The position numbers were made by a program, and so were the translations under genes. The notes under the pieces were generated by a model. That model worked only from the letters and a program-made list of their open reading frames with translations, was not told the DNA's origin and searched no databases. A DNA stretch of 64,000 nucleotides from an uncultured Candidatus Berkelbacteria bacterium (GTDB taxonomy: Bacteria > Patescibacteriota > UBA1384 > UBA12157 > JAENIV01): positions 606,131 to 670,130 of the forward strand of contig OY969116.1 in the NCBI GenBank assembly GCA_963698075.1, written 5' to 3'. This document shows, in pieces, positions 1 to 64,000 of this stretch; within the stretch, counting starts at the first letter, position 1, and each line of letters opens with the position of its first letter.

Positions 1-603
1 TTTAATATTGAAGGAAAACGGATGTCCAAATCGCTTGGCACCGGCATTGATCCTTTAGATTTAATCGCCAAATATGGCGCTGATGCCGTCCGTTTTGGTT
101 TAACTTATATCAATACCGGCACACAAGATATTAAGTTTGATGAAAATGCCATTTTGGCGGGTCAAAAATTTGCCAATAAACTTTGGAATATCAGCCGATT
201 TGTAATGATGCAAGTTTCAAATTCCAAATTTCAAATTCCAAACAGAACGCCAAATCCCAAATCAGAAATAGACAAAAAAATCCTAAGTAAACTCGATTCT
301 CTAGTTATCTCAGTTAACTCTGATCTCGATGAATTTAAATTCGGCCAGGCCGCGCATGATTTATATGATTTCCTTTGGCATGATTTTGCCGATCAGTATC
401 TCGAACAAGCCAAAACTCAGATGGAAAATGTTGAATATCGCATCAATACCACGGAAATTTTGCTTTATGTTTTAGCCACCTCTTTAAAACTTCTTCATCC
501 GATGATGCCCTTTATCACCGAAGAAATTTGGCAAATTTTGGCCGCAAATAATTTAGTTAAAGAAAAAAATCTCATCAGTGCTGCTTGGCCGGAGGGAAAA
601 TGA
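1..603 (+). CDS. valS: Valyl-tRNA synthetase, C-terminal part (5' end lies outside the window)
   Basis: Frame 1 is open from nt 1. It contains the class I KMSKS motif (GKRMSKSLGTGIDP), then GADAVRFGL and KLWNISRFVMM, which resemble ValRS (E. coli GTDALRFTL...KLWNASRFVLMN). Confidence 0.7.
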   Translation, partial: FNIEGKRMSKSLGTGIDPLDLIAKYGADAVRFGLTYINTGTQDIKFDENAILAGQKFANKLWNISRFVMMQVSNSKFQIPNRTPNPKSEIDKKILSKLDSLVISVNSDLDEFKFGQAAHDLYDFLWHDFADQYLEQAKTQMENVEYRINTTEILLYVLATSLKLLHPMMPFITEEIWQILAANNLVKEKNLISAAWPEGK

Positions 604-1097
604 AAAATGATTCAGAATACTACCTTGTCCGAGCCATAATTATTATCGCCGCTTTAGTGATCGGTTTTTTGGGTTCGCGTTTGATCGGTGCGCTTTATTA
701 CAACAAACTCATGAGTGAATCCTCGGCTTTAGGCAATTTCCAAAAACAATATCAAGAAAAAATCAATTTGGAAACCGACCCTTATGAGTTGGCCAAAATG
801 GGCATGGTTTTTCTCAGAATCAATGACAATGAAACTGCTTTTTTGTGTTTTGACAAAGCCAGCAAAATGGATCCCAACTGGCGTGATGCTTTTGTTTGGA
901 AAGGATACACCGAACTAAAATTTAACAAACCAAAGGATGCCCTCATCTCGCTCAAGGCCGCCGAAAAAATTGATCCAATTTACCCCTTAACTTATCAACT
1001 TTTGGTTATTGCCTATCAGCAAACCGGAGATTCTCAAAGCGCCCAATTCGCCCAAGAAAAGCTGGTGTATTTGAGTAAAAGTTATCAAAAACAGTAA
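600..1097 (+). CDS. TPR-repeat protein with N-terminal transmembrane helix
   Basis: ATG at 600 follows GGAGGG and overlaps the valS stop (ATGA). There is a hydrophobic N-terminal helix and TPR-like helical repeats (AFLCFDKASKMDPNW..AFVWKGYTELKFNKPKDA..). Confidence 0.55.
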   Translation: MKNDSEYYLVRAIIIIAALVIGFLGSRLIGALYYNKLMSESSALGNFQKQYQEKINLETDPYELAKMGMVFLRINDNETAFLCFDKASKMDPNWRDAFVWKGYTELKFNKPKDALISLKAAEKIDPIYPLTYQLLVIAYQQTGDSQSAQFAQEKLVYLSKSYQKQ

Positions 1098-1159
1098 CTT
1101 TATACGAATTACGATTTTGTGATACAATTAATTCAGATTCCTGCATTGAAGGAGGGTTT

Positions 1160-2428
1160 TTGTTGCGTATTTATCAAAGATTCAAAGAGCTAATTATTTG
1201 GGCTCTTATATTTGTTCTAATTTTTTTGAATTTCAGCCTTTCTTTCCCAATAAAAGCAAACGCGGCAGATTTTAATTTCACCGATAGTCATTTTACCGCC
1301 AAAAGCGACGGAACACTTACTCACACCTACACTGTTAACGGCACTCAAAAAACGCAAACATATAGTGGTCAGGTGGCCGATGATGGACATTCTGTTTATA
1401 AAAATGGCACTAGCTTTTTTGGACATGGTCTTTACATTTATCAAATGGGTGGTTCTCAAACTCATAAGAACTGGGGTAAGAATTGCCGAGAAAACGCCGA
1501 TATAAAACCAAAAACAAGTCCATATTTCATGGTGGTAGAAAAAGTAGACGACAATACTTATCAAACCGTCGGCATCTATTTCAAACAACAATGCACTAAT
1601 GCCGAAGCTTGTGGCGCGGCCGTCACCAACCTGCTAACAGAAGAATATTATTTTCAAAGCCAAAATTTCGGTGGCAACGGAGATGACTGTCAAAATGTCT
1701 ACGACACCAACAGCGAATTTTACAAATATTTAGAATATGTTAATTCAAGAAATTTTTCCGTCGATGGTTTAACTAGCGGAGAAAAATCTAATCCATGTTC
1801 TATCTCGGGTAAAATCAATATTGATTTTACCAAGCAAAATCTCACCGGCGGCGAAACCGGGGTTCAACAATGGTCAGATCTTAAGAAAAAACAATATTTA
1901 GGTAACTTAGAATTTCGCGCTCAACTTTGGTATAAAGGACCAGGCGCCTCAACCTTTATTTCCGCCGATGAAAGCGCGGTCATTCAAGATGACGGGACCT
2001 ATACTTTTGAAGCCAAGCAACGCCCAACGGGTCAATATATTGTCACCGCAACCATTAAAAGAACCAAAAACAGCCCCAGTTTTGAACCCGGTTCTATTGA
2101 TCCGAGTTTTGAAAATCAAAAGTTGAATTTAATCGATCCCTCTTTTTATCCGGCCTTTTCCGATCAGGGCGATATGGAATATTTCTTCGGAAAATCTCCC
2201 TTAATTGAGCTAAAGAAAGACTGCAGCAATTTCACAGGACAAAACATTACCCTTGCTTCAATCGGGATTAAAGAACAGAAAGCCAGCTCCGCCGATACTT
2301 GTGGAGTAAGTTCTATCAATCCAATCACTGTCGCTATTGCCATGGTTTTGTGCTCCTTTATTAATGGCTTGGCTGATCTTGCCGGCTGGCTTACTAATAA
2401 TATTTTTCAAGGGGTTTTTAATGCTTAA
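1160..2428 (+). CDS. Secreted/surface hypothetical protein with signal peptide and hydrophobic C-terminus
   Basis: N-terminal signal-like segment ends in KANA, the body is Cys-containing and Asn/Thr-rich, and the C-terminal hydrophobic stretch is PITVAIAMVLCSFINGLADLAGWL. It lies directly upstream of the VirB6-like gene. Confidence 0.45.
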   Translation: MLRIYQRFKELIIWALIFVLIFLNFSLSFPIKANAADFNFTDSHFTAKSDGTLTHTYTVNGTQKTQTYSGQVADDGHSVYKNGTSFFGHGLYIYQMGGSQTHKNWGKNCRENADIKPKTSPYFMVVEKVDDNTYQTVGIYFKQQCTNAEACGAAVTNLLTEEYYFQSQNFGGNGDDCQNVYDTNSEFYKYLEYVNSRNFSVDGLTSGEKSNPCSISGKINIDFTKQNLTGGETGVQQWSDLKKKQYLGNLEFRAQLWYKGPGASTFISADESAVIQDDGTYTFEAKQRPTGQYIVTATIKRTKNSPSFEPGSIDPSFENQKLNLIDPSFYPAFSDQGDMEYFFGKSPLIELKKDCSNFTGQNITLASIGIKEQKASSADTCGVSSINPITVAIAMVLCSFINGLADLAGWLTNNIFQGVFNA

Positions 2429-5255
2429 AATTTGCAAAAAATTAATTATTTGGACGATATTGGCCGGCCTTACTATCAGTCTGGGTATATTACTTTTCCC
2501 TCAAAAAACCTTCGCCGACGACAAGGGCGCCTACATTACCCTGACAGCCGATACACCAGCTTATTTTTATATTGACGGAAAGGACGTCAGTAAAACCGCT
2601 AATGGCAAGCCCGTGGCTACCGAACAATGGTATGCCTGTATTTATGATTCCACCAAACCAACCCGGGTCATCAAAGCTGTGCCCGTTGATACCGATAAAT
2701 ATGAAGCGCGCGAACAAACTATTACGGTCGGAAAATGGGGCAATGAATTGTCCTGTCTGGAAAATCCGGAAACGGTCGTCAATTTTACTCTTGATAAAAG
2801 CACCCCACCCACGCCTACGCCTACGCCCACTACCTCTATCTCTCCGGCGGCCGGAACTGGCTCCAGCATTCGAGATGCTTTAACTACCACTGGTCAAAAT
2901 CCCTGGGTCATTACGGCTTGGAAGGGGGTGCTGGCCTTAGCCAATATCGGTTTAGTCGTGGTGCTTATTTTTATTGCAGTCGTTAATATTTTACGGATTC
3001 AATACGACACTTATGCAATCAAAAAGGCTCTGCCATATTTGATTATCGGAATAATCTTAGCGAACTTTTCTCTTTTAATAATCAGGATGTTTGTGGATTT
3101 CTCCAACATTCTCACCAGTCTTTTTTTGCATGGCTATAGCACCCCGGGCGATTTTGCTAAAGCTTTAATTGGCGACACCAATGTTCTTACCAATACGAAT
3201 CAAAATCCCATGGGTGGTTCCGTCGGTATTGGCACTCTTCTTCTCTGGTTCATCTTTGCTCTGGGGGTCATGCTTGCTTTTGTAATTTTGGGTTTTCTTT
3301 TCTACATCCGTTTTGCTGTGGTTTTAATTTTAGCCATTGTGGCCCCTTTGGCTTTTATCGCCATGGCCTTTCCGCCTACACAGGGTGTCTTTAAACAATG
3401 GTGGGGCTGGTTGATGAAATTTATCTTTATGAAACCAATTTCTTTCTTCCTTCTTTGGTTAGCGATGGATATTAAAGATGCTGGTACCGCCAATGGCTTA
3501 AATCATCTCACTCTTTGGGCCATCATCGCTTTTTTGGTTTATGCTGCCATTATTATCCCCTTCAAACTGGGCGGTTTTGTCATGGCGGCGTGGGGTGGTG
3601 CCGGCAAAAAAGCCGCCGGTTGGCTGGGGAACAAAGCCGATTATGGTTTGGCCAAATATGCCAAATGGTCGCCAAAATCCGCCTATCAGGCCTACAAAAT
3701 GGGGGCGGAGGAGCAAAGAGAAAGAGCTTATGCCTTAGCCACCGGCAAACAAAGGGATATTTGGACTAAAGGATTAAGTTTAGGCAGAAAGAAAAGCGAC
3801 TATTATAAACAAGCCGAACGCGCTTTGGGTATGAAAACCATCAAGCAAGAAGTTGGTGATTTAGATCTTAAAAGTCGGGAGGGTTTAGCCGAAGCTTTTT
3901 CAAAATTACATAGCCGCGGTGACAAGGCCGCCTTACAAATATTGCTTGAGGAAGCTGCCAACGAATATATGGTGGCAGATATTATGGAAGAATTATCGCC
4001 CGAACTGAAGGTTAAATTAGGCTTTAACAAAGGTGAAGATTTAGCCACCGATTATGATAGCCAGCTCGATTTCATCGGTCGGGTTCTTGGCAAAAACAAT
4101 TTTGAAGGCATGAATCGCATTGAAGAAGCCTATATCAAATCTGGGCTTGCCACCGGAAAAAGACATCCATTAAATGAAGCCAAAACTGGATATGAGGAAG
4201 CCGGTCTTGAAAAACAAACTACAATGGCTGTCAAACGTTTCCAATCACCCGATCCGATTAAAGCGATCCGCAGTTTCCGCATTGATTCTTTAATTGGCAA
4301 AAACGGCGAATTAACCGCTTTGGGCCGGAGATTTTTAGAAAGTGATGGGTTGACCGCCGGCCATATAGATTTAATTCGACAAAAACGTGCCCGCCAAAGC
4401 ACTTATCAAAAGGCAATTGATCCTAAAAATGAGCGGTTCTGGCGAGACCTTGAGAGTTTCGACCAAGGCAAGAAACTTAAGGAGGCCATAACGGCAGCTG
4501 GATTTACCCCCAGACCCCAACTAAATACAGTGACCGCGCCCCGGGTTGAAAATAACCAAGTCGTTCCCGGTCAAACCACCCCTGTTGAGATCAGTCAACT
4601 GACTCCCGAGCAAATTACCCCCGAAATTAAAGGCGAACTGGCGAGCAAGTTGGCCAGTCCTACGCTGACCCTTGACCAATTAAATGTTTTGAGTGCCAAC
4701 ATCAATGCGAACGCAAATTTGGGTGACCTAACCCCATTGGTGACGAGCATCACCAAGCTTCGACAAGCCACGGAAAAAGCCGGCCAGCTTAGTTCATTGA
4801 GCCGCCAAGTAGCAGATTCGAAAATGCAAGAAATTGGTCAGGATATTGCTGATGAATTGGGAACGGCCGTGAAATACAAAATAGACCCTGGAATGTTAGT
4901 AGCGGAAGCTATTAAAAAAGCAAATCTCCTTGATCCTAGCAAACTAAAAAAAATCATCCAAGACAAAATTTCTCAAAGCAATGCCACCATTATTAGCCCC
5001 GGCGGACGTGATGTTCCTGCCAGCCAACTAGTTAATATATTCCGAGATATTACCACCAGGACCGGGAGGGATGAAGTAAAATCTAAAGTAGAATTTAGCG
5101 CCAATTTAGATCGTCTTGGGGCTTCTGAAAAAGAAAAACACGATGCCTGGGGAATAATTAATGCTTATGAAGGAAAAACTCCAACTAAGGAAGAAAAAAC
5201 TCAACGAGATAGCGAGCTCGATTTTGAACAACTCTTTTACGAAGAAGAAACATAG
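2421..5255 (+). CDS. TrbL/VirB6-like polytopic membrane protein (putative T4SS/conjugation channel component)
   Basis: Likely start is ATG 2421 (MLKICKK.., signal peptide) overlapping the upstream gene. There is a secreted N-terminal domain, a PTPTPTPT linker, a block of at least 6 transmembrane helices (aa ~190-430) and a long charged C-terminal domain. This is the usual architecture of VirB6/TrbL proteins in Gram-positive or CPR T4SS loci. Confidence 0.45.
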   Translation: MLKICKKLIIWTILAGLTISLGILLFPQKTFADDKGAYITLTADTPAYFYIDGKDVSKTANGKPVATEQWYACIYDSTKPTRVIKAVPVDTDKYEAREQTITVGKWGNELSCLENPETVVNFTLDKSTPPTPTPTPTTSISPAAGTGSSIRDALTTTGQNPWVITAWKGVLALANIGLVVVLIFIAVVNILRIQYDTYAIKKALPYLIIGIILANFSLLIIRMFVDFSNILTSLFLHGYSTPGDFAKALIGDTNVLTNTNQNPMGGSVGIGTLLLWFIFALGVMLAFVILGFLFYIRFAVVLILAIVAPLAFIAMAFPPTQGVFKQWWGWLMKFIFMKPISFFLLWLAMDIKDAGTANGLNHLTLWAIIAFLVYAAIIIPFKLGGFVMAAWGGAGKKAAGWLGNKADYGLAKYAKWSPKSAYQAYKMGAEEQRERAYALATGKQRDIWTKGLSLGRKKSDYYKQAERALGMKTIKQEVGDLDLKSREGLAEAFSKLHSRGDKAALQILLEEAANEYMVADIMEELSPELKVKLGFNKGEDLATDYDSQLDFIGRVLGKNNFEGMNRIEEAYIKSGLATGKRHPLNEAKTGYEEAGLEKQTTMAVKRFQSPDPIKAIRSFRIDSLIGKNGELTALGRRFLESDGLTAGHIDLIRQKRARQSTYQKAIDPKNERFWRDLESFDQGKKLKEAITAAGFTPRPQLNTVTAPRVENNQVVPGQTTPVEISQLTPEQITPEIKGELASKLASPTLTLDQLNVLSANINANANLGDLTPLVTSITKLRQATEKAGQLSSLSRQVADSKMQEIGQDIADELGTAVKYKIDPGMLVAEAIKKANLLDPSKLKKIIQDKISQSNATIISPGGRDVPASQLVNIFRDITTRTGRDEVKSKVEFSANLDRLGASEKEKHDAWGIINAYEGKTPTKEEKTQRDSELDFEQLFYEEET

Positions 5256-5326
5256 AATCTAACCCGTAAATCATATCGAAAACCCTTAACGAATGTGTTA
5301 TATTATATTGCGCGACAACTTCGGCG

Positions 5327-5354
5327 TTGACATTTAGAATTATTGTGATATGAT
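5327..5354 (+). promoter_or_regulatory. Sigma70-like promoter (TTGACA-16-TATGAT) for GC-rich cassette A
   Basis: TTGACAtttagaattattgtgaTATGAT lies about 30 nt upstream of the GAGGAG RBS of the 5387 ORF. Confidence 0.5.
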
Positions 5355-5386
5355 CTGGTTATCTTGAACACTGAGGAGCGAGAACA

Positions 5387-5641
5387 ATGAGAAAAGTTAG
5401 ACCCAGTTATCGAGGATGGGCAGAAGTCTGGTGGGATGGCCGTGACGCAGGCGTTTGGGCGCTAAGTTATGACTGGAATGGCCACAAGCCATTACTAGGT
5501 TATGTTTGGCTCGAAGCGGAGACCCTCAAGGAAGCGTTGGCCGAGGCATCCGAATATCTGGGCTGCAGTACCGATGAGATATCAGTGAGACCTGGAAGCG
5601 AAGACACAGAGACAGATGCCATTGAATTAGGACTATTGTAA
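5387..5641 (+). CDS. Hypothetical small protein (GC-rich cassette A)
   Basis: GAGGAG RBS 8 nt upstream, codon usage biased to GC at third positions, 84 aa, no recognisable motif. Confidence 0.45.
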   Translation: MRKVRPSYRGWAEVWWDGRDAGVWALSYDWNGHKPLLGYVWLEAETLKEALAEASEYLGCSTDEISVRPGSEDTETDAIELGLL

Positions 5642-5796
5642 AAGCTCGCGAGATTCAGGGATTAGTGATAGATGCTTCCGTGGTGATCTGTCAAGACTTA
5701 CAGGATCGCAAGAACGAAGAACTCAACAGAAGTGCGCCGGATATATATAACGGCTACTAAAGACAAGAGAGAACAAAAACGAACCCGTAAAGGCCC

Positions 5797-5825
5797 TTGA
5801 CATATAGGGCCTTTTGTGGTATACT
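5797..5825 (+). promoter_or_regulatory. Sigma70-like promoter (TTGACA-17-TATACT, TGn-extended) overlapping an inverted repeat
   Basis: AAAGGCCC[TTGACATATA]GGGCCTTTtgtggTATACT: the -35 box sits in the loop of an 8-bp inverted repeat. The roughly 130-nt leader contains the hairpins ACCC-GCAA-GGGT and CAGGTGGC-cta-GCCACCTG (5906-5927). Confidence 0.5.
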
Positions 5826-5961
5826 ACAATGTTTCACGGATAGTATGAAAAGTCCTTTGACAAGTCGCTCAAGGAAATAACCCGCAAGGGTATAGATAAC
5901 CAACCTTTCCCTCAGGTGGCCTAGCCACCTGTTCACTCTAACCTGTATAGGAGGCCCAACA

Positions 5962-6936
5962 GTGGCCACAAGGCTCTTGGTAGTTCTGGTCGTTGCAGTG
6001 ATGTTGTTTTCTGGTCTGGCTTACGGCCAGACCGCCGACCAGCCGAACCAGGGGGTTCCGGCTGGCACGGTCGTGGGACCCGCAAGTCAGGACATGGGAA
6101 GTGCGCCGGAAACGGCACCGCCCCAACCTGGCCAGGTGCAGCCCCAATCGGGGCCGCTGGAGATGCGGATCGCTGGCGGTCTGGATGTCCGGCTCATCGG
6201 ACAGCAGCCACAAGTGGTCTACAGGGATCGCTGGCGGACACGGACCCGCACGGTCACCAAGACCATACGGGTCGCGACCAAGTCGGAACCGAATCCGAAC
6301 ATCCGGGTCGACAAGCTGAACCTTAATGTCTACCCGTCGACCCAGCCGTCTGCCGTAACCCCTCCGCGTAGCGGAGGGCAAACGCTAAGCCCACCGGCAA
6401 CGCCGGTGCAGGGAGGTAGCAGAGTGTCGCTGATCAACGTTCCGTTCGACAATCTTCTCGTCGTCATCGGCGGCGCCATCGCGATCATCGCGATAATCTA
6501 CGCGATGATTCGCAACATGCATCGCGAGGAGCAACAGACGGCCCGCGCCCGGGAGACAACGGCCCAGGCCCAGGCCACCCAGTTCGGAACGGCTCTAGCC
6601 AATCAGGCACCGTTCCAGCCAGCCGCGGGAAGAGATGTGGATATGTCTGTCACTGTCTTCCCCGGTGGTGGTGGCGTGGTCCGCGCTCGCTCGAACGAGC
6701 GGCCGCAGGGAACCGTGGTGCAGCCCATTGCGCCACCACTGGCGGCAATGGTGGTGACGGCCCCCGGCCAACCCGTCAATGTCATCACTTTCGGCAACGC
6801 GCCCGTTGCCCTGCCCGGCCAACTGGTGGCTCTGCCGCCCGTTCCTCCGGCACCGCCCGTTCCTCCGGTACCTCCGGCTCCGCCCGCCCCGCGCCTCAAC
6901 CCCAACCAGCAGCCGCCCGCAGCCGCCGCTGCGTAA
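5962..6936 (+). CDS. Proline-rich membrane-anchored protein (GC-rich cassette A)
   Basis: GTG start 8 nt after TAGGAGG. Signal peptide MATRLLVVLVVAVMLFSGLAYGQ, central transmembrane helix LLVVIGGAIAIIAIIYAMI, C-terminal PPVPPAPPVPPVPPAPPAP repeats. By eye the region is about 65% GC. Confidence 0.55.
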   Translation: MATRLLVVLVVAVMLFSGLAYGQTADQPNQGVPAGTVVGPASQDMGSAPETAPPQPGQVQPQSGPLEMRIAGGLDVRLIGQQPQVVYRDRWRTRTRTVTKTIRVATKSEPNPNIRVDKLNLNVYPSTQPSAVTPPRSGGQTLSPPATPVQGGSRVSLINVPFDNLLVVIGGAIAIIAIIYAMIRNMHREEQQTARARETTAQAQATQFGTALANQAPFQPAAGRDVDMSVTVFPGGGGVVRARSNERPQGTVVQPIAPPLAAMVVTAPGQPVNVITFGNAPVALPGQLVALPPVPPAPPVPPVPPAPPAPRLNPNQQPPAAAAA

Positions 6937-6962
6937 CCCGCTTCAATTCGACCCATCAATCA

Positions 6963-6998
6963 GAAGGCTCGGACATCCGTCCGAGCCTTCTTCATATC
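6963..6998 (+). terminator. Intrinsic terminator of cassette A
   Basis: GAAGGCTCGGAC-atcc-GTCCGAGCCTTC followed by TTCATAT. Confidence 0.5.
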
Positions 6999-7022
6999 TC
7001 AAAAATTTTTATCTCAATTTAT

Positions 7023-8000
7023 TTAAGGATTTCGTCTCTGTTGTCTTTGTCCTTGTGGTCCTCCGCCCCTGCGGCCAATTTTTCGAAAAGCATTTACAAA
7101 TTGATTAATGTCCTCGATCGTTGTCTCAATTGGCTGATTATTGGTAGCGTCTAAAAGATAAATAATATTATCTTCAACATCGGCAATAATCACTCGAGCG
7201 GTCAAACCTTGGAGTTCAGCTGGAAGTTGTACGCCCGGCTTTAAAGCCCAAATTTCATTTTGTTTGGGAGTTTTTGACGGCTTCTTCTCTTTTTCCTTCT
7301 CGATTGGCCTTATCCCAGCAATCGCCAAATCAAAAATATCAACAATTGGCCGGCGCTTGCCTTCGCGAGCCAATTCCGCCTGACCGGGTTTTTTCTCCAC
7401 TCGCTTAAATTTATAATTTCCCGCGTCAATTGGCCGTGCTCTCGGATCCGAGCGGTCAGCAATTGTCTGCTCTGGACCAATTATTAATTCGTCACCGTCC
7501 TTAACGCCAATCAGCCAATCTTCCACCAACTCTCTGCCTTTACTAAGCAGGTTTTCAATCGACATTTGAAATCTGCCAGGCTGTTGCTCGGTTACGGGCT
7601 GGGGTTGAAAAGTTTGATCAAGTTTGTCATACAATACCCGTCCGTTCTGCCAATCTATCTCGATGATCCGCAAATACCCTCTGCCGCCGACATCTTCGTA
7701 AATCCAAATTTGACCAACTGCTGGCAATCCTTTTTCTAACTGACGACCAAGTTCCTGATATCTTTCCTGATTAGTGGCGAATGTCTCCTCGGGCGTCGGT
7801 GTCGGCGCCGGCGCTTCCGGCACTTCGGGAACCCGACCGAGCATTTCTTGTCGTTTAGCTTCTTGCTCCTCAGACAAAATCTCTTCCATTTCACCTCCTT
7901 CTTTCCCCTTCCAAGCCGCCCCTAAAGCCAAACCGCCAAAAACCGCCGCGATTTGAGCGGCCGTTCGACCGATAATTGTTTCTGCGCCTGGGCCAATCAC
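7023..8000 (-). CDS. Hypothetical protein
   Basis: 325-aa ORF. Its GTG start overlaps the stop of the upstream gene (GTGA), which indicates translational coupling. No recognisable motif. Confidence 0.45.
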   Translation of the reverse strand: MIGPGAETIIGRTAAQIAAVFGGLALGAAWKGKEGGEMEEILSEEQEAKRQEMLGRVPEVPEAPAPTPTPEETFATNQERYQELGRQLEKGLPAVGQIWIYEDVGGRGYLRIIEIDWQNGRVLYDKLDQTFQPQPVTEQQPGRFQMSIENLLSKGRELVEDWLIGVKDGDELIIGPEQTIADRSDPRARPIDAGNYKFKRVEKKPGQAELAREGKRRPIVDIFDLAIAGIRPIEKEKEKKPSKTPKQNEIWALKPGVQLPAELQGLTARVIIADVEDNIIYLLDATNNQPIETTIEDINQFVNAFRKIGRRGGGPQGQRQQRRNP

Positions 8001-9055
8001 GTGGTACCCAGTTTCGCCGCCGTGGTGGTCATGGTTTCACCCTGGTTGTAGATAAAATTCCAAACATGATTAATATTTCGTACCGCATGGAAAAAGCCAT
8101 TGCGGTCCAAATCAAAAATTCCCATGCTCGTCAGGCCTTTGAGACCAAGCCAAAGCCCACCAGCGGCGCCGACACCGGCACCAATGGCGGACAAAATTTC
8201 CCGCCGGCGATTCCACATTGCTTTGGTCTGACCCAAACGTTCTTCTGCCGCCAAAACTTGCTCGGATTGAGTATGGAAACTATTAATAATTTCCGTATAA
8301 AGGCGGGTTTTTTCGGCTGGGTCAACGCCTTCCCCCGTGGCCTGAAGGGCCATTTCTCGCATTCGGCACCAATCAGCCACTTGGGCCTCAACGATTTTTT
8401 GTCTTCGGCCGCGTTCGTGACCATAAAGATGTTCTAAGCCCTCAGCAAAGCCCCGGCCAGCCATCGAGCCAAATAAAGCCGCGGCAGCAGGGTAAGCTAG
8501 ACCACCAGTTAGAACGCCAACTACTCCTAATGTGCCGGCCATCAAAAGGGTCTTTTTATTAAAAATAGTGGTTAAAGCCTTTCGGCCGAATTCGTGCCAG
8601 GCAACTCGCCGGGCTTGGCCGTCCGGATTCGCCTCAAAATCGCGTTCTTCCGCCAGCATTCTTCCTAGCCGGCCGAGCCGGCGGCCCCCGTGCTTTTCTT
8701 CTAATTTCAGTTCCCGAAACTGCTCGGCCGATATAATCGTCATCAAATGAACCAAATCTTCGGGATTTGTTGACGCAGAAAGTTCTCTGACTCTTTCAAT
8801 TCCACCCATGGGCTGTCCGGCTTGGCGTTCGGCCTGGCGCCTCTGCGCTTCCATCGCCGCCTGCTCTTGAGCCAGTTCTTCTTGACCTCCTGCTGACGGT
8901 GGCGGTTGGGGTTGTTCTCGCCGACCCCAAGGCCACCAGCGGCGGCGGCGCGGTTCTTCGGCTGGTGTCGGGGCCGGCACTTCGTTCAAACGCGGGGGTG
9001 GTTCCTCGGCACCGGCTTCTTCTGGCCCTGGACCACCAGGGGCTCCTTCTGGCAT
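7997..9055 (-). CDS. Hypothetical membrane protein with Pro/Glu/Arg-rich N-terminus
   Basis: AGGAG RBS upstream of ATG. Low-complexity N-terminus (PEGAPGGPGPEEAGAEEPPP), a coiled-coil and C-terminal hydrophobic helices. Confidence 0.45.
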   Translation of the reverse strand: MPEGAPGGPGPEEAGAEEPPPRLNEVPAPTPAEEPRRRRWWPWGRREQPQPPPSAGGQEELAQEQAAMEAQRRQAERQAGQPMGGIERVRELSASTNPEDLVHLMTIISAEQFRELKLEEKHGGRRLGRLGRMLAEERDFEANPDGQARRVAWHEFGRKALTTIFNKKTLLMAGTLGVVGVLTGGLAYPAAAALFGSMAGRGFAEGLEHLYGHERGRRQKIVEAQVADWCRMREMALQATGEGVDPAEKTRLYTEIINSFHTQSEQVLAAEERLGQTKAMWNRRREILSAIGAGVGAAGGLWLGLKGLTSMGIFDLDRNGFFHAVRNINHVWNFIYNQGETMTTTAAKLGTT

Positions 9056-9066
9056 AATTACTCCTG

Positions 9067-9414
9067 TTATTGGCCGCTTTTAGCGGCGGTATTCGTCTTA
9101 AATAATTCTACCATTTCCGTTTTATAAATTATGGCTTCCTGCGCTAATAAACTGGTAATATCAAGATTTTTACTTTTGAGGAATTCATCAACTTTGCCTT
9201 TATCATCGGCGTCAATTAGCTGATCAATCTCTTTGCCTTCTTCTTCGGAAAGTTGATCATAAATGCGGGCAATAGTCCGATTTTGGACGGTCTCGGCCAT
9301 TTTAGTGTAGAGCTCCTGTTTTTTTTCTGGCGGCAAATCCGCACCACCAATGAGTTCTAAGAGATCTTTTTCTAATAAATCTTTAAGTTCTTCATCACTA
9401 ATCAATTTAGCCAT
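9067..9414 (-). CDS. Hypothetical acidic protein
   Basis: Start taken as MAKLISDEEL (ATG preceded by AAGGAGG). It is the first gene of a three-gene minus-strand operon. Confidence 0.45.
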   Translation of the reverse strand: MAKLISDEELKDLLEKDLLELIGGADLPPEKKQELYTKMAETVQNRTIARIYDQLSEEEGKEIDQLIDADDKGKVDEFLKSKNLDITSLLAQEAIIYKTEMVELFKTNTAAKSGQ

Positions 9415-9441
9415 TTTAGGCCTCCTTGCTTTTATCATAAA

Positions 9442-9472
9442 ATATTCTTGACAAAAGTCAATTTTTATGCTA
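9442..9472 (+). promoter_or_regulatory. Sigma70-like promoter (TTGACA-17-TATATT, TGn-extended) plus roughly 180-nt leader of cassette B
   Basis: cTTGACAaaagtcaatttttatgcTATATT. The leader up to ATG 9656 contains CCCCG-ccaaaga-CGGGG followed by TTGCTGTTTTAG, which looks like an attenuator or terminator. Confidence 0.45.
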
Positions 9473-9655
9473 TATTATTTCAGTTATGATTGGAAGGTAA
9501 CTTTTCTGGACACTTCCTACCTTTCATCGGCAGTTTGACAACTGAATATTGCCAAAAAAGCCGCACCCAACCGATATACCCCCGCCAAAGACGGGGTTGC
9601 TGTTTTAGTCGGGAATCCACCATCGGCCTGCAGAGGCCAAGGAGAGCGAGGTATC

Positions 9656-10411
9656 ATGTCGACGATGTTGAAGCCCCCGCAGTTCACCGAAGAAGAGGAG
9701 GAGCAGCTTGGCCGTGCCTTTGGCACGTCGACACTGCTCGAGAAGTTCATCGTCTCTGTCGCGATCCGGGTGATCGGTCTGTTGGCCGACGCATCCGACT
9801 GGCTCAAGGACCAGATCCGGACCGTGGTCGCCGAGATGTTCGGCGTAGCGGATCCGGCGCAAGCCCGCGGTGCTATCCAGTCTCTCGTCAACGAGGCCGT
9901 GGACAAGGCCATCGAGCCGCTGACCGAGCGCCTCAGGCGCCTTGAGGAAGCGGGACGACTGTCTGACGCCCCCGCCGGGCCACAGCGTGACCCCGAGATG
10001 GTACGCACCGAGATCATTCCCGGGATCGTCGTGGCCGTCATGAACGACCGTGCGTTCTTGGAGTCGCTCAGCTACGAAGAGGTCCAGGCGCTCACGATCA
10101 ACAGGGACTATGTCTCCTCTGAGTTTGTCCAGAGAATCTGGGATCACGAGATCCTCAGAGACCTCTGGGGCTCGGAGGAAGGCATGAGGGAGCGCCGGAT
10201 GGAGGCCGTGGCCAAGTTCATCGACGCCGAGATGGAGGCCATGGTGAGCGCCATGAAGAAGATTCTCAAGCGCTCCAAGGCGGCGCAGGAGAAGGCCAAC
10301 ATCGGCTGGGCGCAGTACCTCCTGGTCCACTTGGGGGTTGACCCCGCGGACACCAAGGCGGTTCGCACCGCCATGGGCAGGCAGCCCGAGTTGAAGGCCT
10401 ACCTCAAGTAG
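9656..10411 (+). CDS. Hypothetical protein (GC-rich cassette B)
   Basis: AAGGAGAG RBS. Acidic N-terminus and helical body; no motif recognised. High GC. Confidence 0.5.
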   Translation: MSTMLKPPQFTEEEEEQLGRAFGTSTLLEKFIVSVAIRVIGLLADASDWLKDQIRTVVAEMFGVADPAQARGAIQSLVNEAVDKAIEPLTERLRRLEEAGRLSDAPAGPQRDPEMVRTEIIPGIVVAVMNDRAFLESLSYEEVQALTINRDYVSSEFVQRIWDHEILRDLWGSEEGMRERRMEAVAKFIDAEMEAMVSAMKKILKRSKAAQEKANIGWAQYLLVHLGVDPADTKAVRTAMGRQPELKAYLK

Positions 10412-10505
10412 GCGCACGCACGGACATTCGGGGGCCCCGCCGCGCATGGCGGGGCCCGATTGTATCGTCTGACACGCTGAACCACACTCTACAACGGAGG
10501 TCATT

Positions 10506-11867
10506 ATGAGCGCAACCGCTGTCGAAAAACCGAATACGACACCGGAGCGTCGGGAGCGCAAGGACTTCACCACGCTCCTGACCACGGAGTTTGGTGGGCC
10601 AGTTAGGCTCACCTACAGGGAGTTCGACACCAGCGAGAGGGGCGTCAAGATGCGCCGCCTCGCTGGCAACCGCAGCCAGATCGCCAAGGCCCTGGACATT
10701 TCCGAGGACGACGTTCCTTGGATCTTCCCGGTGGCTTGCTGGATCCCGGAGTTGGGCGACACGGTCACGTGTTACGTCCGGCTCTCGTGGTCGGGCAAGA
10801 CGATCAATGCGGTCCCAACGCGCTGGTATGAACTTCAGCGCGTGGGTAAGTGGCAACCACAAAACGAGTTCAACGCCAACGAACTCGTCTTCGAGCAGCG
10901 CGGTAGGGGCTGGGCGACAACGACCAGGCCCTACGTCAAGATCTGGCGGGACTTCCAAGTCACGCCAGACGCTGACGGCAAGGTGCGCTTCGCACCCCGC
11001 ACTGTTGCAGTCCGGCGGGCCATGACTGCCACCTTCTGGATTGCTGGGGCACCGGAGCAGATCCGGAACCTCGGAGTCCGCGAGATCGATGTGTTCCTGG
11101 AACGGCCGGAGGAGCAGTACTCCTACGCCATCCAGGTTCCGATCCTCGGAAGATGGTACACCGCTATCGAACTCGTCGGGCTCACCCGGCTCGAGGCGGT
11201 GCTGGTGGACCTCGACAGCATCCAGAGCAATCTGGAGTCCATGATTTCCAGCGCCGAAGGCTGGGTCATGGACATCCTGCTGCCGACCATCCACCCGGCC
11301 AACATCAACAAGATGGGCCTACCTTCTGGTGCTCTGACTCTGGCCGACGAGGCTAGAAGCAACACCAACCGGCTGGTGGACTGGCTCCGGGGCTGGGCGA
11401 CTTGGGCCGTGGAAGACTTCCGCGCCAAGCGCCGCTCAGGTATCCGGGAAGCTGTCATTGCCATCCCTGAGCCCACCGGTCGCACCTCACGCCAGGACGC
11501 CCTCATGGAATGGAAAGCCGAGCAGATCATTACCCGGCTTGAAAGCCTGGCGGCGGGGACCAAGAAGCAGGAGAGGCCGGACGGCAAGACCAAGCGGCGG
11601 GGCAAGAAGGTTCCTGATGGGCCTAAGGATCGACGCGCTCAGCGCGGTAGGTCGGTGGCCGGCGCCGGGGACGACGTCGACAACTCGATCGGCAGCCGCG
11701 TGAACGGCGCTGATCGCGAGAGGCTCGCTAGGATGGCCAAGAAACCGTCCTTCCGCTACGTCGCCTGCGATGGATGCGGGAGCAAGCACAGGATGCCCCT
11801 GTCCTTCAAGGGCAATTCCGTCCCCCTGGCCAACTGCCCCAGACAGAAGAAAAAGGGCCGGAAGTAA
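10506..11867 (+). CDS. Hypothetical protein with C-terminal Cys cluster (GC-rich cassette B)
   Basis: ACGGAGGT RBS. 453 aa. The C-terminus has YVACDGCGSKHRMP...ANCPRQKKKGRK, which looks like a zinc ribbon plus a basic tail. Confidence 0.5.
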   Translation: MSATAVEKPNTTPERRERKDFTTLLTTEFGGPVRLTYREFDTSERGVKMRRLAGNRSQIAKALDISEDDVPWIFPVACWIPELGDTVTCYVRLSWSGKTINAVPTRWYELQRVGKWQPQNEFNANELVFEQRGRGWATTTRPYVKIWRDFQVTPDADGKVRFAPRTVAVRRAMTATFWIAGAPEQIRNLGVREIDVFLERPEEQYSYAIQVPILGRWYTAIELVGLTRLEAVLVDLDSIQSNLESMISSAEGWVMDILLPTIHPANINKMGLPSGALTLADEARSNTNRLVDWLRGWATWAVEDFRAKRRSGIREAVIAIPEPTGRTSRQDALMEWKAEQIITRLESLAAGTKKQERPDGKTKRRGKKVPDGPKDRRAQRGRSVAGAGDDVDNSIGSRVNGADRERLARMAKKPSFRYVACDGCGSKHRMPLSFKGNSVPLANCPRQKKKGRK

Positions 11868-11964
11868 TCCGGCCAAGTGCCGATCCCCAGCGGGCGGCTC
11901 GAAAGCCGCCCGCTGGATTCTGATTCACACGACACTCTGACGTCACAAGGAGAGAGTTACAACC

Positions 11965-13743
11965 ATGTCTAAGGTGATCGGAATTGATCTCGGTACCACC
12001 AACACGGTGGCTGCCGGAATCCAAGACGGAGAACCGGTGATTGTGCCCTCCGCAGCGGGCACATCAACGACACCTTCGATCGTCGCCTACGCTGACGGCA
12101 AGGTGCTTACGGGCTACACCGCCAAGCGCCAAGCCGTCATCAACCCGACTGGCACGGTGACCGGCATCAAGCGAATCATTGGTCGCCGATTCGATGAGGT
12201 GACGAGCGAACGCGAGACCGCGGCCTACCAGATCGTGGAAGGGCCGGACGGATTCGCGGCGGTCAAGATCGGCGAGACCGTCTTCATGCCAGAGGCGGTG
12301 ACCGCGCAGATCCTGACGACTGTCAAGCGTGCCGCCGAAAAGCACTTCGGCCAGGAAGTGAGCGAGGCGGTCATCACCATCCCCGCTTACTTCAACGACA
12401 CCCAGCGCACAGCTACCCGCAACGCGGGCGCGGTCGCCGGGTTGGATGTCAACATGACCTTTCACGAACCCACCGCCGCATGCATCGCCTACGGGTTCGG
12501 TAAGAAGGCCGTGCCCGAGACAATCCTCGTCTGGGATCTGGGTGGCGGAACATTCGACGTCTCCATCCTCGCCACCGGTGCCACCAACCAGGTGCTCGGT
12601 ACTTCCGGTGACTCGCACCTCGGGGGCAACGATTGGGATGATATCCTCGTTGCCTGGCTCATCAGCCAGATCAAAGAGGCCGGCGTCGACCCGACCGAGA
12701 ACCTCCAGTCACTCACGGCCATCCGCGAGCAGGCAGAGGCCGCCAAAATCGCCCTGTCGAGCGCGGAGACGGTCAAGATCAAACTGCCGTTCATCGGCAG
12801 CAGGAAGTCCGGCCGCCGAAGCGTTCCGGTCCACTTTACCGGGACGCTCACCCGAGAGCAACTCGAGGCCATGAGCGCCGAGCTGCTTGTGCGACTTCGG
12901 TCGCCGTTTAAGCAGGCGCTCAAGAACGCTTCCCTCAAGGTTGACGGCCTCGACGCCGTCATTCTGGTGGGAGGCGCCACCAACATGCCCATGGTCCAGC
13001 GCCTGGCGCGGGAACTCTGCGGCAAGGAACCGCGCACCGTTTCGCGCCTCGAAGAGATCGTGGCGCGGGGTGCGGCGATTCAGGCCGGGGCGTCGGCTCG
13101 AGAATTGGTGGCGCCCGCGCTCTTGGACATCACGCCTCTGTCACTGGGAGTACGCCGGGGCAAAGAGGGAATGGATGTTATCATCCCTCTGGGGACGCGC
13201 ATCCCAGCGACTTTCACCAAGCCCTACACCACGACGGCTAACGGCCAGACGGCCGTGGACATCGAGGTGTGGCAGGGCGAAAGCCCGATCGCCGGCAACA
13301 ACCACTTCCTGGGAAAGTTCACCCTCCCTGGCATTCCGCCGGCGCCCAAGGGCCGCACCAAGATTGATGTGACTTTCAGCATCGACTCCTCGGGCATCCT
13401 GTCGGTATCGGCGATCGACGCCGAATCCGGCAGGAAACGGGCGATCACGGTGACAGGCACGAGCCTGCCGCCGGAGACCATCCGCCGGATGCTCGCCGAG
13501 GCCGAGGCCAACGCCGAAGCCGACCGTCAGCGCCTCGAGGCCGAAGAGGCCAAAGAGGCACTCCGGCCCTTAGTGGCCGAGGCTGAGGAAGCTGCTACCA
13601 AGCTCGAGGGCAAAGAGCGCCAGGACTTCGAACTGGTGCTCGAGAATGGTCGCAAGGCCCTCGAGAGTTCCAACTCCGAGCAGGTCAAGTCTGCGACTGG
13701 CCTGCTCAAGACCGCTCTGGAAGGGACAAAGGCAACTGCCTGA
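11965..13743 (+). CDS. Hsp70/DnaK-family chaperone (divergent)
   Basis: IGIDLGTTNTVAA, ITIPAYFNDTQRTATRNAG and DLGGGTFDVSIL are the phosphate-1, connect-1 and phosphate-2 motifs of Hsp70. AAGGAGAG RBS. High GC. Confidence 0.8.
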   Translation: MSKVIGIDLGTTNTVAAGIQDGEPVIVPSAAGTSTTPSIVAYADGKVLTGYTAKRQAVINPTGTVTGIKRIIGRRFDEVTSERETAAYQIVEGPDGFAAVKIGETVFMPEAVTAQILTTVKRAAEKHFGQEVSEAVITIPAYFNDTQRTATRNAGAVAGLDVNMTFHEPTAACIAYGFGKKAVPETILVWDLGGGTFDVSILATGATNQVLGTSGDSHLGGNDWDDILVAWLISQIKEAGVDPTENLQSLTAIREQAEAAKIALSSAETVKIKLPFIGSRKSGRRSVPVHFTGTLTREQLEAMSAELLVRLRSPFKQALKNASLKVDGLDAVILVGGATNMPMVQRLARELCGKEPRTVSRLEEIVARGAAIQAGASARELVAPALLDITPLSLGVRRGKEGMDVIIPLGTRIPATFTKPYTTTANGQTAVDIEVWQGESPIAGNNHFLGKFTLPGIPPAPKGRTKIDVTFSIDSSGILSVSAIDAESGRKRAITVTGTSLPPETIRRMLAEAEANAEADRQRLEAEEAKEALRPLVAEAEEAATKLEGKERQDFELVLENGRKALESSNSEQVKSATGLLKTALEGTKATA

Positions 13744-13913
13744 GTCCCTCATGAGCACGCCTATCAGAACCCCCGGTCACCCGACCGGGGGTTCTTCATA
13801 TCCAAGGCATTGACATTTATCTTGCCTTCTGGTATACTATTTGAGACGCAATTGAGTAACAGCCCGAGCCAAAGAACAAATTGCGCGCACATTCACAAGG
13901 AGCGCCAGTGACC

Positions 13914-15590
13914 ATGTATCGTGATAATCAGCCCCCTGAACTTGTTGCCACTCTTACCTTCAAGCCCGGCGATCCGTCAAAGGATTCACGACTGGTCACG
14001 TATTATGACAGCAAGACCGTCATCCCCTGCACTCGTTGCCGACATTGCGGCTTTGGTGAGTGGGAAGCCACTCTCGAGCCCGGCAAGGAATACCCGGTGA
14101 TTCTGGAGGAACGTCAGAGGCGCCAAGGAACAGCAATCATCGTCTCCTACGTCGCCCATGCCTGGATCCCCAAGCAGGTATCACCATTCTGGCAACAAAT
14201 CGTCGCCCCGATTGAGACGATTGAGATCGGCTCCACTGGTCTTGAGATTGTCTTTTTGGGCGGCATGGCCGAGGCTGGCTCGCGGGCCTGTGCCCTCATT
14301 ATCTACAAGGGTCATGCCCTCCTGGTCGACTGTGGGATTAACGTTGCCTCTCTTTCTAGAGGGGAGACGCTTGCCTCCCACGAGATTGACCTCGAGGACT
14401 ATGAATCCTTGGCCAGGATGAAGGAACTCCCGGATTTTCCCATTCTCACCCACTTCCTGGAGTCAAGAGAGATCCAGCTGGTCGGGATTCTGGTGACCCA
14501 TAGCCACTTAGACCATTACGGTGGACTGGTGGCCCTCAAGTCCATTCTGGGTGAGCTGATGCCTCAGATCTACGGTACCCAGTTTACCCGCTCGATGATC
14601 AGCCATTACTGCTCTGACCGCGGTTTCCCTTATCCAAGGCTTGAACCGATTACTCCGGGAACCGAAACCGCCATCGGACCGTTTCGCATCCTGCCGTTTG
14701 GGGTTCCTCATGCGGTGATGGATGCTCTTGGCTACTCCATTGGGGTTGAAGGCGAACCTTCCCGCGTGGTGTTCTCGGGCGATCTCAAGGCCCACTACCG
14801 AACGCCCCGTGATATCTTTACCTTCACCGAGGCCCTCAAAGGCCTCCCGCCAACCAAAGCCCTGGTACTTGACTCAACCAACGCCAGCGTGCCTGGTCTT
14901 TCCGGGCTCGAGGATGAGGTTGAACAGGGGATGATCGAAATCCTCAGCCGCGCACCGGGCCGAGTGATTGTCACCTTCTTTTCAACCCGCTTCGATCGGC
15001 TCCAGATGCTCGTGGAACTGGGCGCCCTTTTCGGCAAGGAAGTCGGTGTCTGGGGTGCGAGTTTCAAGCCCACGCTTGAAGCCGCCAGAAATCGCGGTCT
15101 GTACTTTTCCAACCTTGCCGAGGATAAGGTATTCGAATGCGACATCATCGCGGTTACCGGCTGTCAGGCCAATGATACTTCTGTCGCCTGGCGCCTGGCC
15201 CTAGGCGAGCGGTGCGGTGGCATCAGCCTTCGGCCTGACGATACCTTCGTCCTTTCGGCGGTGCCAATCCCGGGCCGGATTACTCCGGTCCGGATGATGC
15301 TCGAAAACTGCCTGAACATCACTGGATCCGAGGTCTGGGTAGACCACTACACCAAGAGGGCGCCCGTGGGTTGCCGCAAAACCCGCACTCACGTGTCTGG
15401 TCACGGCTTCCAGGAGGACATCCGGATTATCTTCGAAAGTCTCCAGCCAGAGTACGTCATCCCGTACCACGCCTCTCTGCCGGCGATGGTTGACCTCGCT
15501 GATCTCGTCACTTCCCCCAACACTCGCCACTGTCTTGATCCGAGCCGAGTTATCCTCTTTGAGGACAACGGCGGCACTATCGTTCTCTAG
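13914..15590 (+). CDS. Metallo-beta-lactamase / beta-CASP RNase J-like hydrolase
   Basis: HSHLDH (the HxHxDH motif of MBL enzymes) and THVSGHGFQEDI (an RNase J-like H-x-SGH motif). Start taken at ATG 13914 after CAAGGAGCG. High GC. Confidence 0.65.
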   Translation: MYRDNQPPELVATLTFKPGDPSKDSRLVTYYDSKTVIPCTRCRHCGFGEWEATLEPGKEYPVILEERQRRQGTAIIVSYVAHAWIPKQVSPFWQQIVAPIETIEIGSTGLEIVFLGGMAEAGSRACALIIYKGHALLVDCGINVASLSRGETLASHEIDLEDYESLARMKELPDFPILTHFLESREIQLVGILVTHSHLDHYGGLVALKSILGELMPQIYGTQFTRSMISHYCSDRGFPYPRLEPITPGTETAIGPFRILPFGVPHAVMDALGYSIGVEGEPSRVVFSGDLKAHYRTPRDIFTFTEALKGLPPTKALVLDSTNASVPGLSGLEDEVEQGMIEILSRAPGRVIVTFFSTRFDRLQMLVELGALFGKEVGVWGASFKPTLEAARNRGLYFSNLAEDKVFECDIIAVTGCQANDTSVAWRLALGERCGGISLRPDDTFVLSAVPIPGRITPVRMMLENCLNITGSEVWVDHYTKRAPVGCRKTRTHVSGHGFQEDIRIIFESLQPEYVIPYHASLPAMVDLADLVTSPNTRHCLDPSRVILFEDNGGTIVL

Positions 15591-15613
15591 AGCGATCCCA
15601 AGAACCCTTCCCA

Positions 15614-15646
15614 CCCCCGCGTCCCACGCGGGGGTGTTTCGTATTT
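15614..15646 (+). terminator. Intrinsic terminator of cassette B
   Basis: CCCCCGCG-tccca-CGCGGGGG followed by TGTTTCGTATTT. Confidence 0.55.
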
Positions 15647-15662
15647 ACAAATCTTTCTCGTT

Positions 15663-16631
15663 ATGCTATGCTTTGGTGTCATGACCATTCGTCAAACCTA
15701 TAATTTAGCCATCGCGATGGGCATTGCCGCTGATCCAAGGGGAAAGCGGGGGATTGAAAAGTGGCTCCAGCGCCAGCGCGCCAAATATAATAAACTTTCC
15801 CGCGATGAGCGCGCCTTATATGACCGCGAGCGCTTAACCAATCCTTATGCCGATACTCGCATTTTATTTGGCGATCCCAATGCCCGCGTCAAAACTATTT
15901 TAGCCGGCATTGATATTAATTCTGGCGATATAGCGCTTTCTAAAACCTTAAACCTGAAACCTGATCTCATCATCAACCACCATCCTCAAGGCAAAGCCCT
16001 GGCCGCTTTAGACGAGGTCATGAATTTACAAGCTGATTTGATGGCGGCCCAAGGCGTGCCCATCAATGTTGCCGAGGGCGTCATGAAAGCCCGCATCGAA
16101 CAAGTTTCCCGCACACTTGCCGGCGCCAATCACTACGAAACCGTTGACGCCGCCAAACTCGCTAAAATCCCATTTATGTGCACTCACACCGTTTGCGATA
16201 ATAATGTTTATAATTTTTTGACAAACTGGCTCGCCCACAAGCATTTTGAAACCGTTGGCGAATTAGTTGAGGCCCTCAAAAAGATTCCTGAATACAAAAT
16301 CGCCGCTCAAAACAATGCTGGTCCGCGCATCTTTGCCGGCTCACCCGAAAATCGAACTGGTAAAATTGTCGCTTTAGAAATCACTGGCGGCACCGAAGGG
16401 TCAAAAGAAGTTTATGAAAAATTAGCCCAAGCTGGAGTGGGCACGATTATCGGCATGCATATGAAAGATGAAAACCGCGAAGAAGCCCTCAAATATCACA
16501 TCAATGTCGTCATTGCCGGCCACATCTCTTCCGACTCCATCGGCATGAATTTGTTCTTAGATAAACTCGCTCAAAAAGGAATTAAAATCATCCCAGTTTC
16601 TGGTTTAATAAGAGTTAAGAGAACTAAATAA
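15663..16631 (+). CDS. Nif3-family dinuclear metal centre protein
   Basis: DLIINHHP (Nif3 D-L-I-x-HHP motif) and C-terminal VVIAGHISSDS. An alternative start is ATG 15681 (MTIRQ). Confidence 0.6.
   Translation: MLCFGVMTIRQTYNLAIAMGIAADPRGKRGIEKWLQRQRAKYNKLSRDERALYDRERLTNPYADTRILFGDPNARVKTILAGIDINSGDIALSKTLNLKPDLIINHHPQGKALAALDEVMNLQADLMAAQGVPINVAEGVMKARIEQVSRTLAGANHYETVDAAKLAKIPFMCTHTVCDNNVYNFLTNWLAHKHFETVGELVEALKKIPEYKIAAQNNAGPRIFAGSPENRTGKIVALEITGGTEGSKEVYEKLAQAGVGTIIGMHMKDENREEALKYHINVVIAGHISSDSIGMNLFLDKLAQKGIKIIPVSGLIRVKRTK
16559..16631 (+). repeat. Direct repeat copy 1 (Nif3 3' end); copy 2 is at 17393-17460
   Basis: The roughly 70 nt from ataaactcgctcaaaaagg... to ...ataa recur after the cofE stop at about 85% identity. 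Both copies keep the reading frame KLAQKGIKIIPVSGLIRV(K/R)R. Confidence 0.7.
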
Positions 16632-16730
16632 TTTCCCAAATGAAAGGCGGGCATCTTCAAAGTCAAAGCCCTCAAAACGTGTAAAATCGTCGCCCACGAG
16701 TTAAGCCTCGAACAAATTCTCGATCGCTAT

Positions 16731-17396
16731 TTGCCCAAAATGAAGGAAAATAGCATTTTAGCCGTCACTTCCAAAATTATCGCCATTGCCGAAAATCGGG
16801 TGGTACCCATCGGCAAAATTGATAAAAAAGCCCTCGTCGAAAAAGAAGCTGATTTATTTATTCCTCAAGATAAAAACAAATACGGCTTCACGATTACCAT
16901 AAAAGGTAGTCTGCTCATTCCTTCGGCTGGCATCGATGAATCCAATGGCAACGGTTATTATATTCTCTGGCCGAGTGACCCGCAAAAATGGGCCAATAAA
17001 ATTAGAAATTATCTTAAAAAACGTTTTGGTCTCCAAAATATCGGCGTCATCATCACTGACAGCAAAACTACCCCACTCAGATGGGGCACCACCGGCGTCA
17101 TGCTGGCCCACGCCGGCTTTAAAGCCTTAAAGAATTACATCAATGAGCCGGACATTTTCGGCCGGCCCTTGCAAGTCACCAAGGCCAACGTTGCCGATGC
17201 TTTAGCGGCTGCGGCGGTGCTCTCCATGGGCGAAGGCAATGAACAAACTCCTCTGGCGATTATAAGCGAGGTGCCTTTTGTAAATTTTCAAAAAAACAAT
17301 CCTTCTAAAAGAGAACTTTCAGGCTTAGCCATCTCGCTTGAAGACGACATCTACGGTAGCATTCTCGGCGCCGTAAAATGGAAAAGATCTAAATAA
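16731..17396 (+). CDS. CofE-like F420-0:gamma-glutamyl ligase family protein
   Basis: N-terminal AVTSKIIAIAENRV resembles the CofE SSKVVSKAEGR region. 221 aa. The gene is flanked by duplicated Nif3 3' ends. Confidence 0.5.
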   Translation: MPKMKENSILAVTSKIIAIAENRVVPIGKIDKKALVEKEADLFIPQDKNKYGFTITIKGSLLIPSAGIDESNGNGYYILWPSDPQKWANKIRNYLKKRFGLQNIGVIITDSKTTPLRWGTTGVMLAHAGFKALKNYINEPDIFGRPLQVTKANVADALAAAAVLSMGEGNEQTPLAIISEVPFVNFQKNNPSKRELSGLAISLEDDIYGSILGAVKWKRSK

Positions 17397-17460
17397 ACTC
17401 GCTCAAAAAGGCATCAAAATCATCCCCGTTTCAGGTCTCATTAGAGTTCGCAGAAAATAA
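17393..17460 (+). repeat. Direct repeat copy 2 of the Nif3 3' end
   Basis: See copy 1. The differences are mostly synonymous or conservative. Confidence 0.7.
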
Positions 17461-18219
17461 TTATTTCTTTCGCCATAAAGTCCAAAAATCGAAACGTTCG
17501 ATTTCAGCGAGTTCTTTTGATTCAATCACAATCATATTAGTGGCGTTCTCTCTTATCGTCAAATAACAAATTTGATCTCTCCAAACCCATTTTTCCGCGT
17601 TCGCCCTCCAGGCATTTTTGTATGGTTTATACAAAATATGAGGGCGGCCAACTATTTCTCGATGTTTTTGGGCGGCTTTAGTATCAGGTAAAATCAAATA
17701 AGTTTTAACTCCCGTTTTATCGTTGAATGCCAAATATTTATCGTAGAACTCTTTATCCATCCCGTACCAATATTCCACATTCCCCGTGGACCAAATCAAA
17801 ATCTCATCACCTTTTTTAGCTCCTTTCATATATTGCCTGTACCACTCGCGCATCGCCAGAGGATTCTCATAAACAGTGATTAGAGGAATGGCTCGTTCGG
17901 CGGAGGCTTGAGATTTTAAAACTGGCATAATTTTGAGGACTTTTTCTTTATTTTTTTGGGCAATATCGGCCAAAATGTCTGGTTCAACGGCTTTGTAATA
18001 ATCCTTGTTGCCAAGGGCAATTTTCTTAATCAGACCCTTTCCCATCATCCCAGGCAATAAAAGATAAACCATCTGGCGGGTGTCGTCCATTTTTTGACCT
18101 AATTGGATGGCCGAAGCCGGACCGAGTTTTAGCGCTGTCAAATATAATCGCGCTTCATTTTTATGAAGGCCAATTGCTTCTAATAGATTATAGATTGCGT
18201 CATTGTTCATAGCTTGCAC
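17461..18219 (-). CDS. TrmB-family transcriptional regulator (paralog 1)
   Basis: The N-terminal wHTH contains EARLYLTALKLGPASAIQLGQ (TrmB signature is YLALLELG). The C-terminus ..IIESKELAEIERFDFWTLW is shared with three paralogs in this window. Confidence 0.7.
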   Translation of the reverse strand: MQAMNNDAIYNLLEAIGLHKNEARLYLTALKLGPASAIQLGQKMDDTRQMVYLLLPGMMGKGLIKKIALGNKDYYKAVEPDILADIAQKNKEKVLKIMPVLKSQASAERAIPLITVYENPLAMREWYRQYMKGAKKGDEILIWSTGNVEYWYGMDKEFYDKYLAFNDKTGVKTYLILPDTKAAQKHREIVGRPHILYKPYKNAWRANAEKWVWRDQICYLTIRENATNMIVIESKELAEIERFDFWTLWRKK

Positions 18220-18256
18220 CGAGCTTGTCGAGGTGTAAAATATTTTCTTTACATTA

Positions 18257-18331
18257 TTATATCATATTCTATTTTCAAGGTCAATACTCGTCGTATATAT
18301 ACTTGACATTCGAGCGATAATGTGATATAAT
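18257..18331. promoter_or_regulatory. Divergent consensus promoters between TrmB-1 and cassette C
   Basis: Minus strand: TTGACC-17-TATAAT. Plus strand: TTGACA (18303-18308)-17-TATAAT (18326-18331) with a TG extension. The plus leader contains the hairpin GATGGG..CCTGT-t-ACAGG..CCCATC. Confidence 0.55.
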
Positions 18332-18402
18332 CAGTTGTTCACGATGGGAGATGGCCTGTTACAGGTTAGCCCATCGGAACGAACCTTACAAGGAGCAAAT
18401 CA

Positions 18403-18669
18403 ATGAAACTGGGCTGGATTCTGATGACGCCGGCATTGGTATACATAGCAACGGGGATAATCTATGCCTTCACCCAGAAAAACCCTTTGCTAAATAGCCG
18501 ATTCTACTTCGGTTCCCTCTGGTTCCGCGATCTTCTGGAGAGATTGTTTCCAGGAAAGATCGATCCCAACAAAGATTGGAGGGCTGCTGTCTCTGTTCTG
18601 CTACTGCTAGCCATCTTTATGATGGCCTTTATCGGACTTCGACTACTACTCGATATGCAGGAAGGATAA
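18403..18669 (+). CDS. Small 2-TM membrane protein (GC-rich cassette C)
   Basis: AAGGAG RBS, two hydrophobic helices, 88 aa. Confidence 0.5.
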   Translation: MKLGWILMTPALVYIATGIIYAFTQKNPLLNSRFYFGSLWFRDLLERLFPGKIDPNKDWRAAVSVLLLLAIFMMAFIGLRLLLDMQEG

Positions 18670-18764
18670 TCATCCGCCCCTCGGTTCCCGAGGGGCGCAA
18701 CCTCGAGTTCCATTAGATACAGGGGTATCTAAAGGGATTGGAGAGTTAACAAAGGAGAAGACAC

Positions 18765-19292
18765 ATGTGGACCACAGGAGAACTGGTCGTTCTAGCCGTT
18801 GTAATATGGTTTCTCATCGGCGGCGTGATCATGTTCCGGATTGGCAATGGAACAGCCGCGCCATTCGCTGTATTTCCGTTCCTCTGCCTACTCTGGCCGC
18901 TGGTCCTGATCCTCCGCCGTTACAACAAGAGGTTCCGGAGGCTGTTGGAAGAGAGTACCTGGTTCAGGTGGCCACCTTTGTCTTGCGAATCTTGCCAACT
19001 CATGGGCGACACCGGCCCGAACGATAGGTGTGGAGAGAAGATGAGAAAAGATGAAGCGAAACTGGATCCTCGCAACAGGTGGAATCGCTGGCATCATGAT
19101 CGCCATCCTCGTGCCTCACATCCACAAGGTGGAGATCGCGCGAGCGTTGGCAGATGCCAAGGCGACCATGGCCCCTGTCTGGACGGTCGCCTCTGTAAGC
19201 CGGTTCACCTTCGAAGGCGACAGAAAGTACGAAACTGGCCTAGTCGTTCCGCATGGCTATGTTCGCCTCTGGATCAAGCCGGCCAACGGTGA
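18765..19292 (+). CDS. Small membrane protein; true 3' end uncertain (probably near 19050)
   Basis: AAAGGAG RBS. The first ~95 aa form two transmembrane helices. The rest of the ORF is Arg-rich low-complexity sequence that overlaps the next gene, which is likely a read-through of an open frame in GC-rich DNA. Confidence 0.35.
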   Translation: MWTTGELVVLAVVIWFLIGGVIMFRIGNGTAAPFAVFPFLCLLWPLVLILRRYNKRFRRLLEESTWFRWPPLSCESCQLMGDTGPNDRCGEKMRKDEAKLDPRNRWNRWHHDRHPRASHPQGGDRASVGRCQGDHGPCLDGRLCKPVHLRRRQKVRNWPSRSAWLCSPLDQAGQR

Positions 19293-19539
19293 GAAGTTTG
19301 AGGGGAAGGAAGCGTATCTGATCGTCGCGACCGGGGAAAGCCCCCAGCTCGAACAGTATCTCAAGGTCAAGCCTGGTGACCAGCTGTACTTCGTGCTCGA
19401 CCAAGAGAATCCCGATCATCTGTCAGGATGGGATTCCTTCGAGAAACTACGGCTCTGGATGGTCGTCCCCGAAGAGAAGCAGAAGGACTATCCAGGCGAC
19501 TTTCGCCAGCACCCGGAATACAGATTTCAGCGCTGGTAA
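19051..19539 (+). CDS. Membrane-anchored hypothetical protein (GC-rich cassette C)
   Basis: N-terminal transmembrane helix, then a soluble domain. 162 aa. Confidence 0.5.
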   Translation: MKRNWILATGGIAGIMIAILVPHIHKVEIARALADAKATMAPVWTVASVSRFTFEGDRKYETGLVVPHGYVRLWIKPANGEKFEGKEAYLIVATGESPQLEQYLKVKPGDQLYFVLDQENPDHLSGWDSFEKLRLWMVVPEEKQKDYPGDFRQHPEYRFQRW

Positions 19540-19574
19540 GAACCATGAGCCGACGGGCACACCGCACGAGTTCT

Positions 19575-19612
19575 GGCGGGGGCCAAAAGCCCCCGCCTTT
19601 TTGTTATTTTTT
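19575..19612 (+). terminator. Intrinsic terminator of cassette C
   Basis: GGCGGGGGC-caaaa-GCCCCCGCC followed by TTTTTGTTATTTTTT. Confidence 0.65.
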
Positions 19613-19638
19613 CTTTCCCCGGCGCTCTCTTTACCCCC

Positions 19639-20082
19639 TTATGGCCGCCAGAGTTTTTGCTGAGGGTTGTCTTGAACAATTTTATCCTCGACGACTTTAA
19701 AATACTCTTCAGCCGCATCAACTGCGTTCTTGGCTTCAGTCTTAACAACAGAAATCGGCTCGTAATAAACCTTATTTCTTTTGGTCGACATTCTGTTATA
19801 AATTGCCGTTAATGTATTAAATTTTACCCCTAAAACTGATTTGGCAAACTTTACCATTATTTTGTGGTGTCCTTTTCTAGACCCGGTACGATAACCCTTG
19901 GATAGCATTAAAGCTAAAGTGGTCGTGACTAATGAATCATAAGCTAATTTAAAAGCCGAGTCAGCGTCGCCGTCAATGAGTTTTTTAGCAGTTTGGTAAG
20001 TTTTTGCTGCTTTCTTTAAATAGTCGTTAATTTGTCTGAAGTTAACTGGCTGTCTTCTTAGTTTCGAAAAGTCGAAGCTCAT
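19639..20082 (-). CDS. HEPN-domain protein (toxin partner of MNT)
   Basis: 147 aa, helical, candidate Rx4-6H motif in RTGSRKGHH. It overlaps the upstream MNT gene by 41 nt. Confidence 0.55.
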   Translation of the reverse strand: MSFDFSKLRRQPVNFRQINDYLKKAAKTYQTAKKLIDGDADSAFKLAYDSLVTTTLALMLSKGYRTGSRKGHHKIMVKFAKSVLGVKFNTLTAIYNRMSTKRNKVYYEPISVVKTEAKNAVDAAEEYFKVVEDKIVQDNPQQKLWRP

Positions 20083-20689
20083 TTTCCCCTCCCTTGATAA
20101 AAATTAGTTTTCCATTAATCAGGTCATGAATATAAGTGTCTTCGTTTTTTAATTTTTCTTGAAACTCTTTCTCAAGCAATATATCAACATTAATTTCTCG
20201 CCCAAAGCGTTCGCTGAGTCTATCGATTCGATCGCTAATTTCCTCAAAAACTCTGTTATTCTTCTTGGCAATTACAAAGAGATCAATGTCACTCTCATTA
20301 TCAAGATTCCCCTTTGCGTAAGAGCCATAAATAAATGAAATGAGAATATTTTGATTAGGAATTATACAAGATCCCAGCAATTTAGGTATTCCGACAGTTT
20401 TGACAACAATATCTCGTAAAGAATTGTATATCGGGCTGTCTTTATCTAAAGAATAAAACTTGATATTTCCGACTTTCTCTGATTTGAGTACCCCAGCTTT
20501 TTCAAGATTAATGAGTTCTCGCCTAATATTTCCGATCGACACCTTGAGGATTCTTTCAAGCTCTCGCATATAAAAACGTTCCTTTGAACTAAGCATAAAC
20601 TGGACTAATAATTTAACTCGAGTTCGCGAGCGGAAAAAATTTAGTGGATTGGCTTTTTGTTCGTCTTGTTCCATAGCGTTGTAGTCCAT
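20042..20689 (-). CDS. wHTH-fused minimal nucleotidyltransferase (MNT, antitoxin-like)
   Basis: N-terminal ArsR-like wHTH (FYMRELERILKVSIGNIRRELINLEKAGVL). C-terminal nucleotidyltransferase fold GSYAKGNLDNESDIDLFVI (GS..D.D). Confidence 0.65.
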   Translation of the reverse strand: MDYNAMEQDEQKANPLNFFRSRTRVKLLVQFMLSSKERFYMRELERILKVSIGNIRRELINLEKAGVLKSEKVGNIKFYSLDKDSPIYNSLRDIVVKTVGIPKLLGSCIIPNQNILISFIYGSYAKGNLDNESDIDLFVIAKKNNRVFEEISDRIDRLSERFGREINVDILLEKEFQEKLKNEDTYIHDLINGKLIFIKGGENELRLFETKKTAS

Positions 20690-20727
20690 TCTGACTACAA
20701 TTGTAGTCCATTTTGACTACAAAATGC
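20684..20727. promoter_or_regulatory. Tandem 22-bp palindromic operator overlapping the MNT start codon
   Basis: Minus strand: TTGTAGTCAAAATGGACTACAA | TTGTAGTCAGAATGGACTACAA. Each unit is an inverted repeat TTGTAGTC-N6-GACTACAA, and the second unit contains ATG-GAC-TAC-AAC, the start of the MNT gene. Confidence 0.55.
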
Positions 20728-20789
20728 AATATTTCATTTAACCGCTTTCTTCAACTCCTCCACTTTATCCGTCTTCTCCCACGGCAAGT

Positions 20790-21530
20790 CTAAAAATTAC
20801 TCCATAGCGCCTCAAAAACTCTTCTTTCCGTTTCTGCGATATCTTGGGATTCGATAATGACGGTTGAAAGTTCTCTTTCGGAGGTAAAATAAGCCACTTT
20901 GTCGTGATAAATCAATTTATTTGCACTTACTTTAAAATCTGGGGGGAGAAATTTGATCTCTCTTAGTTCTTCTTTAGCGGTCTCCTTTAGGGTTTCGGAA
21001 AACTCATCTTTTAATACTAACTGGCGAAATTTAATCTTGCGCCTGATTCTGATAGGAATATATTTCTTTAAGATATATTTTTCGGAAATAACCTGATTTA
21101 AGATACTAACATCGCCAAAGTACAATACCTCGTGATTTGTACCCTCCAAACTCTCTTCAACGGCTTTCAGATAGCCCTCTTGACCCTTATAAAATCGCGT
21201 TGATGGCTCAAAAACTGCTTTTTTCTCAATGGCCTTGAGCTCTGGCAAAATATCTTTAATTTTGACGCTGATGTTCTCTAGTCTCGACAATAATTCCTCA
21301 GGTTTCCCGAGAGTATAGTGGGTGCCATATTTGGCCTTATATTGGCCCAAAATGCCCCGAAAAACGAGTTTTTCGGCAATAAGATAGATTGTTGTTCTTT
21401 TAATCCCTGTAGATAAGGAGATTTCCCTAACGGTGGCGCTTTTTGACCTCAAAAGAGCCAAATAGATTTTAATCTCATCATCTGTCAGTCCATAATCCGA
21501 CAGGGCTTTTTTGATGCTTATTTCCGCCAT
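20790..21530 (-). CDS. TrmB-family transcriptional regulator (paralog 2)
   Basis: DEIKIYLALLRSKSATVREISLSTGIKRTTIY wHTH. C-terminus IIESQDIAETERRVFEALW is paralogous to TrmB-1, -3 and -4. Confidence 0.7.
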   Translation of the reverse strand: MAEISIKKALSDYGLTDDEIKIYLALLRSKSATVREISLSTGIKRTTIYLIAEKLVFRGILGQYKAKYGTHYTLGKPEELLSRLENISVKIKDILPELKAIEKKAVFEPSTRFYKGQEGYLKAVEESLEGTNHEVLYFGDVSILNQVISEKYILKKYIPIRIRRKIKFRQLVLKDEFSETLKETAKEELREIKFLPPDFKVSANKLIYHDKVAYFTSERELSTVIIESQDIAETERRVFEALWSNF

Positions 21531-21571
21531 TTTTGGTCCCTTATTTTAGACGATATTTCTGACATCTATTT

Positions 21572-21652
21572 GATTATAAACCAGATTCTTACTTTTGTCA
21601 AGCATAAATTATTGTCATATATATTGACATTATATTCACATTGTGCTATAAT
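21572..21652. promoter_or_regulatory. Divergent consensus promoters between TrmB-2 and cassette D
   Basis: Plus strand: TTGACA (21624-21629)-17-TATAAT (21647-21652) with a TG extension. Minus strand: TTGACA-17-TATAAT upstream of TrmB-2. Confidence 0.55.
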
Positions 21653-21694
21653 CATGAGTTATGCGAAGAGAACCTTGACAAGGAGAAAAAGGCA

Positions 21695-22132
21695 ATGAAA
21701 CTCGTTCGGCTCGTTCGTTCGAAGCAGACTTTTCCGCTTCGGAAGAGCCCCTACTCAATTAGTGATTGGGTAGGGAGAATAGCGTCGCCGTACATGTCTT
21801 GCCCCGATGGTACCAGTATCGACAAGCTTGTGTTGTGTCCAGAGACTGGTCAGGCCGCGATTCTCGTGTCGTACGATGGTGAAAAATGTGAGTTGACCTA
21901 TGCCGGGAATACGCCAGAGAGAGCCGACCCCGGCCTAATAGCTTCGGCAAGAATGCCAGACGGTACACCTGTAAAAGGAGCGGGATTCTGTTTGCGGGCA
22001 CCTTGTATCATCTGTAGCCGGCCCAAATCCCGAAGTTGGACTTGGGTTTACCTCTGCGTCGAAGACAAAGAAAGGCGCAAGATACCTCTTCCTGTCCTAT
22101 CGTTTCTCGACGCGATCGGTCCTGGCGTGTGA
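21695..22132 (+). CDS. Cys-rich small protein, member 1 of a tandem paralog pair (GC-rich cassette D)
   Basis: ATG 21695 after AAGGAG. Shared motifs with its neighbour: CPDG..., TYAGNTPER, C..C SRPKSRSWTWVYLCVEDKERRK. Confidence 0.5.
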   Translation: MKLVRLVRSKQTFPLRKSPYSISDWVGRIASPYMSCPDGTSIDKLVLCPETGQAAILVSYDGEKCELTYAGNTPERADPGLIASARMPDGTPVKGAGFCLRAPCIICSRPKSRSWTWVYLCVEDKERRKIPLPVLSFLDAIGPGV

Positions 22133-22158
22133 AACCACAGGAGAAAAGGAGAAAGACG

Positions 22159-22584
22159 ATGAGAAACGGTACTGTGGTGAAGAAGGATAAGTACACTCTG
22201 AAGAGATGGCTGGACACCATCTACAAGAAAAGCACTTGCCCAGATGGGTCACCAATCACTCAATTTCGTCCCTGTGGTGACCATGGACAGGGATCGCTGG
22301 CCACCATCCTGATCAACGCCTGGTGCACAATCAAAGGGGCGATGGACGACCTTCGAGTAGATGTGACCTACGCCGGTAAGGCGCCTGAAAGAATCACGGA
22401 CGAGACAAGCGAGAGCCTCATCGCTGATTCCGTAATGGGTGTCTTCACGGAATTCAGGATGGACGGTAATAGCATAGTCTGTTCCCGGCAAAGGTTTGGT
22501 AACAACAAACCCATTGCTCATCATGTCTATATGTGTTTGACAAGAGATGAGTGGGAAAGACGCCGGGCGGGCATGAAGAGTTAG
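22159..22584 (+). CDS. Cys-rich small protein, member 2 of the tandem paralog pair
   Basis: ATG 22159 after AAAGGAG. CPDGSPI.., TYAGKAPER, CSRQRFGNNKPIAHHVYMCLTRDEWERRR align with member 1. Confidence 0.5.
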   Translation: MRNGTVVKKDKYTLKRWLDTIYKKSTCPDGSPITQFRPCGDHGQGSLATILINAWCTIKGAMDDLRVDVTYAGKAPERITDETSESLIADSVMGVFTEFRMDGNSIVCSRQRFGNNKPIAHHVYMCLTRDEWERRRAGMKS

Positions 22585-22606
22585 CAACCTTCCGAACGCC
22601 TACCGT

Positions 22607-22636
22607 GGGGCGCGCGAAAGCGCGCCCTTTTGTTTT
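22607..22636 (+). terminator. Intrinsic terminator of cassette D
   Basis: GGGGCGCGC-gaaa-GCGCGCCC followed by TTTTGTTTT. Confidence 0.65.
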
Positions 22637-22727
22637 AGCTTATTTCCCAACCGCCTTTTTGAGTTCTCTAATCTATAAATATAATAAAATTCTTGCGGTC
22701 GAAAAGAAATTATTATATCCTTCCTTA

Positions 22728-23915
22728 TTATTTAACAGCGGACTGAAGCTCTTTGACCTTATTATTTTTTTCCCATGGAAGATTAAGGTCCGGTCTCCCA
22801 AAATGTCCGTATGCCGCCACTTGGCGATATAAAGGACGGCGGAGATTGAGTTCTTTGATGATAATCCCCGGTCTTAAATCAAACACCTTTAATATCGCCT
22901 CTTCGATTTTGGATTCATCAACTTTGCCGGTGCCGAAAGTATCCACGCGGACCGACATCGGTTCCGGCCGGCCGATGGCGTAAGCAATCTGAATTTCAAC
23001 GCGGTCGGCAAGTCCGGCGGCAACAACATTCTTCGCCACCCAACGGGCGGCGTAAGAACCCGAGCGGTCAACTTTTGTCGGATCTTTGCCGGAAAAACAG
23101 CCGCCGCCGTGCCGCGCCGTGCCGCCGTAAGTATCAACAATTATTTTTCGTCCCGTTAAACCGGTATCGCCTTGCGGTCCGCCAATCACAAATCGGCCGG
23201 TGGTATTAACAAAATATTTGGTTTTTGCATCTAGATACTTAGCCGGAATCACTTTTTTAATCACCTGCTCAATAATATCTTTTTTCAGTTTTGCCAATTT
23301 GACTTCTGGCTCATGTTGGGCGGCAATGAGAACATTTTCGATCCTCGCTGGCTTATCATCGATATACTCTACCGTCACTTGCGATTTGCCGTCTGGCCGC
23401 AAGCCCTTGATAATTTTTTTCTTCCGGACTTCGGCTAATCGTTGACACAAGCGATGGGCTAAGACAATTGGCATTGGCATTAATTCTGGCGTTTCGCGGC
23501 AGGCAAAGCCAAACATCAAGCCTTGGTCGCCAGCGCCCAAATTTTCCAAATCTTCAGCCACAATTTCACCGGTTTTACCTTTTTCTTTAAATGAATCCAC
23601 CCCGCGGGCAATATCGGACGACTGTTCTTTAATCGCCACCGTCACGCCCGAGGTTTCCCAAGAAAAACCGCAATCACCATCCAAATATCCGATATCCTTG
23701 ATAACACCACGGGCAATTTTGGGAATATCAACATAAGTTTTGGTGGTAATTTCACCAGCAACAAAACAAATGCCGTTGGTGAGCAATGTTTCGCAAGCCA
23801 CCCGGCCGCGCGGATCGTCTTTTAAAATGGCGTCTAAAATGGCATCGGAAATTTGATCCGCCATTTTGTCCGGATGCCCTTCGGTCACTGACTCGGAAGT
23901 AAAAAGTTTTTTCAT
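22728..23915 (-). CDS. metK: S-adenosylmethionine synthetase
   Basis: [29 protein letters not shown]... is the canonical MetK N-terminus. The conserved glycine-rich loops are present. 395 aa. Confidence 0.9.
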
Positions 23916-24105
23916 AACCTTAGCTTAAATCATTTTTTACATTTTAATTTAACTTGCCCGAAAGTTCGTTGTCAAGGCCGCTTTTTTGCTCCATAGATTT
24001 GGTGCCTAAACTCGCCAACTATGATATAATAAAAATGTGAATTCTTAGGCGCATTACAATCTGAGATTTGCGTTGAATTTTTGAATATGAAGGAGGGTTT
24101 TTTAA

Positions 24106-24142
24106 ATGCAATTTAAAGTTCCCCAAAACATTGATTTGGAAG
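24106..24142 (+). pseudogene. Duplicated 5' fragment of the PrgI-like gene (first 12 codons)
   Basis: atgcaatttaaagttccccaaaacattgatttggaag differs at 6 of 37 nt from the true gene start at 24251. It has its own GAAGGAGG RBS and is out of frame with the real gene. Confidence 0.55.
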
Positions 24143-24250
24143 GCCCCGCAAAATTCCTTTCTGTTTACAGAATTACATTCTGTCACACAGAAGCGTCATC
24201 TGCGGGGCGAGACTCATTAGCATCGAAAACTATTATCAAGGAGGTAGGCG

Positions 24251-24658
24251 ATGCAGTTTAAGGTGCCCCAGAATATAGATTTGGAAGACAAAATTGTTGG
24301 ACCGCTGACTTTAATCCAGTTTTTGTATGTCCTTGGCGGCGGGGTGATTATCTATTTGCTCTATCTTTCTTTAAATATGCGCTTTCTTTTCTGGGTCCTC
24401 GCCATTCCTATTGGCATTATTGCGGCGTCCTTGGCATTTTTAAAAATCCAAGATCAACCTTTGTCGCATTTTATCAAGGCCGGCTTGATTTATTTAAGCC
24501 AGCCCAAGAAACGCCTCTGGCAACGGGCCGGTCTAGTCAAACCCGTGGTTTTTGCTGTCGCCAAAAAAGAAAAGAAAATCATTGCCCCGCCCAAAAGAAA
24601 AATTGAAAAAAGCGAATTAGAACAATTAGCCCAAATGCTGGACACCCGACGGGTGTAA
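24251..24658 (+). CDS. PrgI/VirB3-like small membrane protein of a T4SS
   Basis: 135 aa, two transmembrane helices, basic C-terminus. It lies immediately upstream of the VirB4-like genes, as in Gram-positive and CPR T4SS loci. Confidence 0.5.
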   Translation: MQFKVPQNIDLEDKIVGPLTLIQFLYVLGGGVIIYLLYLSLNMRFLFWVLAIPIGIIAASLAFLKIQDQPLSHFIKAGLIYLSQPKKRLWQRAGLVKPVVFAVAKKEKKIIAPPKRKIEKSELEQLAQMLDTRRV

Positions 24659-24689
24659 TTATTAGAAATTTCCTCCACAGGAGGTATAG

Positions 24690-25430
24690 TTGGCTTTATT
24701 TAGTAAAAATAAAGAAATTGGCTCCACCCAGGATGCTTTACGCTTTGCCGAAATCCGCGATGGCACCGTGGTCTTAAAAGATGGCAATTTGCGCAAAATC
24801 CTGCTTTGTTCTTCGATTAATTTTTCACTCAAAAGCGAACAGGAACAAAATGCCATTATTTTTCAATATCAGAATTTTCTTAATTCCTTAGACTTTCCGA
24901 TTCAGATCCTGATGCAGTCCAAAAAATTGGATCTTTCCAATTATTTAGCCAAACTTGAAGGCCGGGCCGACGAACAAACCAATGAACTCTTAAGATTACA
25001 AACCAACGATTACGTTGAATTTATTAAGCGCCTGATCAATCTGGCCAATATTATGGACAAGCGTTTTTATGTTGTCGTGCCTTACTTGGTGCCGCCAAAA
25101 ATGGCCTCACCCAAGATTTCAATGCCAGGTAGTAATGAAGCGCCACCGCCAATTTTAAGTGAGGAGGAATTTAATCAATATTCTAAGGAAATTGACCAGC
25201 GGATCCAAGTAATCCAATCGGGTCTGGGTTCGATTGGCATCCGTTCGGCCCTTCTTTCGACCCAACAAATTATCGAATTGCTTTACGGTGTTTATAATCC
25301 CGAAGAGGCCAACAAACAAAAAATTGCCTCCGCCGAAGAGCTTCAAGGAGAAGTCGTTGAGTCCGAGGTTTTCCGACCAAAAGAAGCGCCAACTACGAGA
25401 AAGGAGGAAGATGCCAGCGCCCCAGCCTAA
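24690..25430 (+). CDS. VirB4/TraC-like N-terminal domain protein
   Basis: IRDGTVVLKDGNLRKILLCSSINFSLKSEQEQNAII matches the N-terminal motif of Gram-positive VirB4 (PrgJ/TcpF-type). It overlaps the next ORF by 20 nt. Confidence 0.5.
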   Translation: MALFSKNKEIGSTQDALRFAEIRDGTVVLKDGNLRKILLCSSINFSLKSEQEQNAIIFQYQNFLNSLDFPIQILMQSKKLDLSNYLAKLEGRADEQTNELLRLQTNDYVEFIKRLINLANIMDKRFYVVVPYLVPPKMASPKISMPGSNEAPPPILSEEEFNQYSKEIDQRIQVIQSGLGSIGIRSALLSTQQIIELLYGVYNPEEANKQKIASAEELQGEVVESEVFRPKEAPTTRKEEDASAPA

Positions 25431-27303
25431 TCCGGCGCCGCCAGTCAACCAACAACCAGGCAATTTTTGGCAACAACCAGCCAACACCGGCGCTTCAATC
25501 GCCAGTGGGCCGCAAATTCCTGAGTTTTTCCAGGCCGGCATGGCTTCGGTTTTGGACTTAATTGCCCCGGCCGCTTTTAAAATTGAACCCAGTTTTCTCC
25601 AGCTCGGTAACACTTTTGTCCGGAATCTGTTTGTCTTTACCTACCCCCGCTATGTCCAAACCAATTGGCTTTCGCCAATTATCAATTATGATATTACCTT
25701 GGATATTTCGATGTTCATTTATCCCATCGGCACCAAACAGATGATGGGACAGCTCAAGAAAAAGGCCGGACAGTTGGAATCATCTTTAGCTATTGAAAAA
25801 GAAAAGGGCATGGTTCGCAATCCCGAGCTCGAAACCGCGGTCGAAGATATTGAGGGTTTACGTGATGTCTTGCAACGCGGAGAAATGCGCCTTTTCCAAT
25901 ATGCCCTTTATTTTACCATTTATGCCAAATCAATTGACGAGCTTAATACCATCACCGAACAACTCGAATCCACTTTAGGCGGGATGCTCATTTACACCAA
26001 ACAGTCGCTGTTGCAAATGGAGCAGGGATTTAATTCAACTTTGCCTTTGGGCCTTGATGAGTTAAACGTCCGGCGCAATCTCGACACGGCTTCACTTTCG
26101 ACCACCTTTCCCTTCACTTCGGCGACCTTATCTTCCAATGATGGCATTCTTTATGGCCTAAATCGCCACAATAATTCTTTAATTCTTTTCGATCGCTTTG
26201 AGCTGGAAAATGCCAATTCCGTCGTCTTTGCCAAGGCCGGCGCCGGCAAGTCTTACGCCGTCAAACTTGAAGCCTTGCGCTCGCTCATGCTCGGCACTGA
26301 CGTGGTGGTAATTGACCCCGAAAATGAATACCAAGCTCTTTGCGAGGCCGTCGGCGGTTCCTATTTGCGCATGGCTCTGGATTCTGATAAAAGAATCAAT
26401 CCTTTTGATCTGCCGCGACCCGGCCAGCAAGCCACGGCCGGCGCGGCCGGTGAAGATATTTTGCGCTCCAATATCACCATGCTTCATGGTCTTATTTCGC
26501 TGATGCTTAGCGGTCTTTCGCCCGAAGAGGATGCCATTTTAGAAAAGGGTCTTTTTGAAACCTATGCCTTAAAGGATATCACTGCTGACATTGAATCCCA
26601 AAAAAATCAGCCACCGTTACTTAAAGATCTCCAATCTGTCCTACAAAATATGACCGGCGCTGAAACCATGGTTTCCAAACTTTCTAAATATACTGAAGGC
26701 ACTTTTAAGGGGCTTTTTGACCAACCAACGAACTTTGATCTTGGCTCTGGCTTTGTCGTTTTTAGCGTTCGTGATCTTGAGGACCAACTGCGACCAATTG
26801 CGATGTATATGATTTTAAACTATATCTGGCAACGAGTTCGCTTTAACCTCAAGCGCCGAATCATGATCATTGACGAGGCCTGGTGGATGATGCAGCATGA
26901 GGATTCGGCGAAATTTTTATTTTCCCTGGCCAAAAGGGCCCGCAAATACTATTTGGGATTAACAATTATTTCCCAAGACGTCGAGGATTTCCTCGATTCC
27001 AAATATGGCCGGACCGTCGTCAATAACTCTTCCTTGCAGATTCTTTTGAAACAATCAACCTCTTCGATTGATAAAATCGCCCAAACCTTCAATTTGACTG
27101 AGGGTGAAAAATTCTTGCTTTTGGAATGTGAGGTCGGCGAGGGGCTCTTTTTCGCGGGGCTCAATCACGTGGCGATTAAAGTCATTGCTTCCTATACCGA
27201 AGACCAATTAATTACCACTGACCCGCGCGAGCTTCTGGCCAGACAAACTGGTGGCACCACTGAGGCGCCGGGTGCGGAAAATCAACCCGCCGAAGGATTG
27301 TAA
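25411..27303 (+). CDS. VirB4-like T4SS ATPase
   Basis: ATG 25411 after AAAGGAGGAAG. FVRNLFVFTYPRYV motif, Walker A KAGAGKSY, Walker B IMIIDEAWWMM, and a VIDPENEY hexamer-interface-like motif. Confidence 0.75.
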   Translation: MPAPQPNPAPPVNQQPGNFWQQPANTGASIASGPQIPEFFQAGMASVLDLIAPAAFKIEPSFLQLGNTFVRNLFVFTYPRYVQTNWLSPIINYDITLDISMFIYPIGTKQMMGQLKKKAGQLESSLAIEKEKGMVRNPELETAVEDIEGLRDVLQRGEMRLFQYALYFTIYAKSIDELNTITEQLESTLGGMLIYTKQSLLQMEQGFNSTLPLGLDELNVRRNLDTASLSTTFPFTSATLSSNDGILYGLNRHNNSLILFDRFELENANSVVFAKAGAGKSYAVKLEALRSLMLGTDVVVIDPENEYQALCEAVGGSYLRMALDSDKRINPFDLPRPGQQATAGAAGEDILRSNITMLHGLISLMLSGLSPEEDAILEKGLFETYALKDITADIESQKNQPPLLKDLQSVLQNMTGAETMVSKLSKYTEGTFKGLFDQPTNFDLGSGFVVFSVRDLEDQLRPIAMYMILNYIWQRVRFNLKRRIMIIDEAWWMMQHEDSAKFLFSLAKRARKYYLGLTIISQDVEDFLDSKYGRTVVNNSSLQILLKQSTSSIDKIAQTFNLTEGEKFLLLECEVGEGLFFAGLNHVAIKVIASYTEDQLITTDPRELLARQTGGTTEAPGAENQPAEGL

Positions 27304-27314
27304 TTGAGGACTAA

Positions 27315-28559
27315 ATGGCCGAAGAAGAAGATAATGAAGGTTCAACTTTTACCATACCCACCAAAAGCTCGATTTTGAGATTGGGGGCTTTGGTAATTTT
27401 GGCAGTTATCGCCCTTTTTATTATCATCGGTGGCTTCGGAGTAATCGCCTATTTGACTGGTAATATGTTTGGGGGCCAGGGCGGAGGCCAGCTTTCAGGT
27501 TGTACTTCCAGTCAACTATCACAGTCAAGCCTTGATCAAATCCAGGCCAATAAATCTGTTTATCAGGCGGCGGCTGACCGCGCCGATATTCCCTGGGATT
27601 TTTTGGCCGCCATTCACTACCGCGAAACCTCTTTAAGCAGTTCTGATTCTAACCCATTCCAGATTCAAAACAATAAAAATACTGGTTTTTCGGTTGAATC
27701 GGCCACCGAAGCAGCCAATAAAGCTAAGGCTTTAGTTTCCGGCACTTATGATAAGAATCTGACCAAAAATGCTGATGAAGAAACTCTCAAACTGGCTTTC
27801 CTAAGTTACAATCGTGGAGCGATGTATAAACAAAATGGTTGTACCTGGAACCAATCCCCCTACGTCATGAATAATTTTGATGCCTCCCATAAAGACATGA
27901 AGCGGCCCGACAGTGAGTGTGAGCCGCCTGCGACTCGGGGCAAAACTGACGACAAGCTGGGTGCATTTACGGTTTTATCGATTTTGCGCGGCTGTGCCGC
28001 TGGTGGTATCGCTGGTGGTGAGGGCGCTTGCACCTGGTCAAACATTCAAAACGACCCCAAGGGAGCCAATATCGGTTCAGTCGAGGTACCAATTTGGAAA
28101 TACGAAGGCCCCAATCAAAAAACCTCAAGCCAGATGACCCTCAAGGTCAATAACAAATGCGCGACCTCGATCAAGGCGATTTTTACCGACATCTATAACA
28201 GTGCCGATAAACCGCCAATTGACACGGCTAATACCAGTTGTTACCAGCAACGCGACAGCGATTCCCGTCACAATTGGGGAGTTGCCTGTGATATCAGCTT
28301 TAAACAAAACTGGTGTTGGAATTGTTATGCCAAAAAAACTTCTTCGGGCAGCTGCACCGGCGGTAGCCCCATTGGCGACTATTGGAAACCCGGCAATATT
28401 GAGCCTGACCGGACCTATCAAGGTTGGAGCGCGGGCTTAGATAATCGTTCGGCGGCAATCAATGGCTCAATTGCCAATGCCTTCAAAAACCATGGTTGGG
28501 GTCGGGGTATTTACAATTGCTTTAATGACTTTATGCATTTTAGCGTTGATGGTCATTGA
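27315..28559 (+). CDS. Membrane-anchored cell-wall hydrolase with C-terminal M15/LAS-type zinc peptidase motifs
   Basis: N-terminal transmembrane helix. IPWDFLAAIHYRETS (lysozyme/transglycosylase-like). SRHNWGVACDIS (SxHxxGxAxD) and DFMHFSV (DxxH), the zinc ligands of M15 peptidases. Confidence 0.5.
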   Translation: MAEEEDNEGSTFTIPTKSSILRLGALVILAVIALFIIIGGFGVIAYLTGNMFGGQGGGQLSGCTSSQLSQSSLDQIQANKSVYQAAADRADIPWDFLAAIHYRETSLSSSDSNPFQIQNNKNTGFSVESATEAANKAKALVSGTYDKNLTKNADEETLKLAFLSYNRGAMYKQNGCTWNQSPYVMNNFDASHKDMKRPDSECEPPATRGKTDDKLGAFTVLSILRGCAAGGIAGGEGACTWSNIQNDPKGANIGSVEVPIWKYEGPNQKTSSQMTLKVNNKCATSIKAIFTDIYNSADKPPIDTANTSCYQQRDSDSRHNWGVACDISFKQNWCWNCYAKKTSSGSCTGGSPIGDYWKPGNIEPDRTYQGWSAGLDNRSAAINGSIANAFKNHGWGRGIYNCFNDFMHFSVDGH

Positions 28560-28571
28560 GGAAGGAGCGAG

Positions 28572-29162
28572 ATGTTAAATTTCCGCAAAATAGCCTTAAT
28601 TCTAGGGGGGTCACTTTTAGTTGGTGTGGTAATTCTAATCTTAATTAATTATTTTATTTCCGGTACTCTCGAAGTCACCTCCAATCCATCTGGTGCTGCT
28701 ATCACGATCGGCAAGGCAAAATTTAAAGCGCCCGGGAACGCCAAGCTTAAACGCGGCGAATACCAAGTCAGCGCCTTTCTGGAAAACTATCCCCCTCAAA
28801 CAAAAACCGCGACCATCGAAGCCAGGAAAAAAAGTTCCTTATTTTTTGATCTGATTCAGACGGGTTCAACCACGGAAAAGCCCCTAGAATTTTCCGCCGA
28901 TGACCCAGTTTTTGTGACCAAAGAGCATTTTTCAGTCCATTTACCGGCGGCCAGCGACGCGGAAAATTATGACCTCGTGGTCACTCTTTTTGCCACCTTT
29001 AATGCAGGCGTCAATGGCCCACCAATAGAAGAACAGCTCCAGACATACAATGAAGAACTCAAGGCCTACAAAAAAGAAGCCCTGGATTGGCTTAAACAAA
29101 ACAGTGTTGACCCGGCAACTTATCAAGTCAAGTGGATTCCTGAAGAAGCGGCCAGTATTTAA
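28572..29162 (+). CDS. Membrane-anchored PEGA-like domain protein
   Basis: N-terminal transmembrane helix. NPSGAAITIGKAKFKAPG...GEYQV resembles a PEGA beta-sandwich. Confidence 0.4.
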   Translation: MLNFRKIALILGGSLLVGVVILILINYFISGTLEVTSNPSGAAITIGKAKFKAPGNAKLKRGEYQVSAFLENYPPQTKTATIEARKKSSLFFDLIQTGSTTEKPLEFSADDPVFVTKEHFSVHLPAASDAENYDLVVTLFATFNAGVNGPPIEEQLQTYNEELKAYKKEALDWLKQNSVDPATYQVKWIPEEAASI

Positions 29163-29206
29163 TCACAGTAAAATTTTGTATAATATAATTAGCATCAAGG
29201 AGGGGT

Positions 29207-32200
29207 ATGGACGCGCCTGGTGATGTTGGCGTGGAATATGGCGAGAACCCGGAACCTCGACCCGATATCGCCAAACCACGCCAACCCAAAAAGAAAAGCC
29301 CGGCTAAAAAAATAGCTGGAAAACCGGCTAAGGGACTTTTAAATAAAGCCGGTAACTGGGCTAAAAAACAAGCGGCCGCAATGGCAGTTAAAGCCGCTGC
29401 TTTGGCTGGCGGCTGGTGGGCTTGGATTATTGTTGGCATCCTTATCATTATCGCCTTTATCATCGCTTTACTCGCCGCCTATTATATCCGCGGCGGCGCC
29501 GGTAAAACCATCCCTCAACCCGCCGGTAAAAACGATCCCAACATTGCCAAAATTGTTGCCTTTACCAAACAGGAAACTGGCGAAAAGGGCTCCGGCAACA
29601 TGAAACTCAATTTTTTAAACCAGCGCGACCTCGAATATCTCCAATCCGGCCAAATCGACAAGAGACTACTGGCCGCCCTCGTTTATTTGGCTGAGCGCCA
29701 TGACCATATCCGCGTCAGCCATATTGTTTCGGGTTACGAGGACATAAAAACCAATGTCGAGTCGGGCAGTTTTCACGATAAACAATTTTCTAATAATATC
29801 TCCGCCCACAAAGACGGTCTCGCCGCCGACCTCGATGAGATAGATTATGTCAAAGATAAATGCGATTGCGGTTCAAAAATTCCCGTTAAAGTCGAATGGC
29901 AAATAATTGGCCAAAATCCCTTTTCGCAAACCCCAGATGCTTTAAACCAAATTAAAAGTCCTGACGATTTTGCCAAACCGGCGGTCAAAGACGCTCTCGC
30001 GAAAATGGGCGTCACTGGGCTTGATCAAAAAGATCTCATTGAGAAGATGAAAGCGTCTGTGACGCTTGCAAAAATTGATAGCGTTTATGATTTAATTGAT
30101 CCTCGGGTGATTGCCGCTTTTACGGAAATCGGTGTTAATGGTATCGATAACTCCGATTTACAGTCCGGCCTGAAACGCCTCCAAGCTCTCCAACAACTCT
30201 ACGAACTTAACCCCCATGACATTAATGCTTTAAAAAATCCTCAAGTCCAAAGTTTGATGGCCACTATTGGCGTCCCTGTTTCTGATGAATTAATTGCCAA
30301 CATCGATAAATACCAAGCAATCAAAGTAATTGAGTCAATGACTTCTTTGCAAGACCTCCAAAGGCCCGACGTCCAAAGCGCTCTTCAAAAATTAGGCGTC
30401 AATACGGCTGACCCGCTTTTCCAAGATGCAGTCAAAAAAATGGGTGCTGCCACCGCCATCTCCAAATGGCAGGGCAATTTCAATGATCCAACCCTTTTGG
30501 CCGGCCTTTCTGAGTTTGGACTGAACGCTGATGCCGACACTAAATTTGCCCTGCAAATTATAGGTTCTGCCCAGGCAACCTTTGCTGGTCCCAGCGGTCA
30601 ACTCAATACCGATGTCTTTGTTATCCAAACCCTAGAAAAATTGGCCATTTACACCAATAATCCCGATATGCAAGATGCGGTTAAAAAGTACCGGGCCGCT
30701 TATAAGTTGAGCAATAGTCAAGTCAATTTTGCCAGTCCTGATTTTGTCAACGCCTTGACGGATTTAGGTCTCAATCTTTCTCAAGATGAAAAAGAGGCCA
30801 TCGCCAAATATAATCAAGCGCAGTACATTTTAAATTATCACGGCGACTATACTGATCCTCAATTTATTGGCCTCTTGGGACAATTCGGCATCCCGCTCAC
30901 TGACGACACTAAAGAGGGAATTAGCATCTACAAGGCCAGCCAAACCCTTGCCAAGGCGGCTCATGGTGAAATTTCCCTTGATAGTCAAGTCGTCAAGGAC
31001 GCCTTAAACACAATCAAGGCGGCCACTATTGATGATGACAAGGCCAAGTCGGCGATTAAAGTTGGGGAGGCCAAAGATATTAATGATCCATCAATTGCCG
31101 CTGACAAAGATAAAATTGGCCTCAACAAAGCCACTTATAAAGACGCGGTTGAAAAACTACACGCCGTCAAAACCTTAACCTCAATTCATGAATTCTCAGA
31201 TCTTAGTGATCCAACCTTGCAAGCCAACTTAGCCGCCATCGGCTTAAAAGATCCCAAGTATGCGGCCACTTTACAAAAAATCGGCGGCGCTTCGGCGCTT
31301 TTGAGTGTCCACAGCTTGACCGATCTCCAGAAACCTAATGTTCAAGCCGCTTTAAAACAAATTGGACTCAAAAACCCCGCAATTTATGAGAATCTTGGAA
31401 AATTGGGCAGTCTCCAAACACTTTTGCAGGTGCATGATCTCAAGGATCTTCAGTCACCGGCAGTGCAAACGGCGCTAAAAAATCTCGGACTCAAAAATCC
31501 CGCTGTTTATCAAAATATCGCCAAATTAGGTAGCATTAATACTCTTTTAACCATTAATAGTGCTTGGGATTTGGCTCGACCAGATGTCATTGATGCATTG
31601 GGAAATCTTAAATTAGCGGATGCGAACATGCAGTCCCAGCTAAAACAGATCGGTTCGATTCAAACCTTAATGAATATTAAGCAACCCAGCGATCTTTTAA
31701 AATATCAAACTATCAAGGCTCTGGACAATCTTGGGATTATTAAAATGAATGATCAACTCTTCGGCCAAATCGGCGCCATCCAAACTTTGCTGGCGGTTGA
31801 TTCTCTGCAAGATCTGATGAATCCAAGCTCTATTTTGGCCTTAAATACTCTGGGGATAATCAGTCTTTCCAATCCTGTCACTGTCGCCTTAATGGCGGTT
31901 GCGTTTATTGATAACCTTACTGGCGGCAAACTTCTGGGCGGGCTTTTGGGTGATGATTGCAAGGCCAATACCGCTTGCTACAAGCCGGCTGCCCAAGAAA
32001 ATGTTTATAAGGTAACTGAAGAGCTCCTCCAAATGCCTTACGATTTGGGCAACAAGGAAAAATATCGAGTCACTCAACTAATTATCTATTCACTCGATTA
32101 TATTCGTTCAAAAGATCCCAGTCTGGAAACTAAATTAGACAAACTCTATTGGTCGGGGAGGCCGAAAAATGTTGGTCTTTTTACCATGCCCGAGGCCTGG

Positions 32201-32224
32201 CAGAATGTTCATATTGGCTATTGA
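29207..32224 (+). CDS. Large membrane-anchored protein: M15-like peptidase module plus a long array of ~35-aa helical repeats
   Basis: Transmembrane helix (WWAWIIVGILIIIAFIIALLAAYYI). SAHKDGLAADLD (SxHxxGxAxD). Repeats recur more than 15 times: ..DLQ(R/K)P(D/N)VQ(S/A)ALK(Q/N)(L/I)GLKNPA(V/I)Y.N..KLGS(L/I)QTLL... Confidence 0.5.
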   Translation: MDAPGDVGVEYGENPEPRPDIAKPRQPKKKSPAKKIAGKPAKGLLNKAGNWAKKQAAAMAVKAAALAGGWWAWIIVGILIIIAFIIALLAAYYIRGGAGKTIPQPAGKNDPNIAKIVAFTKQETGEKGSGNMKLNFLNQRDLEYLQSGQIDKRLLAALVYLAERHDHIRVSHIVSGYEDIKTNVESGSFHDKQFSNNISAHKDGLAADLDEIDYVKDKCDCGSKIPVKVEWQIIGQNPFSQTPDALNQIKSPDDFAKPAVKDALAKMGVTGLDQKDLIEKMKASVTLAKIDSVYDLIDPRVIAAFTEIGVNGIDNSDLQSGLKRLQALQQLYELNPHDINALKNPQVQSLMATIGVPVSDELIANIDKYQAIKVIESMTSLQDLQRPDVQSALQKLGVNTADPLFQDAVKKMGAATAISKWQGNFNDPTLLAGLSEFGLNADADTKFALQIIGSAQATFAGPSGQLNTDVFVIQTLEKLAIYTNNPDMQDAVKKYRAAYKLSNSQVNFASPDFVNALTDLGLNLSQDEKEAIAKYNQAQYILNYHGDYTDPQFIGLLGQFGIPLTDDTKEGISIYKASQTLAKAAHGEISLDSQVVKDALNTIKAATIDDDKAKSAIKVGEAKDINDPSIAADKDKIGLNKATYKDAVEKLHAVKTLTSIHEFSDLSDPTLQANLAAIGLKDPKYAATLQKIGGASALLSVHSLTDLQKPNVQAALKQIGLKNPAIYENLGKLGSLQTLLQVHDLKDLQSPAVQTALKNLGLKNPAVYQNIAKLGSINTLLTINSAWDLARPDVIDALGNLKLADANMQSQLKQIGSIQTLMNIKQPSDLLKYQTIKALDNLGIIKMNDQLFGQIGAIQTLLAVDSLQDLMNPSSILALNTLGIISLSNPVTVALMAVAFIDNLTGGKLLGGLLGDDCKANTACYKPAAQENVYKVTEELLQMPYDLGNKEKYRVTQLIIYSLDYIRSKDPSLETKLDKLYWSGRPKNVGLFTMPEAWQNVHIGY

Positions 32225-32493
32225 TGGCCAATTTTAAACCGAATTCTTTTGACTTTGTTCTCACCCATCTTTTGATTGATTTTTTCAATGATTTGACCGC
32301 TTTCGGCCTGTAAATTAGCGGCTTGAGCACTGGTTGAGCATGAGACGGTTAACAAACCGCCGGAAAAGGAAACGATGATATATTGCTGTTGGGCTACTCG
32401 GCGGGCGCATTCACAAATTTCCGCCGCCTCCAGGGGTTTTTGAAAGCGTTTAAATCGCGGATCGCTGGTCAATATTTTGTTTATTTTTTTCAT
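32218..32493 (-). CDS. DUF721-type small protein downstream of recF
   Basis: MKKINKILTSDPRFKRFQKPLEAAEICECARRVA in the conserved dnaA-dnaN-recF-DUF721 order. An alternative TTG start is at 32532. Confidence 0.5.
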   Translation of the reverse strand: MKKINKILTSDPRFKRFQKPLEAAEICECARRVAQQQYIIVSFSGGLLTVSCSTSAQAANLQAESGQIIEKINQKMGENKVKRIRFKIGHQ

Positions 32494-32568
32494 AATATCT
32501 AATACAAATCGCCGAGGGGAGCCCCTGAGCAAGGCCGGATGCGAACGGGGCGACCCGAGGCGTTGCTG

Positions 32569-33657
32569 CTATTTTAACTCCACGATCCTCGCCTTTTCTC
32601 TTAAATTCTTTTCAATATGATCCAAGTCAGTCGTCGTAATAATCGTCTGTTGGCCCTCGACGATTTTGGCCAGATGCAGGCGCCGATTTTTATCCAACTC
32701 CGAAAAAATATCATCGAGCATGAACAATGGTCTTTCCTCTTTTTCGAGCGTTAAATATTCCAATTCCGCCATTTTTAACGCCAGCACCGCGCTTCTATAT
32801 TCGCCCCGCGAGCCAAAGGTGGTAATATCTTTTCCCTCCAGCAAAAACACCAAATCATCTCGATGCGGGCCGAACAAGGTGGCGGTGTAATCAATTTCTC
32901 TTTGGCGATGCGCGACGAGGGTCTCGGCAAATTTTTCCGGCACCACAGTGGGGTTATATTTTAACTCAAGGGTTTCCCCTGTCCCTGATATTTCTTGGTA
33001 TTTCTTGGTTAAACCCTGCCTGCCGGCAGGCAGGTCTTCATTAATTTTTGCCACTGTTTTTTGGCGTTTTTTGATAATAAAGCTTCCCAACGCCACCAGT
33101 TTTTCATCCCAAAAGGTGAGTTCCTCAATTTTGGAACGGCCGATCTTCAGAAAATAAAGAAGCTTATTACGGCCCCGAATAATTTTGGCCAAATCCAGAA
33201 GAGCCAGGGTATATTTTTTATCAATTTGGCAAAGAAGAATATCTAAAAAACGGCGCCTAAGCATTGGCGCCCCATCAATTAAATGAATCTCTTCGGGCGA
33301 AAATAGTACCTGCGGCAGTTTACCTAAAATTTCGGTCAATTTTTTCCGAACGCCGTTAATTTTAACTATTTTTGTCATGGGATATTTGGGATTGGGAATT
33401 TTCTGAATTAACATCGCCAGGCTTTCCTCTCTCTCGTTCCTCCTTTGCGCGGCAATCGAAGCCACTTCCGCTCCCCATTTTACTACTTCGTTATCATGAT
33501 TAGTGCGCCAAGAACGGCCGGTAGAAATTAAATAGATGGCCTCAATGATATTAGTTTTGCCAATGCCGTTGGGACCCACAAAAATCGTCGTTTTGCCAAA
33601 ATCAATTGAGTATTTTGAATAGTTACGGAAGTTGGTTAATTCAAGACGCTTTAACAT
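32569..33657 (-). CDS. recF: DNA replication and repair protein RecF
   Basis: MLKRLELTNFRNYSKYSIDFGKTTIFVGPNGIGKTNIIEAIYL (Walker A). Walker B LFMLDDIFSELD. Confidence 0.85.
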   Translation of the reverse strand: MLKRLELTNFRNYSKYSIDFGKTTIFVGPNGIGKTNIIEAIYLISTGRSWRTNHDNEVVKWGAEVASIAAQRRNEREESLAMLIQKIPNPKYPMTKIVKINGVRKKLTEILGKLPQVLFSPEEIHLIDGAPMLRRRFLDILLCQIDKKYTLALLDLAKIIRGRNKLLYFLKIGRSKIEELTFWDEKLVALGSFIIKKRQKTVAKINEDLPAGRQGLTKKYQEISGTGETLELKYNPTVVPEKFAETLVAHRQREIDYTATLFGPHRDDLVFLLEGKDITTFGSRGEYRSAVLALKMAELEYLTLEKEERPLFMLDDIFSELDKNRRLHLAKIVEGQQTIITTTDLDHIEKNLREKARIVELK

Positions 33658-33765
33658 AATTATCAATTTCCAAGCACCAATAACCATTCAATTTTTCAAA
33701 TGCCAAATATCAAATTGTAACATTGGAGCTTGGTTATTGATTGGTCATTGAGATTTGATCATTGG

Positions 33766-34872
33766 TTATTCCTCCATTCGGAGGGGCATGATAATATAGA
33801 GATAATTTTTATCTTTAGCAGGCCGAATCACGCCCGGGGAAAGCGGCCCCGCCAGTTCTAAATCGATTTTTTCCGAACTGATGACTTGAAGCGCGTCAAG
33901 AATAAATTTGGCGTTAAAAGCAATTTCAGTTTCATCGCCGGTAAAATTGCCTTCAAGATCAGAGGTGTTATCGCCGATTTGCGGCGAGACTGCCAAAACC
34001 TGGACCAGTTTGGGTTTTTTAATCACAATTTTTACATTATTAGCTGATTCTCTGGCAAAAAAACTGGCCATTTTAATCGCGTTGGCGAAATTAGCGGTCG
34101 AAATTTCGAGTTTTGTTTTAACGCTTGTGGGAATAATTTGTTCATAATCAGGGAAGCTGCCCTCGATTAATCGTGACATCACTTCTGTTGGTCCCAATTT
34201 AAATTGAACTTGATTTTCGCCGATTTTAATCAATACTTTTTCAATTGACTCGTCTATCAACCGGCCAATTTCCGCCAAAGGCCGGGCCGGAACAATAAAG
34301 TTTGCCGAAGAAGAATCCTTACTAATTAAATTGACTGTCTTTTCCGCTAAGCGGTAACTGTCAGTGGCCACTAATTTTAATTTATTGCCGGCTAAAACGT
34401 GATATATCCCTGCCAAAACCGGCCGGGTCTCATCAAGGGCACAAGCAAAAACCGTTTTTAAAATAGCATCGCGAAATTCCAAGGCCCCAATCTCAATTTC
34501 TTTACCTGCTTTAACCTCAGGAATCAGTGGAAACTCGCTCGCCTCAATTCCTTTGATATTGGCTTTAAAATGCTCGCTTGATAAATGCAAAGTCGCGTCT
34601 TTGAGTTCTAAATTAATCGTTTTATCGGTATTGGTGGTTGTAAACTCGGAAATTAATCTTGCCGGGCAGGTAACAGCACCGTCTTTATCAACTTTGGCGC
34701 CAATCCAGGTTGAAATACCAATTTCTAAATCGGTTGCCGCTAATTTCAACCGACCTTTTTCCGTTTTAATCAGGATATTATTAAGCACTGGTAAAGTCGT
34801 CCGCGTCCCTACCATATGAGAAACAATTCCCAACCCCCTAGCTAAATTCTCCTGGGTACATGAAACCTTCAT
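33766..34872 (-). CDS. dnaN: DNA polymerase III beta sliding clamp
   Basis: MKVSCTQENLARGLGIVSHMVGTRTTLPVLNNILIK..., 368 aa, three-domain clamp architecture. Confidence 0.85.
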   Translation of the reverse strand: MKVSCTQENLARGLGIVSHMVGTRTTLPVLNNILIKTEKGRLKLAATDLEIGISTWIGAKVDKDGAVTCPARLISEFTTTNTDKTINLELKDATLHLSSEHFKANIKGIEASEFPLIPEVKAGKEIEIGALEFRDAILKTVFACALDETRPVLAGIYHVLAGNKLKLVATDSYRLAEKTVNLISKDSSSANFIVPARPLAEIGRLIDESIEKVLIKIGENQVQFKLGPTEVMSRLIEGSFPDYEQIIPTSVKTKLEISTANFANAIKMASFFARESANNVKIVIKKPKLVQVLAVSPQIGDNTSDLEGNFTGDETEIAFNAKFILDALQVISSEKIDLELAGPLSPGVIRPAKDKNYLYIIMPLRMEE

Positions 34873-34896
34873 TTAAATTCCTTTCTCCCTCCACAA

Positions 34897-35146
34897 ATTA
34901 TCCACAGTTAGTCTCTTATTAAATCTTTGTTGATTAGATTTTAGTAATAATAATGTTTGTGGATCATGGGTATTAATAGATTGTTTGGGTTGTGGAAAGA
35001 CTGGGGATTTTCTTGTGGAAAACAGAAGTATTTTCAGTGGTAAAAATTAATAAACTTAATTTTGTCATATTATCTACTATATATATTAATACTCACAATT
35101 TAAGCAATAAATTAAATCCTCAAGTTATCCACAGCTTATCCACATG
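34897..35146. promoter_or_regulatory. oriC-type DnaA-box cluster (dnaA-dnaN intergenic region)
   Basis: TTATCCACA at 34908-34916, 35125-35133 and 35136-35144, plus variants TGTGGATCA and TTGTGGAAA. The region is AT-rich. Confidence 0.7.
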
Positions 35147-36475
35147 TTAGGCAACGTAGAGCTTTTCTTTGATCATTGTCAGTTCTTTTTTTAAATCATC
35201 ATTGATAGCAATTTCCTTTTCAATTTTCCCCACCCCGTGCATGATGGTGGTATGGTCTTTTTTGTTAAGTTCGCGGCCAATCTTGGGATAAGACAAATTC
35301 ATCTCGTGACGCAAAAGATACATCACGATTTGTCTTGGCCAGACCATGGCCTGGCCTCTTTTTGCCGACAAAATATCAGTGGCCTGGATTTGAAAATATT
35401 CACCCACAATTTTAATGATTTTTCCAACCGACAAATTTTTACCGCGTGACTCGACAATATCTTCCAATACTTTACTGACAACGTCCAAAGAGGCGGTCAA
35501 GCGATTTAATTGACAATGAGCCAAAATGCGATTAATCGAGCCCTCAAGTTCGCGAATATTGGATTCAATATTTTCGGCAATATAATGGACACAATCATCA
35601 TCTAATGGCAAGTTCTTTTCAGCTGATTTAGCCCGCAGGATTGCCTCCCGCATCTCTAAATTCGGCGGTTGAATATCAGCCACCATACCGGCGCCGAAAC
35701 GCGAAGAAAGCCGGTCTTGAATTTGAGGAATGGCTCTGGGTACTCGGTCAGACGTGATCACAATTTGACGGTTGCCTTGATGTAGGGCATTAAAGGTGTG
35801 AAAAAATTCCTCCTGCGTACCTTCTTTTCCGGCCAAAAATTGGATATCATCAACCAAAAAAACATCAACCCCGCGATATTTCTTCTTAAATTCATCCGCC
35901 TTGCCGTTGGAGATTGAAGAGACATAATCGTTGGTAAAACTTTCGCAGGAAACGTAAACAATCTTCTTTTTGGGTGATTTGGCTAAGATTTCGTTACCGA
36001 TTGCCTGGACGAGATGAGTTTTGCCCAAACCCACGCCACCATATAAAAACAGGGGATTGTAAACAACCCCGGGCTTGGAGGCAACCGCTTGGGCCGTGGC
36101 AGCGGCCAAACGGTTGGAATTGCCGATGACAAAATTCTCAAAGCGATATTTGTGATTAAGTTGGGGATGAATTATAGCATCAATTTCTTTCGTCGCGCTA
36201 TCAGCTATTTTTGGCGGCCTAGGAAGTCCTTGAGTCGAAATTTTATAATTGATTTTGGTAATTTGGGGTTCGATTTTTTTGATGGCCTCCAAGATCTGGG
36301 GATGAAATTTGTTTTCCAGCCATTCCTTGGCAAAGCCATTGGGTACGGCAATAGTTGTTTCTGGAGGAACGAAGTCCAAAATAAAAGTATCCTTAAACCA
36401 AGTGGTAAAATTGGCCTTGGACAAGGTAACTTCAAGCTCACCTAAGGCGGTCTGCCAGATTTCTTTGGGATCCAT
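35147..36475 (-). CDS. dnaA: Chromosomal replication initiator DnaA
   Basis: Walker A LFLYGGVGLGKTHL, sensor motifs and a C-terminal DNA-binding helix. Start taken at ATG 36475 (MDPKEIWQTALGEL). Confidence 0.9.
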   Translation of the reverse strand: MDPKEIWQTALGELEVTLSKANFTTWFKDTFILDFVPPETTIAVPNGFAKEWLENKFHPQILEAIKKIEPQITKINYKISTQGLPRPPKIADSATKEIDAIIHPQLNHKYRFENFVIGNSNRLAAATAQAVASKPGVVYNPLFLYGGVGLGKTHLVQAIGNEILAKSPKKKIVYVSCESFTNDYVSSISNGKADEFKKKYRGVDVFLVDDIQFLAGKEGTQEEFFHTFNALHQGNRQIVITSDRVPRAIPQIQDRLSSRFGAGMVADIQPPNLEMREAILRAKSAEKNLPLDDDCVHYIAENIESNIRELEGSINRILAHCQLNRLTASLDVVSKVLEDIVESRGKNLSVGKIIKIVGEYFQIQATDILSAKRGQAMVWPRQIVMYLLRHEMNLSYPKIGRELNKKDHTTIMHGVGKIEKEIAINDDLKKELTMIKEKLYVA

Positions 36476-36630
36476 AACCAAACCTTTGGTTTGGAAATTC
36501 GAAATTCTCACTGCGGAAGCAAGGCATTTAATTCGAAATCCCAAACAAATTCTAAATCCTAATATTTAAATTCTTAATAATTCCTTAATTTTCGGATTTC
36601 GACATTCGTGCTTCGGATTTCCACGCAATC

Positions 36631-36758
36631 TTATCCTATAACCCGATTGCGTGGTTGTCCACAGCGAGTTATCCACAATTGAGCCAATCTCATAATATGT
36701 AAGTTATCCACAGCCTGTCAACACCCGCTTAGTGATTGTGGATTGGGTTGTGGAAAAA
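36631..36758. promoter_or_regulatory. Second DnaA-box cluster upstream of dnaA
   Basis: TTGTCCACA 36655-36663, TTATCCACA 36669-36677 and 36704-36712, TGTGGATTG 36738-36746, TGTGGAAAA 36750-36758. Confidence 0.7.
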
Positions 36759-36835
36759 TTTTATAAGAAAAAAGAGCGGTTTTCGTACGCTCTATCCGTC
36801 CCTAAAGGGACAAGACTTACGGTAGGGGTTTCCCC

Positions 36836-37027
36836 CTACATGCACTCAACGATGTACGCGATCTTCTCGTACGCGCTTCCTTGTTCATCTCGCGCCGAGG
36901 TCCATGTGAAGACCCACTTTGTGCTTGTTCGGGGCAGGCGTCGGAGCTCGTCTTTTATGGGCTTCATTCTCTCCTCGGTCTGCCTGACGATCTCTTCGAT
37001 CCGGCGATACTTCTCCTCAATGTCCAT
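36836..37027 (-). CDS. Hypothetical small protein (GC-rich cassette E)
   Basis: AAGGGAGAAGAAG RBS, 63 aa, charged helical. A terminator-like GAGCG-n-CGCTC plus T6 lies downstream at about 36770-36795 on the minus strand. Confidence 0.4.
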   Translation of the reverse strand: MDIEEKYRRIEEIVRQTEERMKPIKDELRRLPRTSTKWVFTWTSARDEQGSAYEKIAYIVECM

Positions 37028-37146
37028 CTTCTTCTCCCTTGCTTAGTTAAAATCCTACTTCTGTTTCCATGAACTCTTTTCAGAGCTGATGGAGACAGAA
37101 GGGGATGCCGCCGATCGTATTGACCCGGCGGCTCGGTTGGATGTCC

Positions 37147-37515
37147 TTATCTTGTTTTGATGTCGTCAGGGGTGATCCCGCTCTCGGGCAGCAGGTTCAA
37201 CACCCTACCGACGTGGTTACCTTCGGGGTCGAGCACATCGATCACGAAGGCCCGCATCCTTGTTACTTCCCCGGCCGTGAGTTGATTAAGCCCACGGACC
37301 AGGCCTTCCAACAGGGGTCCGATGAGCTGTTGGTCCTCCATCGCATCACCGAGGGGGTTCTGGTTGGGGCGAGGATCATGCTGGAGGACATGGCGCGCGA
37401 CTGAGTTCGTCCACCAGACGCTGCCCGCCCCGCCCGGTCCCACATTGGCTGTTTCCTCACTTTCAAGACGTATCTTGTCCGTGCGGAGAGTGATGAAGGC
37501 GACCAGGTTCTTCAT
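37147..37515 (-). CDS. Hypothetical protein (GC-rich cassette E)
   Basis: Start taken at MKNLVAF (ATG 37515 after GGGAGGTGAG). The longer ORF reaching 37593 would include the promoter -10 box. Confidence 0.5.
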   Translation of the reverse strand: MKNLVAFITLRTDKIRLESEETANVGPGGAGSVWWTNSVARHVLQHDPRPNQNPLGDAMEDQQLIGPLLEGLVRGLNQLTAGEVTRMRAFVIDVLDPEGNHVGRVLNLLPESGITPDDIKTR

Positions 37516-37564
37516 TTTCTCACCTCCCTTCATAACGGGTTGTACCTGATTTTCAGAACTTATG

Positions 37565-37638
37565 ATTATAACACAATCTGCCGAATTTGTCAAGTATTTT
37601 CGACTATATTTGACATCTTAGGTAATACCTGATATACT
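37565..37638. promoter_or_regulatory. Divergent consensus promoters between cassette E and TrmB-3
   Basis: Minus strand: TTGACA (37588-37593 rc)-17-TATAAT (37565-37570 rc) with TG extension. Plus strand: TTGACA 37610-37615, 17 nt, TATACT 37633-37638. Confidence 0.55.
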
Positions 37639-37696
37639 ATTATTAGTCGGTCTTTCCCGACTACTATCCGTCCTATGCTAAAGCTACGGAGGACAA

Positions 37697-38461
37697 GTGG
37701 AATATCTAAAATCTTTACAAAAACTTGGCTTTAATCAAAAAGAGCAAGATGTTTATTTTGCTCTCCTACAGTTGGAGAAAGCCACGGCCAATGAGATCGC
37801 TTATAAATCAAAGGTTAAGCGGCCGACAACTTATGATATTCTCTACCGTCTCGTCTCTGAGGGCTTTGCCGCCAAGGTGTTGGAAAACGATAAGATGAAA
37901 TTTGTTGCTCGGCCGCCGGAAAATTTGTTGGAAATCATCGAAAATCGAAAAAGAGAACTTAAGGCAGATTTACCGGAATTATTGAGCATTTATAATACTA
38001 AAGCCAATAAACCGAAAGTCGCCTATTTCGAAGGCTTAGATGGAGTCATTCAGCTTTACGAGGATACCTTGCTGACCTTAAAATCCGGCGATGAGATCGT
38101 CGCTTATTTTTGTGATTACGAAATCCCTGAACATAACAAATATATGCATGACTATGTTTTGCGCCGGGCTGCGAAAGGGATTAGGGCCCGAGGAATCGGT
38201 CAAGATAAACCTAAGATAAGAGAATTCATCAAAGAGAACAAAAAGCAGTTGCGAACATCTAAACTAGTCAGCGAGAAAGAATACCATCTCAAAAACGAGA
38301 TCAACATTTATGCCAACAAAGTCATTATTATCACCTTCAAACCCGAACTTTTCGGGATCCTCATCGAATCCAAAGAAGTCGCTGACACCCAGCGCGCCAT
38401 CTTCGAAATGGCGTGGAGGGGACTCCCGTCCAGTCTGCGTTCTCCAGGGATTTATAGATAA
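37697..38461 (+). CDS. TrmB-family transcriptional regulator (paralog 3)
   Basis: GTG start after GGAGGA. EQDVYFALLQLEKATANEIAYKSKVKRPTTYDILYRL wHTH. C-terminus LIESKEVADTQRAIFEMAW. Confidence 0.7.
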   Translation: MEYLKSLQKLGFNQKEQDVYFALLQLEKATANEIAYKSKVKRPTTYDILYRLVSEGFAAKVLENDKMKFVARPPENLLEIIENRKRELKADLPELLSIYNTKANKPKVAYFEGLDGVIQLYEDTLLTLKSGDEIVAYFCDYEIPEHNKYMHDYVLRRAAKGIRARGIGQDKPKIREFIKENKKQLRTSKLVSEKEYHLKNEINIYANKVIIITFKPELFGILIESKEVADTQRAIFEMAWRGLPSSLRSPGIYR

Positions 38462-38462
38462 G

Positions 38463-38496
38463 AAAAGGGCGCCGGCCGGTTGGCAAGCGCCCCTCG
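38463..38496. terminator. Bidirectional GC-rich hairpin terminator between convergent TrmB-3 and cassette F
   Basis: GGGCGC-cggccggttggca-GCGCCC, with AAAAG on the plus side and TTTTCTTATC on the minus side. Confidence 0.5.
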
Positions 38497-38535
38497 TCGA
38501 GTGGTTACTGATTCGATCTTCTCTCAGGGCCCCTG

Positions 38536-38736
38536 TCAGGCAGCCCACTTGTGGCTGTATTTGGGATTGGTACAGACCTCCCACCACCCAGGGTCGTCGG
38601 GACCGCTGACAGCCACCTTCGAGCCGCACTTGGGGCAAGGTCGGCGGCTGTAGTACGTCTTCGGCTGGCAAGCCTCTTTCTTCTCCTCTTTCTTCGCCCG
38701 GCGGAAAATCTTCTTGAGCAGTTCTCGGACGTTCAT
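38536..38736 (-). CDS. Small zinc-ribbon protein (GC-rich cassette F)
   Basis: 66 aa. CPKCGSKVAV...C, basic N-terminus. GGAGAAAAG RBS. Confidence 0.5.
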   Translation of the reverse strand: MNVRELLKKIFRRAKKEEKKEACQPKTYYSRRPCPKCGSKVAVSGPDDPGWWEVCTNPKYSHKWAA

Positions 38737-38782
38737 TTCTTTTCTCCGTCATCAGGTTAGTCGCTCGGCCACCGGCCGGTTT

Positions 38783-39466
38783 TCAGTGCGCCCTGTCCCA
38801 GTAGCCCTGTGTGTGGCTCCAGTTCTGCCAGTAGTAGTAGGTTTCCATGGGGAAGACGACTTCGGTGTAGGTGTGAGAAAGACAGGCAAAGATGGACCTC
38901 ACCAGACCTGTTACGGCCTCGAACTCATCCCTTTTCGTTGAAATACAGAGGGCGAAGTTGAGTATGGGTGAGATTCCAGTGGTGACCGGTGGTCTCCCGG
39001 ATTGCCACTTCATGGGCATCAGAGAGAAGGCGCAATAGTTACGGTTGATGCTACCTTCCAACTGGCCCAAGTACCACTCCTCAAACGGCTGAGGATTGGT
39101 CTGCCATTCGGGGAAGTCCTCGCTCACGCTCATTTCCCGGATAAAGCCCGAGAAGTAGAACCAGAGGTAGGGGTTCGGATCCCCTTCCTCGCCCTGATTG
39201 GGATAGACCAACCGCGCCTGGAATGGGCCACTAATAGCCGAGACGAGCCATTCGAGCACAGTCACCAAGCCGGGCGCAGGGGCACAGGAATGATGAGCGG
39301 AACCCATGGTAACTACCGGGTCCTCTAGTCGGTAGAGTACCTTTGAGTGGCTCCCCAGCATGGGGCAGGGTTGAGCTACCATGGTTGGCTGGGCCGGACA
39401 CTTGTTCGACCTCAGCAGAGCCACAAGCTGAACGACCAGAACAGCAACAACAAGCACGATTAGCAT
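38783..39466 (-). CDS. Secreted hypothetical protein (GC-rich cassette F)
   Basis: AAAGGAG RBS. Signal peptide MLIVLVVAVLVVQLVALL. Trp/Tyr-rich mature domain. Confidence 0.5.
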   Translation of the reverse strand: MLIVLVVAVLVVQLVALLRSNKCPAQPTMVAQPCPMLGSHSKVLYRLEDPVVTMGSAHHSCAPAPGLVTVLEWLVSAISGPFQARLVYPNQGEEGDPNPYLWFYFSGFIREMSVSEDFPEWQTNPQPFEEWYLGQLEGSINRNYCAFSLMPMKWQSGRPPVTTGISPILNFALCISTKRDEFEAVTGLVRSIFACLSHTYTEVVFPMETYYYWQNWSHTQGYWDRAH

Positions 39467-39481
39467 TTCCTTTCTCCTTTT

Positions 39482-39943
39482 TCAGGGTGACTTCATTACC
39501 CTTGTTAGCGCTCGAACGATCTTCGGGGCCATTCGGCTGCGAAATCTGGCGTAGGCTGAGATTGCGCCTGGCCCAGGTCGAAGGCCCAACAGCTCTGCCT
39601 CATAGGACCCTAACCGCTGCCCACAAGAATCATAGAAACAGACATATATCCTCCAGTTGGCTCGATAGGTTCCATTGACCGGCCGCTCTGACATGGATTG
39701 GTTAACGTCCCCGAGGATCCTATAGTCAGCTTGGACTTCCAGGCACATCTGTCGTGCTTGTTCCCAGTCTTGGTCCGGGAAATGAGACACCACGGCGGCC
39801 CCGCGCTTATTTAATTCTTCGCAGACTAAGTAATGAAGCACGCCGAAGCCGTCTCCTTTGAACGGATATCCTTGAAGGTCCTGCCAGAGACATACAGCGA
39901 CTCTCAGCGATATTTGGGAACATCTAACGAATGGGTTTGCCAT
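39482..39943 (-). CDS. Hypothetical protein (GC-rich cassette F)
   Basis: Start taken at MANPFVRCSQ (ATG at 39943 after AAAGGAGAAG). Several Cys residues. The longer ORF reaching 40054 runs into the promoter. Confidence 0.5.
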   Translation of the reverse strand: MANPFVRCSQISLRVAVCLWQDLQGYPFKGDGFGVLHYLVCEELNKRGAAVVSHFPDQDWEQARQMCLEVQADYRILGDVNQSMSERPVNGTYRANWRIYVCFYDSCGQRLGSYEAELLGLRPGPGAISAYARFRSRMAPKIVRALTRVMKSP

Positions 39944-39971
39944 CCGGTCTTCTCCTTTGTTCAGGTACAAC

Positions 39972-40106
39972 CGATAGAATTGGCTTCTGGCCGATTTTCT
40001 ATCGTTCAAGAGATTATAGTATAAATGGTATAAAATGTCAATAGGTAGAGACATTAATTGTTAAAATAAGGTTAATATTGACTACTATTGATAAATTGTG
40101 TATAAT
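39972..40106. promoter_or_regulatory. Divergent consensus promoters between cassette F and TrmB-4, plus an operator-like palindrome
   Basis: Minus strand: TTGACA (40037-40042 rc)-18-TATAAT (40013-40018 rc). The leader holds the inverted repeat CGATAGAA (39972-39979)-N17-TTCTATCG (39997-40004). Plus strand: TTGACT 40078-40083, 17 nt, TATAAT 40101-40106. Confidence 0.5.
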
Positions 40107-40118
40107 AAATATACAAAT

Positions 40119-40856
40119 ATGGAAAATATTGATTTATCCCCTTTCGGCTTAAATCCAAATCAGGCCAAAATATACCTGGCCTTGCTTGAATTGGGCCAGG
40201 CCAATATTTTAGAGATTGCCAACAAAGCCGGTTTGAGCCGGATCACAGTTTATAACGAGCTCGACGATCTCTTGGCCTTTGGCTATGCCAGTTTTGTTAT
40301 TCAGGGTAAAAGAAAGCTATATTTGCCAGAGCCGCCCCGAAAACTGGAGAAAAGACGGCTTTTCAGGGAGAAAATCGCCCAAGAGACCCTTCCTCAACTG
40401 GAGAAGATGTACGCCTCTGTCACCCACCGGCCATCAGTTAAATTTTATGAGGGGAGAGAAGGTTTAATTACTATGGTTGAAGATGTCCATGCCACGGTTC
40501 CTGATGGCAGTCGTTACGATGTGATGTATAATTCTGAAGCCGAAATCGCCTTGGTGGGTCGTGAAAATTGGAACCGATGGCTTGAGGCGAGGAAAAAGCG
40601 GGGGATTTGGGTCAGGTTAATCTGTGAGAAAACCAGGGAAAGCAAAAAATGGGATAAAGAAGGCGAAAAAACTAACCGAATTGTCAGATTCTTACCCAGG
40701 GGCCAAAAGGTATTTGTCAGCTATCATATTTACGAGAATAAAGTTTCCATTTTTTCTTTAACCGAACCAGTGGTCGGCGTGATTATCGAGAACAAAGAAA
40801 TCGCCGATATGCAAAGAATGCAGTTTGAATATATGTGGCAGGCCTTGAAGGGTTGA
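40119..40856 (+). CDS. TrmB-family transcriptional regulator (paralog 4)
   Basis: NQAKIYLALLELGQANILEIANKAGLSRITVY is a near-consensus TrmB wHTH. ATG 40119 lies about 13 nt after the -10 box, so the mRNA would be leaderless or nearly so. C-terminus IIENKEIADMQRMQFEYMW. Confidence 0.7.
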   Translation: MENIDLSPFGLNPNQAKIYLALLELGQANILEIANKAGLSRITVYNELDDLLAFGYASFVIQGKRKLYLPEPPRKLEKRRLFREKIAQETLPQLEKMYASVTHRPSVKFYEGREGLITMVEDVHATVPDGSRYDVMYNSEAEIALVGRENWNRWLEARKKRGIWVRLICEKTRESKKWDKEGEKTNRIVRFLPRGQKVFVSYHIYENKVSIFSLTEPVVGVIIENKEIADMQRMQFEYMWQALKG

Positions 40857-40903
40857 AAAATTCTTAAGATAAGGTATAATGGAAGAGATCCGAAAGGAGC
40901 TAA

Positions 40904-41038
40904 ATGAAAAGAACATATCAACCCCACAACAAACGAAGAAAAAGAGTCCATGGATTCCGCTCAAAGATGAAGACTATCGGCGGCCGGCGGGTTTTGCAAA
41001 GCCGCCGCGCCAAGGGTAGAAAAAGACTGGCGGTATAA
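40904..41038 (+). CDS. rpmH: 50S ribosomal protein L34
   Basis: [44 protein letters not shown], 44 aa, with AAAGGAG RBS and a TTGAAA-17-TATAAT promoter at 40852-40880. It is absent from the ORF track because it is under 60 aa. Confidence 0.85.
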
Positions 41039-41349
41039 TGTTGGCCAAAAAATTCCGCTTATCCAGAAAACAAATCGGTTTGATTCACAAAAGGGGGAGA
41101 CGGCTGAACGCCGAAGGGATCGGCCTCAAATGCTTACCCAACCATTTAGGATATTCCCGATTTGCCGTCAATGTGCCGATAAGCGTTTCCAAAAAAGCTA
41201 CAGAGCGTAACCGCATCAGACGAATCATCTACGACGAAATCGGCAAAGCCAGCTCCAAAGGCAGCGTTGACTGTCTGATCGGCATCTATCGGAAAGATGA
41301 TGAAGCGGCTATCCGCCAAAAAATCAAAAAAATATGTGTAAGTTTATAG
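41038..41349 (+). CDS. rnpA: RNase P protein component
   Basis: Overlaps the rpmH stop (TAATG). [12 protein letters not shown] and [11 protein letters not shown] match the RnpA RNR motif. Conserved rpmH-rnpA order. Confidence 0.75.
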
Positions 41350-41570
41350 TCAAAAAAGTCATTCGTCTTTATCAGAAAACTTTATCTTTCGACCACGGCC
41401 CCTTATCCGTCTTTTACAGCGAGGGCTTCTGTCGCTTCCAACCCACCTGCAGCCAGTATACTTATGAGGCGATTGACAAATACGGAGTTATAAAGGGCGG
41501 TTGGTTGGGATTCGTGCGGATTTGCCGCTGCACGCCATGGAGCAAAGGAGGATGGGACCCGGTGAAATAA
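41334..41570 (+). CDS. yidD: Membrane protein insertion efficiency factor YidD
   Basis: [43 protein letters not shown] is the YidD signature. Confidence 0.8.
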
Positions 41571-41672
41571 GCTAAAAGCTAAAAACGCAAATGTTAAAAC
41601 TGCAGCAGAAAGCATAAAAGATTAAAATCCTTTAAGTTTTTTCTTGAAGTTTTACGCTTTGCCATTTAAACT

Positions 41673-42506
41673 TTGACATTTATGACCACCATAAAACTTA
41701 TCTTAAAAACAATTTTATACCGGCCGTTGTATAACGCCCTGATCTTTTTGGTTTGGTTAATTCCTGGTCACAATGTTGCCTGGGCGATTATTATTTTGAC
41801 AATTATCATTCGCCTGATTTTATTGCCCTCCTCGCTTAAGGCCGCGCGCGCTCAAATCAAACTCCGCGACCTCCAGCCGGAACTGACTAAAATCCAGGCC
41901 GAATACAAAGATGACAAAACCAAACAATCCCAGGCGGTAATGGCATTTTATAAAAAACACAAAGTCAGCCCCTGGGGTTCCTGTTTACCGCTCTTGATCC
42001 AATTCCCAATTTTAATCGTTCTTTATTATGTTTTTATCAATGGTTTAGGCACCCAGCGTTTTGATCTTTTATATTCATTTATGCCCAGACCCGAATTTAT
42101 CAATACGATTTGGCTGGGGATTGATTTAGCCAAACCCGACCGTTGGGTTTTACCGATTATTACGGGAATCTTGCAGTTTATCCAAGGCCGCCAAATGCAG
42201 CCCAAACCCCAGCCAGGAAAAAGTCAAGACATGCAGACAGCGATGTCGCGGCAAATGCTTTATTTGATGCCGATTTTTACCGTCATTATTGCCATGAGAT
42301 TGCCGGCAGCGCTGCCTTTGTATTGGGGGATTACGACGCTCTTTGGCATTGGCCAGCAATGGTGGGCGGGAAGAAGCATGAAGCATGAAGTACCAAGTAC
42401 GACGGACGAAGAAAAGAAAGAAGAATATCGCTCGCCGGAAAAACACGAAACCGTTGACAAGCAGGTTAAACATGGAGTGGAAGTGACAGTGAGGAGGAAA
42501 AAATGA
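41673..42506 (+). CDS. yidC: YidC/Oxa1-family membrane insertase (short form)
   Basis: Multi-TM, LQPELTKIQAEYKDDKTKQSQAVMAFYKKHKVSPWGSCLPLLIQFPI, C-terminal basic tail. Confidence 0.8.
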   Translation: MTFMTTIKLILKTILYRPLYNALIFLVWLIPGHNVAWAIIILTIIIRLILLPSSLKAARAQIKLRDLQPELTKIQAEYKDDKTKQSQAVMAFYKKHKVSPWGSCLPLLIQFPILIVLYYVFINGLGTQRFDLLYSFMPRPEFINTIWLGIDLAKPDRWVLPIITGILQFIQGRQMQPKPQPGKSQDMQTAMSRQMLYLMPIFTVIIAMRLPAALPLYWGITTLFGIGQQWWAGRSMKHEVPSTTDEEKKEEYRSPEKHETVDKQVKHGVEVTVRRKK

Positions 42507-42958
42507 GTCTAGATAAAATCAAGATTGAAAAAACCGCCCAAAACCTTATTGGTCATTTTGATCCCCAGGCGAGATTAGCGGTCGAGATGGCGGAAGGAGG
42601 CTGTAATATCAATATTGATACCGAGATTTCCGGGCTTTTAATTGGTCGCCACGGCGAAACTTTAGAAGCGCTCCAGCACCTTTTAAGATTATTGATTGCT
42701 AAAGAACAAGAGGAATTCGTGCCTTTGATTTTGGATATTGCCGGCTATCGCGCCGCAAGGCAACAGGAACTGGAAACCCTGGCTCGTGATTTAGCCCAAA
42801 AAGTTAAAAACTTTGGTGGCTCGGAAACTATGCCCTCGATGAGCGCCTACGAAAGGCGATTGGTTCATGTCTTGCTCCAGGATATCGAAGGCATCGAAAG
42901 CGCCTCCGAAGGCGAAGAACCGTACCGGCGGATTGTGATAAGACCGGGAAAGAAATAG
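42503..42958 (+). CDS. jag: Jag/KhpB-like RNA-binding protein (KH + R3H)
   Basis: GLLIGRHGETLEALQHL (KH-like GxxG) and C-terminal R3H-like ERRLVHVLL. Conserved position after yidC. Confidence 0.7.
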   Translation: MSLDKIKIEKTAQNLIGHFDPQARLAVEMAEGGCNINIDTEISGLLIGRHGETLEALQHLLRLLIAKEQEEFVPLILDIAGYRAARQQELETLARDLAQKVKNFGGSETMPSMSAYERRLVHVLLQDIEGIESASEGEEPYRRIVIRPGKK

Positions 42959-43048
42959 GGAGAGGTGCTGGAGTGGTTGATCAGGCCGCTCTCGAAAAGC
43001 GGTAAGTCCGCAAGGGCTTCGTGAGTTCGAATCTCACCCTCTCCGCCA
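42959..43048 (+). tRNA. tRNA-Ser (anticodon CGA), type II with long variable arm
   Basis: Acceptor GGAGAGG/CCTCTCC. D-arm with GG. 5-bp anticodon stem CCGCT/AGCGG with loop CT-CGA-AA. 18-nt variable arm. T-arm GTGAG-TTCGAAT-CTCAC. Discriminator G plus CCA. Confidence 0.85.
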
Positions 43049-43109
43049 GAATTACTTTGGAACTTTTTAAGACAGTGGAAAAGGACATAAGGTTGAGAAG
43101 AAAGCAAGA

Positions 43110-43131
43110 AAGACCGTTTTGGGTCTTTTTT
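43110..43131 (+). terminator. Intrinsic terminator after the tRNA
   Basis: AAGACC-gtttt-GGTCTT followed by TTTTT. Confidence 0.55.
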
Positions 43132-43160
43132 GGTGCCAAATAGGGCTATTTTTAAATGAT

Positions 43161-43184
43161 AGAGGAAGGGATTCGAACCTTTGC
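43161..43184 (-). other. tRNA 3'-half-like fragment (T-arm GGTTCGAATCC + acceptor-like CCTCT) on the opposite strand; possible att-site remnant
   Basis: Minus strand reads caaaGGTTCGAATCCcttcctct. It lies between tRNA-Ser and the 3' end of the serine recombinase gene. Confidence 0.35.
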
Positions 43185-43231
43185 TTTAACCATAAAAGGC
43201 TCCGTAGTTTGGAACCTTTCGCTAATATTGC

Positions 43232-44593
43232 CTATTGTTTGATGATAACTTGCTTATCTTGTAGGTAAATTGTTGTATTCAGGCAGCCGATTAGCTCTCT
43301 TTTTTGTTCCTTGGTGCCTTCTTGAAAGATGTATTTGATAAAATCAGGCGGAATGAGCTCATTTTCTGATTGATCGATGTTTTGTCCTTCTAAAGTACGC
43401 TTAATCAGCATAATTTTATCTAATTCCGGTTTTAAGATTGGTTTAACTTCGACTTCTTGGATTGGTGCCTGTTTTAGGTGTTCGGTTAGCTGTTCTACGA
43501 GCTTTTCTTCTCTGATATACGGTTCGGAACAGTCAAAATCATTAAATTGAGTGCAGTGATAGTAAATATATCTTCTTTTGGTCCCACTACTGAAGTTTCG
43601 AGTAATCTCCTGGGCTGTGATCCCCGAGTTGCACGAGCCACATTTGAATAATCTAGTGAAATCAAATTGTTTGGTACCAGGTTTTGATTTCGGCGGGACA
43701 ACCATTTTCTTCTGTACCGCATCAAATAACTCCTTGGAGATAATTGGTTCGTACGAACCTTTGTACCATTTGCCATCGTATGTAAAAAAGCCGGAATAAT
43801 ATGGATTATTAAGCATTTTATAGATAACACTCAGCGTTAATACCTTACCGTTTCGAGATCTAAAATTAGTTTCGTCTTTTAACCAGTCATATATATCACG
43901 GCCCGAACAACCTTCATATGCAACTTTTTCAAATATCTGTTTAATAATCGGAGCTCTTTCTTTGTCAACAAATACCTTTTTTAACCCTTTACCCGAATAA
44001 TAATCATTTAGATAGCCTAAAGGTGCAAAATTCGGTCTAAATCCCATCTCACACTTGGTTTTCTGACCTCTTTTAACATTAATGCCCCTGTTATCGTTTT
44101 CAAGTTTGGCTTGAGAGCAAAGAATCATTAAAAGGAACTTGTCATTTGGTGAATTGGTGAAAATTTGACCATGAGTTCTGATTTCCTTCAAATAGCCATT
44201 ATCCATCAAATCGATTATCGAGCCCAAATCTCCGGCATTTCGGCTTAATCTGTCCGGTGCCCAGCTCAATATCCCTTGAAACAAACCATTTTTGATATCG
44301 ACTATTAATTGATTCAAGACTGGTCTCATGCCGGTCGCTTTAGCCGAATGACTTTCTCTTCTAATATCAGTTACCAAAAGACCCTCATTTTGTGCCTGAA
44401 CGGCCATTTCTCTTATCTGGGAATCAATTGAAAGGGCCTGCCGTTCATCGTCTTCGCTGCTTTTTCGAGCGTAAAGACAGTAACGAACAGCCGCTTTTTG
44501 GGCTTCTGGGGCTTGAATTGGCTTGCCGTTTTGCTCCTTAGGTAGTAGAAGCGGCGAAGTATTGGTTAAATTTACTCCTTGGGGACTCATCAT
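43232..44593 (-). CDS. Large serine recombinase (integrase)
   Basis: N-terminal resolvase domain with catalytic-Ser region AVRYCLYARKSSEDDERQALSIDSQ. A recombinase domain and a C-terminal zinc ribbon (CGSCNSG...C). 453 aa. Adjacent to tRNA-Ser. Confidence 0.75.
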   Translation of the reverse strand: MMSPQGVNLTNTSPLLLPKEQNGKPIQAPEAQKAAVRYCLYARKSSEDDERQALSIDSQIREMAVQAQNEGLLVTDIRRESHSAKATGMRPVLNQLIVDIKNGLFQGILSWAPDRLSRNAGDLGSIIDLMDNGYLKEIRTHGQIFTNSPNDKFLLMILCSQAKLENDNRGINVKRGQKTKCEMGFRPNFAPLGYLNDYYSGKGLKKVFVDKERAPIIKQIFEKVAYEGCSGRDIYDWLKDETNFRSRNGKVLTLSVIYKMLNNPYYSGFFTYDGKWYKGSYEPIISKELFDAVQKKMVVPPKSKPGTKQFDFTRLFKCGSCNSGITAQEITRNFSSGTKRRYIYYHCTQFNDFDCSEPYIREEKLVEQLTEHLKQAPIQEVEVKPILKPELDKIMLIKRTLEGQNIDQSENELIPPDFIKYIFQEGTKEQKRELIGCLNTTIYLQDKQVIIKQ

Positions 44594-44793
44594 TACTCCT
44601 TAAACCTCTAGGTCAAGGGAGATGATACCGCCCATGTTGGGGAAGTCAAGGCCTAATTTTTAAAATCAACCAAAATGTCCACAAACCAGTAAAAAGCTTC
44701 CCAAATGACTTTAGCTATGCTAAAATCAGAGTAGTTTCAGAAATACCTTAAAAATCGCCTAAATCTCGCTTTTGCGGGACATGGCTCACAAAT

Positions 44794-44900
44794 CACACGC
44801 AAATAAAGACGGTCTTCCGACCGCACCATTTGCGTGTGTCTGTGCCCGAAAGGGTACAGGGTAGTCCCGAAAGGGGCTGCCGCGGTTCGGGAGACCATTT
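44794..44900. ncRNA. Candidate structured RNA or recombination-site region upstream of the recombinase
   Basis: 11-bp stem CACACGCAAAT (44794-44804) / ATTTGCGTGTG (44828-44838) enclosing GACGGTC-ttcc-GACCG. Then two GNRA-type hairpins CCC-GAAA-GGG (44845-44854 and 44866-44876). No ORF is supported there. Confidence 0.25.
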
Positions 44901-44960
44901 TTGTATTTAAAAAGGTTTTTGGTCGATAACCAATAATTAAAAGTTAGAAAGGAAAAAACA

Positions 44961-45416
44961 ATGGAAAACAAGAAAAAAGGGATGTCAACTTTGGCTAAAT
45001 TAGGCATTGGTTGTGGCGGTTTTATCATCCTTATTATCATTATCGCTGTAGCTGTCGGATCAGGTAGTAAGGGTTCCAACACCCAAAAGGTAACCAATCC
45101 CGAAAAATCTTCCGGAGAGACGACTACCAATCAGTCTAAACCTGCAACTGAAAAAATGACCATTACCAACTCAAACGCCAAAGATAAGGGTTATGGCATG
45201 TGGGAAGTGGTCGGCGAAGTCAAAAACAATGACTCGATTAAACATTCAGCTTTTTTAAAAGCCACCTTCTATGGTGATAGTGGTCAAATTTTAGGGACAG
45301 CATCTGGAGCGGTAAATGATGTCACGCCAGGTGAGACAAAAACCTTCAATCTGATCAGCACTGATTCTGTCACTGGCTACAAGGAAATGAAAGTCCAAGT
45401 CGACACCCTAATATAA
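44961..45416 (+). CDS. Membrane-anchored hypothetical protein
   Basis: GGAAAAAACA-ATG. One transmembrane helix (LAKLGIGCGGFIILIIIIAVAV), a Ser/Thr/Asn-rich linker and a beta-rich C-terminal domain. Confidence 0.5.
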   Translation: MENKKKGMSTLAKLGIGCGGFIILIIIIAVAVGSGSKGSNTQKVTNPEKSSGETTTNQSKPATEKMTITNSNAKDKGYGMWEVVGEVKNNDSIKHSAFLKATFYGDSGQILGTASGAVNDVTPGETKTFNLISTDSVTGYKEMKVQVDTLI

Positions 45417-45448
45417 GAGCAGGAGTTAAATTAGCAAAGGAGTTTTTT

Positions 45449-46114
45449 ATGAAAAAGCTGATTTTGGTTTTCTTTCTTTTGATGTTTATAACCATTCCAC
45501 TTACAAATGTCAAAGCGTCAGCACCCTTCGATGGTAAAATGATTGCTTTAGACGCTGGACATGGTGGAAGCGATACTGGGGCAGTCAACGGCGCGTATGG
45601 GCTGCAGGAAAAAGATGTTAATTTAGCGGTTGTTTATGCTTTAAGAGACAAGTTAAAATCGGCAGGTGCGACTGTTGTTTTAACGCGTGAAGAGGATGAG
45701 ACGATTGTTTCGCGCAAAGAACGGATTGATATTGCTAAACAAAAATGCGCCAGTTATGGCCGAGAGTGCGATATTTTAGTTTCCATGCACCACAACGGCT
45801 CATATGACCCTAGAACAGACGGAACAATGGTTATTTATAATGAAAAACAAGACAAACCTTTAGCTTTCGCTTTGCACGATAGTTTAATAAATAGCTTGGG
45901 ATTGCCTGACTTAGGATATGAAAATGGCGGTTATGGCATTACCGTTCATGGTCATTTGGTATCGGTTTTAACGGAGGCCTATTTTATCACAAATGACTAT
46001 GAAGCCCAGCAATATCTTTCCGGTAATCGCAAAGATCAAGAAGTCCAAGCTCTTTATGATGGCATAGGTATATATTTCATAAATAAGCCAGTGAAAAAGG
46101 GCCGAACAAACTAA
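45449..46114 (+). CDS. N-acetylmuramoyl-L-alanine amidase (Amidase_3 family; probable endolysin or cell-wall amidase)
   Basis: Signal peptide. IALDAGHGGSDTGAV...E..NL.....L...L...GA.VVLTRE is the Amidase_3 (CwlC/AmiC-type) motif. Confidence 0.7.
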   Translation: MKKLILVFFLLMFITIPLTNVKASAPFDGKMIALDAGHGGSDTGAVNGAYGLQEKDVNLAVVYALRDKLKSAGATVVLTREEDETIVSRKERIDIAKQKCASYGRECDILVSMHHNGSYDPRTDGTMVIYNEKQDKPLAFALHDSLINSLGLPDLGYENGGYGITVHGHLVSVLTEAYFITNDYEAQQYLSGNRKDQEVQALYDGIGIYFINKPVKKGRTN

Positions 46115-46143
46115 TTATTCAATAGTGAAATTTAATTAAGAAA

Positions 46144-47214
46144 TCAGTCCTTGATAATTTTTTCAATTTCTTTTCTGATGCCGTTACCTCGACAATGTTT
46201 TAGAATGCCAAGATAAGATTGGATACTCATCTCCAATAATTCTGCATCCAGCGAGCCGTCAAGAAACAATTGATAATTATATCGAATATTTTTTAATATC
46301 CGTCGTTTAGTTGTAGCCCGTAAGACTATATGGTGAGGAAATAGAACATATCCCAAGAAATCAATTCCCTGGGTCCATTTCTTTATATGAATTTTATGTG
46401 GATGAAGTTGCAGTAAAAGATGATTTTTTAAAAATCCTTCAAGAATAGGAATTAAACTTTCTAAATGTATTTTATCTCTACTGATAATGATGAAATCGTC
46501 TGCATATCTGACAAAACACTTAACACTTAATCCTCTTTTTACAAATTGGTCCATAGGATTCAAATAGATATTAGAGAAAAGCTGAGAAGTAAGATTGCCA
46601 AGCGGTATTCCCCGAGTCTTAAATGCAGAATTGACGCTTTCATAGCTCGTAATAATTTCTTTAAGGAGCCATAATAATTTTTTCTCCTCAATTTTTTCAG
46701 ATAATAGATCCATTAAAGCTTGATGGTCGACTGAATCAAAGAATTTTGAGATATCACATTTCAAGAACCAAACGGGTTTAGTGTTATTTTTAGATAATCT
46801 CCAAGCAAGCTTTTGGCATTTCCTAATAGCTTTATGAGTGCCTTTGTTTTTCCGGCTGGAGTAAGAATCAAAGATAAAACCTTTATCAAATAATGGTTCG
46901 ATAACCCTCATTATCGCGTGATGGAGGACCCTGTCTTTGACTTGGGCTTTGTGAATATGTCTTAGCTTCGGATCACAAATATAAAAAGAGGCATAACTTG
47001 AATGCCGATAAGACAGATTTAGGAGGTCATAATGTAAAGCAAAGATATTGTTCTCAAGGTTTATTCCGAACTCTCTTACATCTGCTTTTTTCTCTTTTCC
47101 CACCTTAAACTCTTTCCAAGCAGCAAATAAATTATTAAGTGAGATTATTTGGAGGTATAAATTATGAATAACACTTTCGCTATCAACAAATTCTTCGATA
47201 TTTCTATTATCCAT
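46144..47214 (-). CDS. Diversity-generating retroelement reverse transcriptase
   Basis: RT motifs: KPVWFLKCDISKFFDSVDH, IPLGNLTSQLFSNIYL (the DGR-diagnostic [ILV]GxxxSQ in place of QGxxxSP), RYADDFII (YADD), QGIDFLGY. 356 aa with a short thumb. It lies adjacent to Avd, TR and VRs. Confidence 0.85.
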   Translation of the reverse strand: MDNRNIEEFVDSESVIHNLYLQIISLNNLFAAWKEFKVGKEKKADVREFGINLENNIFALHYDLLNLSYRHSSYASFYICDPKLRHIHKAQVKDRVLHHAIMRVIEPLFDKGFIFDSYSSRKNKGTHKAIRKCQKLAWRLSKNNTKPVWFLKCDISKFFDSVDHQALMDLLSEKIEEKKLLWLLKEIITSYESVNSAFKTRGIPLGNLTSQLFSNIYLNPMDQFVKRGLSVKCFVRYADDFIIISRDKIHLESLIPILEGFLKNHLLLQLHPHKIHIKKWTQGIDFLGYVLFPHHIVLRATTKRRILKNIRYNYQLFLDGSLDAELLEMSIQSYLGILKHCRGNGIRKEIEKIIKD

Positions 47215-47532
47215 AAGACCTATAAATTCTATTTACATTTATATTCGGTTAATCAAACCTTGCCCAAAAAAGATCGTTATGGTTTAGGTCTGAAAACGGA
47301 AAATTTAGCGATGCAAATGCTCGAAATGCTTTTTGAAGCCAATGCTAAATCCGGAAGCCAAAGGGTTGAGATGCTAAACAAAATAGATTTGAAACTTAAA
47401 GTTTTACAGACCGTTATCCGACTTTGCTGGGAAGCAAAAGCGCTTGATGAAAATAAGTACATAAAACTACAAGAGCTTTTACAGGAAATCGGAAAAATGC
47501 TCGGTGGTTGGATCAAAGCAACCAAAATGTAA
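47164..47532 (+). CDS. avd: DGR accessory variability determinant (Avd, four-helix-bundle protein)
   Basis: YSVNQTLPKKDRYGLGLKTENLAMQMLEMLFEAN...LQELLQEIGKMLGGWIKA aligns with Bordetella phage bAvd (YPIAQSIPRKHGVAREMFL...IAEVGRILGSWIAR). GGAGG RBS. It is on the opposite strand to the RT and overlaps its 5' end by about 50 nt. Confidence 0.75.
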   Translation: MNNTFAINKFFDISIIHKTYKFYLHLYSVNQTLPKKDRYGLGLKTENLAMQMLEMLFEANAKSGSQRVEMLNKIDLKLKVLQTVIRLCWEAKALDENKYIKLQELLQEIGKMLGGWIKATKM

Positions 47533-47557
47533 TTGACTTGTGGATAAGAACTTTTAA

Positions 47558-47681
47558 GACTTCGGGAGAAGGAAACGCCGAGATTGTCATTCCGATTGTC
47601 AGGTTCATTCGCATTGACATTGACACCATCAGACTTGAAGTTGCCGACATTGACGAGCTTGCCCTCAGAGTTCCGACGTTT
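47558..47681 (-). repeat. DGR template repeat (TR), template sense on the minus strand
   Basis: 124 bp, homologous to VR1 and VR2. In template sense it encodes Asn-rich KRRNSEGKLVNVGNFKSDGVNVNANEPDNRNDNLGVSFSRS (AAY codons). It is not within a gene. Confidence 0.85.
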
Positions 47682-47968
47682 CCTACACTTTTCCATCCAA
47701 GGCAGCAGTAATATGTGGTTTTTACCCAGACATTACTTGTATTAATATGTGGCAGCATCCGCTTAATGAGCGAAACCTGCACCAGAAAAGTGTAGAGCAG
47801 TCTTAATTTAGTAGGCGAAGCGCATCCGTAAACACGCTTTCATTGCCTAATAACATTTTACCAGCAATTTAGTAATTCTAAAAGAAGAGATCTATATAAA
47901 AAATTTTGGATCGGCTGCCAACCCAGAGGGTTGGCAGATCAAAGTTTCAAATATCAACGCTCAAAGTG

Positions 47969-48937
47969 TCAACGACTGCGGGAGAAGGAAACGCCGAGAG
48001 CGCCACCCCGATCGCCAGGTCCATCCGCATCGACACAGACACCATCAGACCCGAAGCCGCCGACACCGACGAGCCCGCCCCCAGAGTTCCGACGACCAGT
48101 CCAAGAATAAATATTTTCTAGTAATCTTTGCTCATTATTTTCACGGTACATTATAAGGTCATAGAGAGCCTCTACCGGTTTTTGTCGTGTTAATTCAGTA
48201 ATTTTAAGCGCCTCTAGTCGTGCAGCTGCCTCTTTCCAATCAGAATCGATTAAACGCTCAATTTCCGAACGTTTGCCATTAAATTCTTCAACGGCTTCCT
48301 GAAATTCTTTTGGCAATGCACCACCCGGAAACGCCTGATTAAGATAGCCTATAATAGTATCTGTCTGTTCGAGATAGTTTTTACTTGTAGAATCGGGAAT
48401 AACTTCTTTGGAAGTAAGCGCCCATTCCATTTGTGGTGTTTCTTCGGTAAAAAATTTCTCGCCTTTATACCAATCAGTATCGTAGAGAACTTTTTCGTCC
48501 CTTCCTTCAAAACGAGCCGAAAGAAGACCCTCCATGCGTTCCATAGTCAGCGGGCTACCGTCAAGGTCACAATTTGCTCTTAAAACTAAGAATTGACCCA
48601 ACCCCTTCGCTTTTTCGAGTTCAGTTGCACTAAAAGGAATACTGGGGACTTCGGCGGAATTTATTTTTATCCCGAATGCCTTTTCGACTTCTTCTGGGCC
48701 CAGGCAATCACTACCTAAAATTTCTTTAGCTTTTTCAACCTGTTTGGCAATCTCACCACCCAATTCCGGTTCGGAAGTTATCCCAAATAGCCCTTTCAAT
48801 TCAAGAGCTTTTTGCAGAATCGCTTCATAGTCGGCGTCGGTCCTAGCACGACTTCGAAGTACAGTGATTTCTTTAGCAATTGTTATGCCTTGTGTCTCTT
48901 TTTCAGCGTCTTCTGGAGTTGGACCAAATTCGCTCAT
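47969..48937 (-). CDS. DGR target protein 1 (C-type-lectin/FGE-like C-terminal domain carrying VR1)
   Basis: C-terminus ..NIYSWTGRRNSGGGLVGVGGFGSDGVCVDADGPGDRGGALGVSFSRSR* matches the CLec VR pattern (..RGGSW...PDNRN..GFR). The body is paralogous to the C-terminal 250 aa of target 2. Confidence 0.75.
   Translation of the reverse strand: MSEFGPTPEDAEKETQGITIAKEITVLRSRARTDADYEAILQKALELKGLFGITSEPELGGEIAKQVEKAKEILGSDCLGPEEVEKAFGIKINSAEVPSIPFSATELEKAKGLGQFLVLRANCDLDGSPLTMERMEGLLSARFEGRDEKVLYDTDWYKGEKFFTEETPQMEWALTSKEVIPDSTSKNYLEQTDTIIGYLNQAFPGGALPKEFQEAVEEFNGKRSEIERLIDSDWKEAAARLEALKITELTRQKPVEALYDLIMYRENNEQRLLENIYSWTGRRNSGGGLVGVGGFGSDGVCVDADGPGDRGGALGVSFSRSR
47974..48097 (-). repeat. DGR variable repeat VR1
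   Basis: 21 mismatches against the TR, all at TR template-sense A positions (plus-strand T in TR becomes C, G or A). The flanking 25 nt including the stop are identical or nearly identical (IMH-like GGGAGAAGGAAACGCCGAG). Confidence 0.85.
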
Positions 48938-49023
48938 ATTTTTATTCCTTTACCTATTAAATAAAATTTGTATCGACCGCCTCCGGCGGATCAAAGCCAC
49001 AAATATCAAATAACAAAGTTACA

Positions 49024-49148
49024 GACTGCGGGAGAAGGAAACGCCGAGATCGCCACCCCGATCGCCAGGCTCAGGCGCACCGACATCGACACCATCAGAC
49101 CCGAAGCCGCCGACACCTGACGAGCCTGCCCCCAGAGCGCCGACGTTT
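49024..49148 (-). repeat. DGR variable repeat VR2 (contains a 1-nt insertion relative to TR and VR1)
   Basis: About 22 mismatches against the TR, all at template-sense A positions. There is one extra nucleotide at about 49116-49118 (plus strand caCCTga against TR caTTga). Confidence 0.8.
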
Positions 49149-51113
49149 TGTCCAGGTATAAACATTGGGAAGCAATCGCTCGCCTGTGGTTTGAAAGTAC
49201 GCCGCAAGATCATAGAGCGCTTCAGCGGGTGTTTGTCGAGTAAGCTCGGTGATTTGTAACCCTTCAAGCATTTCAGCCGCCTTTCGCCAGTCAGAAGAAA
49301 GAGTCTCAGCAATACCACCTCTTGCCTTTTGAAATTCATCAATGGCAGTCCGGTAAGCTTCAGGCAATGGACGATCTTTAAAGACTTGATTTTGTAGATA
49401 ATCGACGACCCTATCAGTTTGATCAAGATAATTTTTGCTTGTTGTCTCGGGGACTACGTCTTTTGAGACTAAAGCCCACTTCACTTCCATTTTTTCTTCG
49501 CGCAAGAATTTCTCGTCTTTATACCAGCAATCGTCTTTAAGTTTACCGGTTTTTTCGTCAAAAGCGTAAAGGAGCTTTTTTCCGTCTTTTACTTTACCGC
49601 TTAACTTTTCGTTAATTTCAGCCATAGTCATCGGCAAGCGCAAAACTAACATTTGCCCGAGCTCTTTTGCCCTCTCTAATTCTTCTTTAGAGAACGGAAT
49701 AGCCGGTGCTTCAACACTACCTTCAATACCAAAAGCATTTTTGGCTTCTTCTGGTCCAACAAAGTCTGCTCCCATGATCGTCTTAGCTTCTAAGATATCC
49801 GGCGAAAGCACCGTTTCACTGCTTCTTAAAGCTTCCTTGACAGAATCTGGAACTTCTGGTCTTGTCAATAAATCCGCAAGTTCCTTTTCGGTACGGGTTT
49901 TAGTAGTGCTTTCTGGACGGCTCGCTTGCTCGTCGAGCGTTCTTCTTCTTGTTTCGGCGGTCGGTACATAACCGACATGACGGATCAATTCCTCTAGTTT
50001 TTGTCTTTCAGTCGGAGATTCTAATTTATTAAGATAGTAATATCTTAAGGCGGTTTGGACGGTATCATTAATATCACCACTATAGAAACGCAGGACGAAA
50101 TCTCTGACCCGTCGGGGTTCCATGCGGTCATCGAAGGTAAAAGGTTGAGGTTGATCAGCACCTACTTTTCGTTCTTTGACCATTTCTTTGGCTGCACGAT
50201 GGAATTCTTGATACTTTTGCAGAACCTCCTGCATTCCTGGTATTTCGGCCAATGCTTCTGGTGAAAGTTTATTCTCTCTTGAAACAAGAAAGGATTTTTC
50301 CGATACTTCTTCGGTGGTTTGAACCAAACCAAAAAGAGCTTCAGTTGAATAATTAAAAGTGTCGGGTGGTAAATCAGTGACTTCTTTTTGATAAACCCAA
50401 CGACGAAGTTGAGCTGGATCGAGTGGCTCTCGACCGAAATAACCCTTGCCAGGCGGGTTCATAAAAGCGACAATTTTAGTTTTTTGTTTGCTGACCTCAA
50501 CTGATTCCGAGGCGTCTTCAGAAAGAACGACCTCGCCGTTTCTTTCTATCGCGTCTAAAACCTCATGCAAACGAATTAAAATGTTAGGGGCAGCGGCATT
50601 GATTTCGTCTAAAACAACTACTTTGGTTTTACCTTCCTCTTGTCTTAAACCGGCGGTGACTCGGCCATCGGCAAAAACATATTCTGGATCGTCTGGTTTG
50701 GTTCGGTGAGGATTAGGAATATAACGACCCATCAGGTCCTCAACATCGGTCGCGCCGTTCAAGTTGGCATAATGGACCTCCCAACCAAGCTCTGAACACA
50801 TTTTCCTGGCGGTGGTTGTTTTACCGACACTTGTGCCGGCCTCTACTAAGATCGGGTCTCCCTCTAACCAACTAACAGCTATCTTTTGTTGCAGTTCTAA
50901 GGCGAAACGATCACTAATATAATCTTGGTATTGCTCACGCTTGGGTGTAAATTCAGAAGTAGTTTTGGCTTTTTCTAAACGCACACCCAAATAAGAGACG
51001 GCAGTTTCGTCTTCTTGGACAGGCCGGCGAGTTTCGGGGTTGACCCGGGTCTGACTAACGGTCTCTTCCGATTCCGAAGCCGGATTAAAGTTAGATTCTG
51101 GTGAATTTGGCAT
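49095..51113 (-). CDS. DGR target protein 2: MoxR-like AAA+ (AAA_5) ATPase fused to a CLec-like domain; C-terminus frameshifted inside VR2
   Basis: Walker A ILVEAGTSVGKTTTARKM, Walker B KVVVLDEINAA, NPPGKGYFGREPLDPAQLRRW (MoxR/AAA_5 signature). The C-terminal 250 aa are paralogous to target 1. The reading frame ends TWTKRRRSGGRLVRCRRLRV*, whereas the alternative frame (ORF 49019-49426) continues ..GVGGFGSDGVDVGAPEPGDRGGDLGVSFSRSL* as in target 1. Confidence 0.7.
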   Translation of the reverse strand: MPNSPESNFNPASESEETVSQTRVNPETRRPVQEDETAVSYLGVRLEKAKTTSEFTPKREQYQDYISDRFALELQQKIAVSWLEGDPILVEAGTSVGKTTTARKMCSELGWEVHYANLNGATDVEDLMGRYIPNPHRTKPDDPEYVFADGRVTAGLRQEEGKTKVVVLDEINAAAPNILIRLHEVLDAIERNGEVVLSEDASESVEVSKQKTKIVAFMNPPGKGYFGREPLDPAQLRRWVYQKEVTDLPPDTFNYSTEALFGLVQTTEEVSEKSFLVSRENKLSPEALAEIPGMQEVLQKYQEFHRAAKEMVKERKVGADQPQPFTFDDRMEPRRVRDFVLRFYSGDINDTVQTALRYYYLNKLESPTERQKLEELIRHVGYVPTAETRRRTLDEQASRPESTTKTRTEKELADLLTRPEVPDSVKEALRSSETVLSPDILEAKTIMGADFVGPEEAKNAFGIEGSVEAPAIPFSKEELERAKELGQMLVLRLPMTMAEINEKLSGKVKDGKKLLYAFDEKTGKLKDDCWYKDEKFLREEKMEVKWALVSKDVVPETTSKNYLDQTDRVVDYLQNQVFKDRPLPEAYRTAIDEFQKARGGIAETLSSDWRKAAEMLEGLQITELTRQTPAEALYDLAAYFQTTGERLLPNVYTWTKRRRSGGRLVRCRRLRV

Positions 51114-51120
51114 CGTAATT

Positions 51121-51525
51121 TTAAATTCGATAAGTTAAACCAACTCGTTCCAAAATATTATAATTGATACTAATGTTTTTAAGTATTTCATCGGTAGTCA
51201 AAAAGATAATACCTGTGTCTTGGTATTCTACTGAGTAAACCGTTGGTTGCATCGTATCGTGGTCAAAAAACTCAATTTGCCCCGTGGGATACTGAACTAT
51301 AAAATCATACTCTGGTTTAATGTCGCTACCCAACACTAAGAAATTTCTCTTATTATTTTTAATATTTTGCGCTAACTGGATAGCAGATTTAGATTCTATA
51401 AAATTTTCTTTTTTAAAGATTTCTTGGAATTCTTTTAATTCAGATTCATTACGAGCAATTGCCAAAGAAATCTCTTTTTGGCCTATTGTTAAATTTAAAA
51501 ATTGCTGAAACTTTTTTGTATCCAT
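51121..51525 (-). CDS. Hypothetical protein co-operonic with the AAA+/vWA genes
   Basis: 134-aa ORF between the vWA gene and the AAA+ target, with an 8-nt gap to the downstream gene. Confidence 0.45.
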   Translation of the reverse strand: MDTKKFQQFLNLTIGQKEISLAIARNESELKEFQEIFKKENFIESKSAIQLAQNIKNNKRNFLVLGSDIKPEYDFIVQYPTGQIEFFDHDTMQPTVYSVEYQDTGIIFLTTDEILKNISINYNILERVGLTYRI

Positions 51526-51538
51526 TGATTATAACTTA

Positions 51539-53605
51539 TCAAAATTTATCATAGTTAGCAATTACTTCGCGAATCAGATCGGCTAACTTTTCAGCCATTT
51601 CTTTAATGTTGACATCGGCTAAGCTATTAGGATAATATCTTTCAACATGTTTAGTACCGGGACCGATTCCTAAACCAATCAATTTTTGATTGGTTTCACT
51701 TAATATCCTTTGGACCATTTTTCCTAAATCGTACGTTGCTCGTGGGTGCATGAGTGACTCTTCGGGTCTGCCGTCTGATAAAACGATTAGGAATTTTTCG
51801 GCAGCCTTTTGTCTATTCAGTCTTTCCGAAGCCCGCTCTAGTGCCCAACCGTCGTCGTTCCATCGAGCCTTGCCCGTATCGCTCGTGTCGCTAACTTCCT
51901 GAAGCATGCCGCCCATATTCTCTCTGATGGAACTGGCCATTGGCTCCCCGAAGCTTTGATATTCATAAATACGATCATTAAAACCGAGTATCTCAGTTTG
52001 TATGGATAGACGGTTTAGAACTTCAGCAAGCACAATCACCGCCTTAAATGTCTCGTCGATTTTTTCACCCTGCATTGAGCCAGAAAGATCAGCTAGAAGT
52101 GTAATCGCATAATCTTTTTCTGCAGGCAACTCACGTCGTTCCCAGGCCTTACTTTCCATTGCTGGTATGCCTTTAGCTTTTTCTTGGATTCTCTTTTTAA
52201 TATCAATTCTTTTACCAGTGCGAAAACCGCCATCCCATTGATGGGCACGCCTGGCAACGAACAACTCTCTTAAATCTTGCTCCAGCTGGTCAATAATCGG
52301 CAAAACTTCTCGGCGATATCGCTCGTAGATATTAGCGTCTTTTTTAAGTTCTTTGGCTACCAATTCTCGATATTTTCTGATTTCTTCAGATTCTTCTGGT
52401 CTCGTAGGAGGAGGTCCTTCAGAGACTTTTGGACGTTCGGAAATTTCTTCGGTTGCTCTATCGGCCTTCTTTTCGGGATCATCCGATAACTTGCCTCCTA
52501 TTTCTTCATTCAGTTCTTTTTCAAAATCTTTAAGTGCCGCTTCGGCTTTTTCCTGCAGTTCTTTTTTCTTTTCTTCTGGCAAAGAATCGATATAATCTTG
52601 TATTTTTTGCTTTAGCTCTTCGGAGAATGAGTCCATATCTATCGGCATAGGTTGACCTTCTGCCTGTTGCTTTTGCGCTTCCTCCAAAGCTTTTTTGATT
52701 GCCTCTTCAAGAGTTTTTTGTTCTTCAGGCGTTAATTTATCCGTTAGCTCTTGTGGTTGACCTTGACCTTCACTCGTGGCTTGTTCCATCTCTTTTAATA
52801 ACTCTTGGGTTTGCTGGTCTTCCATATCTTTTTCAACCAGTTTTTTGAATTCTGGCCAAACCCGATCTCTATTAATTTCATACGATCTTTCTGCATACCG
52901 ACTGATTAATTCTTCGCTTTTATCAGCTTCGGCTCTTGAAGGATACCGCCACCAAGAATCTCTGGCTGATTCCAAAGTAGTCGAGACAACGACTTTGACG
53001 TCTTCTGGCAAATCTTCAGAGATTTTTATTTCTTCACCTCTGATTTCTCCAAACCATTGTCTAATATATTCATATCCCGCCTGCATAAACTTGGGTTTGC
53101 GTCCAAGTTTATCTTGAGCTTCTTCGCTCATTTTACTCTGCGATTCAAAAAATTTTCCCCATGCAATATCAACATTTTCTTGATATTTTGGATAACTTTC
53201 AGCCACAAAATTATCACTCCTTGGATCTTCAATAAAGTTTGACATCGCCGAAAATCCAGGCTGTTGCCATACTTCCAAAGGAATAAATTCCGTTCTACTT
53301 ACCCTGCGATGGCCGCCTTCATGGCAGATTAGATAACGAAGTTCGTCAATCGGTTTTTCCAAAAGATCTTTGGGATCTATCCGGATTTTGTTTTCCTTAA
53401 AATCCCAATGCCAACCCTTTCCTGGTTCGTTCAATTCGACTGGAATTCTAAAATCTTTGCCGATAAAAAAGGCAAGTGATGATAGAATTTGTCTTTTCCT
53501 TTCAATCTCCGCAAGATCAGATTCAGTGAATTCAGGGTTAGATTCTGGCTGTTCAGTTCCTCCTAGATAATCCTCTGTTGAATTGTATGTTTCCGGATTA
53601 GCCAT
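51539..53605 (-). CDS. vWA-domain protein with N-terminal HExxH metallopeptidase-like motif
   Basis: LICHEGGHRRVS (HExxH). Acidic coiled-coil middle. C-terminal vWA with MIDAS DLSGSM (DxSxS) and ..VLSDGRPEE. The usual partner of a MoxR AAA+ ATPase. Confidence 0.65.
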   Translation of the reverse strand: MANPETYNSTEDYLGGTEQPESNPEFTESDLAEIERKRQILSSLAFFIGKDFRIPVELNEPGKGWHWDFKENKIRIDPKDLLEKPIDELRYLICHEGGHRRVSRTEFIPLEVWQQPGFSAMSNFIEDPRSDNFVAESYPKYQENVDIAWGKFFESQSKMSEEAQDKLGRKPKFMQAGYEYIRQWFGEIRGEEIKISEDLPEDVKVVVSTTLESARDSWWRYPSRAEADKSEELISRYAERSYEINRDRVWPEFKKLVEKDMEDQQTQELLKEMEQATSEGQGQPQELTDKLTPEEQKTLEEAIKKALEEAQKQQAEGQPMPIDMDSFSEELKQKIQDYIDSLPEEKKKELQEKAEAALKDFEKELNEEIGGKLSDDPEKKADRATEEISERPKVSEGPPPTRPEESEEIRKYRELVAKELKKDANIYERYRREVLPIIDQLEQDLRELFVARRAHQWDGGFRTGKRIDIKKRIQEKAKGIPAMESKAWERRELPAEKDYAITLLADLSGSMQGEKIDETFKAVIVLAEVLNRLSIQTEILGFNDRIYEYQSFGEPMASSIRENMGGMLQEVSDTSDTGKARWNDDGWALERASERLNRQKAAEKFLIVLSDGRPEESLMHPRATYDLGKMVQRILSETNQKLIGLGIGPGTKHVERYYPNSLADVNIKEMAEKLADLIREVIANYDKF

Positions 53606-53697
53606 ATTTGACTCTAATCTAATATTAACTAATAATCCCTAACTTTTCAATCTGAATTTTAGAGATTATTAAGACGAAAGGAGCCAAATCCTAATTT

Positions 53698-54591
53698 CTA
53701 AAATTCATTGTTAAAACCCAATCCTCGGCCATGATTAGCAAATAATTCTTTGGTTTCCTTGTCAATAAAATCTGCTAAATCCTTGCGAGTTTTCCTACGA
53801 GGAATCATACCTGTGATGCCCCTGTTATTAATGCCTATTCTTTTTACAACCATAAAGGATGTCTGCTGATCATTTTTTTCTATTATCTTTAAGATTAGCA
53901 CCGTAAACGCATCGACCAAATCATTGTGTTTGGTTACGCCAAAATTAAGTAGCTGATCGATAAGTTGGTCAGCGCCCTTTTCCGGAAACAATATCCATTT
54001 ATTGAATATCCAAGTTGCAGCCATCTCAAGTCGCGCTCGCTTATCCATGCCATGAATTTGCAAACCCTCAGCCCGAAAACAGCTTTCGCGGAGAAGCTGG
54101 GTCAAATATCCTTGAAGCATCACCTCCTCGACATAAATCGAGGTTGAATACCGACCGAAACTCTTGGCGATTATTTTAATCTTTTCGATAGTCTGGGGAA
54201 TTTGCATCCGCTCGTTAATCGGATTCGGCAAAATATATATTCTTTTTTCATCGCCTGAGCCGATAATCATACAGGAAACGATGGCAGTGTAATCGGCGCT
54301 GTCTTTTTCGCTTATTGCCAGGTCAACTCCCAAGGCATATTCGTAATGCTGTCCTCTAAGAGGTTGGGGCAAGTCTCGGTAATACCCAATCCAATCTCTT
54401 GAAATAATTGGCTCGCGATTGTCAATGATTTTTAGGAGGTATTCGCGGCTCCAAGTAAACTTATTGCCGATCTTTTTTCTTTTCTTTTTCAACCGCTTCA
54501 AGATTAGGGAATTTTCCGGGCCACATGACGGTCCCGTTATCGGTAACGATCGGATATTCCTTGTATACTCCGCTTCGAATGCCTTCGGCAA
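53698..54591 (-). pseudogene. Large terminase subunit, C-terminal nuclease domain, separated from the ATPase domain by a frameshift
   Basis: RNase-H-like terminase nuclease motifs (..GDEKRIYILPNP.., KHNDLVDAF). It overlaps the ATPase ORF by 131 nt in another frame within an A/T homopolymer-rich stretch (ttttttcttttctttttc, 54470-54490). Confidence 0.5.
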
Positions 54592-55282
54592 TTTCGTTTT
54601 TTAGTCGCATAAGGAGACAATCGCTATGCAAAATATTTCCGGTTATAACAACCTTCGTGTTTTTATCTCCGAGCGGCAGAATTTCGCTCGTAAACCAATC
54701 GTAAGTGGCGTCTCTACCCTCTTGTGTTTTCACGCTCGAAAGGTCGTCTGGATCGTCTACGACCACCAAATCCGGACGGTATGCTCCGTGTTTAATGCCG
54801 CGAATAGCCTGCTCTTTAGAGGCAACGATTATACGGGCCTTGTAATTTTTAATGAAGATTGTTTGAGCATTCCATTCATCACTTTCGTCTCTAAATGGCC
54901 CCAAGTCTTCTTTAAGAAGATCGTTGGTTGCCAATTCGTTTTTGAGATTTTTAAAATGCAAGGCAGCCTGTTCTTTAACCTGGCTAACAATCAAGATGAA
55001 TTTTTTGGATTGAACACCTAAGATTCCCCATATCGGGTAACTCAGTGTATTGATCACGCTCTTGCCTGAATTTCTGAAGGCGCACAAGACGACAAGGGGA
55101 ATTGACTGGTCTTCGGTTAAAGCAAATATCACTTTTTGAAACATTGCAGTTTTGTACTTTAAATAGCGGCTAAAATATACGCTGAAGAATACCTCATGAT
55201 TTTCTCTTGTCAGTGCAATTCTTGTGGCTTTGTCTTTTTTAATGTAATCAAACAAGTTATTTTTTCTTTTTTTGCGTTTCAT
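54461..55282 (-). CDS. Large terminase subunit, N-terminal ATPase domain
   Basis: Walker A CAFRNSGKS, Walker B/coupling LVVVDDPDD and VVITGN. Confidence 0.55.
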   Translation of the reverse strand: MKRKKRKNNLFDYIKKDKATRIALTRENHEVFFSVYFSRYLKYKTAMFQKVIFALTEDQSIPLVVLCAFRNSGKSVINTLSYPIWGILGVQSKKFILIVSQVKEQAALHFKNLKNELATNDLLKEDLGPFRDESDEWNAQTIFIKNYKARIIVASKEQAIRGIKHGAYRPDLVVVDDPDDLSSVKTQEGRDATYDWFTSEILPLGDKNTKVVITGNILHSDCLLMRLKNEIAEGIRSGVYKEYPIVTDNGTVMWPGKFPNLEAVEKEKKKDRQ

Positions 55283-55706
55283 TTTTGCTCCTTTTAGTTT
55301 TAATTAAAGAAGCCAGTTCAAGAGCTTTCTTGATACTTGCTTCTTGTTCTGGTGTTAATTTTTCGTTTTGGGTCGTGATGTTACCACTAACCTCAAGTTT
55401 ATTGGCATAGGCTTTATGCCTATGATTTAACCAATAAAATATTGCACTTATATTCTGATCTTTTATTGCTTGAAGTAGTTGACTTTCGGTTAGGTCGTTT
55501 ACTAAAGCGATGCCTTCTTGAAGTGCAAGATCGGCAGCTCTAGCGAACTTTTTATCGTGGTTGTACCAGCGATAATAAGTTTGGCGAGAAATACTAGATT
55601 TTTCGCAAGAGGCTTGGATAATTGGGATTCTCTTGAGATTTTCAATAAAGATTTCTTTTTGTTTTACTTTTCTAATTTCAATTTTTCTGGATTCACCTTT
55701 AAACAT
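55257..55706 (-). CDS. Small terminase subunit-like HTH protein
   Basis: 149 aa. HTH SISRQTYYRWYNHDKKFARAADLAL. Immediately upstream of the large terminase. Confidence 0.45.
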   Translation of the reverse strand: MFKGESRKIEIRKVKQKEIFIENLKRIPIIQASCEKSSISRQTYYRWYNHDKKFARAADLALQEGIALVNDLTESQLLQAIKDQNISAIFYWLNHRHKAYANKLEVSGNITTQNEKLTPEQEASIKKALELASLIKTKRSKNETQKKKK

Positions 55707-55714
55707 TGATACTC

Positions 55715-56488
55715 CTAACTAATCTTCGTCGCTTTAAGACCGGTCACTTTAGCAACTCGATCAATTGCGGTTCTAACATATTCGGGGTCAAGCTCGATCC
55801 CGTAGCACTTCCTTTTAACTTGTTCGGCAGCCAGAATGCTACTCCCTGATCCCAAAAATCCATCGTAAATGACATCTCCAATCCTAGAACTATTAAGTAT
55901 AAGGTTCCTTAAAAGTCCGATCGGCTTCATTGTTGGATGAAGTTTGGATTTGTTTGGTTTGGGGTAGAAGAGCAGACTCTTATCTTTTGATTTACGAAAC
56001 TCATGCGTTCCAAGCCATCCGAAGGCGACTAATTCATGCTGTGGCAAGTAATTGAGTCTACCAATTACTGGATGGCTTTTTACCCATATAAGCAATTGTG
56101 CGAACTTAAACCCTGCCTGAAGCATTCCTTCTCTTAGCGCAAAAATCATTTTGTCACTATTGAAAATGTACGCACTATTTTTTTGAGCAAGATAAGGCTT
56201 TATTGCCTCTAACCATTCTGTTGTGAATTGTCGATATTCATCGTCAGTCTGTTCTTGATCATTAAGAATCGCCTTATGTTTGTATGACTTTTGGAAGATT
56301 TGCTTGCTTTCGCTTAGAGAAACTCCGTAAGGAGGATCTATAAGCAAGATCTTAACTTTTTCATTTTCGATTAATTTTTTAATTATTTCTGGGTCTCGAG
56401 CATCCCCATTAATAATTTTATGATCACCGATTTTGAACATATCCCTATAATTAATATTATCTTTTTCCATTTGGAACTCCTTTCGCAA
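55715..56488 (-). CDS. DNA N6-adenine/N4-cytosine methyltransferase (beta class)
   Basis: Motif IV LLIDPPYGV (DPPY) precedes motif I VIYDGFLGSGSSILAAEQ. pfam01555-like. Confidence 0.7.
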   Translation of the reverse strand: MRKEFQMEKDNINYRDMFKIGDHKIINGDARDPEIIKKLIENEKVKILLIDPPYGVSLSESKQIFQKSYKHKAILNDQEQTDDEYRQFTTEWLEAIKPYLAQKNSAYIFNSDKMIFALREGMLQAGFKFAQLLIWVKSHPVIGRLNYLPQHELVAFGWLGTHEFRKSKDKSLLFYPKPNKSKLHPTMKPIGLLRNLILNSSRIGDVIYDGFLGSGSSILAAEQVKRKCYGIELDPEYVRTAIDRVAKVTGLKATKIS

Positions 56489-57767
56489 TTAATTTTGGTT
56501 TTTCACCAGTCAAGGTCTCAAAACGTTTCAATATCAGATCAACGAAGATCGGCTCTTTTTCAACCATCGCTACCTTTCTTTTTAGCTGGACCGCTGCGGA
56601 CATCACAGGGCCAGATCCAGCAAACATATCCAGAATTAAATCGCCGGGCCGCGTGCAACGCCTTAAGGGTTTTTCAAAAAGCGTAGCTGGTTTTTCTGTC
56701 GGATGCTCATAGTTTTGCCCTGCAATCCTTTTGACCATCCAGATGTCCAGTTGGTCAAGGATGTCGTCAATCTGCCGATTCCCGGTTGCAATTTGCTTGT
56801 TTAAGATTTCTGTAAGATTTGGACACTTTGGGGAGGTGTATGGCTTGCCACGTGTGCCATACGTAACTGGTTCATATGACTTATTGAATGCCACTTGAGG
56901 CGTAGGGTTAAAAGCTCCCTTTATCCAGAGACAGGTACGGACAGGCTTGATGTTCAATTTTTTATATAGCGTTTGAATCAGCCAGACATAGCTTTGGTCG
57001 GAAAAGTAAAAATAATGTGAATCTTTTTTACTGAACTTAATTGCATTTGTTATGCTCTGTTTTAAAAATTCTTTATATTCTTCGTCGCTTTTGCTATCAT
57101 CAACATGACCGCCATATGAGGATTTACCGCCAATTCCTGAATTGTAATCGAGAGAAATATTAAAAGGTGGATCGCAACACACCATGTCTGCATGCTTACC
57201 AGACATAAGTATTTCAATTGCTTTTTCATTGAGGGAATCCGCACATAAAAGTCTGTTTTCGCCTAACGAATAAAGATCACCTTCTTTTGAGGCAGGACTC
57301 TTAATTCGTTCAAGCTCTTTGTGGGCGTCAAATTCATCTTCTGAAACCTCTAAAGCATCATCAAAAATGTTCGAAATCTCAAAATCTTTAAATCCTGCTT
57401 CCAAAACTACATCGATATCAAAGCTTCTTAATAAATCATAATCCCATGAGCCATTCGAAATGTTCATTTTCAGTAAAATATCTTTTTCTTTTTTTGGATC
57501 GCTAACACAGATTCTAACCACCGGAACTTTCTGAAGTTTAAGTCTTTGTGCAGCCACAAGTCTCAAGTTACCCGAAAGCACTATATTCTCTCGATCTGGA
57601 GCAGAATTGACTATCAGAGGGTTTATAATCCCGTGGTCTTTGAAACTTCCCATTACTTTCTGGATTTCCTGCTCGCCGAATGTTCGGGGATTTCCAGGGT
57701 AGAATTTAAGTGATTTTACATCGACATATTCGATGGAAATTTTCTCTTTCAATTTTTCTTTGTTCAT
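56457..57767 (-). CDS. ParB-like nuclease domain fused to a DNA methyltransferase
   Basis: N-terminal ParB/Srx YPGNPRTFGEQEIQKVMGSFKDHGIINPLIV. MTase motif IV CCDPPFNI and motif I ILDMFAGSGPVMSAAVQ. Confidence 0.7.
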   Translation of the reverse strand: MNKEKLKEKISIEYVDVKSLKFYPGNPRTFGEQEIQKVMGSFKDHGIINPLIVNSAPDRENIVLSGNLRLVAAQRLKLQKVPVVRICVSDPKKEKDILLKMNISNGSWDYDLLRSFDIDVVLEAGFKDFEISNIFDDALEVSEDEFDAHKELERIKSPASKEGDLYSLGENRLLCADSLNEKAIEILMSGKHADMVCCDPPFNISLDYNSGIGGKSSYGGHVDDSKSDEEYKEFLKQSITNAIKFSKKDSHYFYFSDQSYVWLIQTLYKKLNIKPVRTCLWIKGAFNPTPQVAFNKSYEPVTYGTRGKPYTSPKCPNLTEILNKQIATGNRQIDDILDQLDIWMVKRIAGQNYEHPTEKPATLFEKPLRRCTRPGDLILDMFAGSGPVMSAAVQLKRKVAMVEKEPIFVDLILKRFETLTGEKPKLIAKGVPNGKR

Positions 57768-58079
57768 TTTTACTCCTTTCGTTACTTGTCGCGTCTTTTA
57801 ACAAAAAAGGCGCGATTTGCAAACAAAAAATTACCTTTCGGTAAATTTTCATTTGAAACTCGCGCCTTAAAAGCGTCGATCTCAAACGTAGATTATTAAA
57901 TTTTTTAACTGTTTGTTGCTTTACGCAACTACAATCTTATTATAAAGTATCCATCTAATTTGTCAAGCTCCAGTAATCAACCATTCCCTGTTTACCAATG
58001 GCTCTTCAGGTGATATATTTATGATGATAGATTATAAACAACACAGATTTAACTTTTACCACAAATAAAAAAGATCAAT

Positions 58080-58625
58080 ATGAGATTATTTAAGAAAAAA
58101 ATTACAGAGCAAAATGCCGTTGAGGAATTTATTCATTGGACAATGGAGGCAGTTTTGGATTGCTGGCCTGACGTCTATAAGGATTTTCGCAGTTTTACTA
58201 AAGACATTTGCAAAGAAGATATTGTTATAAAAGACGAGAAGATGGCTTCTCATAATTTTTATTTATCCATTATCGCCATAAATCTTATAGTGATTAAGAA
58301 TTTACACCATAAAGATCAAGGGGATAGATTAATAAGTTTGATCACAAAATCGGTTAGCCCTGAAAAAAATGAATATACCCTTAAACTGCTTGAGACTTAT
58401 CAAAATGATTGGAGTAAAGCTATTGATAAAAAAGAGATGCCCTTGCACTCTATTATAGTTCGCCTATTTAGAGAATGGCTGGATGATGAAAATTTTAATA
58501 AAATTTGCGTGGGGGAATTCGTTGATCCATTATTGATAACTGCGATGAATCAAAGGTTGATGCATTTTTATGGAGGATGGAAAAAAATAGTTGATAATTA
58601 TAAGTTAATCCCGAGTAATCATTAA
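58080..58625 (+). CDS. Hypothetical protein flanked by ~50-bp direct repeats
   Basis: 181-aa ORF with no motif. Repeats at 57988-58040 and 58668-58720. Confidence 0.45.
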   Translation: MRLFKKKITEQNAVEEFIHWTMEAVLDCWPDVYKDFRSFTKDICKEDIVIKDEKMASHNFYLSIIAINLIVIKNLHHKDQGDRLISLITKSVSPEKNEYTLKLLETYQNDWSKAIDKKEMPLHSIIVRLFREWLDDENFNKICVGEFVDPLLITAMNQRLMHFYGGWKKIVDNYKLIPSNH

Positions 58626-58659
58626 CTTTTAAAGAAAATAGTCCATCAAAAATAATCAA

Positions 58660-58798
58660 TGTTCTCCTGTTTACCAATCGCTCTTCAGGTGATATATTTA
58701 TGATGATAAATTACGAACACCAAATTGATCAAATGGTCCATAAACTTTATGGCTTAACTCATGAAGAAATCGAAACAATCGAACAAAAATCGCAGTAA
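58660..58798 (+). pseudogene. Remnant C-terminal tail of an N6-adenine MTase or Type IIG/BREX-PglX-like enzyme
   Basis: Encodes ..SSGDIFMMINYEHQIDQMVHKLYGLTHEEIETIEQKSQ*, the typical ..VDKLVYELYGLTEEEIKIVE tail. There are stops upstream. A second decayed copy lies at 57988-58078 and a third, different one at about 59700-59797 (..IDRPVHKLYGYARGNKSL*). Confidence 0.5.
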
Positions 58799-59675
58799 AA
58801 AACATCACTATCTCCCTAAGTATTATTTAAAAGGATTTACAAATAGTAAAAACGGTTTTTTTGTTTATGACAAACAGGCGGACAAAATCTTTAGGACTAG
58901 CCCCGATACTACCTTCTTTGAAAATAATTTAAATACAATAACCTTGTCCGATGGCAATTCTAGTGATTCTTTAGAGAATCTTTACACTGGCATTGAAAAT
59001 AGTTCATGGGATTCATTTGATAGGATTAGAAATTCAGATAGTTTGACTGTCATTGACCTCTTAGACAAGATGAATCTTTACCTTTTTTTACTTGTTCTAC
59101 ATTGGAGATTACCGAGTAATTTCAAGTATGTAGAAAACTTATCGGGGAAGATGTTTACAAATGACAAAAACCTCAATTTTATGTCTTTAAAAAACAAAAA
59201 TGGGGTTGATGCTTCTAAGGAATTTACGGAAATGCTGAAGGATTCTTCTGCTTTCAAAAAATCTTCAAGGTTAATTGTTCCTTTTGCGCCATTTTATGAA
59301 AAGAACTGGAGCGACAGTTTATACGATTGGAGATTTTTATATACTGGTGACATAAAAAATTGGTATGTTGTAGGAGATAATCCTATTATTACTAAAGGAG
59401 ATAATGACCACGATCCAGTAGATTGTCTTAAGGAATTCATTTTTTCTGTTTCTGGAAAGATACTTTTAGTCAACACTAACAAACCCATAAATAAAGGGCT
59501 TCCTTCTGAATTCGTAATACAATATAACATCTCCATGGTTGAAAGAGCCCAAAGGTTTATAGCATGCCCTAATAAAGACTTTTTAGAAGCGTTGATAAAA
59601 CACTATAAGATATATGTTCAATTTGGGAAAACAGACACTATAATTATGGAAATGTTTAAAATGTTAGAAAAGTAG
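58761..59675 (+). CDS. DUF4238-family protein (defence-island associated)
   Basis: N-terminal HHYLPKYYLKGF matches the DUF4238 signature HYVPQFYLKNF. 304 aa. The start codon lies inside the MTase-tail remnant. Confidence 0.6.
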   Translation: MKKSKQSNKNRSKKHHYLPKYYLKGFTNSKNGFFVYDKQADKIFRTSPDTTFFENNLNTITLSDGNSSDSLENLYTGIENSSWDSFDRIRNSDSLTVIDLLDKMNLYLFLLVLHWRLPSNFKYVENLSGKMFTNDKNLNFMSLKNKNGVDASKEFTEMLKDSSAFKKSSRLIVPFAPFYEKNWSDSLYDWRFLYTGDIKNWYVVGDNPIITKGDNDHDPVDCLKEFIFSVSGKILLVNTNKPINKGLPSEFVIQYNISMVERAQRFIACPNKDFLEALIKHYKIYVQFGKTDTIIMEMFKMLEK

Positions 59676-59814
59676 GGTATTCAGGCGGCGTTTCAGATCC
59701 ATTGGCACGCAATCTTGCGGCGGCTTGTCCGCAAATATGAAAAAATCGACCGGCCTGTCCATAAACTTTATGGTTACGCTAGAGGAAATAAAAGCTTGTG
59801 AAAAATTTTGTTAA

Positions 59815-62199
59815 ATGCAAAAAGTAAAAACAACAGATTTAGCTTTAGTATTCTTAAAGCGTTTTTCAAAGCTAATGATTTTATATTTCAATAAAATCGA
59901 AGTTAGGTGGATAATAAGTCTAAAGAAAGCCAACTTCTATATTAATCTTCGCTATTTTAGGTTTAAAAGTCTTACTTATTACTTTTCGAAACTTTTATTA
60001 ACAACGTTTTCTAACTACTTAGCAACTTTTATTTATTTTGTAATTTTAGGTTTTACTATATTTGCGTTGTCAAAAATACCTAACGTCGGCTTAGAGGGTA
60101 GTAATGCGGTCAGTTATTATACTGCAGCCGCAGCGATGTCTGGTGGTATTTTGGCTATTGTCTTTTCCCTAAGTATGCTCCTTATGGGTAATGCTGCCGA
60201 AAGGATTCCGGTTGGATTTTATCGGATTGCTGCAAAAGATTTTTTATGTGATTTTATTTTTTTCCTAATCAGTTTTTGCTCAATTGTGTTGTTCGGATTT
60301 GCCCTTTCCTTTGGAAAAATTCATTTAGGATTGTCCAGGGAATCATTTCTTGTTTCAATTTTTATCATCGGTTTAGTTTTTTATTTATGTTTTGCGCTTT
60401 ATGTTAGAGTTAGAGATCGCCTAAATCCCGAAAAGGTTTTGCAAATTGCCTCTAATCAAGCTTTGAAGTTTCTTTCGCAAATAAACAAAAGAGCTCATGA
60501 AATAGCAAAAATATTGGAGGAAATACCCGACTTAGATAAGGAAGTAAAAAAGGAAACTATTTTAGCTACTGCTTTTCAATATCTTCAGACGGATACGGAG
60601 TATCTTAATCAAAGGATCAATTTTTTATTTGATTATCACGACAAGTTGGTAGCAGAAAACGAAAGAGGTTCGGCTGCCAAAGTTTTAACAAATATAACCT
60701 TTATTTATATTCAGTACTTTCGAATGAGGCAAAACTCATCTTTGCTGCTTCCATCGGGAGGTTTATTTGTAAATATAAGCGATTCCCATTCTTTTATGGC
60801 TTCTGGTCTAGAAAGAGCAATGGCTATCGGAGAAACCTATCTGAGGAATAAAGATGACAGGGGCATAACCAATATTATTAATTTTTATGTTAACCTGTGT
60901 GTTGCTTCTTCTGGTATTAATTACAACACAGTCATTCCAGTAGAAAATCCCATTTTCGCTCAATGCCGGGGCTATTTAGATCAAGTAGTAAAAAGTATAC
61001 TAAAAGAAAAATCATTCGAAGGCTCTTTCCAAAGCGCATCTGCTTATGGAAAAATCGGTATTACGGCAATAGACAAAGGACTGATTTACGAGTATGAACC
61101 AGTTTTAAAAAAGTTAGAAGAAATTTGTGTTAGTGCCTTAGTTAATAGTGAGGATATAGTAGTTCAAACAGCGCTCAATTCTTATAATGATATTTTGACT
61201 AAAACGGTTTTAGCGAAACATAACCAAAACTTTAGAATTAAATCACTTTTTGAGCATTTAAAAAAGGTGATTCTCTTATCTTTCATAGCTGCTAAAGCCG
61301 GCTCCTTAGAAGATAATTATTTTACCCTCGAAACGTTATCATCGCCATTTAATACTACGGCAAATTTATGTACTAAATTGGTGGAAATAATTCAAGAATC
61401 GACTGACCCAAGAGATATTAGTAGCAAAAAAAGTTGTTTTTTTGAACTGGTAGAAACTCTATGGTGGAGTTTGAGGTTTCTATCAGAGAGGATGAAGAAC
61501 GCGGATCATTTATTAATCAATACTTTCGGTGACACAATCGCATCTATTGGTTACCTACTTCTTAAATTAACACAAAATGAAAAATGGGTCGACAAAAAAG
61601 ATGAACTTATTAAATGGGCAGGATTTTTAGTTTTTCAAACAACTTGGTTTGCCAGCGAAGCGGAAAAAATTGAAGCTAATTCGAATTTCGATTCTCTTGT
61701 TGAAGCTGGAGCAAAAATTGGCATAGAATCTTTGCAAGTGGGCGTAGATAAAACAGCTAAGGACTCAATTAAAGTAATCTCTGAGCTTGCAAACGAAATG
61801 CTCAAAAAACAAACTGGTAGTAATTTTGGTTTTACAGAACCCAGAATAATGGTAAGACTTTGCATCGTCGGATTGTTTGCTCTTAAGTTGGACGAGCAGG
61901 AGATAGTCAATGAAGCTGTTCGTCAAATAGGTACCTTTGAAACGGCTTATTATAAAAAATATTTTTCTAATTTACCAAAAGATGCACAATTAACCTCACC
62001 GACACCCGATCAATTACTTCAGGAAATGATAAGCTTAGCGCAAAAAAAATTTAGATATACTCCAGACCAGTTGTTGTCAGCTATCGGTGATACAGAAGAT
62101 AAAATCTTAGAGCTTGTAGATCAAAAAGATATCGAGAATTTTATTACTAAGGTGTGGGGTGTTAAAGAATTCGATTATTCTTATTCTGTTGGTATTTAG
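59815..62199 (+). CDS. Large membrane protein (4-5 N-terminal transmembrane helices + ~600-aa helical cytoplasmic domain), function unknown
   Basis: 794-aa ORF with hydrophobic segments aa ~60-200. No catalytic motif recognised. Confidence 0.5.
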   Translation: MQKVKTTDLALVFLKRFSKLMILYFNKIEVRWIISLKKANFYINLRYFRFKSLTYYFSKLLLTTFSNYLATFIYFVILGFTIFALSKIPNVGLEGSNAVSYYTAAAAMSGGILAIVFSLSMLLMGNAAERIPVGFYRIAAKDFLCDFIFFLISFCSIVLFGFALSFGKIHLGLSRESFLVSIFIIGLVFYLCFALYVRVRDRLNPEKVLQIASNQALKFLSQINKRAHEIAKILEEIPDLDKEVKKETILATAFQYLQTDTEYLNQRINFLFDYHDKLVAENERGSAAKVLTNITFIYIQYFRMRQNSSLLLPSGGLFVNISDSHSFMASGLERAMAIGETYLRNKDDRGITNIINFYVNLCVASSGINYNTVIPVENPIFAQCRGYLDQVVKSILKEKSFEGSFQSASAYGKIGITAIDKGLIYEYEPVLKKLEEICVSALVNSEDIVVQTALNSYNDILTKTVLAKHNQNFRIKSLFEHLKKVILLSFIAAKAGSLEDNYFTLETLSSPFNTTANLCTKLVEIIQESTDPRDISSKKSCFFELVETLWWSLRFLSERMKNADHLLINTFGDTIASIGYLLLKLTQNEKWVDKKDELIKWAGFLVFQTTWFASEAEKIEANSNFDSLVEAGAKIGIESLQVGVDKTAKDSIKVISELANEMLKKQTGSNFGFTEPRIMVRLCIVGLFALKLDEQEIVNEAVRQIGTFETAYYKKYFSNLPKDAQLTSPTPDQLLQEMISLAQKKFRYTPDQLLSAIGDTEDKILELVDQKDIENFITKVWGVKEFDYSYSVGI

Positions 62200-62266
62200 T
62201 TTTTCTAATCCAAACAAAAAGTCTTCGAAATCTTTTAGATAAAGCCAAAAGAGAGGGAACGATAAA

Positions 62267-62650
62267 ATGAAAGATAGAAAAATAATTCTTGAACTTACGC
62301 CCGAAGAAGTTAGACTATTAGCATACGGTGCTATGCCAAATGATTTGAAAGCAAGGTTAAGAGAAATTGCTCATCATATTGATGGGCAGATTAAAGTTGA
62401 AGAAGACTTAGAAAAGGTAGTGCCAAAATTACCAGATCCCAATAATTATATCGATATAGTCCGGAAAAAATATCCCAGGGCTTACCACAAATGGGCTAAG
62501 GAAGAGAGTATCAGATTAAAAATGCTTTTTTCTGAAGGTAGTTCAATTAAGGAAATATCAAGTTTACTGCAAAGGCAACCAGGAGGAGTTCGTTCAAAAT
62601 TAATAAAAATGGGATTATTGGAGGAAATTAAAAATGATTCAAACCGCTGA
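62267..62650 (+). CDS. Hypothetical protein with possible C-terminal HTH
   Basis: 127 aa, SIKEISSLLQRQPGGVRSKL. First of four tightly packed or overlapping genes. Confidence 0.45.
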   Translation: MKDRKIILELTPEEVRLLAYGAMPNDLKARLREIAHHIDGQIKVEEDLEKVVPKLPDPNNYIDIVRKKYPRAYHKWAKEESIRLKMLFSEGSSIKEISSLLQRQPGGVRSKLIKMGLLEEIKNDSNR

Positions 62651-62996
62651 AGAATTCATTCAATACAAGATAGAACAGTTTAAAAGAGGATTGCTGATAA
62701 AAGTCAAGGATATCAGTCGTAATGGTTTCCATTATTGGAAAAGAGAAGCTTGGACTTTTATGCCACAAAGCAATTATGATGGTAAAGTTTTTATTATTGA
62801 AAGGTTGGAGAGGGTTAAATCTGACATAGAATCTGCTAAAATCGGTGATATCGAATATAGAATCGGTTATTATATTGTTGGTAAAATAGGAAGAGCAAAT
62901 GGAAAATGGACTTGGGGACAATTTTGTCCATTAATACCACAGGAAGATTTTGCTAAATTATTTGATAAAGCGAAAAGAGAAGGAACTATAAAATAA
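62634..62996 (+). CDS. Hypothetical protein
   Basis: 120 aa. It overlaps the upstream gene by 17 nt. Its last 11 codons are duplicated upstream at 62238-62270. Confidence 0.45.
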   Translation: MIQTAEEFIQYKIEQFKRGLLIKVKDISRNGFHYWKREAWTFMPQSNYDGKVFIIERLERVKSDIESAKIGDIEYRIGYYIVGKIGRANGKWTWGQFCPLIPQEDFAKLFDKAKREGTIK

Positions 62997-63017
62997 AAGT
63001 TATCGAGGAACCAGTGA

Positions 63018-63428
63018 ATGAAAACCATTCGAATTTTAATTTTAGAAGATGATTTGAAAACTTTAGCTGTGATAATGGATGAGCTTTTTAGATTGGAAGA
63101 AAGCTTGATTGACAAGCAAATTGATTTTGCCGTAACTACCTTTTCTGAATATAACCAAGTCCAAGATTATCTCAATCAAATTCAAGAACCGAATTTTGAT
63201 ATTATTTTACTTGATCGTGATTGCAAACTCGGCGGGTCTTTTCACGTCATCAACATTAAAAAGTTTGGTGCTGATAAATTTATCGCTATCTCTACCCAGC
63301 CGGAATATAACGAAACAGCTATCAAAATGGGTGTTAAGAGAATTATTCGTAAGGACTATAAACGCTTAGAAGAATTTGCTGCCAATCTTTCTGAAGAAAT
63401 AAAAAGTATATTAGATGGAACCAACTAA
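63018..63428 (+). CDS. Stand-alone receiver (REC/CheY-like) domain protein
   Basis: IRILILEDD...FDIILLDRDC..GG...I has the acidic pocket and phospho-acceptor Asp pattern of response-regulator receivers. No output domain. Confidence 0.5.
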   Translation: MKTIRILILEDDLKTLAVIMDELFRLEESLIDKQIDFAVTTFSEYNQVQDYLNQIQEPNFDIILLDRDCKLGGSFHVINIKKFGADKFIAISTQPEYNETAIKMGVKRIIRKDYKRLEEFAANLSEEIKSILDGTN

Positions 63429-64000
63429 ATATCTCAGAGACAAATCATATTACGAAGAACTCTATGATCACGGCACGGTTTTTCAGTGTCGACGGACCGA
63501 AGAAGTATTTCGAAGAATTAGGGATGATAAGCTAAAAGAAAATCCTAAATTTTTTGATGATCCGGAAGCAGCAAAAGCTTATTTGATGATGAAGCATATG
63601 GCCTTCTATTTCCAGACTGGCGAAAGATATTGTGGCAAAGAAGAAGTAGTCCAAAAATGGATGGATAAAGATCGAAAGAAAGACCTGTTTTTGCAGACCG
63701 AGCCTCCGTTAGTTTTTTGTTCGAAATGTAACGACCAAATGAAATTGATTATCAAAGATTTAAAGACGAATTTGGATGATACTGAATTCCGGGTTTTATT
63801 TCTTTTTAGATGCGAAAAATGCAAGGAAAAACGCGGCATTTATGATAATGGTGAAGAATATGTCTTTGAAAGTGATTTCTGCCCTAAGTGTAGAACAAAA
63901 TGGGACTCTTCAAGTAAAAAAGAAAAAGATAAGATTACAACCAAACATCATTGTAAAAACTGTGGTCACAAAGAGGTCGAAGTTTTTGATTTAACTAAGC
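63415..64000 (+). CDS. Zinc-ribbon-rich protein, partial (runs off the window end)
   Basis: Open frame from ATG 63415 to the window end with no stop. It has four CxxC pairs (CSKCND, CEKCKEK, CPKCRTK, CKNCGHK). It overlaps the REC gene by 14 nt. It is absent from the ORF track because no stop is present. Confidence 0.5.
   Translation, partial: MEPTKYLRDKSYYEELYDHGTVFQCRRTEEVFRRIRDDKLKENPKFFDDPEAAKAYLMMKHMAFYFQTGERYCGKEEVVQKWMDKDRKKDLFLQTEPPLVFCSKCNDQMKLIIKDLKTNLDDTEFRVLFLFRCEKCKEKRGIYDNGEEYVFESDFCPKCRTKWDSSSKKEKDKITTKHHCKNCGHKEVEVFDLTK

Follow-up and report, generated by a model that had tools for sequence, protein, structure and literature searches.

Two adjacent small genes of an uncultured Candidatus Berkelbacteria bacterium, here called ORF A and ORF B, are genuine protein-coding genes that arose by an old tandem duplication, their similarity having been kept by selection on the proteins. 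Their layout is that of a single transcription unit, which faces a divergent gene for a TrmB-family winged-helix protein. The best explanation for the whole, to which we assign a probability of about 0.5, is a regulator-gated, lineage-specific accessory pair whose two products probably act together in the cytoplasm. As far as sequence searches reach, their orphan family is extremely rare, with only one member known besides these two, and it is new to every library searched. All coordinates refer to the window, namely the whole stretch of 64,000 nt of contig OY969116.1 that was analyzed, and the features of the locus are as follows.

20790-21530, minus strand: TrmB-family winged-helix regulator, 246 aa (Pfam PF01978, E=1.8e-12, 47.4 bits against a cutoff of 25.6)
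21573-21601, minus strand: promoter of the regulator gene, TTGACA-17-TATAAT, 12/12 match to the sigma-70 consensus
21620-21641, plus strand: 11-nt tandem direct repeat, TATATTGACAT / TATATTCACAT, overlapping the -35 element and the spacer of the ORF A/B promoter
21624-21652, plus strand: promoter of ORF A/B, TTGACA-17-TATAAT, 12/12 match to the sigma-70 consensus, with an extended -10 TG
21681-21686, plus strand: AAGGAG ribosome-binding site of ORF A, 8 nt ahead of the ATG at 21695, read from the sequence
21695-22132, plus strand: ORF A, 145 aa, 7 Cys, pI 9.0, about 16 kDa
22146-22151, plus strand: AAGGAG ribosome-binding site of ORF B, 7 nt ahead of the ATG at 22159, read from the sequence
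22159-22584, plus strand: ORF B, 141 aa, 5 Cys, pI 9.0, about 16 kDa, paralog of ORF A
22607-22636, plus strand: intrinsic terminator after ORF B, with a 9-bp GC-rich stem, a GAAA loop and a T-run

ORF A and ORF B are anciently duplicated paralogs

An earlier sequence-only reading of this DNA had described the two ORFs as tandem paralogs, each with its own AAGGAG site and with a common series of motifs. Direct reading confirmed the coordinates of both ORFs and both sites, and the motifs CPDG, TYAG(N/K)(T/A)PER, CSR and VY(L/M)C...ERR are present in both proteins in the same order. The genes are separated by 26 nt. BLASTP aligned the two proteins over nearly their whole length (about 139 columns) with 28% identity (42.4 bits, E=1e-10), and their Smith-Waterman score of 100 lies 15 standard deviations above that of 2000 shuffles (mean 27.2, sd 4.8, maximum 59), which places the paralogy far beyond chance.

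The detectable similarity at the DNA level is one 29-nt stretch alone. In a codon-by-codon alignment, the identity was 0.47, 0.57 and 0.35 at codon positions 1, 2 and 3, respectively, and 21 of the 41 residues identical between the two proteins are encoded by different codons. Therefore, the codon-position identities, the different codons and the single DNA match together indicate that the duplication is old and that selection has acted at the protein level.

The sequence of ORF A is recorded in NCBI/ENA (P0001) on a 929,420-bp contig, and that of ORF B comes from a Logan assembly only (P0002). In the NCBI/ENA protein set of this 929-kb contig ORF A is present and ORF B is missing, the latter being recorded only as a Logan gene call; ORF B was probably missing or differently called in the deposited annotation.

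The family has three known members

The sequence-only reading had recognized no known family in the pair, and searches of Pfam, NCBIfam, PHROG, PADLOC and the PDB sequences bore this out. No Pfam family matched at E<=10, NCBIfam gave only TruD at 14.7 bits against a cutoff of 654, the sole PHROG match had E=0.33, PADLOC gave no match, and among the PDB sequences, searched by hmmsearch with the A2 profile, only HisF appeared, with a sub-threshold E=0.013 and no passing stretch.

An exhaustive HMMER search of 1.84 billion cluster representatives with a profile of ORF A and ORF B returned the two proteins themselves, one further protein, P0005 (E=2.7e-4), and two artefacts, P0003 (1259 aa) and P0004 (537 aa), which are tandem-repeat proteins in which many weak repeat matches were summed. 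In word-indexed searches, ORF A alone found only itself among 5.8e9 proteins, and a three-sequence profile found only ORF A, ORF B and P0005 among 5.8 billion clusters. No relative was found by back-translated pattern scans in the GTDB genomes, IMG/VR and the JGI metagenomes, and no match to ORF A or ORF B by tblastn in the phage and plasmid collections.

P0005 (130 aa) aligns with ORF B over the full length (E=1e-10) and with ORF A over the N-terminal half of the latter (E=1e-7), and it retains the PDG, YAGNxPxR and VYxC motifs together with two cysteines. Its contig, of 1.1 kb and 30% G+C, carries no visible second copy or partner of P0005, and the gene is divergent from that of a winged-helix regulator. 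The family is thereby tied to a divergent winged-helix regulator in both organisms where it is found, the local regulator being of the TrmB family (PF01978) beside ORF A/B and of the Lrp/AsnC type beside P0005.

The pair is laid out as one transcription unit

One consensus promoter, two Shine-Dalgarno sites and one terminator give ORF A and ORF B the layout of a single transcription unit. Its promoter and that of the regulator gene stand back to back, 22 bp apart, and in the whole window 12 promoter matches with at most one mismatch were found against 0.41 expected by chance. The tandem repeat of TATATTGACAT and TATATTCACAT may be regarded as a candidate operator. The RNA fold of the strong terminator after ORF B has an energy of -22 kcal/mol (z=-2.4). 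An independent Logan assembly (L002, run ERR10755944) matches the window at positions 21415-22702 base for base (100%), and therefore the G+C junctions between the regulator gene and the ORFs are not an artefact of a single assembly.

The term cassette, under which the sequence-only reading had placed the pair, fits only loosely. An integron gene cassette is a promoterless ORF with an attC recombination site behind it, standing in an array beside intI. The ORF A/B unit resembles such cassettes in being small, compositionally distinct, lineage-specific and discrete, but differs from them in having its own promoter, regulator and terminator and no flanking attC-like repeats. No attC-like inverted repeat occurs repeatedly in 17000-24300, no tyrosine or integron integrase is present among the window ORFs scanned, and the only recombinase, of the large serine type, lies 20 kb off at 43232-44593. 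Hence an integron cassette is excluded by the 12/12 promoter, the intrinsic terminator and the missing attC-like repeats and integrase. Convincing att-like repeats flanking the unit were not found either.

The proteins are cysteine-enriched, soluble and predicted to share a fold

Cysteines make up 4.8% of ORF A (n=7, at 36, 48, 65, 99, 104, 107 and 121) and 3.5% of ORF B (n=5, at 27, 39, 56, 108 and 126), which is a 4-6 fold enrichment over the background of 0.8% in 22 long ORFs of the window. The earlier count of 8-9 cysteines per protein was accordingly too high, although the description as Cys-rich holds. Four cysteines align between the paralogs (36, 48, 107 and 121 in ORF A with 27, 39, 108 and 126 in ORF B), all of them shared as single cysteines and not as CxxC knuckles, and ORF A has in addition a C-x4-C-x2-C cluster at 99/104/107 and no histidine. 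P0005 keeps two of the four shared cysteines, namely the xCP and the VYxC cysteine; the other two are absent, with APDG in place of CPDG and LVFV at the position of the CSR cysteine.

Neither a signal peptide nor a membrane segment was found in ORF A or ORF B by the hydropathy test. The maximum of the Kyte-Doolittle 12-residue mean within the first 35 positions of the sliding frame is 0.38 for ORF A and -0.32 for ORF B, and the overall maxima, 1.8 for both, lie away from the N-terminus. The suggestion that the proteins are secreted is not sustained by these profiles, which show no hydrophobic N-terminus and no membrane segment.

AlphaFold2 models built on the three-sequence alignment predict, with moderate confidence, that ORF A and ORF B share one beta-rich alpha+beta fold. 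The model of ORF A has a pLDDT of 74.1 and a pTM of 0.71 (pLDDT at least 70 in four of the five models) and that of ORF B a pLDDT of 71.0 and a pTM of 0.69 (one of the five models confident), and in both the elements are ordered as strand, helix, three strands, short helix, three strands and C-terminal helix. Foldseek gave no significant match, the best E being 0.045 for model A and 0.044 for model B in the PDB and 0.034 in BFVD, with TM<=0.37. The models, being mostly beta (7 strands) with short helices, have a likeness to Ig-like, cupredoxin-like and chagasin-like beta-sandwiches, and the weak top matches include Ig domains, VirB9, cytochrome c oxidase subunit II and inhibitors of the ICP/chagasin family. 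However, these matches have E>=0.03 and TM<=0.37 and are of different types for models A and B, and the ligand pattern of a cupredoxin copper site is absent from both proteins, with ORF A having no histidine at all. A likeness to Ig, cupredoxin, chagasin or the p53 core was therefore rejected as too weak and inconsistent between the models, and the weak beta-sandwich resemblance of the predicted folds provides no evidence for membership.

The regulator belongs to one of four similar modules

The TrmB-family protein encoded at 20790-21530 is the presumed local regulator of ORF A/B. The C-terminal two-thirds of this protein match no Pfam sensor domain, nor was the sugar-binding C-terminal domain of TrmB detected. 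The window holds four TrmB-like paralogs, of which the other three are 20-29% identical to this regulator, and each belongs to a module.

17461-19597: module with the TrmB-like gene at 17461-18219, minus strand
20790-22636: module of ORF A/B, with the TrmB-like gene at 20790-21530, minus strand
37147-38461: module with the TrmB-like gene at 37697-38461, plus strand
38536-40856: module with the TrmB-like gene at 40098-40856, plus strand

In every module the gene of a TrmB-like regulator (about 250 aa) is divergent from small genes that have higher G+C and no family match, and two near-consensus sigma-70 promoters stand back to back. One cargo protein outside the pair was searched, the largest of the neighbouring module (19051-19539), and it is also an orphan. 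The module cargo also comprises small membrane proteins (18403-19539) together with a zinc-ribbon-like ORF of 66 aa (38536-38736, minus strand). A G+C-rich hairpin lies behind the cargo in three of the four modules; the terminator scan covered two of these hairpins, at 19575-19597 and, behind ORF B, at 22607-22628.

Relatives of the regulator are common in Patescibacteria, where they were confirmed in 320 stretches, and at 56 of the 67 Patescibacteria loci examined a divergent upstream gene faces the regulator relative. These facing genes often encode glutamine synthetase in Peribacteria, and elsewhere radical SAM enzymes, pentapeptide-repeat proteins, and unassigned or orphan ORFs. Beside 80 TrmB-like regulators of other Patescibacteria no ORF A/B homolog was found. 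In several other Patescibacteria genomes (L005, L013, L018, L022, L029 and L059) the divergent gene likewise exceeds the TrmB-like regulator gene by 9-15 G+C points, for instance with 0.59 against 0.44 in L013. The pattern of a regulator plus G+C-rich cargo may be general in Patescibacteria. A literature search for TrmB together with Patescibacteria or the candidate phyla radiation found nothing.

The back-to-back position of the regulator gene and ORF A/B is that of a divergent winged-helix regulator with its target operon, and such an arrangement, a local regulator with a divergent operon of lineage-specific small proteins, is familiar. ORF A and ORF B nevertheless differ from the targets of TrmB-type regulator systems in being orphans instead of genes of sugar or nitrogen metabolism.

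Composition and neighbourhood of the unit

The G+C content is 0.53 in ORF A, 0.51 in ORF B and 0.38 in the regulator gene, and GC3 is 0.53 in ORF A and 0.60 in ORF B against 0.33-0.47 in the neighbours. The genome is compositionally mosaic, with GC3 of about 0.8 in a block around DnaK; given this mosaic and the moderate excess, the raised G+C is weak evidence for recent transfer. The DnaK block (9656-15590) comprises two unassigned ORFs, Hsp70/DnaK (11965-13743) and RNase J, with GC of 0.57-0.63 and GC3 of 0.66-0.86, and a 23-kb Logan contig (L163) has the same gene order over this block and its low-G+C flanks. The ORF at 5962-6936 reaches a GC of 0.66, most of the window being at 0.3-0.5.

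No homolog of ORF A/B or of the TrmB gene was found near metK in contigs whose MetK is 57-75% identical, nor an ORF A/B homolog beside 80 metK loci. No insertion borders could be drawn by synteny because the nearest contigs (MetK 68-75% identical) are rearranged.

On the regulator side of the unit lies a HEPN/nucleotidyltransferase (MNT) gene pair, and on the other side of ORF A/B metK, on the opposite strand, followed by type IV secretion-like genes.

19639-20082: HEPN gene, matching PADLOC candidate defence system PDC-M05
20042-20689: nucleotidyltransferase (MNT) gene, matching PDC-M05

The pair matches PDC-M05 in PADLOC with E=1.1e-45 for its component A and E=1e-15 for its component B, and it separates the two modules found at 17-22 kb. 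The start of the MNT gene is overlapped by two 22-nt palindromic repeats in tandem (20679-20722), a likely operator. The genes for a PrgI-family protein and a VirB4/TraG-like ATPase begin at 24251, about 1.7 kb from ORF A/B. The first 37 nt of the PrgI-family gene (24251-24287) are repeated with 84% identity 145 bp upstream (24106-24142), where they open a 51-aa ORF; this repeat may be a duplication remnant at the 5' end of the gene.

Proposed role of the pair and alternatives

We propose that the TrmB-like protein could repress or gate the strong promoter so that ORF A and ORF B would be made only under a particular signal, as the gene arrangement suggests. The two soluble, basic paralogs probably cooperate in the cytoplasm, where a hetero-oligomer would be the simplest form. 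The unit itself may be a horizontally acquired, lineage-specific accessory module, one of four TrmB-plus-cargo modules, and would as such serve no core function. The cysteines common to both proteins, four in number, may build a metal site of structural kind that the family can do without.

Several other explanations were weighed against this regulator-gated accessory pair. The flat GC1/GC2/GC3 profile of ORF A and the record of ORF B from Logan gene calls only, outside the NCBI/ENA protein set, could indicate chance open frames in a G+C-richer stretch. But the similarity at the protein level extends over three sequences from two organisms of very different G+C, the third codon positions have diverged most between ORF A and ORF B, and ribosome-binding sites, promoter and terminator are all correctly placed; the non-gene reading is refuted by the conservation of the proteins, and we give it next to no probability. 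The cysteines raise the question of a metal-binding (Cys4 zinc or iron-sulfur) or redox role for these small proteins, with the four shared cysteines binding a needed metal. Cys4 zinc-binding domains, such as zinc ribbons and treble clefs, have four family-conserved ligands, typically in two CxxC-like knuckles. The 4-6 fold enrichment, the alignment of four cysteines between the paralogs and the additional cluster in ORF A speak for this function, against which stand the replacement of two of the four in P0005, the lack of histidine in ORF A, and the lack of any Pfam metal-binding domain even at E<=10. The metal-binding role put forward by the sequence-only reading is thus weakened by the third family member, and we consider a metal or redox role possible but doubtful.

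The setting of the genes could instead point to a conflict module that would serve anti-phage defence or host interaction or work as a toxin-like pair, silenced by the TrmB-like repressor within a small defence or variable island. The HEPN/MNT pair directly adjoins as another small two-gene accessory unit, the strong consensus promoter and the dedicated regulator suggest conditional expression, and the genes are orphans of raised G+C that are not syntenic in relatives. The likeness to the HEPN/MNT pair is nonetheless one of neighbourhood only, since ORF A and ORF B resemble neither HEPN nor MNT proteins in sequence and have no PADLOC match; moreover, PHROG gave nothing below E=0.33, no phage or plasmid homolog was found, no nuclease, NTPase or other effector domain was detected, and it would be unusual for a toxin-antitoxin pair to consist of two paralogs. 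Type II toxin-antitoxin systems consist of two unrelated small proteins, usually with overlapping genes and autoregulation. A pair of this type was rejected for ORF A and ORF B, which are homologous to each other and lie 26 nt apart, with P0005 having no visible partner and regulation appearing to come from a separate TrmB-like gene. Overall, we judge a conflict module unlikely. It is clearly improbable that the two proteins are secreted or translocated effectors, for instance substrates of the nearby PrgI/VirB4-type machinery: type IV secretion-like genes do lie close by, and small Cys-rich proteins are often extracellular, but both proteins have neither signal peptide nor membrane segment, the opposite-strand metK intervenes, a promoter and a terminator of their own set the two genes apart as a transcription unit, and the sole relative sharing the VirB4 neighbourhood (L086) has no ORF A/B homolog. 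A more far-reaching proposal, which we think quite unlikely, is that ORF A and ORF B found a new fold and family and represent an undescribed class of repressor-locked, acquired orphan modules in candidate-phyla-radiation bacteria that would serve conflict or host-interaction functions of episymbionts.

Orphan genes make up a large share of the small candidate-phyla-radiation genomes, in which orphan paralogs are common and transcription factors very few, and to our knowledge almost no orphan genes of these bacteria have been characterised. ORF A and ORF B offer a clean case for study, combining protein-level selection, duplication, a moderately confident predicted fold without known relative, expression signals and a dedicated regulator. 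Their present standing is that of a hypothetical-protein pair, a curiosity more than a breakthrough, which opens no new biological question and would leave a specialist unsurprised; some value comes from the recurrence of orphan modules under putative TrmB control and from a fold, predicted with moderate confidence, for which no relative could be detected. If TrmB-gated modules were a general way of keeping acquired genes tightly controlled, they would provide a handle on both the regulation and the accessory functions of these bacteria.

Other features of the window

Further features were assigned beyond the neighbourhood of ORF A/B.

32569-36544, minus strand: stretch holding putative recF (372 aa) and putative dnaN (368 aa), both likely and assigned by position only
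35147-36544, minus strand: dnaA, Pfam-confirmed
41673-42506: yidC, Pfam-confirmed, within the stretch 41673-42958
42959-43048: tRNA-Ser(CGA), followed by the serine recombinase at 43232-44593
44756-44881: LOOT RNA (RF03000, 74 bits)
46144-47214: reverse transcriptase, within the stretch 42959-57767

The stretch at 42959-57767 looks like an integrated mobile element; it also encodes AAA_5 and VWA proteins as well as two N4/N6 DNA methylases, of which one has a ParB-N domain, and its reverse transcriptase may be part of a retron or of a diversity-generating element. From recF, dnaN and dnaA with yidC nearby, the window appears to lie at the region of the chromosomal replication origin, and two of the TrmB modules are located between dnaA and yidC.

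Follow-up and report, generated by a model that had tools for sequence, protein, structure and literature searches.

What kind of mobile element lies next to a tRNA-Ser gene in an uncultured Candidatus Berkelbacteria bacterium, where a large serine recombinase, a DGR and phage-type terminase genes are found without any recognisable virion genes? We addressed this question by analysing a 64,000-nucleotide stretch of contig OY969116.1 (hereafter the window), for which the original prediction had left open whether the locus is a degraded prophage, a satellite or a phage-derived island. The region from 43,050 to approximately 64,687 is best read as one mobile element integrated into the chromosome of a Berkelbacteria-like member of the Patescibacteria (CPR). 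The element is probably phage-derived and satellite-like, a member of a capsid-less family rather than a decayed prophage, and presumably depends on a helper for packaging. Its features are listed in table 1.

Table 1. Features of the tRNA-Ser-associated element and its insertion site (window coordinates).
Feature	Position	Strand	Evidence or remark
tRNA-Ser(CGA), host	42959..43048	+	ARAGORN; 3' half is B arm of attL
att core CCGCCAG, first copy	43043..43049	+	acceptor-stem end, discriminator, CCA, plus G
P' side of attachment region	43050..43231	-	whole length homologous to L028 LSR-to-tRNA spacer
Half-site TTTGGAACTTTT	43056-43067		motif search
Bidirectional terminator	~43110-43134		
12-nt AAAATAGCCCTA inverted-repeat partner	43141-43152		motif search
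tRNA-Ser(GGA)-like 3' fragment	43163-43188	-	identity with L028 tRNA
Second TTTGGAACCTTT motif	43208-43219		motif search
Large serine recombinase (integrase)	43232..44593	-	Pfam Resolvase + Recombinase + Zn_ribbon_recom; phrog_95 8e-60
LOOT RNA (Rfam RF03000)	44756..44881	+	74 bits (gathering score 46.4)
Small membrane-anchored protein, DUF4352-like moron	44961..45416	+	transmembrane segment; phrog_14275 1e-6
Secreted N-acetylmuramoyl-L-alanine amidase (Amidase_3)	45449..46114	+	Pfam 1e-33; endolysin PHROGs; signal-peptide-like N-terminus
DGR reverse transcriptase (RT)	46144..47214	-	RVT_1 2e-26
DGR accessory protein bAvd	47164..47532	+	PF22296 1.4e-19
DGR template repeat (TR)	47558..47678	-	repeat family D1; adenine-specific mismatches
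DGR target protein 1, 322 aa	47969..48937	-	VR1 at 47974-48094
MoxR-type AAA+ (AAA_5) protein fused to DGR target domain 2	49019..51113	-	AAA_5 9e-14
AAA_5 ORF alone	49095-51113	-	Pfam
134-aa protein	51121..51525	-	between AAA+ and vWA genes
vWA (CobT_C-like) protein, MoxR ATPase partner	51539..53605	-	CobT_C 8.5e-14; VWA 2.5e-7
Large terminase TerL	53698..55282	-	ATPase ORF 54461-55282; nuclease ORF 53698-54591
TerS-like HTH protein	55257..55706	-	phrog_4044 'terminase small subunit' 1.9e-6; overlaps TerL start
N6/N4 DNA methyltransferase (N6_N4)	55715..56488	-	optional second core methyltransferase; Pfam 2.4e-30
ParB_N-DNA methyltransferase fusion	56457..57767	-	first core gene; Pfam ParB_N + N6_N4_Mtase; phrog_498 8e-81
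Accessory region, same insertion	57768..64000	+	inside att-bounded insertion; GC 0.33
87-nt repeats	57957-58043 and 58636-58722		
Accessory-region 181-aa ORF			
DUF4238 protein	58761-59675		
794-aa membrane protein	59815-62199		
Accessory-region 127-aa HTH-like protein			
Accessory-region 120-aa ORF			
136-aa receiver-like protein	63018-63428		
363-aa Zn-ribbon protein	63415 to 64506		extends past window end
att core CCGCCAG, second copy	64,681-64,687		beyond window, in L172

Insertion site and extent of the element

At the left end, the tRNA-Ser(CGA) gene, a tRNA-3'-half-like fragment on the opposite strand and the recombinase are all found where they had been predicted. The recombinase shares its three-domain architecture with those of the temperate siphophages TP901-1 and A118, whose integrases are its relatives in PDB, and its homologues (40-71% identical) occupy the same position in around 55 loci. 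A convergent tRNA gene lies 160-263 nt past the recombinase stop codon in six other loci, with Gly, Ser, Arg and Gln anticodons represented. The tRNA-like fragment includes a 19-nt stretch (GGTTCGAATCCCTTCCTCT) that recurs unchanged in the T-arm/acceptor portion of the tRNA-Ser(gga) flanking L028, the closest related element.

Integration at tRNA-Ser, also part of the original prediction, is supported by sequence comparison with relatives that have an empty site. In L173, L174 and L175, homology at the nucleotide level stops exactly at position 43049, and their T2SSE (pilus ATPase) gene is 91% identical to positions 65,412-66,503, past the right end of the insertion; YidC of relatives without the element is 84% identical, and the yidC-jag-tRNA-Ser synteny is kept in these three loci and in L008. 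The 7-nt sequence CCGCCAG, the 3' terminus of tRNA-Ser(CGA), is present at both element ends as well as in the empty site, so the core is indeed duplicated. Since the crossover would take place inside these last bases of the gene, the tRNA stays intact. In the reconstructed attP, which is pseudo-palindromic, the inverted half-sites agree at 11 of the 16 positions flanking the core; its P arm shows homology to the distal junction of L028, an element with a 71% identical recombinase. The second core copy was seen in L172, an identical public contig that supplies sequence beyond the window, and places the right end ~690 bp past the window end. The insertion thus spans 21.6 kb, rather than the 14.8 kb that follow from the boundary at 57800 proposed earlier. 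It lies ~7 kb away from oriC, the origin of chromosome replication, and has a GC content of 0.38, as opposed to 0.45 in the host.

The locus might instead be composite, with a recombinase element reaching from 43,050 to ~57,900 and an unrelated older island (57.9-64.7 kb) inserted at the same tRNA hot spot. GC content falls from 0.40 to 0.33 at ~57.8 kb, and the site does appear to be a hot spot, because in relatives the interval from tRNA-Ser to T2SSE is occupied by different variable genes, which code for TrmB and for proteins of 407 aa and 166 aa, the latter Avd-like. However, the tRNA-like P arm and core homologous to the L028 junction are found at 64,65x-64,687, and the combination of core and half-site is absent near 57.8 kb. 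Homologues of the 363-aa ORF (in L055, L056, L063, L084 and L091) and of the 794-aa protein (in L062) are equally placed in these six other family members, upstream of the ParB-methyltransferase gene and on the opposite strand, and in L028 and L056, too, element genes take up 4-6 kb upstream of it. We therefore regard two separate insertions as very unlikely. It nevertheless speaks against the single-element reading that the GC content of the 57.8-64.7 kb region is below that of the core, so that this region could be a later accretion. Its ORFs gave no structural or defence-library matches.

A conserved terminase core without virion genes

Profile searches of the element ORFs yielded no match to portal, capsid or tail genes, in agreement with what had been noted originally, and no replication gene was recognisable in the element. 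The TerL gene split across two frames, the TerS-like HTH protein, the methyltransferase and the ParB-methyltransferase fusion, all previously proposed, are indeed present. Both TerL parts match phrog_38 (2.5e-37 and 1.3e-28). The reading frame shifts by 1 nt between them, at an A6 tract (54473-54478), and the same shift occurs in L172; the frameshift-repaired protein is 76% identical to the intact P0001 over 100% of its length, and the TerL family profile matches T7 gp19 in PDB. The TerS-like protein (HTH_Tnp_1_2 at 9e-6, under the Pfam cut-off) has counterparts 38-62% identical at this position in family loci covering it, virtually all family loci covering the position have the ParB-methyltransferase gene upstream of TerS, and the N6/N4 methyltransferase is a separate gene in ~30 family loci.

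One colinear core recurs in around 100 related loci found in metagenomes and genomes of Patescibacteria (5 genome/Logan, ~80 metagenome and 12 IMG/VR loci, with differing flanking genes): ParB-methyltransferase, sometimes with a second methyltransferase, then TerS-like protein, TerL, 0–9 kb of cargo and the large serine recombinase. Homologues of the region are always accompanied by the recombinase; neither this nor the att duplication provides the refutation that the original prediction had named as possible.

The family bears directly on the possibility of a degraded prophage, in which a tailed temperate phage, complete when it entered the tRNA-Ser site, was later stripped of head, tail and lysis genes, leaving a non-functional remnant with selected cargo. 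Such decay would agree with the frameshifted TerL and out-of-frame VR2 of this copy, and the integrase, sie-like moron operon, amidase, ParB-methyltransferase, TerS and TerL are indeed part of what the genome of a temperate siphophage contains. The nearest true phage TerLs (36–38% identity) further indicate phage ancestry, since the same search finds genes for portal, protease and capsid directly after them. Independent decay, however, would not yield ~100 identical gene orders in varied contexts among proteins that are only 45-55% identical. In 91 of 97 loci TerL is unbroken, a single ORF, the minimal members (L004, L005, L020 and L021) comprise only ParB-methyltransferase, TerS, TerL and recombinase genes back to back, and partial capsid or tail remnants were found in none of the family loci examined. 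Because the same capsid-less order recurs in ~100 loci with TerL mostly intact, a degraded prophage fits worst among the options left open originally and is in our view unlikely, whereas a satellite or phage-derived island fits best. As for the present copy of this satellite-like element, the frameshift at the A6 tract means that it may be packaging-defective, and together with the out-of-frame VR2 it could point to a copy that is decaying.

Cargo genes and the LOOT RNA

The slot between TerL and the recombinase houses the predicted DGR and AAA+/vWA module with all its components (RT, bAvd, TR, VR1, VR2, AAA_5 and vWA). VR1 is 82% identical to TR, with 24 of the 25 differences at TR adenines, and the same holds for 23 of 24 mismatches in VR2 (49024-49144). 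VR2 contains a 1-nt insertion (an extra A in the alignment) that shifts the frame; position 49,021 is where an independent Logan contig breaks off. The 134-aa protein has no Pfam or PHROG match. The DGR is predicted to diversify the MoxR-AAA+/vWA module: it would hypermutate the C-terminal lectin-fold domains of the MoxR-AAA+ protein and its paralogue, beside the vWA partner. The RT-Avd-vWA-AAA/target cargo recurs in L064 and DGRs are found in ~8 family loci, while in other members the slot holds a STAND NTPase (L006) or is empty. The DGR is thus one of many interchangeable cargoes and not, as had been suggested, the retained payload. Further genes upstream of ParB-methyltransferase include an AlwI R-M system (L005) and a Thoeris ThsB-TIR gene (L056).

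The closest known counterparts of this cargo are the vWA-MoxR (VMAP) conflict systems associated with DGRs (Kaur, Burroughs, Iyer & Aravind 2020, PMC7159879) together with Patescibacteria DGR clade 2 (Roux et al. 2021, PMC8144416). Features in common are a MoxR-type AAA+ ATPase adjoining a vWA protein, a DGR acting on a C-terminal lectin/FGS-type domain, the RT/Avd/TR/VR organisation and a CPR host. Unlike in VMAP, the variable domain resides on the MoxR ATPase and a stand-alone paralogue, not on the vWA protein, and unlike the CPR DGRs classed as 'cellular-encoded', the present one rides a recombinase/terminase element.

These cargoes could suggest a mobile defence or conflict island, whose terminase and ParB-methyltransferase, rather than serving its own transfer, interfere with the DNA of invading phages or with its packaging, whose recombinase only moves the island and whose transfer relies on, for example, natural transformation. 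The DGR-diversified MoxR/vWA module (cf. VMAP), the STAND NTPase, the ThsB-TIR and AlwI genes, and the Ltp and DUF4352 envelope proteins are all conflict-type cargo, and the lack of a replication module would fit as well. On the other hand, the cargo in the window has no significant match to PADLOC models, the complete and conserved TerS and TerL with ATPase and nuclease motifs are most simply explained as a packaging machine, and interference is compatible with self-packaging, as in PICIs. We consider an island of this kind rather unlikely.

The predicted membrane protein and Amidase_3 lysin-like enzyme are both present, in an operon led by LOOT RNA and divergent from the recombinase gene. 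Full-length LOOT matches above the gathering score occur in the window and five related loci; a model built in this analysis detects the RNA in 35 of the 94 family sources, and ~14 loci show the same geometry as the window. The membrane-anchored protein possibly serves in superinfection exclusion, as a weak match (E = 0.0025) to a superinfection-exclusion PHROG suggests. Post-LOOT genes in relatives encode Zn-ribbon + DUF4352 and an Ltp lipoprotein (Ltp domain in L028). An envelope moron operon beside int is a trait shared with temperate siphophages: in Streptococcus phage TP-J34, ltp, which acts in superinfection exclusion, is int-proximal too. LOOT was described as a 'metagenomic-based RNA' in the Weinberg et al. 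2017 collection (PMC7779021), with no function or genetic context given in accessible papers. In the present loci it goes with a single mobile-element family, in a fixed position divergent from the recombinase or ParB-methyltransferase gene, and this orphan Rfam RNA is a hallmark of the family.

A proposed satellite-like life cycle

SatelliteFinder catalogues PICIs/SaPIs, P4-like elements, cfPICI, PLE and PICMI as phage satellites (PMC10085698). Like PICIs/SaPIs and other satellites, the present elements are small (5-22 kb), phage-derived and site-specifically integrated, have an incomplete virion gene set and carry accessory or defence cargo; many PICIs also possess the packaging-specificity gene TerS, and a large serine recombinase is found in PLE as well (PMC6002521), in contrast to the tyrosine integrase of most PICIs. 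Unlike cfPICIs, with TerL, capsid and portal, our element combines TerS and TerL with no capsid, portal or head-tail genes, and it differs from satellites in having ParB-methyltransferase as a fixed core gene and no recognisable primase or replicase. A Patescibacteria host and a conserved structured RNA also set the element apart from known satellites. The ParB-methyltransferase, TerS and TerL order is usual in phages, including temperate siphophages, whose morphogenesis, tail, lysis and replication part is absent in all family members examined.

The family is best read as having a fixed backbone (ParB-methyltransferase(s), TerS-like protein, TerL, cargo slot, LOOT-led operon of small envelope proteins, and recombinase beside the attachment site) and a second variable region of regulators and accessory genes upstream of ParB-methyltransferase. 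It is large and apparently undescribed, as judged from accessible full texts.

In the cycle that we envisage, the element would insert by its own recombinase and be held silent by a repressor module, of the kind represented by the LexA-like or XRE/ImmA regulators that relatives carry along with an Ltp-type exclusion lipoprotein; neither such a module nor a recombination directionality factor was recognised in this copy. No phage stood out as helper, the nearest true phage TerLs being only 36–38% identical, and no circular or encapsidated form of the element was seen. Induction or infection by a helper phage would lead the recombinase to excise a circle, and TerS with TerL would recognise and cut the element DNA and pump it into capsids of the helper, a tailed phage, a dependence that we infer, as we do the roles of the methyltransferases, LOOT RNA and cargo. 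The methyltransferases would shield the transferred DNA from restriction, and the host would gain from the LOOT-led envelope genes and the cargo.

Insertion site and attachment sequences

The left part of the window is an ordinary Berkelbacteria-like CPR chromosome, with recF, dnaN and dnaA accompanied by DnaA boxes and then rnpA, yidD, yidC, jag and the tRNA-Ser gene. The same gene order is found in a Berkelbacteria metagenome-assembled genome (L008; YidC 67% identical) and in three closer relatives without the element (L173, L174 and L175; YidC 84% identical); a Berkelbacteria relative retrieved by a scan of genome collections with YidC is uninformative on the empty site, since its contig stops just past tRNA-Ser. 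Nucleotide homology of the window with the three element-free relatives ceases exactly at 43049, the base after the tRNA, and this defines the left end. The right end, placed at 57,800 in the original prediction, is in fact at 64,687; a 6.9-kb accessory region (57.8-64.7 kb) belonging to the element had been cut off, and the last 690 bp lie past the end of the window.

The missing part is provided by an independent public contig (L172), which is identical to the window over 53018-64000 and then continues for 2.5 kb. The heptamer CCGCCAG, present as the last seven bases at the tRNA end (43043-43049), recurs in this extension at 64,681-64,687, preceded by a degenerate tRNA-3'-half-like sequence (gctaaaaggttcaagaccccagcgtc) and followed by ttgagaac, which resembles the ttggaaaa found 3' of the tRNA in the empty sites. 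Further on (65,412-66,503) comes a gene for a T2SSE pilus ATPase, 91% identical to the gene that relatives carry 2-4.5 kb downstream of tRNA-Ser. The GC content (0.45 in the host, 0.38 in the element and 0.42 in the right flank) agrees with these boundaries. The stop of homology on the left, the second core, the return to the host T2SSE gene and the GC content thus delimit a 21.6-kb element, 43,050-64,687, with a terminal duplication of 7 nt only. Of the proposed att repeat of the tRNA 3' end, the search inside the window (26-nt and 15-nt patterns with up to three mismatches, plus a repeat search) found nothing, because the second att core lies 690 bp outside.

Integration at tRNA-Ser is accordingly well founded: the core stands at both ends, the site is empty in relatives, and an attP can be reconstructed. 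When the right end is joined to the left end, the arms CTAAAAGGTTCAAGAC and CTTTGGAACTTTTTAA are mutually inverted, with 11/16 positions matching, and lie 11-12 nt either side of a centre within tcC|CGCCAG. To judge from its sequence, this layout is the one expected for the attP of a phage-type serine integrase (about 50 bp, imperfect inverted half-sites round a short core, and attL/attR hybrids with no long duplication). The predicted attP junction of the excised circle is AAGACCCCAGCGTCCCGCCAG joined to AATTACTTTGGAACTTTTT, and that of the repaired attB is TCTCACCCTCTCCGCCAG joined to TTGAGAACTCAAAT. Independent support for the attP assignment comes from the closest related element (L028, with the most similar recombinase, 71% identical), because it is located beside tRNA-Ser(GGA) with a homologous spacer reaching the same CCGCCA terminus, and its far junction bears a homologous P arm, ggagaaaggtctagaccgacgtgtcCCGCCA. 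A 191-nt direct repeat (86% identity) flanking L028 was considered as a target duplication; the P'-core-P junction of a tandem, mostly deleted second element fits better. A search for core duplications in five other tRNA-adjacent loci yielded one tentative candidate only (L046).

The presence of a P arm and core at 64.68 kb also disfavours the view that the insertion is a composite of two islands, as do its 363-aa and 794-aa accessory ORFs, which have homologues in the corresponding location in six further elements of the family. A marginal inverted repeat (43126-43153 versus 57803-57830), entertained as the element termini, was dropped after the true right end had been located. A perfect 12-nt inverted repeat, AAAATAGCCCTA, occurs at 43141-43152 (- strand) and 64,599-64,610 (+ strand), 71-92 nt inward of each att core, and the block containing it is also kept in one of the minimal family members (L004). 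An accessory factor, e.g. a directionality factor, may bind to this repeat. In the Logan assemblies of run ERR10755944, one contig (L176) ends at 43,048 and L172 starts at 49,021, exactly at the second variable repeat. These breaks fit population heterogeneity at the hypervariable repeat and attL, although k-mer repeats might equally be their cause.

The tRNA-3'-half-like fragment noticed within the element does exist, at 43163-43188 on the - strand, i.e. that of the recombinase. Instead of matching the adjacent tRNA-Ser(CGA), it shares a 19-nt core, without mismatch, with the T-arm/acceptor of the tRNA-Ser(GGA) beside the closest related element; the wrong strand and the match to the (GGA) rather than the (CGA) gene led us to reject a displaced host tRNA. 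As both L028 and L046 sit at tRNA-Ser(GGA), the fragment is probably a relic of an earlier target. At another family locus (L002, 16880-17074), the tRNA-Gly beside the element shows an unusual nested duplication, with 41 nt of its own 3' half copied on one side of it and 28 nt of its 5' half on the opposite side.

Several features of the surrounding chromosome deserve mention. DnaA boxes occur in pairs (TTATCCACA) on both sides of dnaA (35122-35144 and 36701-36723), and the window therefore includes the chromosomal replication origin, about 7 kb from the element. Where the window has about 4.2 kb (36725-40904; GC up to 0.54) separating the region upstream of dnaA from rnpA, L173 and L175 have 215 nt. 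This additional DNA contains a TrmB-family regulator gene (37697-38461), several ORFs without matches and, at its right edge, a second TrmB-like ORF (40098-40856), and is possibly another insertion beside oriC. Genes for Hsp70/DnaK (11965-13743) and an RNase J-like protein (13881-15590), and four long ORFs without Pfam match, occupy a block (6000-15600) of 55-65% GC in this approximately 45% GC genome; the block could have been acquired horizontally, have an unusual composition of its own or be a chimera of the assembly. A 78-nt direct repeat (81% identity; 16558-16635 and 17390-17467) covers the 3' ends of two adjacent genes, which are probably paralogues. The interval between tRNA-Ser and the T2SSE gene is a variable hot spot: in element-free relatives it is occupied by the genes for an unknown protein of 407 aa and an Avd-like four-helix-bundle protein of 166 aa (23S_rRNA_IVP), the latter lacking a reverse transcriptase (RT) in its vicinity.

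Gene content and the diversity-generating retroelement

Profile searches recovered all the genes listed in the original prediction (see the table). The recombinase has the organization of a phage-type serine integrase: its N-terminal catalytic domain is of the resolvase type (PF00239, 3.9e-17), and recombinase (PF07508, 2.6e-15) and zinc-ribbon (PF13408, 3.7e-7) domains come after it, each match lying above its cut-off. Its PDB matches are the TP901-1 and A118 integrases; an exact look-up of the protein returned no record. In the accessory region, an 87-nt direct repeat (79% identity; 57957-58043 and 58636-58722) is found just upstream of two consecutive genes, for a 181-aa ORF and a DUF4238 protein, and may act as a promoter/operator common to both or represent a small RNA.

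Features of the element, its insertion site and related loci
Feature	Coordinates	Strand	Remark
tRNA-Ser(cga)	42959-43048	+	ARAGORN; sole tRNA in window
Large serine recombinase, three domains	43232-44593	-	
LOOT RNA (RF03000)	44756-44881	+	Rfam
Small membrane protein, then secreted Amidase_3		+	
DGR: RT, bAvd, one template repeat, two variable repeats			
AAA_5 (MoxR-type) protein			
vWA/CobT_C protein			
Large terminase, separate ATPase and nuclease ORFs			both match phrog_38
TerS-like HTH protein			
N6/N4 methyltransferase			
ParB_N-methyltransferase fusion			
LOOT RNA in L006	18753-18875		
LOOT RNA in L028	15781-15901		
LOOT RNA in L052	16922-17056		
LOOT RNA in L056	12380-12496		
LOOT RNA in L064	2205-2318		
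Avd-like 166-aa protein in L173 (no element)	13164-13664		
Avd-like 166-aa protein in L174 (no element)	3942-4442		

The large terminase subunit (TerL) is broken here by one extra base in an A6 tract (54473-54478), which leaves its two halves in different frames. When repaired, it aligns from end to end with an intact protein of 527 aa, at 76% identity. A terminase large subunit combines an N-terminal Walker A/B ATPase and a C-terminal RNase-H-like nuclease in a single polypeptide; the family alignment retains the GKS Walker A lysine, the DD motif and the acidic nuclease residues, and the family profile, which was required since TerL alone gave no match against the PDB with phmmer, matches T7 gp19. 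The frameshift is probably real in that population, because the independently assembled L172 has it too. In 91 of 97 loci TerL is a single intact ORF. Four loci (L042, L067, L074 and L101) have a single in-frame stop, which may reflect an alternative genetic code of the hosts, such as code 25 of Gracilibacteria/Absconditabacteria, and two tandem TerL genes occur in L095 (3194-6186) and L129 (3839-6746).

The diversity-generating retroelement (DGR) is genuine. It has the DGR-type RT (RVT_1), bAvd, a template repeat (TR) and two variable repeats (VR1 and VR2), and the repeats differ almost solely at TR adenines, which hold 24/25 of the VR1 and 23/24 of the VR2 mismatches; such differences, together with a DGR-type RT, a TR and at least one VR at the 3' end of target genes, are the hallmarks of these systems. 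In VR2, a 1-nt insertion puts the variable domain of a 672-aa AAA+ protein out of frame. The AAA_5 and vWA/CobT_C genes are neighbours with a 134-aa gene in between, and conflict systems that link DGRs to vWA-MoxR pairs have been described by Kaur et al. (PMC7159879). The window's set resembles them in combining a MoxR/vWA pair with a DGR-diversified lectin-type domain (PMC7159879). In the VMAP ternary systems, made up of MoxR AAA+, vWA and a 'VMAP' component that has an effector, it is often the vWA protein that is fused to a DGR-diversified FGS domain; in the window the variable domain is borne by the AAA+ ATPase and a stand-alone paralogue, not by the vWA protein.

A capsid-less family related to tailed phages

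Relatives of the repaired TerL number more than 1,800, and many are encoded on long Patescibacteria contigs (up to 867 kb). After the gene neighbourhoods of four of these relatives, we surveyed by tblastn with the window proteins 80 loci from a metagenome scan and 12 from IMG/VR, where a single-sequence TerL scan gave one weak match and an alignment-based scan worked. The surveyed loci share one colinear core on the same strand: ParB-methyltransferase, TerS-like protein, TerL, a gap of 76 nt to 7.5 kb, and the large serine recombinase (LSR). A separate second methyltransferase accompanies the ParB-methyltransferase in about 30 loci, and in three the LSR is inverted and lies upstream of the latter gene. 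The minimal members (L004, L005, L020 and L021) consist of the four core genes alone, about 5 kb. Flanking genes vary by locus (e.g. a HAD hydrolase and an F420 ligase in L006, and an R-M system and lectins in L005), and in six further loci a tRNA gene (Gly, Ser, Arg or Gln) is convergent to the LSR, 160-263 nt past its stop codon, as in the window.

The gap between TerL and the LSR serves as a cargo slot. Avd and/or RT genes of DGRs occupy it in eight copies (the window, L002, L028, L050, L052, L064, L078 and L087), with L064 having the window's RT-Avd-vWA-AAA/target set, and in L006 it holds a 1,372-aa HTH-STAND NTPase. Other genes lie upstream of the ParB-methyltransferase: an AlwI R-M system in L005, and ThsB-TIR with an 8xMP membrane protein in L056. 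A PADLOC scan of the window's cargo gave no significant defence-system match. Regulators occur in the same upstream position, namely a LexA-like S24 repressor in L056 and an XRE/ImmA pair in L028, both typical of inducible elements; no repressor was identified in the window's copy.

A recurrent companion of the core is the LOOT RNA. The window's copy scores 74 bits, above the gathering threshold of 46.4, and covers model positions 1-121 of 121, and Rfam detects the RNA in five of seven related loci tested; a covariance model built from these copies finds it in 35/94 sources. It is nearly always on the strand opposite TerL and the LSR. In about 14 loci and the window it lies 100-330 nt divergently upstream of the recombinase, and in compact members it is upstream of the ParB-methyltransferase instead. 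LOOT usually leads an operon of small envelope proteins: the membrane protein and secreted amidase in the window, Zn-ribbon + DUF4352 proteins elsewhere, and an Ltp-type lipoprotein in L028. Phage TP-J34 has the gene for Ltp, the classic protein of superinfection exclusion, beside int. No genetic context of LOOT is given in those papers on it that could be read.

The predicted absence of capsid, portal and tail genes holds for the whole element: structural-protein profile searches, the accessory region included, matched no head, portal or tail PHROG family in any of its ORFs, nor were such families matched by the ORFs that follow TerL on its own strand in relatives lacking a recombinase close by. 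The nearest true phage TerL loci (L103, L104 and L106; 36-38% identity) served as a positive control and have portal (SPP1-like; 6e-123), protease and HK97-type major capsid protein (1.5e-59) genes immediately after TerL. As these nearest phage terminases directly precede the portal, protease and capsid genes, the family is phage-derived, its morphogenesis block being replaced by the cargo slot and integrase. The TerL identity among IMG/VR sequences falls abruptly, from 41-47% in loci of the same architecture to 33-40% (L102-L107) and then 25-30%. A tailed prophage (Caudoviricetes), complete or defective, would combine its terminase with genes for a major capsid protein, a portal and, as a rule, a tail, and the element, in which these searches matched none of them, is probably not one. 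A decayed prophage, as which the frameshifted copy might be read, is moreover unlikely because the architecture recurs intact across the family.

Among phage satellites, PICIs/SaPIs are induced by a helper; they have an integrase and repressor, replicate from their own origin by a primase-replicase, and redirect packaging through TerS/Ppi/Cpm or Rpp. The element has an integrase, of the serine type, and a TerS-like gene, and its relatives have LexA-like or XRE/ImmA regulators; profile searches of its ORFs found no primase-replicase. The cfPICIs encode, besides TerS and TerL, a capsid, portal, protease and head-tail adaptors of their own, whereas the element has TerS and TerL without capsid, portal and protease genes and hence falls outside that class.

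Proposed working and implications

The data establish that insertion was site-specific at a tRNA terminus, how the att sites are built, that the packaging genes are conserved and intact in the family, and that virion genes are lacking; the following working can be envisaged from this. The LSR would excise the element as a circle, TerS and TerL would cut its DNA and translocate it into procapsids of a helper tailed phage, the methyltransferases would protect the DNA in new hosts, and the LOOT-led operon and cargo would pay for carriage. The weak points of this satellite model are that no replication gene was recognised, no excised or encapsidated form was observed and no helper phage was identified, and the two frameshifts in this copy (TerL and VR2) weigh against it. 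A defence island with a domesticated terminase is another possible, though less likely, reading, which need not conflict with the satellite model. With somewhat less than even confidence, we suggest that these elements are CPR phage satellites, i.e. a class of phylum-wide capsid-less hijackers, unrecognised until now, with their own complete terminase (TerS and TerL), ParB-methyltransferase and LOOT, whose serine recombinase targets tRNA 3' ends and other sites, and that they are a major vehicle spreading DGR cassettes and other conflict systems between ultra-small bacteria.

Our search of the full-text literature, which leaves many subscription articles outside its coverage and so yields absence of evidence only, found no prior description of the element. 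The phage-derived, integrase-bearing, helper-dependent island is already known as a kind; what appears new is the combination of a full terminase without a capsid, a ParB-methyltransferase core, LOOT, a serine integrase at tRNA termini and CPR hosts.

CPR bacteria make up a large share of bacterial diversity, and to our knowledge almost nothing is known about gene movement between them, with few of their mobile elements or phages characterised. An easily recognised conserved element is thus a concrete handle on horizontal transfer in this group. Its predicted 50-bp attP and attB are directly testable and may serve as serine-integrase tools, and the orphan LOOT RNA gains a fixed place in one mobile-element family. 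The Patescibacteria DGR clade was classed as cellular-encoded by Roux et al. (PMC8144416); the location of a DGR on this element shows that some of these DGRs are mobile-element cargo. If the satellite reading is true, part of the 'cellular' DGRs of CPR bacteria are in fact mobile. Phage parasites would gain a new variant in a satellite-like element that has a full terminase and lacks a capsid. The finding that at least some DGRs of Patescibacteria, classed until now as chromosomal, travel as mobile cargo alters the reading of how these DGRs spread and function.

Follow-up and report, generated by a model that had tools for sequence, protein, structure and literature searches.

A chromosomal diversity-generating retroelement with two lectin-like targets, one of them an AAA+ ATPase fusion, in a candidate phyla radiation bacterium

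We identified a complete diversity-generating retroelement (DGR) with two target genes in a 64,000-nucleotide stretch of DNA from an uncultured Candidatus Berkelbacteria bacterium (the window). The locus is very probably (probability about 0.92) a chromosomal DGR of a Patescibacteria (candidate phyla radiation, CPR) lineage with the layout TR-(avd)-RT, where TR is the template repeat and RT the reverse transcriptase gene. An earlier reading of this DNA, made without database searches (the sequence-only reading), had proposed a complete DGR with two targets, and each element of that proposal survived testing: the repeats, the RT, Avd, the adenine bias and the position of the variable repeats (VRs). 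The DGR is genuine and, judging from its sequence, apparently active. Because its kind is already known to be common in CPR bacteria, the cassette offers a clean instance of a familiar system, not a new one. One target combines an AAA+ ATPase with the lectin-like domain and belongs to a conserved vWA–small protein–AAA::CLec–CLec module; the DGR would most likely retune which ligands are recognised by an intracellular machine of ATPase and vWA protein, rather than by a surface adhesin or phage tail fibre.

The enrichment of DGRs in CPR bacteria is already known, and both this layout and this type of target have been catalogued since 2017-2018 (for CPR/Patescibacteria DGRs, see Paul et al. 2017, as cited in PMC10907252). 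The order TR-(avd)-RT with a reverse-strand avd corresponds to architecture B3, which Wu et al. 2018 (PMC5758913) reported for 90% of their CPR DGR set; we also found it in most of the RT-containing related loci. The same study reported P-loop/Midasin AAA motifs in some CPR DGR targets, and a fusion of a CLec domain with an AAA ATPase is the most frequent CPR target architecture (Doré et al. 2024, PMC10907252). The window DGR thus has the commonest design reported for CPR bacteria. It shares with the CPR DGRs described by Wu et al. 2018 (PMC5758913) and Roux et al. 2021 (PMC8144416) the gene order, the reverse-strand avd and the CPR host, as well as a target that combines an N-terminal AAA/P-loop ATPase with a C-terminal VR, several targets per TR, and targets with no recognisable membrane or secretion signals. 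Nothing essential sets it apart from them; its placement in the g1/UVR4 target category of Wu et al. and in RT clade 2 of Roux et al. is putative, judged from the published descriptions. The locus is useful as a very clean reference: it lies on a 929-kb contig, its TR, two targets, hairpins and IMH/IMH* pair are all resolved, and it comes with population-level evidence of VR change.

A repeat search of the window recovered a single three-copy repeat family (47558-47678, 47974-48094 and 49024-49144). Alignment on the minus strand reproduced the coordinates proposed earlier for the TR (47558-47681), VR1 (47974-48097) and VR2 (49024-49148). The TR is non-coding and lies just past the stop codon of avd, on the opposite strand; it has 124 nt, including 33 A, of which 30 would occupy codon positions 1 or 2. 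Its translation, KRRNSEGKLVNVGNFKSDGVNVNANEPDNRNDNLGVSFSRS, contains nine AAY codons, in agreement with the Asn-rich stretch noted before. Both VRs (124 nt in VR1, 125 nt in VR2) stop 5 nt short of a stop codon, each at the 3' end of one of two paralogous minus-strand genes, as had been claimed; the C-terminal 260 aa of target 1 and frame-corrected target 2 were 52% identical. Explicit alignment gave 25 differences between the TR and VR1 (21 A>G, 2 A>T and 2 A>C), where 21 had been counted before, and 22 between the TR and VR2 (18 A>G and 4 A>C), the number estimated previously, plus a 1-nt insertion that had been missed. When mismatches were tabulated by TR base, all of them fell at TR adenines (25/25 and 22/22; hypergeometric P 1.3e-19 for VR1 and 1.4e-16 for VR2, given 33 A in 124 nt), which bears out the strict adenine specificity asserted by the sequence-only reading. 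The attribution of every such difference to mutagenesis needed one correction: all lie at adenines, but one of the TR-A/VR-C differences represents a fixed mark that distinguishes IMH* from IMH.

This pattern was also examined against an account in which the repeats are ordinary paralogs, the "TR" being a decaying pseudogene fragment of the target C-terminus and the RT an unrelated enzyme of a group II intron or retron. The flanks of the TR and those of the VRs remain homologous for about 70 nt past the IMH, the kind of trace expected from a duplication, and the best NCBIfam match of the RT was a group II intron model, although at 155 bits it was far under the 300-bit cutoff. Paralogy does not account for substitutions of which 47/47 are at TR adenines, nor for the same bias in 26 independent related loci, where TR adenines took 702 of 730 TR/VR mismatches. 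Moreover, Rfam found no intron RNA and no retron ncRNA, and the RT is far nearer to bRT than to group II or retron-type chains. Ordinary paralogy is effectively refuted, and we give it almost no weight beside the DGR reading.

The DGR reverse transcriptase (46144-47214, minus strand, 356 aa; Pfam RVT_1, 2e-26) contains LGNLTSQ at residue 205 and YADD at residue 237. The former is an instance of the DGR-diagnostic [ILV]GxxxSQ motif, as had been recognised at the outset. Among solved structures, its best match was 8ub7 (E 2e-38), a 328-aa chain deposited as "Reverse transcriptase", which we take to be the bRT of phage BPP-1; the next-best RT chain ("Retron-type reverse transcriptase") gave 3e-20 and a group II intron RT 6.5e-20. 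In the alignment, R stands opposite bRT R74 and L opposite bRT I181. The avd accessory gene (47164-47532, plus strand) encodes a 122-aa protein that scored above the curated cutoffs of both NCBIfam DivGenRetAVD (87 bits, cutoff 80) and Pfam bAvd (71 bits, cutoff 40; 1.4e-19). An Avd homolog had been predicted and is indeed present, but the layout implied for it was not: avd is on the plus strand, whereas the RT, the TR and the targets are all encoded on the minus strand, giving TR-(avd)-RT. The two antiparallel genes overlap by 51 nt at their 5' ends, and this divergent overlapping arrangement was also seen in the closest relatives.

The 3' end of each repeat is formed by a conserved block, TCTCGGCGTTTCCTTCTCCCG[A/C]AGTC, present in exactly three copies in the 64-kb window compared with zero expected. 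The copies are, all on the minus strand, the IMH*-like 3' end of the TR (47558-47583, TCTCGGCGTTTCCTTCTCCCGAAGTC), the IMH of VR1 (47974-47999) and the IMH of VR2 (49024-49049). These 26 nt are identical between the TR and the VRs save for one base, which is A in the TR (47562) and C in VR1 (47978) and VR2 (49028). The conservation of about 25 nt at the VR 3' end, likened to an IMH before, therefore holds for a 26-nt block, one base apart, which would function as an IMH. The same A/C difference was found in about 37 of ~45 VRs from the 26 related loci, and a fixed single-base IMH/IMH* discriminator may be of use to those who study CPR DGRs. Across the whole DGR clade, this base may mark where information transfer ends on the 3' side, and hence where the cDNA starts.

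On the minus strand downstream of each VR, a conserved CTTTGATC motif is followed by a GC-rich hairpin, one with a 9-bp stem 37 nt downstream of VR1 (47915-47937) and the other with a 5-bp stem downstream of VR2 (48977-48989). The two lie about 37-40 nt from the IMH and had DNA fold z scores of -2.7 and -2.1; the TR is followed by none (z -0.5). Wu et al. [quoted passage not shown] The VR1 hairpin is a candidate for either a DGR target-site inverted repeat or a terminator; one of the two scores as terminator-like, and the VR-flanking hairpins could simply be terminators. Most of the 26 relatives have a terminator-like hairpin directly after the TR, which is absent from the window. With avd encoded on the other strand in the TR–RT interval, any "spacer" RNA extending past the 3' end of the window TR would be antisense to that gene; a long TR-spacer RNA of this kind with conserved structure was considered and rejected in view of the hairpins that follow the TR in the relatives.

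The DGR of Bordetella phage BPP-1 (mtd-avd-TR-brt) serves as the mechanistic paradigm. Both systems have an RT of the bRT type, Avd, adenine-specific mutagenesis, a VR at the 3' end of a target with a CLec fold and an IMH/IMH* pair; the GC-rich hairpins downstream of the window VRs, with none at the TR, may correspond to the inverted repeat that BPP-1 has at its VR. In the window, however, avd is encoded on the opposite strand and lies between the TR and the RT, only a single base separates IMH from IMH*, the hairpins are about 37-40 nt from the IMH, and there are two targets, which are cytoplasmic-looking cellular proteins and not a tail fibre. By analogy with BPP-1, transcription of the minus strand would yield an RNA containing the 124-nt TR, which an RT-Avd complex would copy into cDNA while misincorporating nucleotides opposite template adenines. 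In either target gene, the cDNA would then take the place of the homologous 3'-terminal VR, with the shared 26-nt IMH block, and perhaps the GC hairpins as well, as its guide. Recoding of 17 codons (31 adenines) would make about 1e17 protein variants possible per target.

Activity was assessed by comparison with Logan contigs of run ERR10755944, an independent assembly of the same population. Over 4,981 nt these contigs matched the window exactly (100% identity), and over 14,586 nt they did so at 99.97% identity. There were five base differences in the 14.6 kb, four of them inside VR2, including three substitutions at TR-adenine sites; over 19.6 kb, the differences between the two assemblies thus comprised three TR-A substitutions and one indel, all in VR2, and a single base elsewhere. 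VR2 carries an additional nucleotide at 49115 in the window, because of which target 2 appears as a 672-aa ORF (49095-51113); in the other assembly, VR2 is in frame and target 2 has 697 aa, the length also obtained when the window frame is corrected. The frameshift spot is anomalous in both assemblies, since the window is out of frame there and a T>G change, not at an adenine, occurs in the other assembly, and it may be a consensus artefact.

These data also bear on whether the DGR is a fossil that once diversified two genes and is now inactive, the VR differences being historical. The frameshifted VR2 of the window and the mere three substitutions in the related contig would fit such a relic. 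Against this, the intact RT ORF retains the catalytic YADD and the SQ motif, and avd, the TR and both IMH copies are undamaged; target 2 is in frame in the other assembly; and the differences between assemblies are confined almost entirely to VR2, at TR-A sites, in 19.6 kb of otherwise near-identical DNA. We therefore regard an inactive relic as very improbable and prefer an apparently active DGR.

Both targets are on the minus strand and have neither a signal peptide nor a TM segment. Target gene 1 (47969-48937) encodes a 322-aa protein in which N-terminal helices precede an FGE-type C-type-lectin-like domain. Target gene 2 (49019-51113) encodes an AAA_5 (MoxR/CobS-like) ATPase fused to the same lectin-like domain at its C-terminus; the AAA_5 domain (Pfam, 9e-14) is dynein/midasin-related, with Walker A AGTSVGKT (read by eye from the translation) and Walker B VVVLDE. 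The 17 variable codons lie within the last 41 residues of the lectin-like domain. Among related proteins, the 17 recodable codons had an entropy of 2.66 bits, compared with 0.59 for the remaining VR codons and 1.29 for residues 96-280 of the protein. No match to the lectin-like domain was found in Pfam, NCBIfam, PADLOC or PDB, either with the single sequence or with a 50-sequence profile. The C-type-lectin/FGE fold anticipated by the sequence-only reading is supported by structure prediction, with Foldseek E-values that are not significant. The model suggests an FGE-type CLec with a long alpha-helical insertion between lectin-fold elements (helices over model residues 188-268). Wu et al. 2018 (PMC5758913) left the fold of the VR domain open, and the predicted structure provides workers on CPR DGRs with an argument that "unknown-fold" VR domains are FGE-type lectin folds. 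Compared with Treponema denticola TvpA and other FGE-type CLec variable proteins, the window targets have no detectable sequence similarity and no lipoprotein or secretion signal, and contain the large predicted helical insertion.

The cassette is situated beside a tRNA-Ser gene, between phage-like genes for a serine integrase, an endolysin-type amidase and the large and small terminase subunits. This setting raises the question of whether the DGR belongs to a phage or prophage and serves to switch host tropism, in the manner of BPP-1, with the targets as receptor-binding proteins. However, capsid, portal and tail genes were not recognised, the phage-like genes are missing beside the module in 73 related loci, and no significant structural match of the targets to viral proteins was found. 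The pairing of one target, an AAA+ ATPase fusion, with a vWA protein also speaks against this role, as does the lack of signal peptides and TM segments in both. A search for an att-like repeat of the tRNA-Ser gene, which could delimit a prophage or island, yielded no 14-mer repeat within the window. A phage role is accordingly very improbable, and a cellular, chromosomal DGR is the preferred reading.

Upstream of target 2, also on the minus strand, are genes for a conserved 134-aa protein (P134, 51121-51525) and a 688-aa vWA (CobT-like) protein (51539-53605; Pfam CobT_C and VWA) that has a MIDAS motif (DLSGS) and an N-terminal HEGGH. We detected 73 related loci in CPR genomes, and the order vWA-P134-AAA::CLec-CLec-TR-(avd)-RT was present in most of those whose contig was long enough. 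Synteny of the vWA gene was observed in 23 loci, and P134 was located between the vWA and AAA::CLec genes in about 19. MIDAS was present in 21/21 vWA homologs and HExxH in 19/19, and the vWA protein is the presumed partner of the AAA+ target. A vWA–P134–AAA::CLec–CLec module conserved in about two dozen of the 73 related loci is a further by-product for this field. All four proteins look cytoplasmic. We tentatively propose, as a possibility with the odds still against it, that the four genes (HExxH vWA, 134-aa protein, AAA+::CLec and free CLec) form a CPR-specific cytoplasmic recognition machine whose specificity the DGR continually reprograms; if so, the module could be an innate-immune-like sensor or a host-interaction chaperone. 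The role of a cytoplasmic, ATPase-fused hypervariable lectin is a question that others have already posed.

A related arrangement is known from cyanobacteria and other multicellular bacteria in the DGR-linked MoxR-vWA "ternary" conflict systems (PMC7159879, PMC10907252), which likewise combine a MoxR-clade AAA+ protein, a vWA protein and a DGR-diversified FGE/CLec domain, all components being cytoplasmic-looking. The window module does not fit the definition of a MoxR-vWA VMAP ternary conflict system given by Kaur et al. 2020. No VMAP, peptidase, TIR or other effector family was found in P134 or the neighboring proteins with Pfam, NCBIfam and PADLOC, and P134 had no family match. In contrast to the ternary systems of Kaur et al. 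2020, the lectin domain is carried by the AAA+ ATPase instead of the vWA protein, a 134-aa protein serves as the third component, the vWA protein has a conserved HExxH, and the host is a small-genome CPR bacterium. The proposed machine would differ from VMAP ternary systems because its variable lectin domain is on the hexameric ATPase itself. The sole match of any protein in the module to a PADLOC defence model was a marginal one, of the AAA target to mad8 (E 4e-4).

The diversity-generating retroelement (DGR) that had been proposed from sequence alone is real and was correctly interpreted. A repeat search identified one three-copy direct repeat in the region, and explicit alignment placed its copies, all on the minus strand, at 47681 to 47558 (template repeat, TR), 48097 to 47974 (VR1, the variable repeat of target 1) and 49148 to 49024 (VR2, that of target 2). 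We aligned TR to both VRs and tabulated the differences by TR base. VR1 had 25 mismatches (21 A>G, 2 A>T and 2 A>C), and VR2 had 22 (18 A>G and 4 A>C) plus one inserted base. TR carried A at all 47 substituted sites (100% in both VR1 and VR2), exactly the restriction that the sequence-only reading had described; its counts of 21 and about 22 mismatches were slightly low, which does not affect the conclusion. With 33 adenines in the 124-nt TR, the chance of A-only substitutions was 1.3e-19 for VR1 and 1.4e-16 for VR2. Thirty of these 33 adenines occupied codon positions 1 or 2, and nine AAY codons were present in TR, whose translation is KRRNSEGKLVNVGNFKSDGVNVNANEPDNRNDNLGVSFSRS. The 17 recodable codons were computed to allow approximately 1e17 peptides per target. 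Three copies of the 20-nt core of the conserved 3' block, and no more, were counted across the 64 kb, where zero are expected; the window has no further VRs. To the first reading our analysis adds the antiparallel orientation of avd, a frameshift in VR2 that a twin assembly does not have, indirect signs of current activity, a seemingly fixed base in the 3' blocks, structural arguments for the lectin fold and a conserved four-gene target module.

The reverse transcriptase (RT) ORF (356 aa, 46144-47214, minus strand) matched RVT_1 and contained the LGNLTSQ motif, which had been named as diagnostic of DGRs, as well as YADD. Its best relative among solved structures was 8ub7 (E 2e-38), a 328-aa chain deposited as 'Reverse transcriptase', which we take to be bRT, the RT of Bordetella phage BPP-1; the RT chains ranking after it are deposited as retron-type and group II intron enzymes and were found at ~1e-20. 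When aligned to bRT, the RT had R opposite R74 and L opposite I181, two bRT residues that promote adenine mutagenesis (PMC7826257). The avd ORF (47164-47532, plus strand) scored 87 bits against NCBIfam DGR-Avd, whose cutoff is 80 bits, and 71 bits against Pfam bAvd. Both genes that had been said to flank TR are real, but avd lies on the opposite strand, antiparallel to RT, TR and both targets. The divergent 5' ends of avd and RT overlap by 51 nt (47164-47214), as they do in the closest relatives, so that the promoter of each gene has to lie inside the coding sequence of the other. In the gene call of a twin contig, RT was shortened to 319 aa, which avoids this overlap. The bRT alignment begins at RT residue 18 and those of relatives at residue 1, which makes the long ORF with its overlap better supported than the shortened call.

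Target 1 (322 aa, 47969-48937, minus strand) had no sequence match in Pfam, NCBIfam, PADLOC or PDB, even with a 50-sequence profile. Its AlphaFold2 model, built on a 50-sequence alignment, had a mean pLDDT of 88, and in a Foldseek search with this model lectin-fold families ranked first, without significance (E >= 0.8); no match was found among viral models. We assign a lectin fold to the C-terminal domain of the targets with moderate confidence. Target 2 is an AAA_5 (MoxR/CobS/midasin-type) ATPase fused to a C-terminal domain like that of target 1 (52% identity over ~260 residues after frame correction), with an intact Walker B (VVVLDE) and a Walker A-like AGTSVGKT in its translation. Another protein of the module is vWA/CobT-like (51539-53605, minus strand), and its MIDAS motif was kept in 21 of 21 homologues. 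Near its N-terminus lies HEGGH, an HExxH motif shared by 19 of 19 homologues, which hints at a metallopeptidase-like domain missed by Pfam. No hydrophobic segment suggesting a signal peptide or membrane span was detected in any module protein.

All source-named sequences among the 222 homologues of target 1 were of Patescibacteria type (candidate phyla radiation, CPR), and one homologue, on a 929-kb contig, was 100% identical. A scan of species-representative genomes revealed 73 related loci, and the order vWA – 134-aa protein – AAA::CLec – CLec – TR – (avd) – RT was present in most of those with a long enough contig. A TR could be identified in 26 loci, where 702 of 730 TR/VR mismatches fell at TR adenines. 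Variability, measured as column entropy over 50 family members, was 2.66 bits for the 17 recodable codons, 0.59 bits for the other VR codons and 1.29 bits for residues 96-280, which precede the VR. G accounted for 39 of the 47 adenine substitutions in the window (83%) and for 61% across the family (26 related loci), and it is because of this bias that VR1 and VR2 are very Gly-rich. The preference for G may stem from the misincorporation spectrum of the RT or from selection. Among CPR DGRs, the element belongs to the best-known design, of which it is an unremarkable example. The TR-(avd)-RT arrangement (architecture B3) made up 90% of the CPR set of Wu et al. 2018, who also reported CPR targets with P-loop/Midasin AAA motifs (category g1, UVR4) and left the VR fold unassigned (PMC5758913). 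In Doré et al. 2024, citing Paul et al., an AAA ATPase with a fused CLec is given as the most frequent target design of CPR (PMC10907252). According to Roux et al. 2021, CPR DGRs form their own RT clade and recognizable membrane domains are absent from their targets (PMC8144416). DGR-diversified FGE domains have also been described on MoxR-vWA "ternary" conflict systems of cyanobacteria and other multicellular bacteria (PMC7159879). The module in the window has the AAA+/vWA pair in common with these systems; however, it does not belong to them, as it is without VMAP or an effector and carries its putative lectin domain on the ATPase.

The final 26 nt of TR (CCCGAAGTC) and of both VRs (CCCGCAGTC) were identical except for one base, in agreement with the earlier description of some 25 conserved, IMH-like nt at the VR 3' end. 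The differing base is A at 47562 in TR and C at 47978 (VR1) and 49028 (VR2), a synonymous difference (CGA vs CGC). At the same position in the 26 related loci, which come from diverse CPR lineages, A was kept in TR and C was present in ~37 of ~45 VRs. We considered that this base might itself be a product of mutagenesis and rejected the idea, since a near-fixed A/C pair is unlike the spectrum of mutagenized sites across the family (61% G, 20% C and 19% T). Judging from these alignments, it looks like a fixed discriminator between IMH* and IMH, the 3' blocks of TR and VR. Past the IMH, homology decays, and a CTTTGATC motif remains in all three copies. GC-rich hairpins follow this motif in the flanks of VR1 (47915-47937) and VR2 (48977-48989); no hairpin was found at equivalent positions of the TR flank, which is antisense of the avd C-terminus. 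The VR-only hairpins would fit the "hairpin at VR, not TR" rule; however, their distance from the IMH is 37-40 nt, and one of them is also terminator-like. In most relatives (L002, L003, L006, L010, L011, L015, L020, L037 and others), a GC-rich hairpin and a T-run occur directly 3' of TR; this structure is terminator-like in the TR sense and would make the TR RNA stop short of antisense avd. It is absent in the window and in the related loci L001 and L005. A promoter-like site was present between target 1 and TR (47882-47855, minus strand), and such sites were no more frequent in the region than expected by chance.

Because of one extra base in VR2, at 49115 (position 14492 of L074), target 2 in the window is a 672-aa ORF that stops inside VR2, and the last 27 codons of the target lie in another frame. 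Two Logan contigs of run ERR10755944, L074 and L075, represent the same population as the window. L075 was 100% identical to window positions 43019-47999 and L074 was 99.97% identical to 63605-49021; each contig ends inside an IMH, a typical assembly break at a hypervariable repeat. In L074 target 2 is in frame and encodes 697 aa, the length predicted from the frame-corrected window. Either a minority allele or an artefact of the consensus accounts for the frameshift, which we do not take as evidence that target 2 is dead. The codon at 49115 is odd in both assemblies, since the window has the extra base and L074 has AGG vs AAT in TR, which includes a non-adenine T>G change. L074 and the window differed at five places in 14,586 aligned bases, four of them in VR2: substitutions at 49107, 49081 and 49051, and the indel at 49115. 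This comparison of two assemblies is in miniature the polymorphism check that had been proposed, and all three substitutions fell at TR-adenine sites. By these differences, VR2 is heterogeneous within one population, with substitutions at adenine-templated sites only, and they indirectly support the view that the DGR may be currently active. At the fifth place, an A-run of the vWA gene (window 52568; L074 11038), the assemblies differ by one inserted or deleted base. The window has the complete gene (688 aa), and L074 has it in two pieces of 358 aa and 274 aa; one of the two assemblies probably contains a sequencing or assembly error here.

The cassette is located just downstream of yidC, jag and tRNA-Ser (cga), and phage-like genes occur around it (42959-46114 and 53698-57767). 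They include a large serine integrase, an amidase-type endolysin, a large terminase present as two overlapping ORFs (53698-54591 and 54461-55282), a small terminase and two DNA methylases, one of which is fused to ParB. Neither structural phage genes (capsid, tail) nor an att repeat were found in the window, and the phage-like neighbours were not found beside the module in relatives. In our view, the DGR module is a cellular cassette whose position here is next to, or within, a degraded mobile element. The interval separating the integrase from a small predicted membrane protein contained an Rfam LOOT RNA motif (44756-44881, plus strand; 74 bits, gathering score 46.4). Elsewhere, GC content was 0.52-0.62 at 6000-16000, with a peak of 0.62 at 10-14 kb that includes dnaK (11965-13743), and ~0.32-0.47 across most of the remaining window; several long overlapping ORFs on both strands of 6000-16000 are probably composition artefacts.
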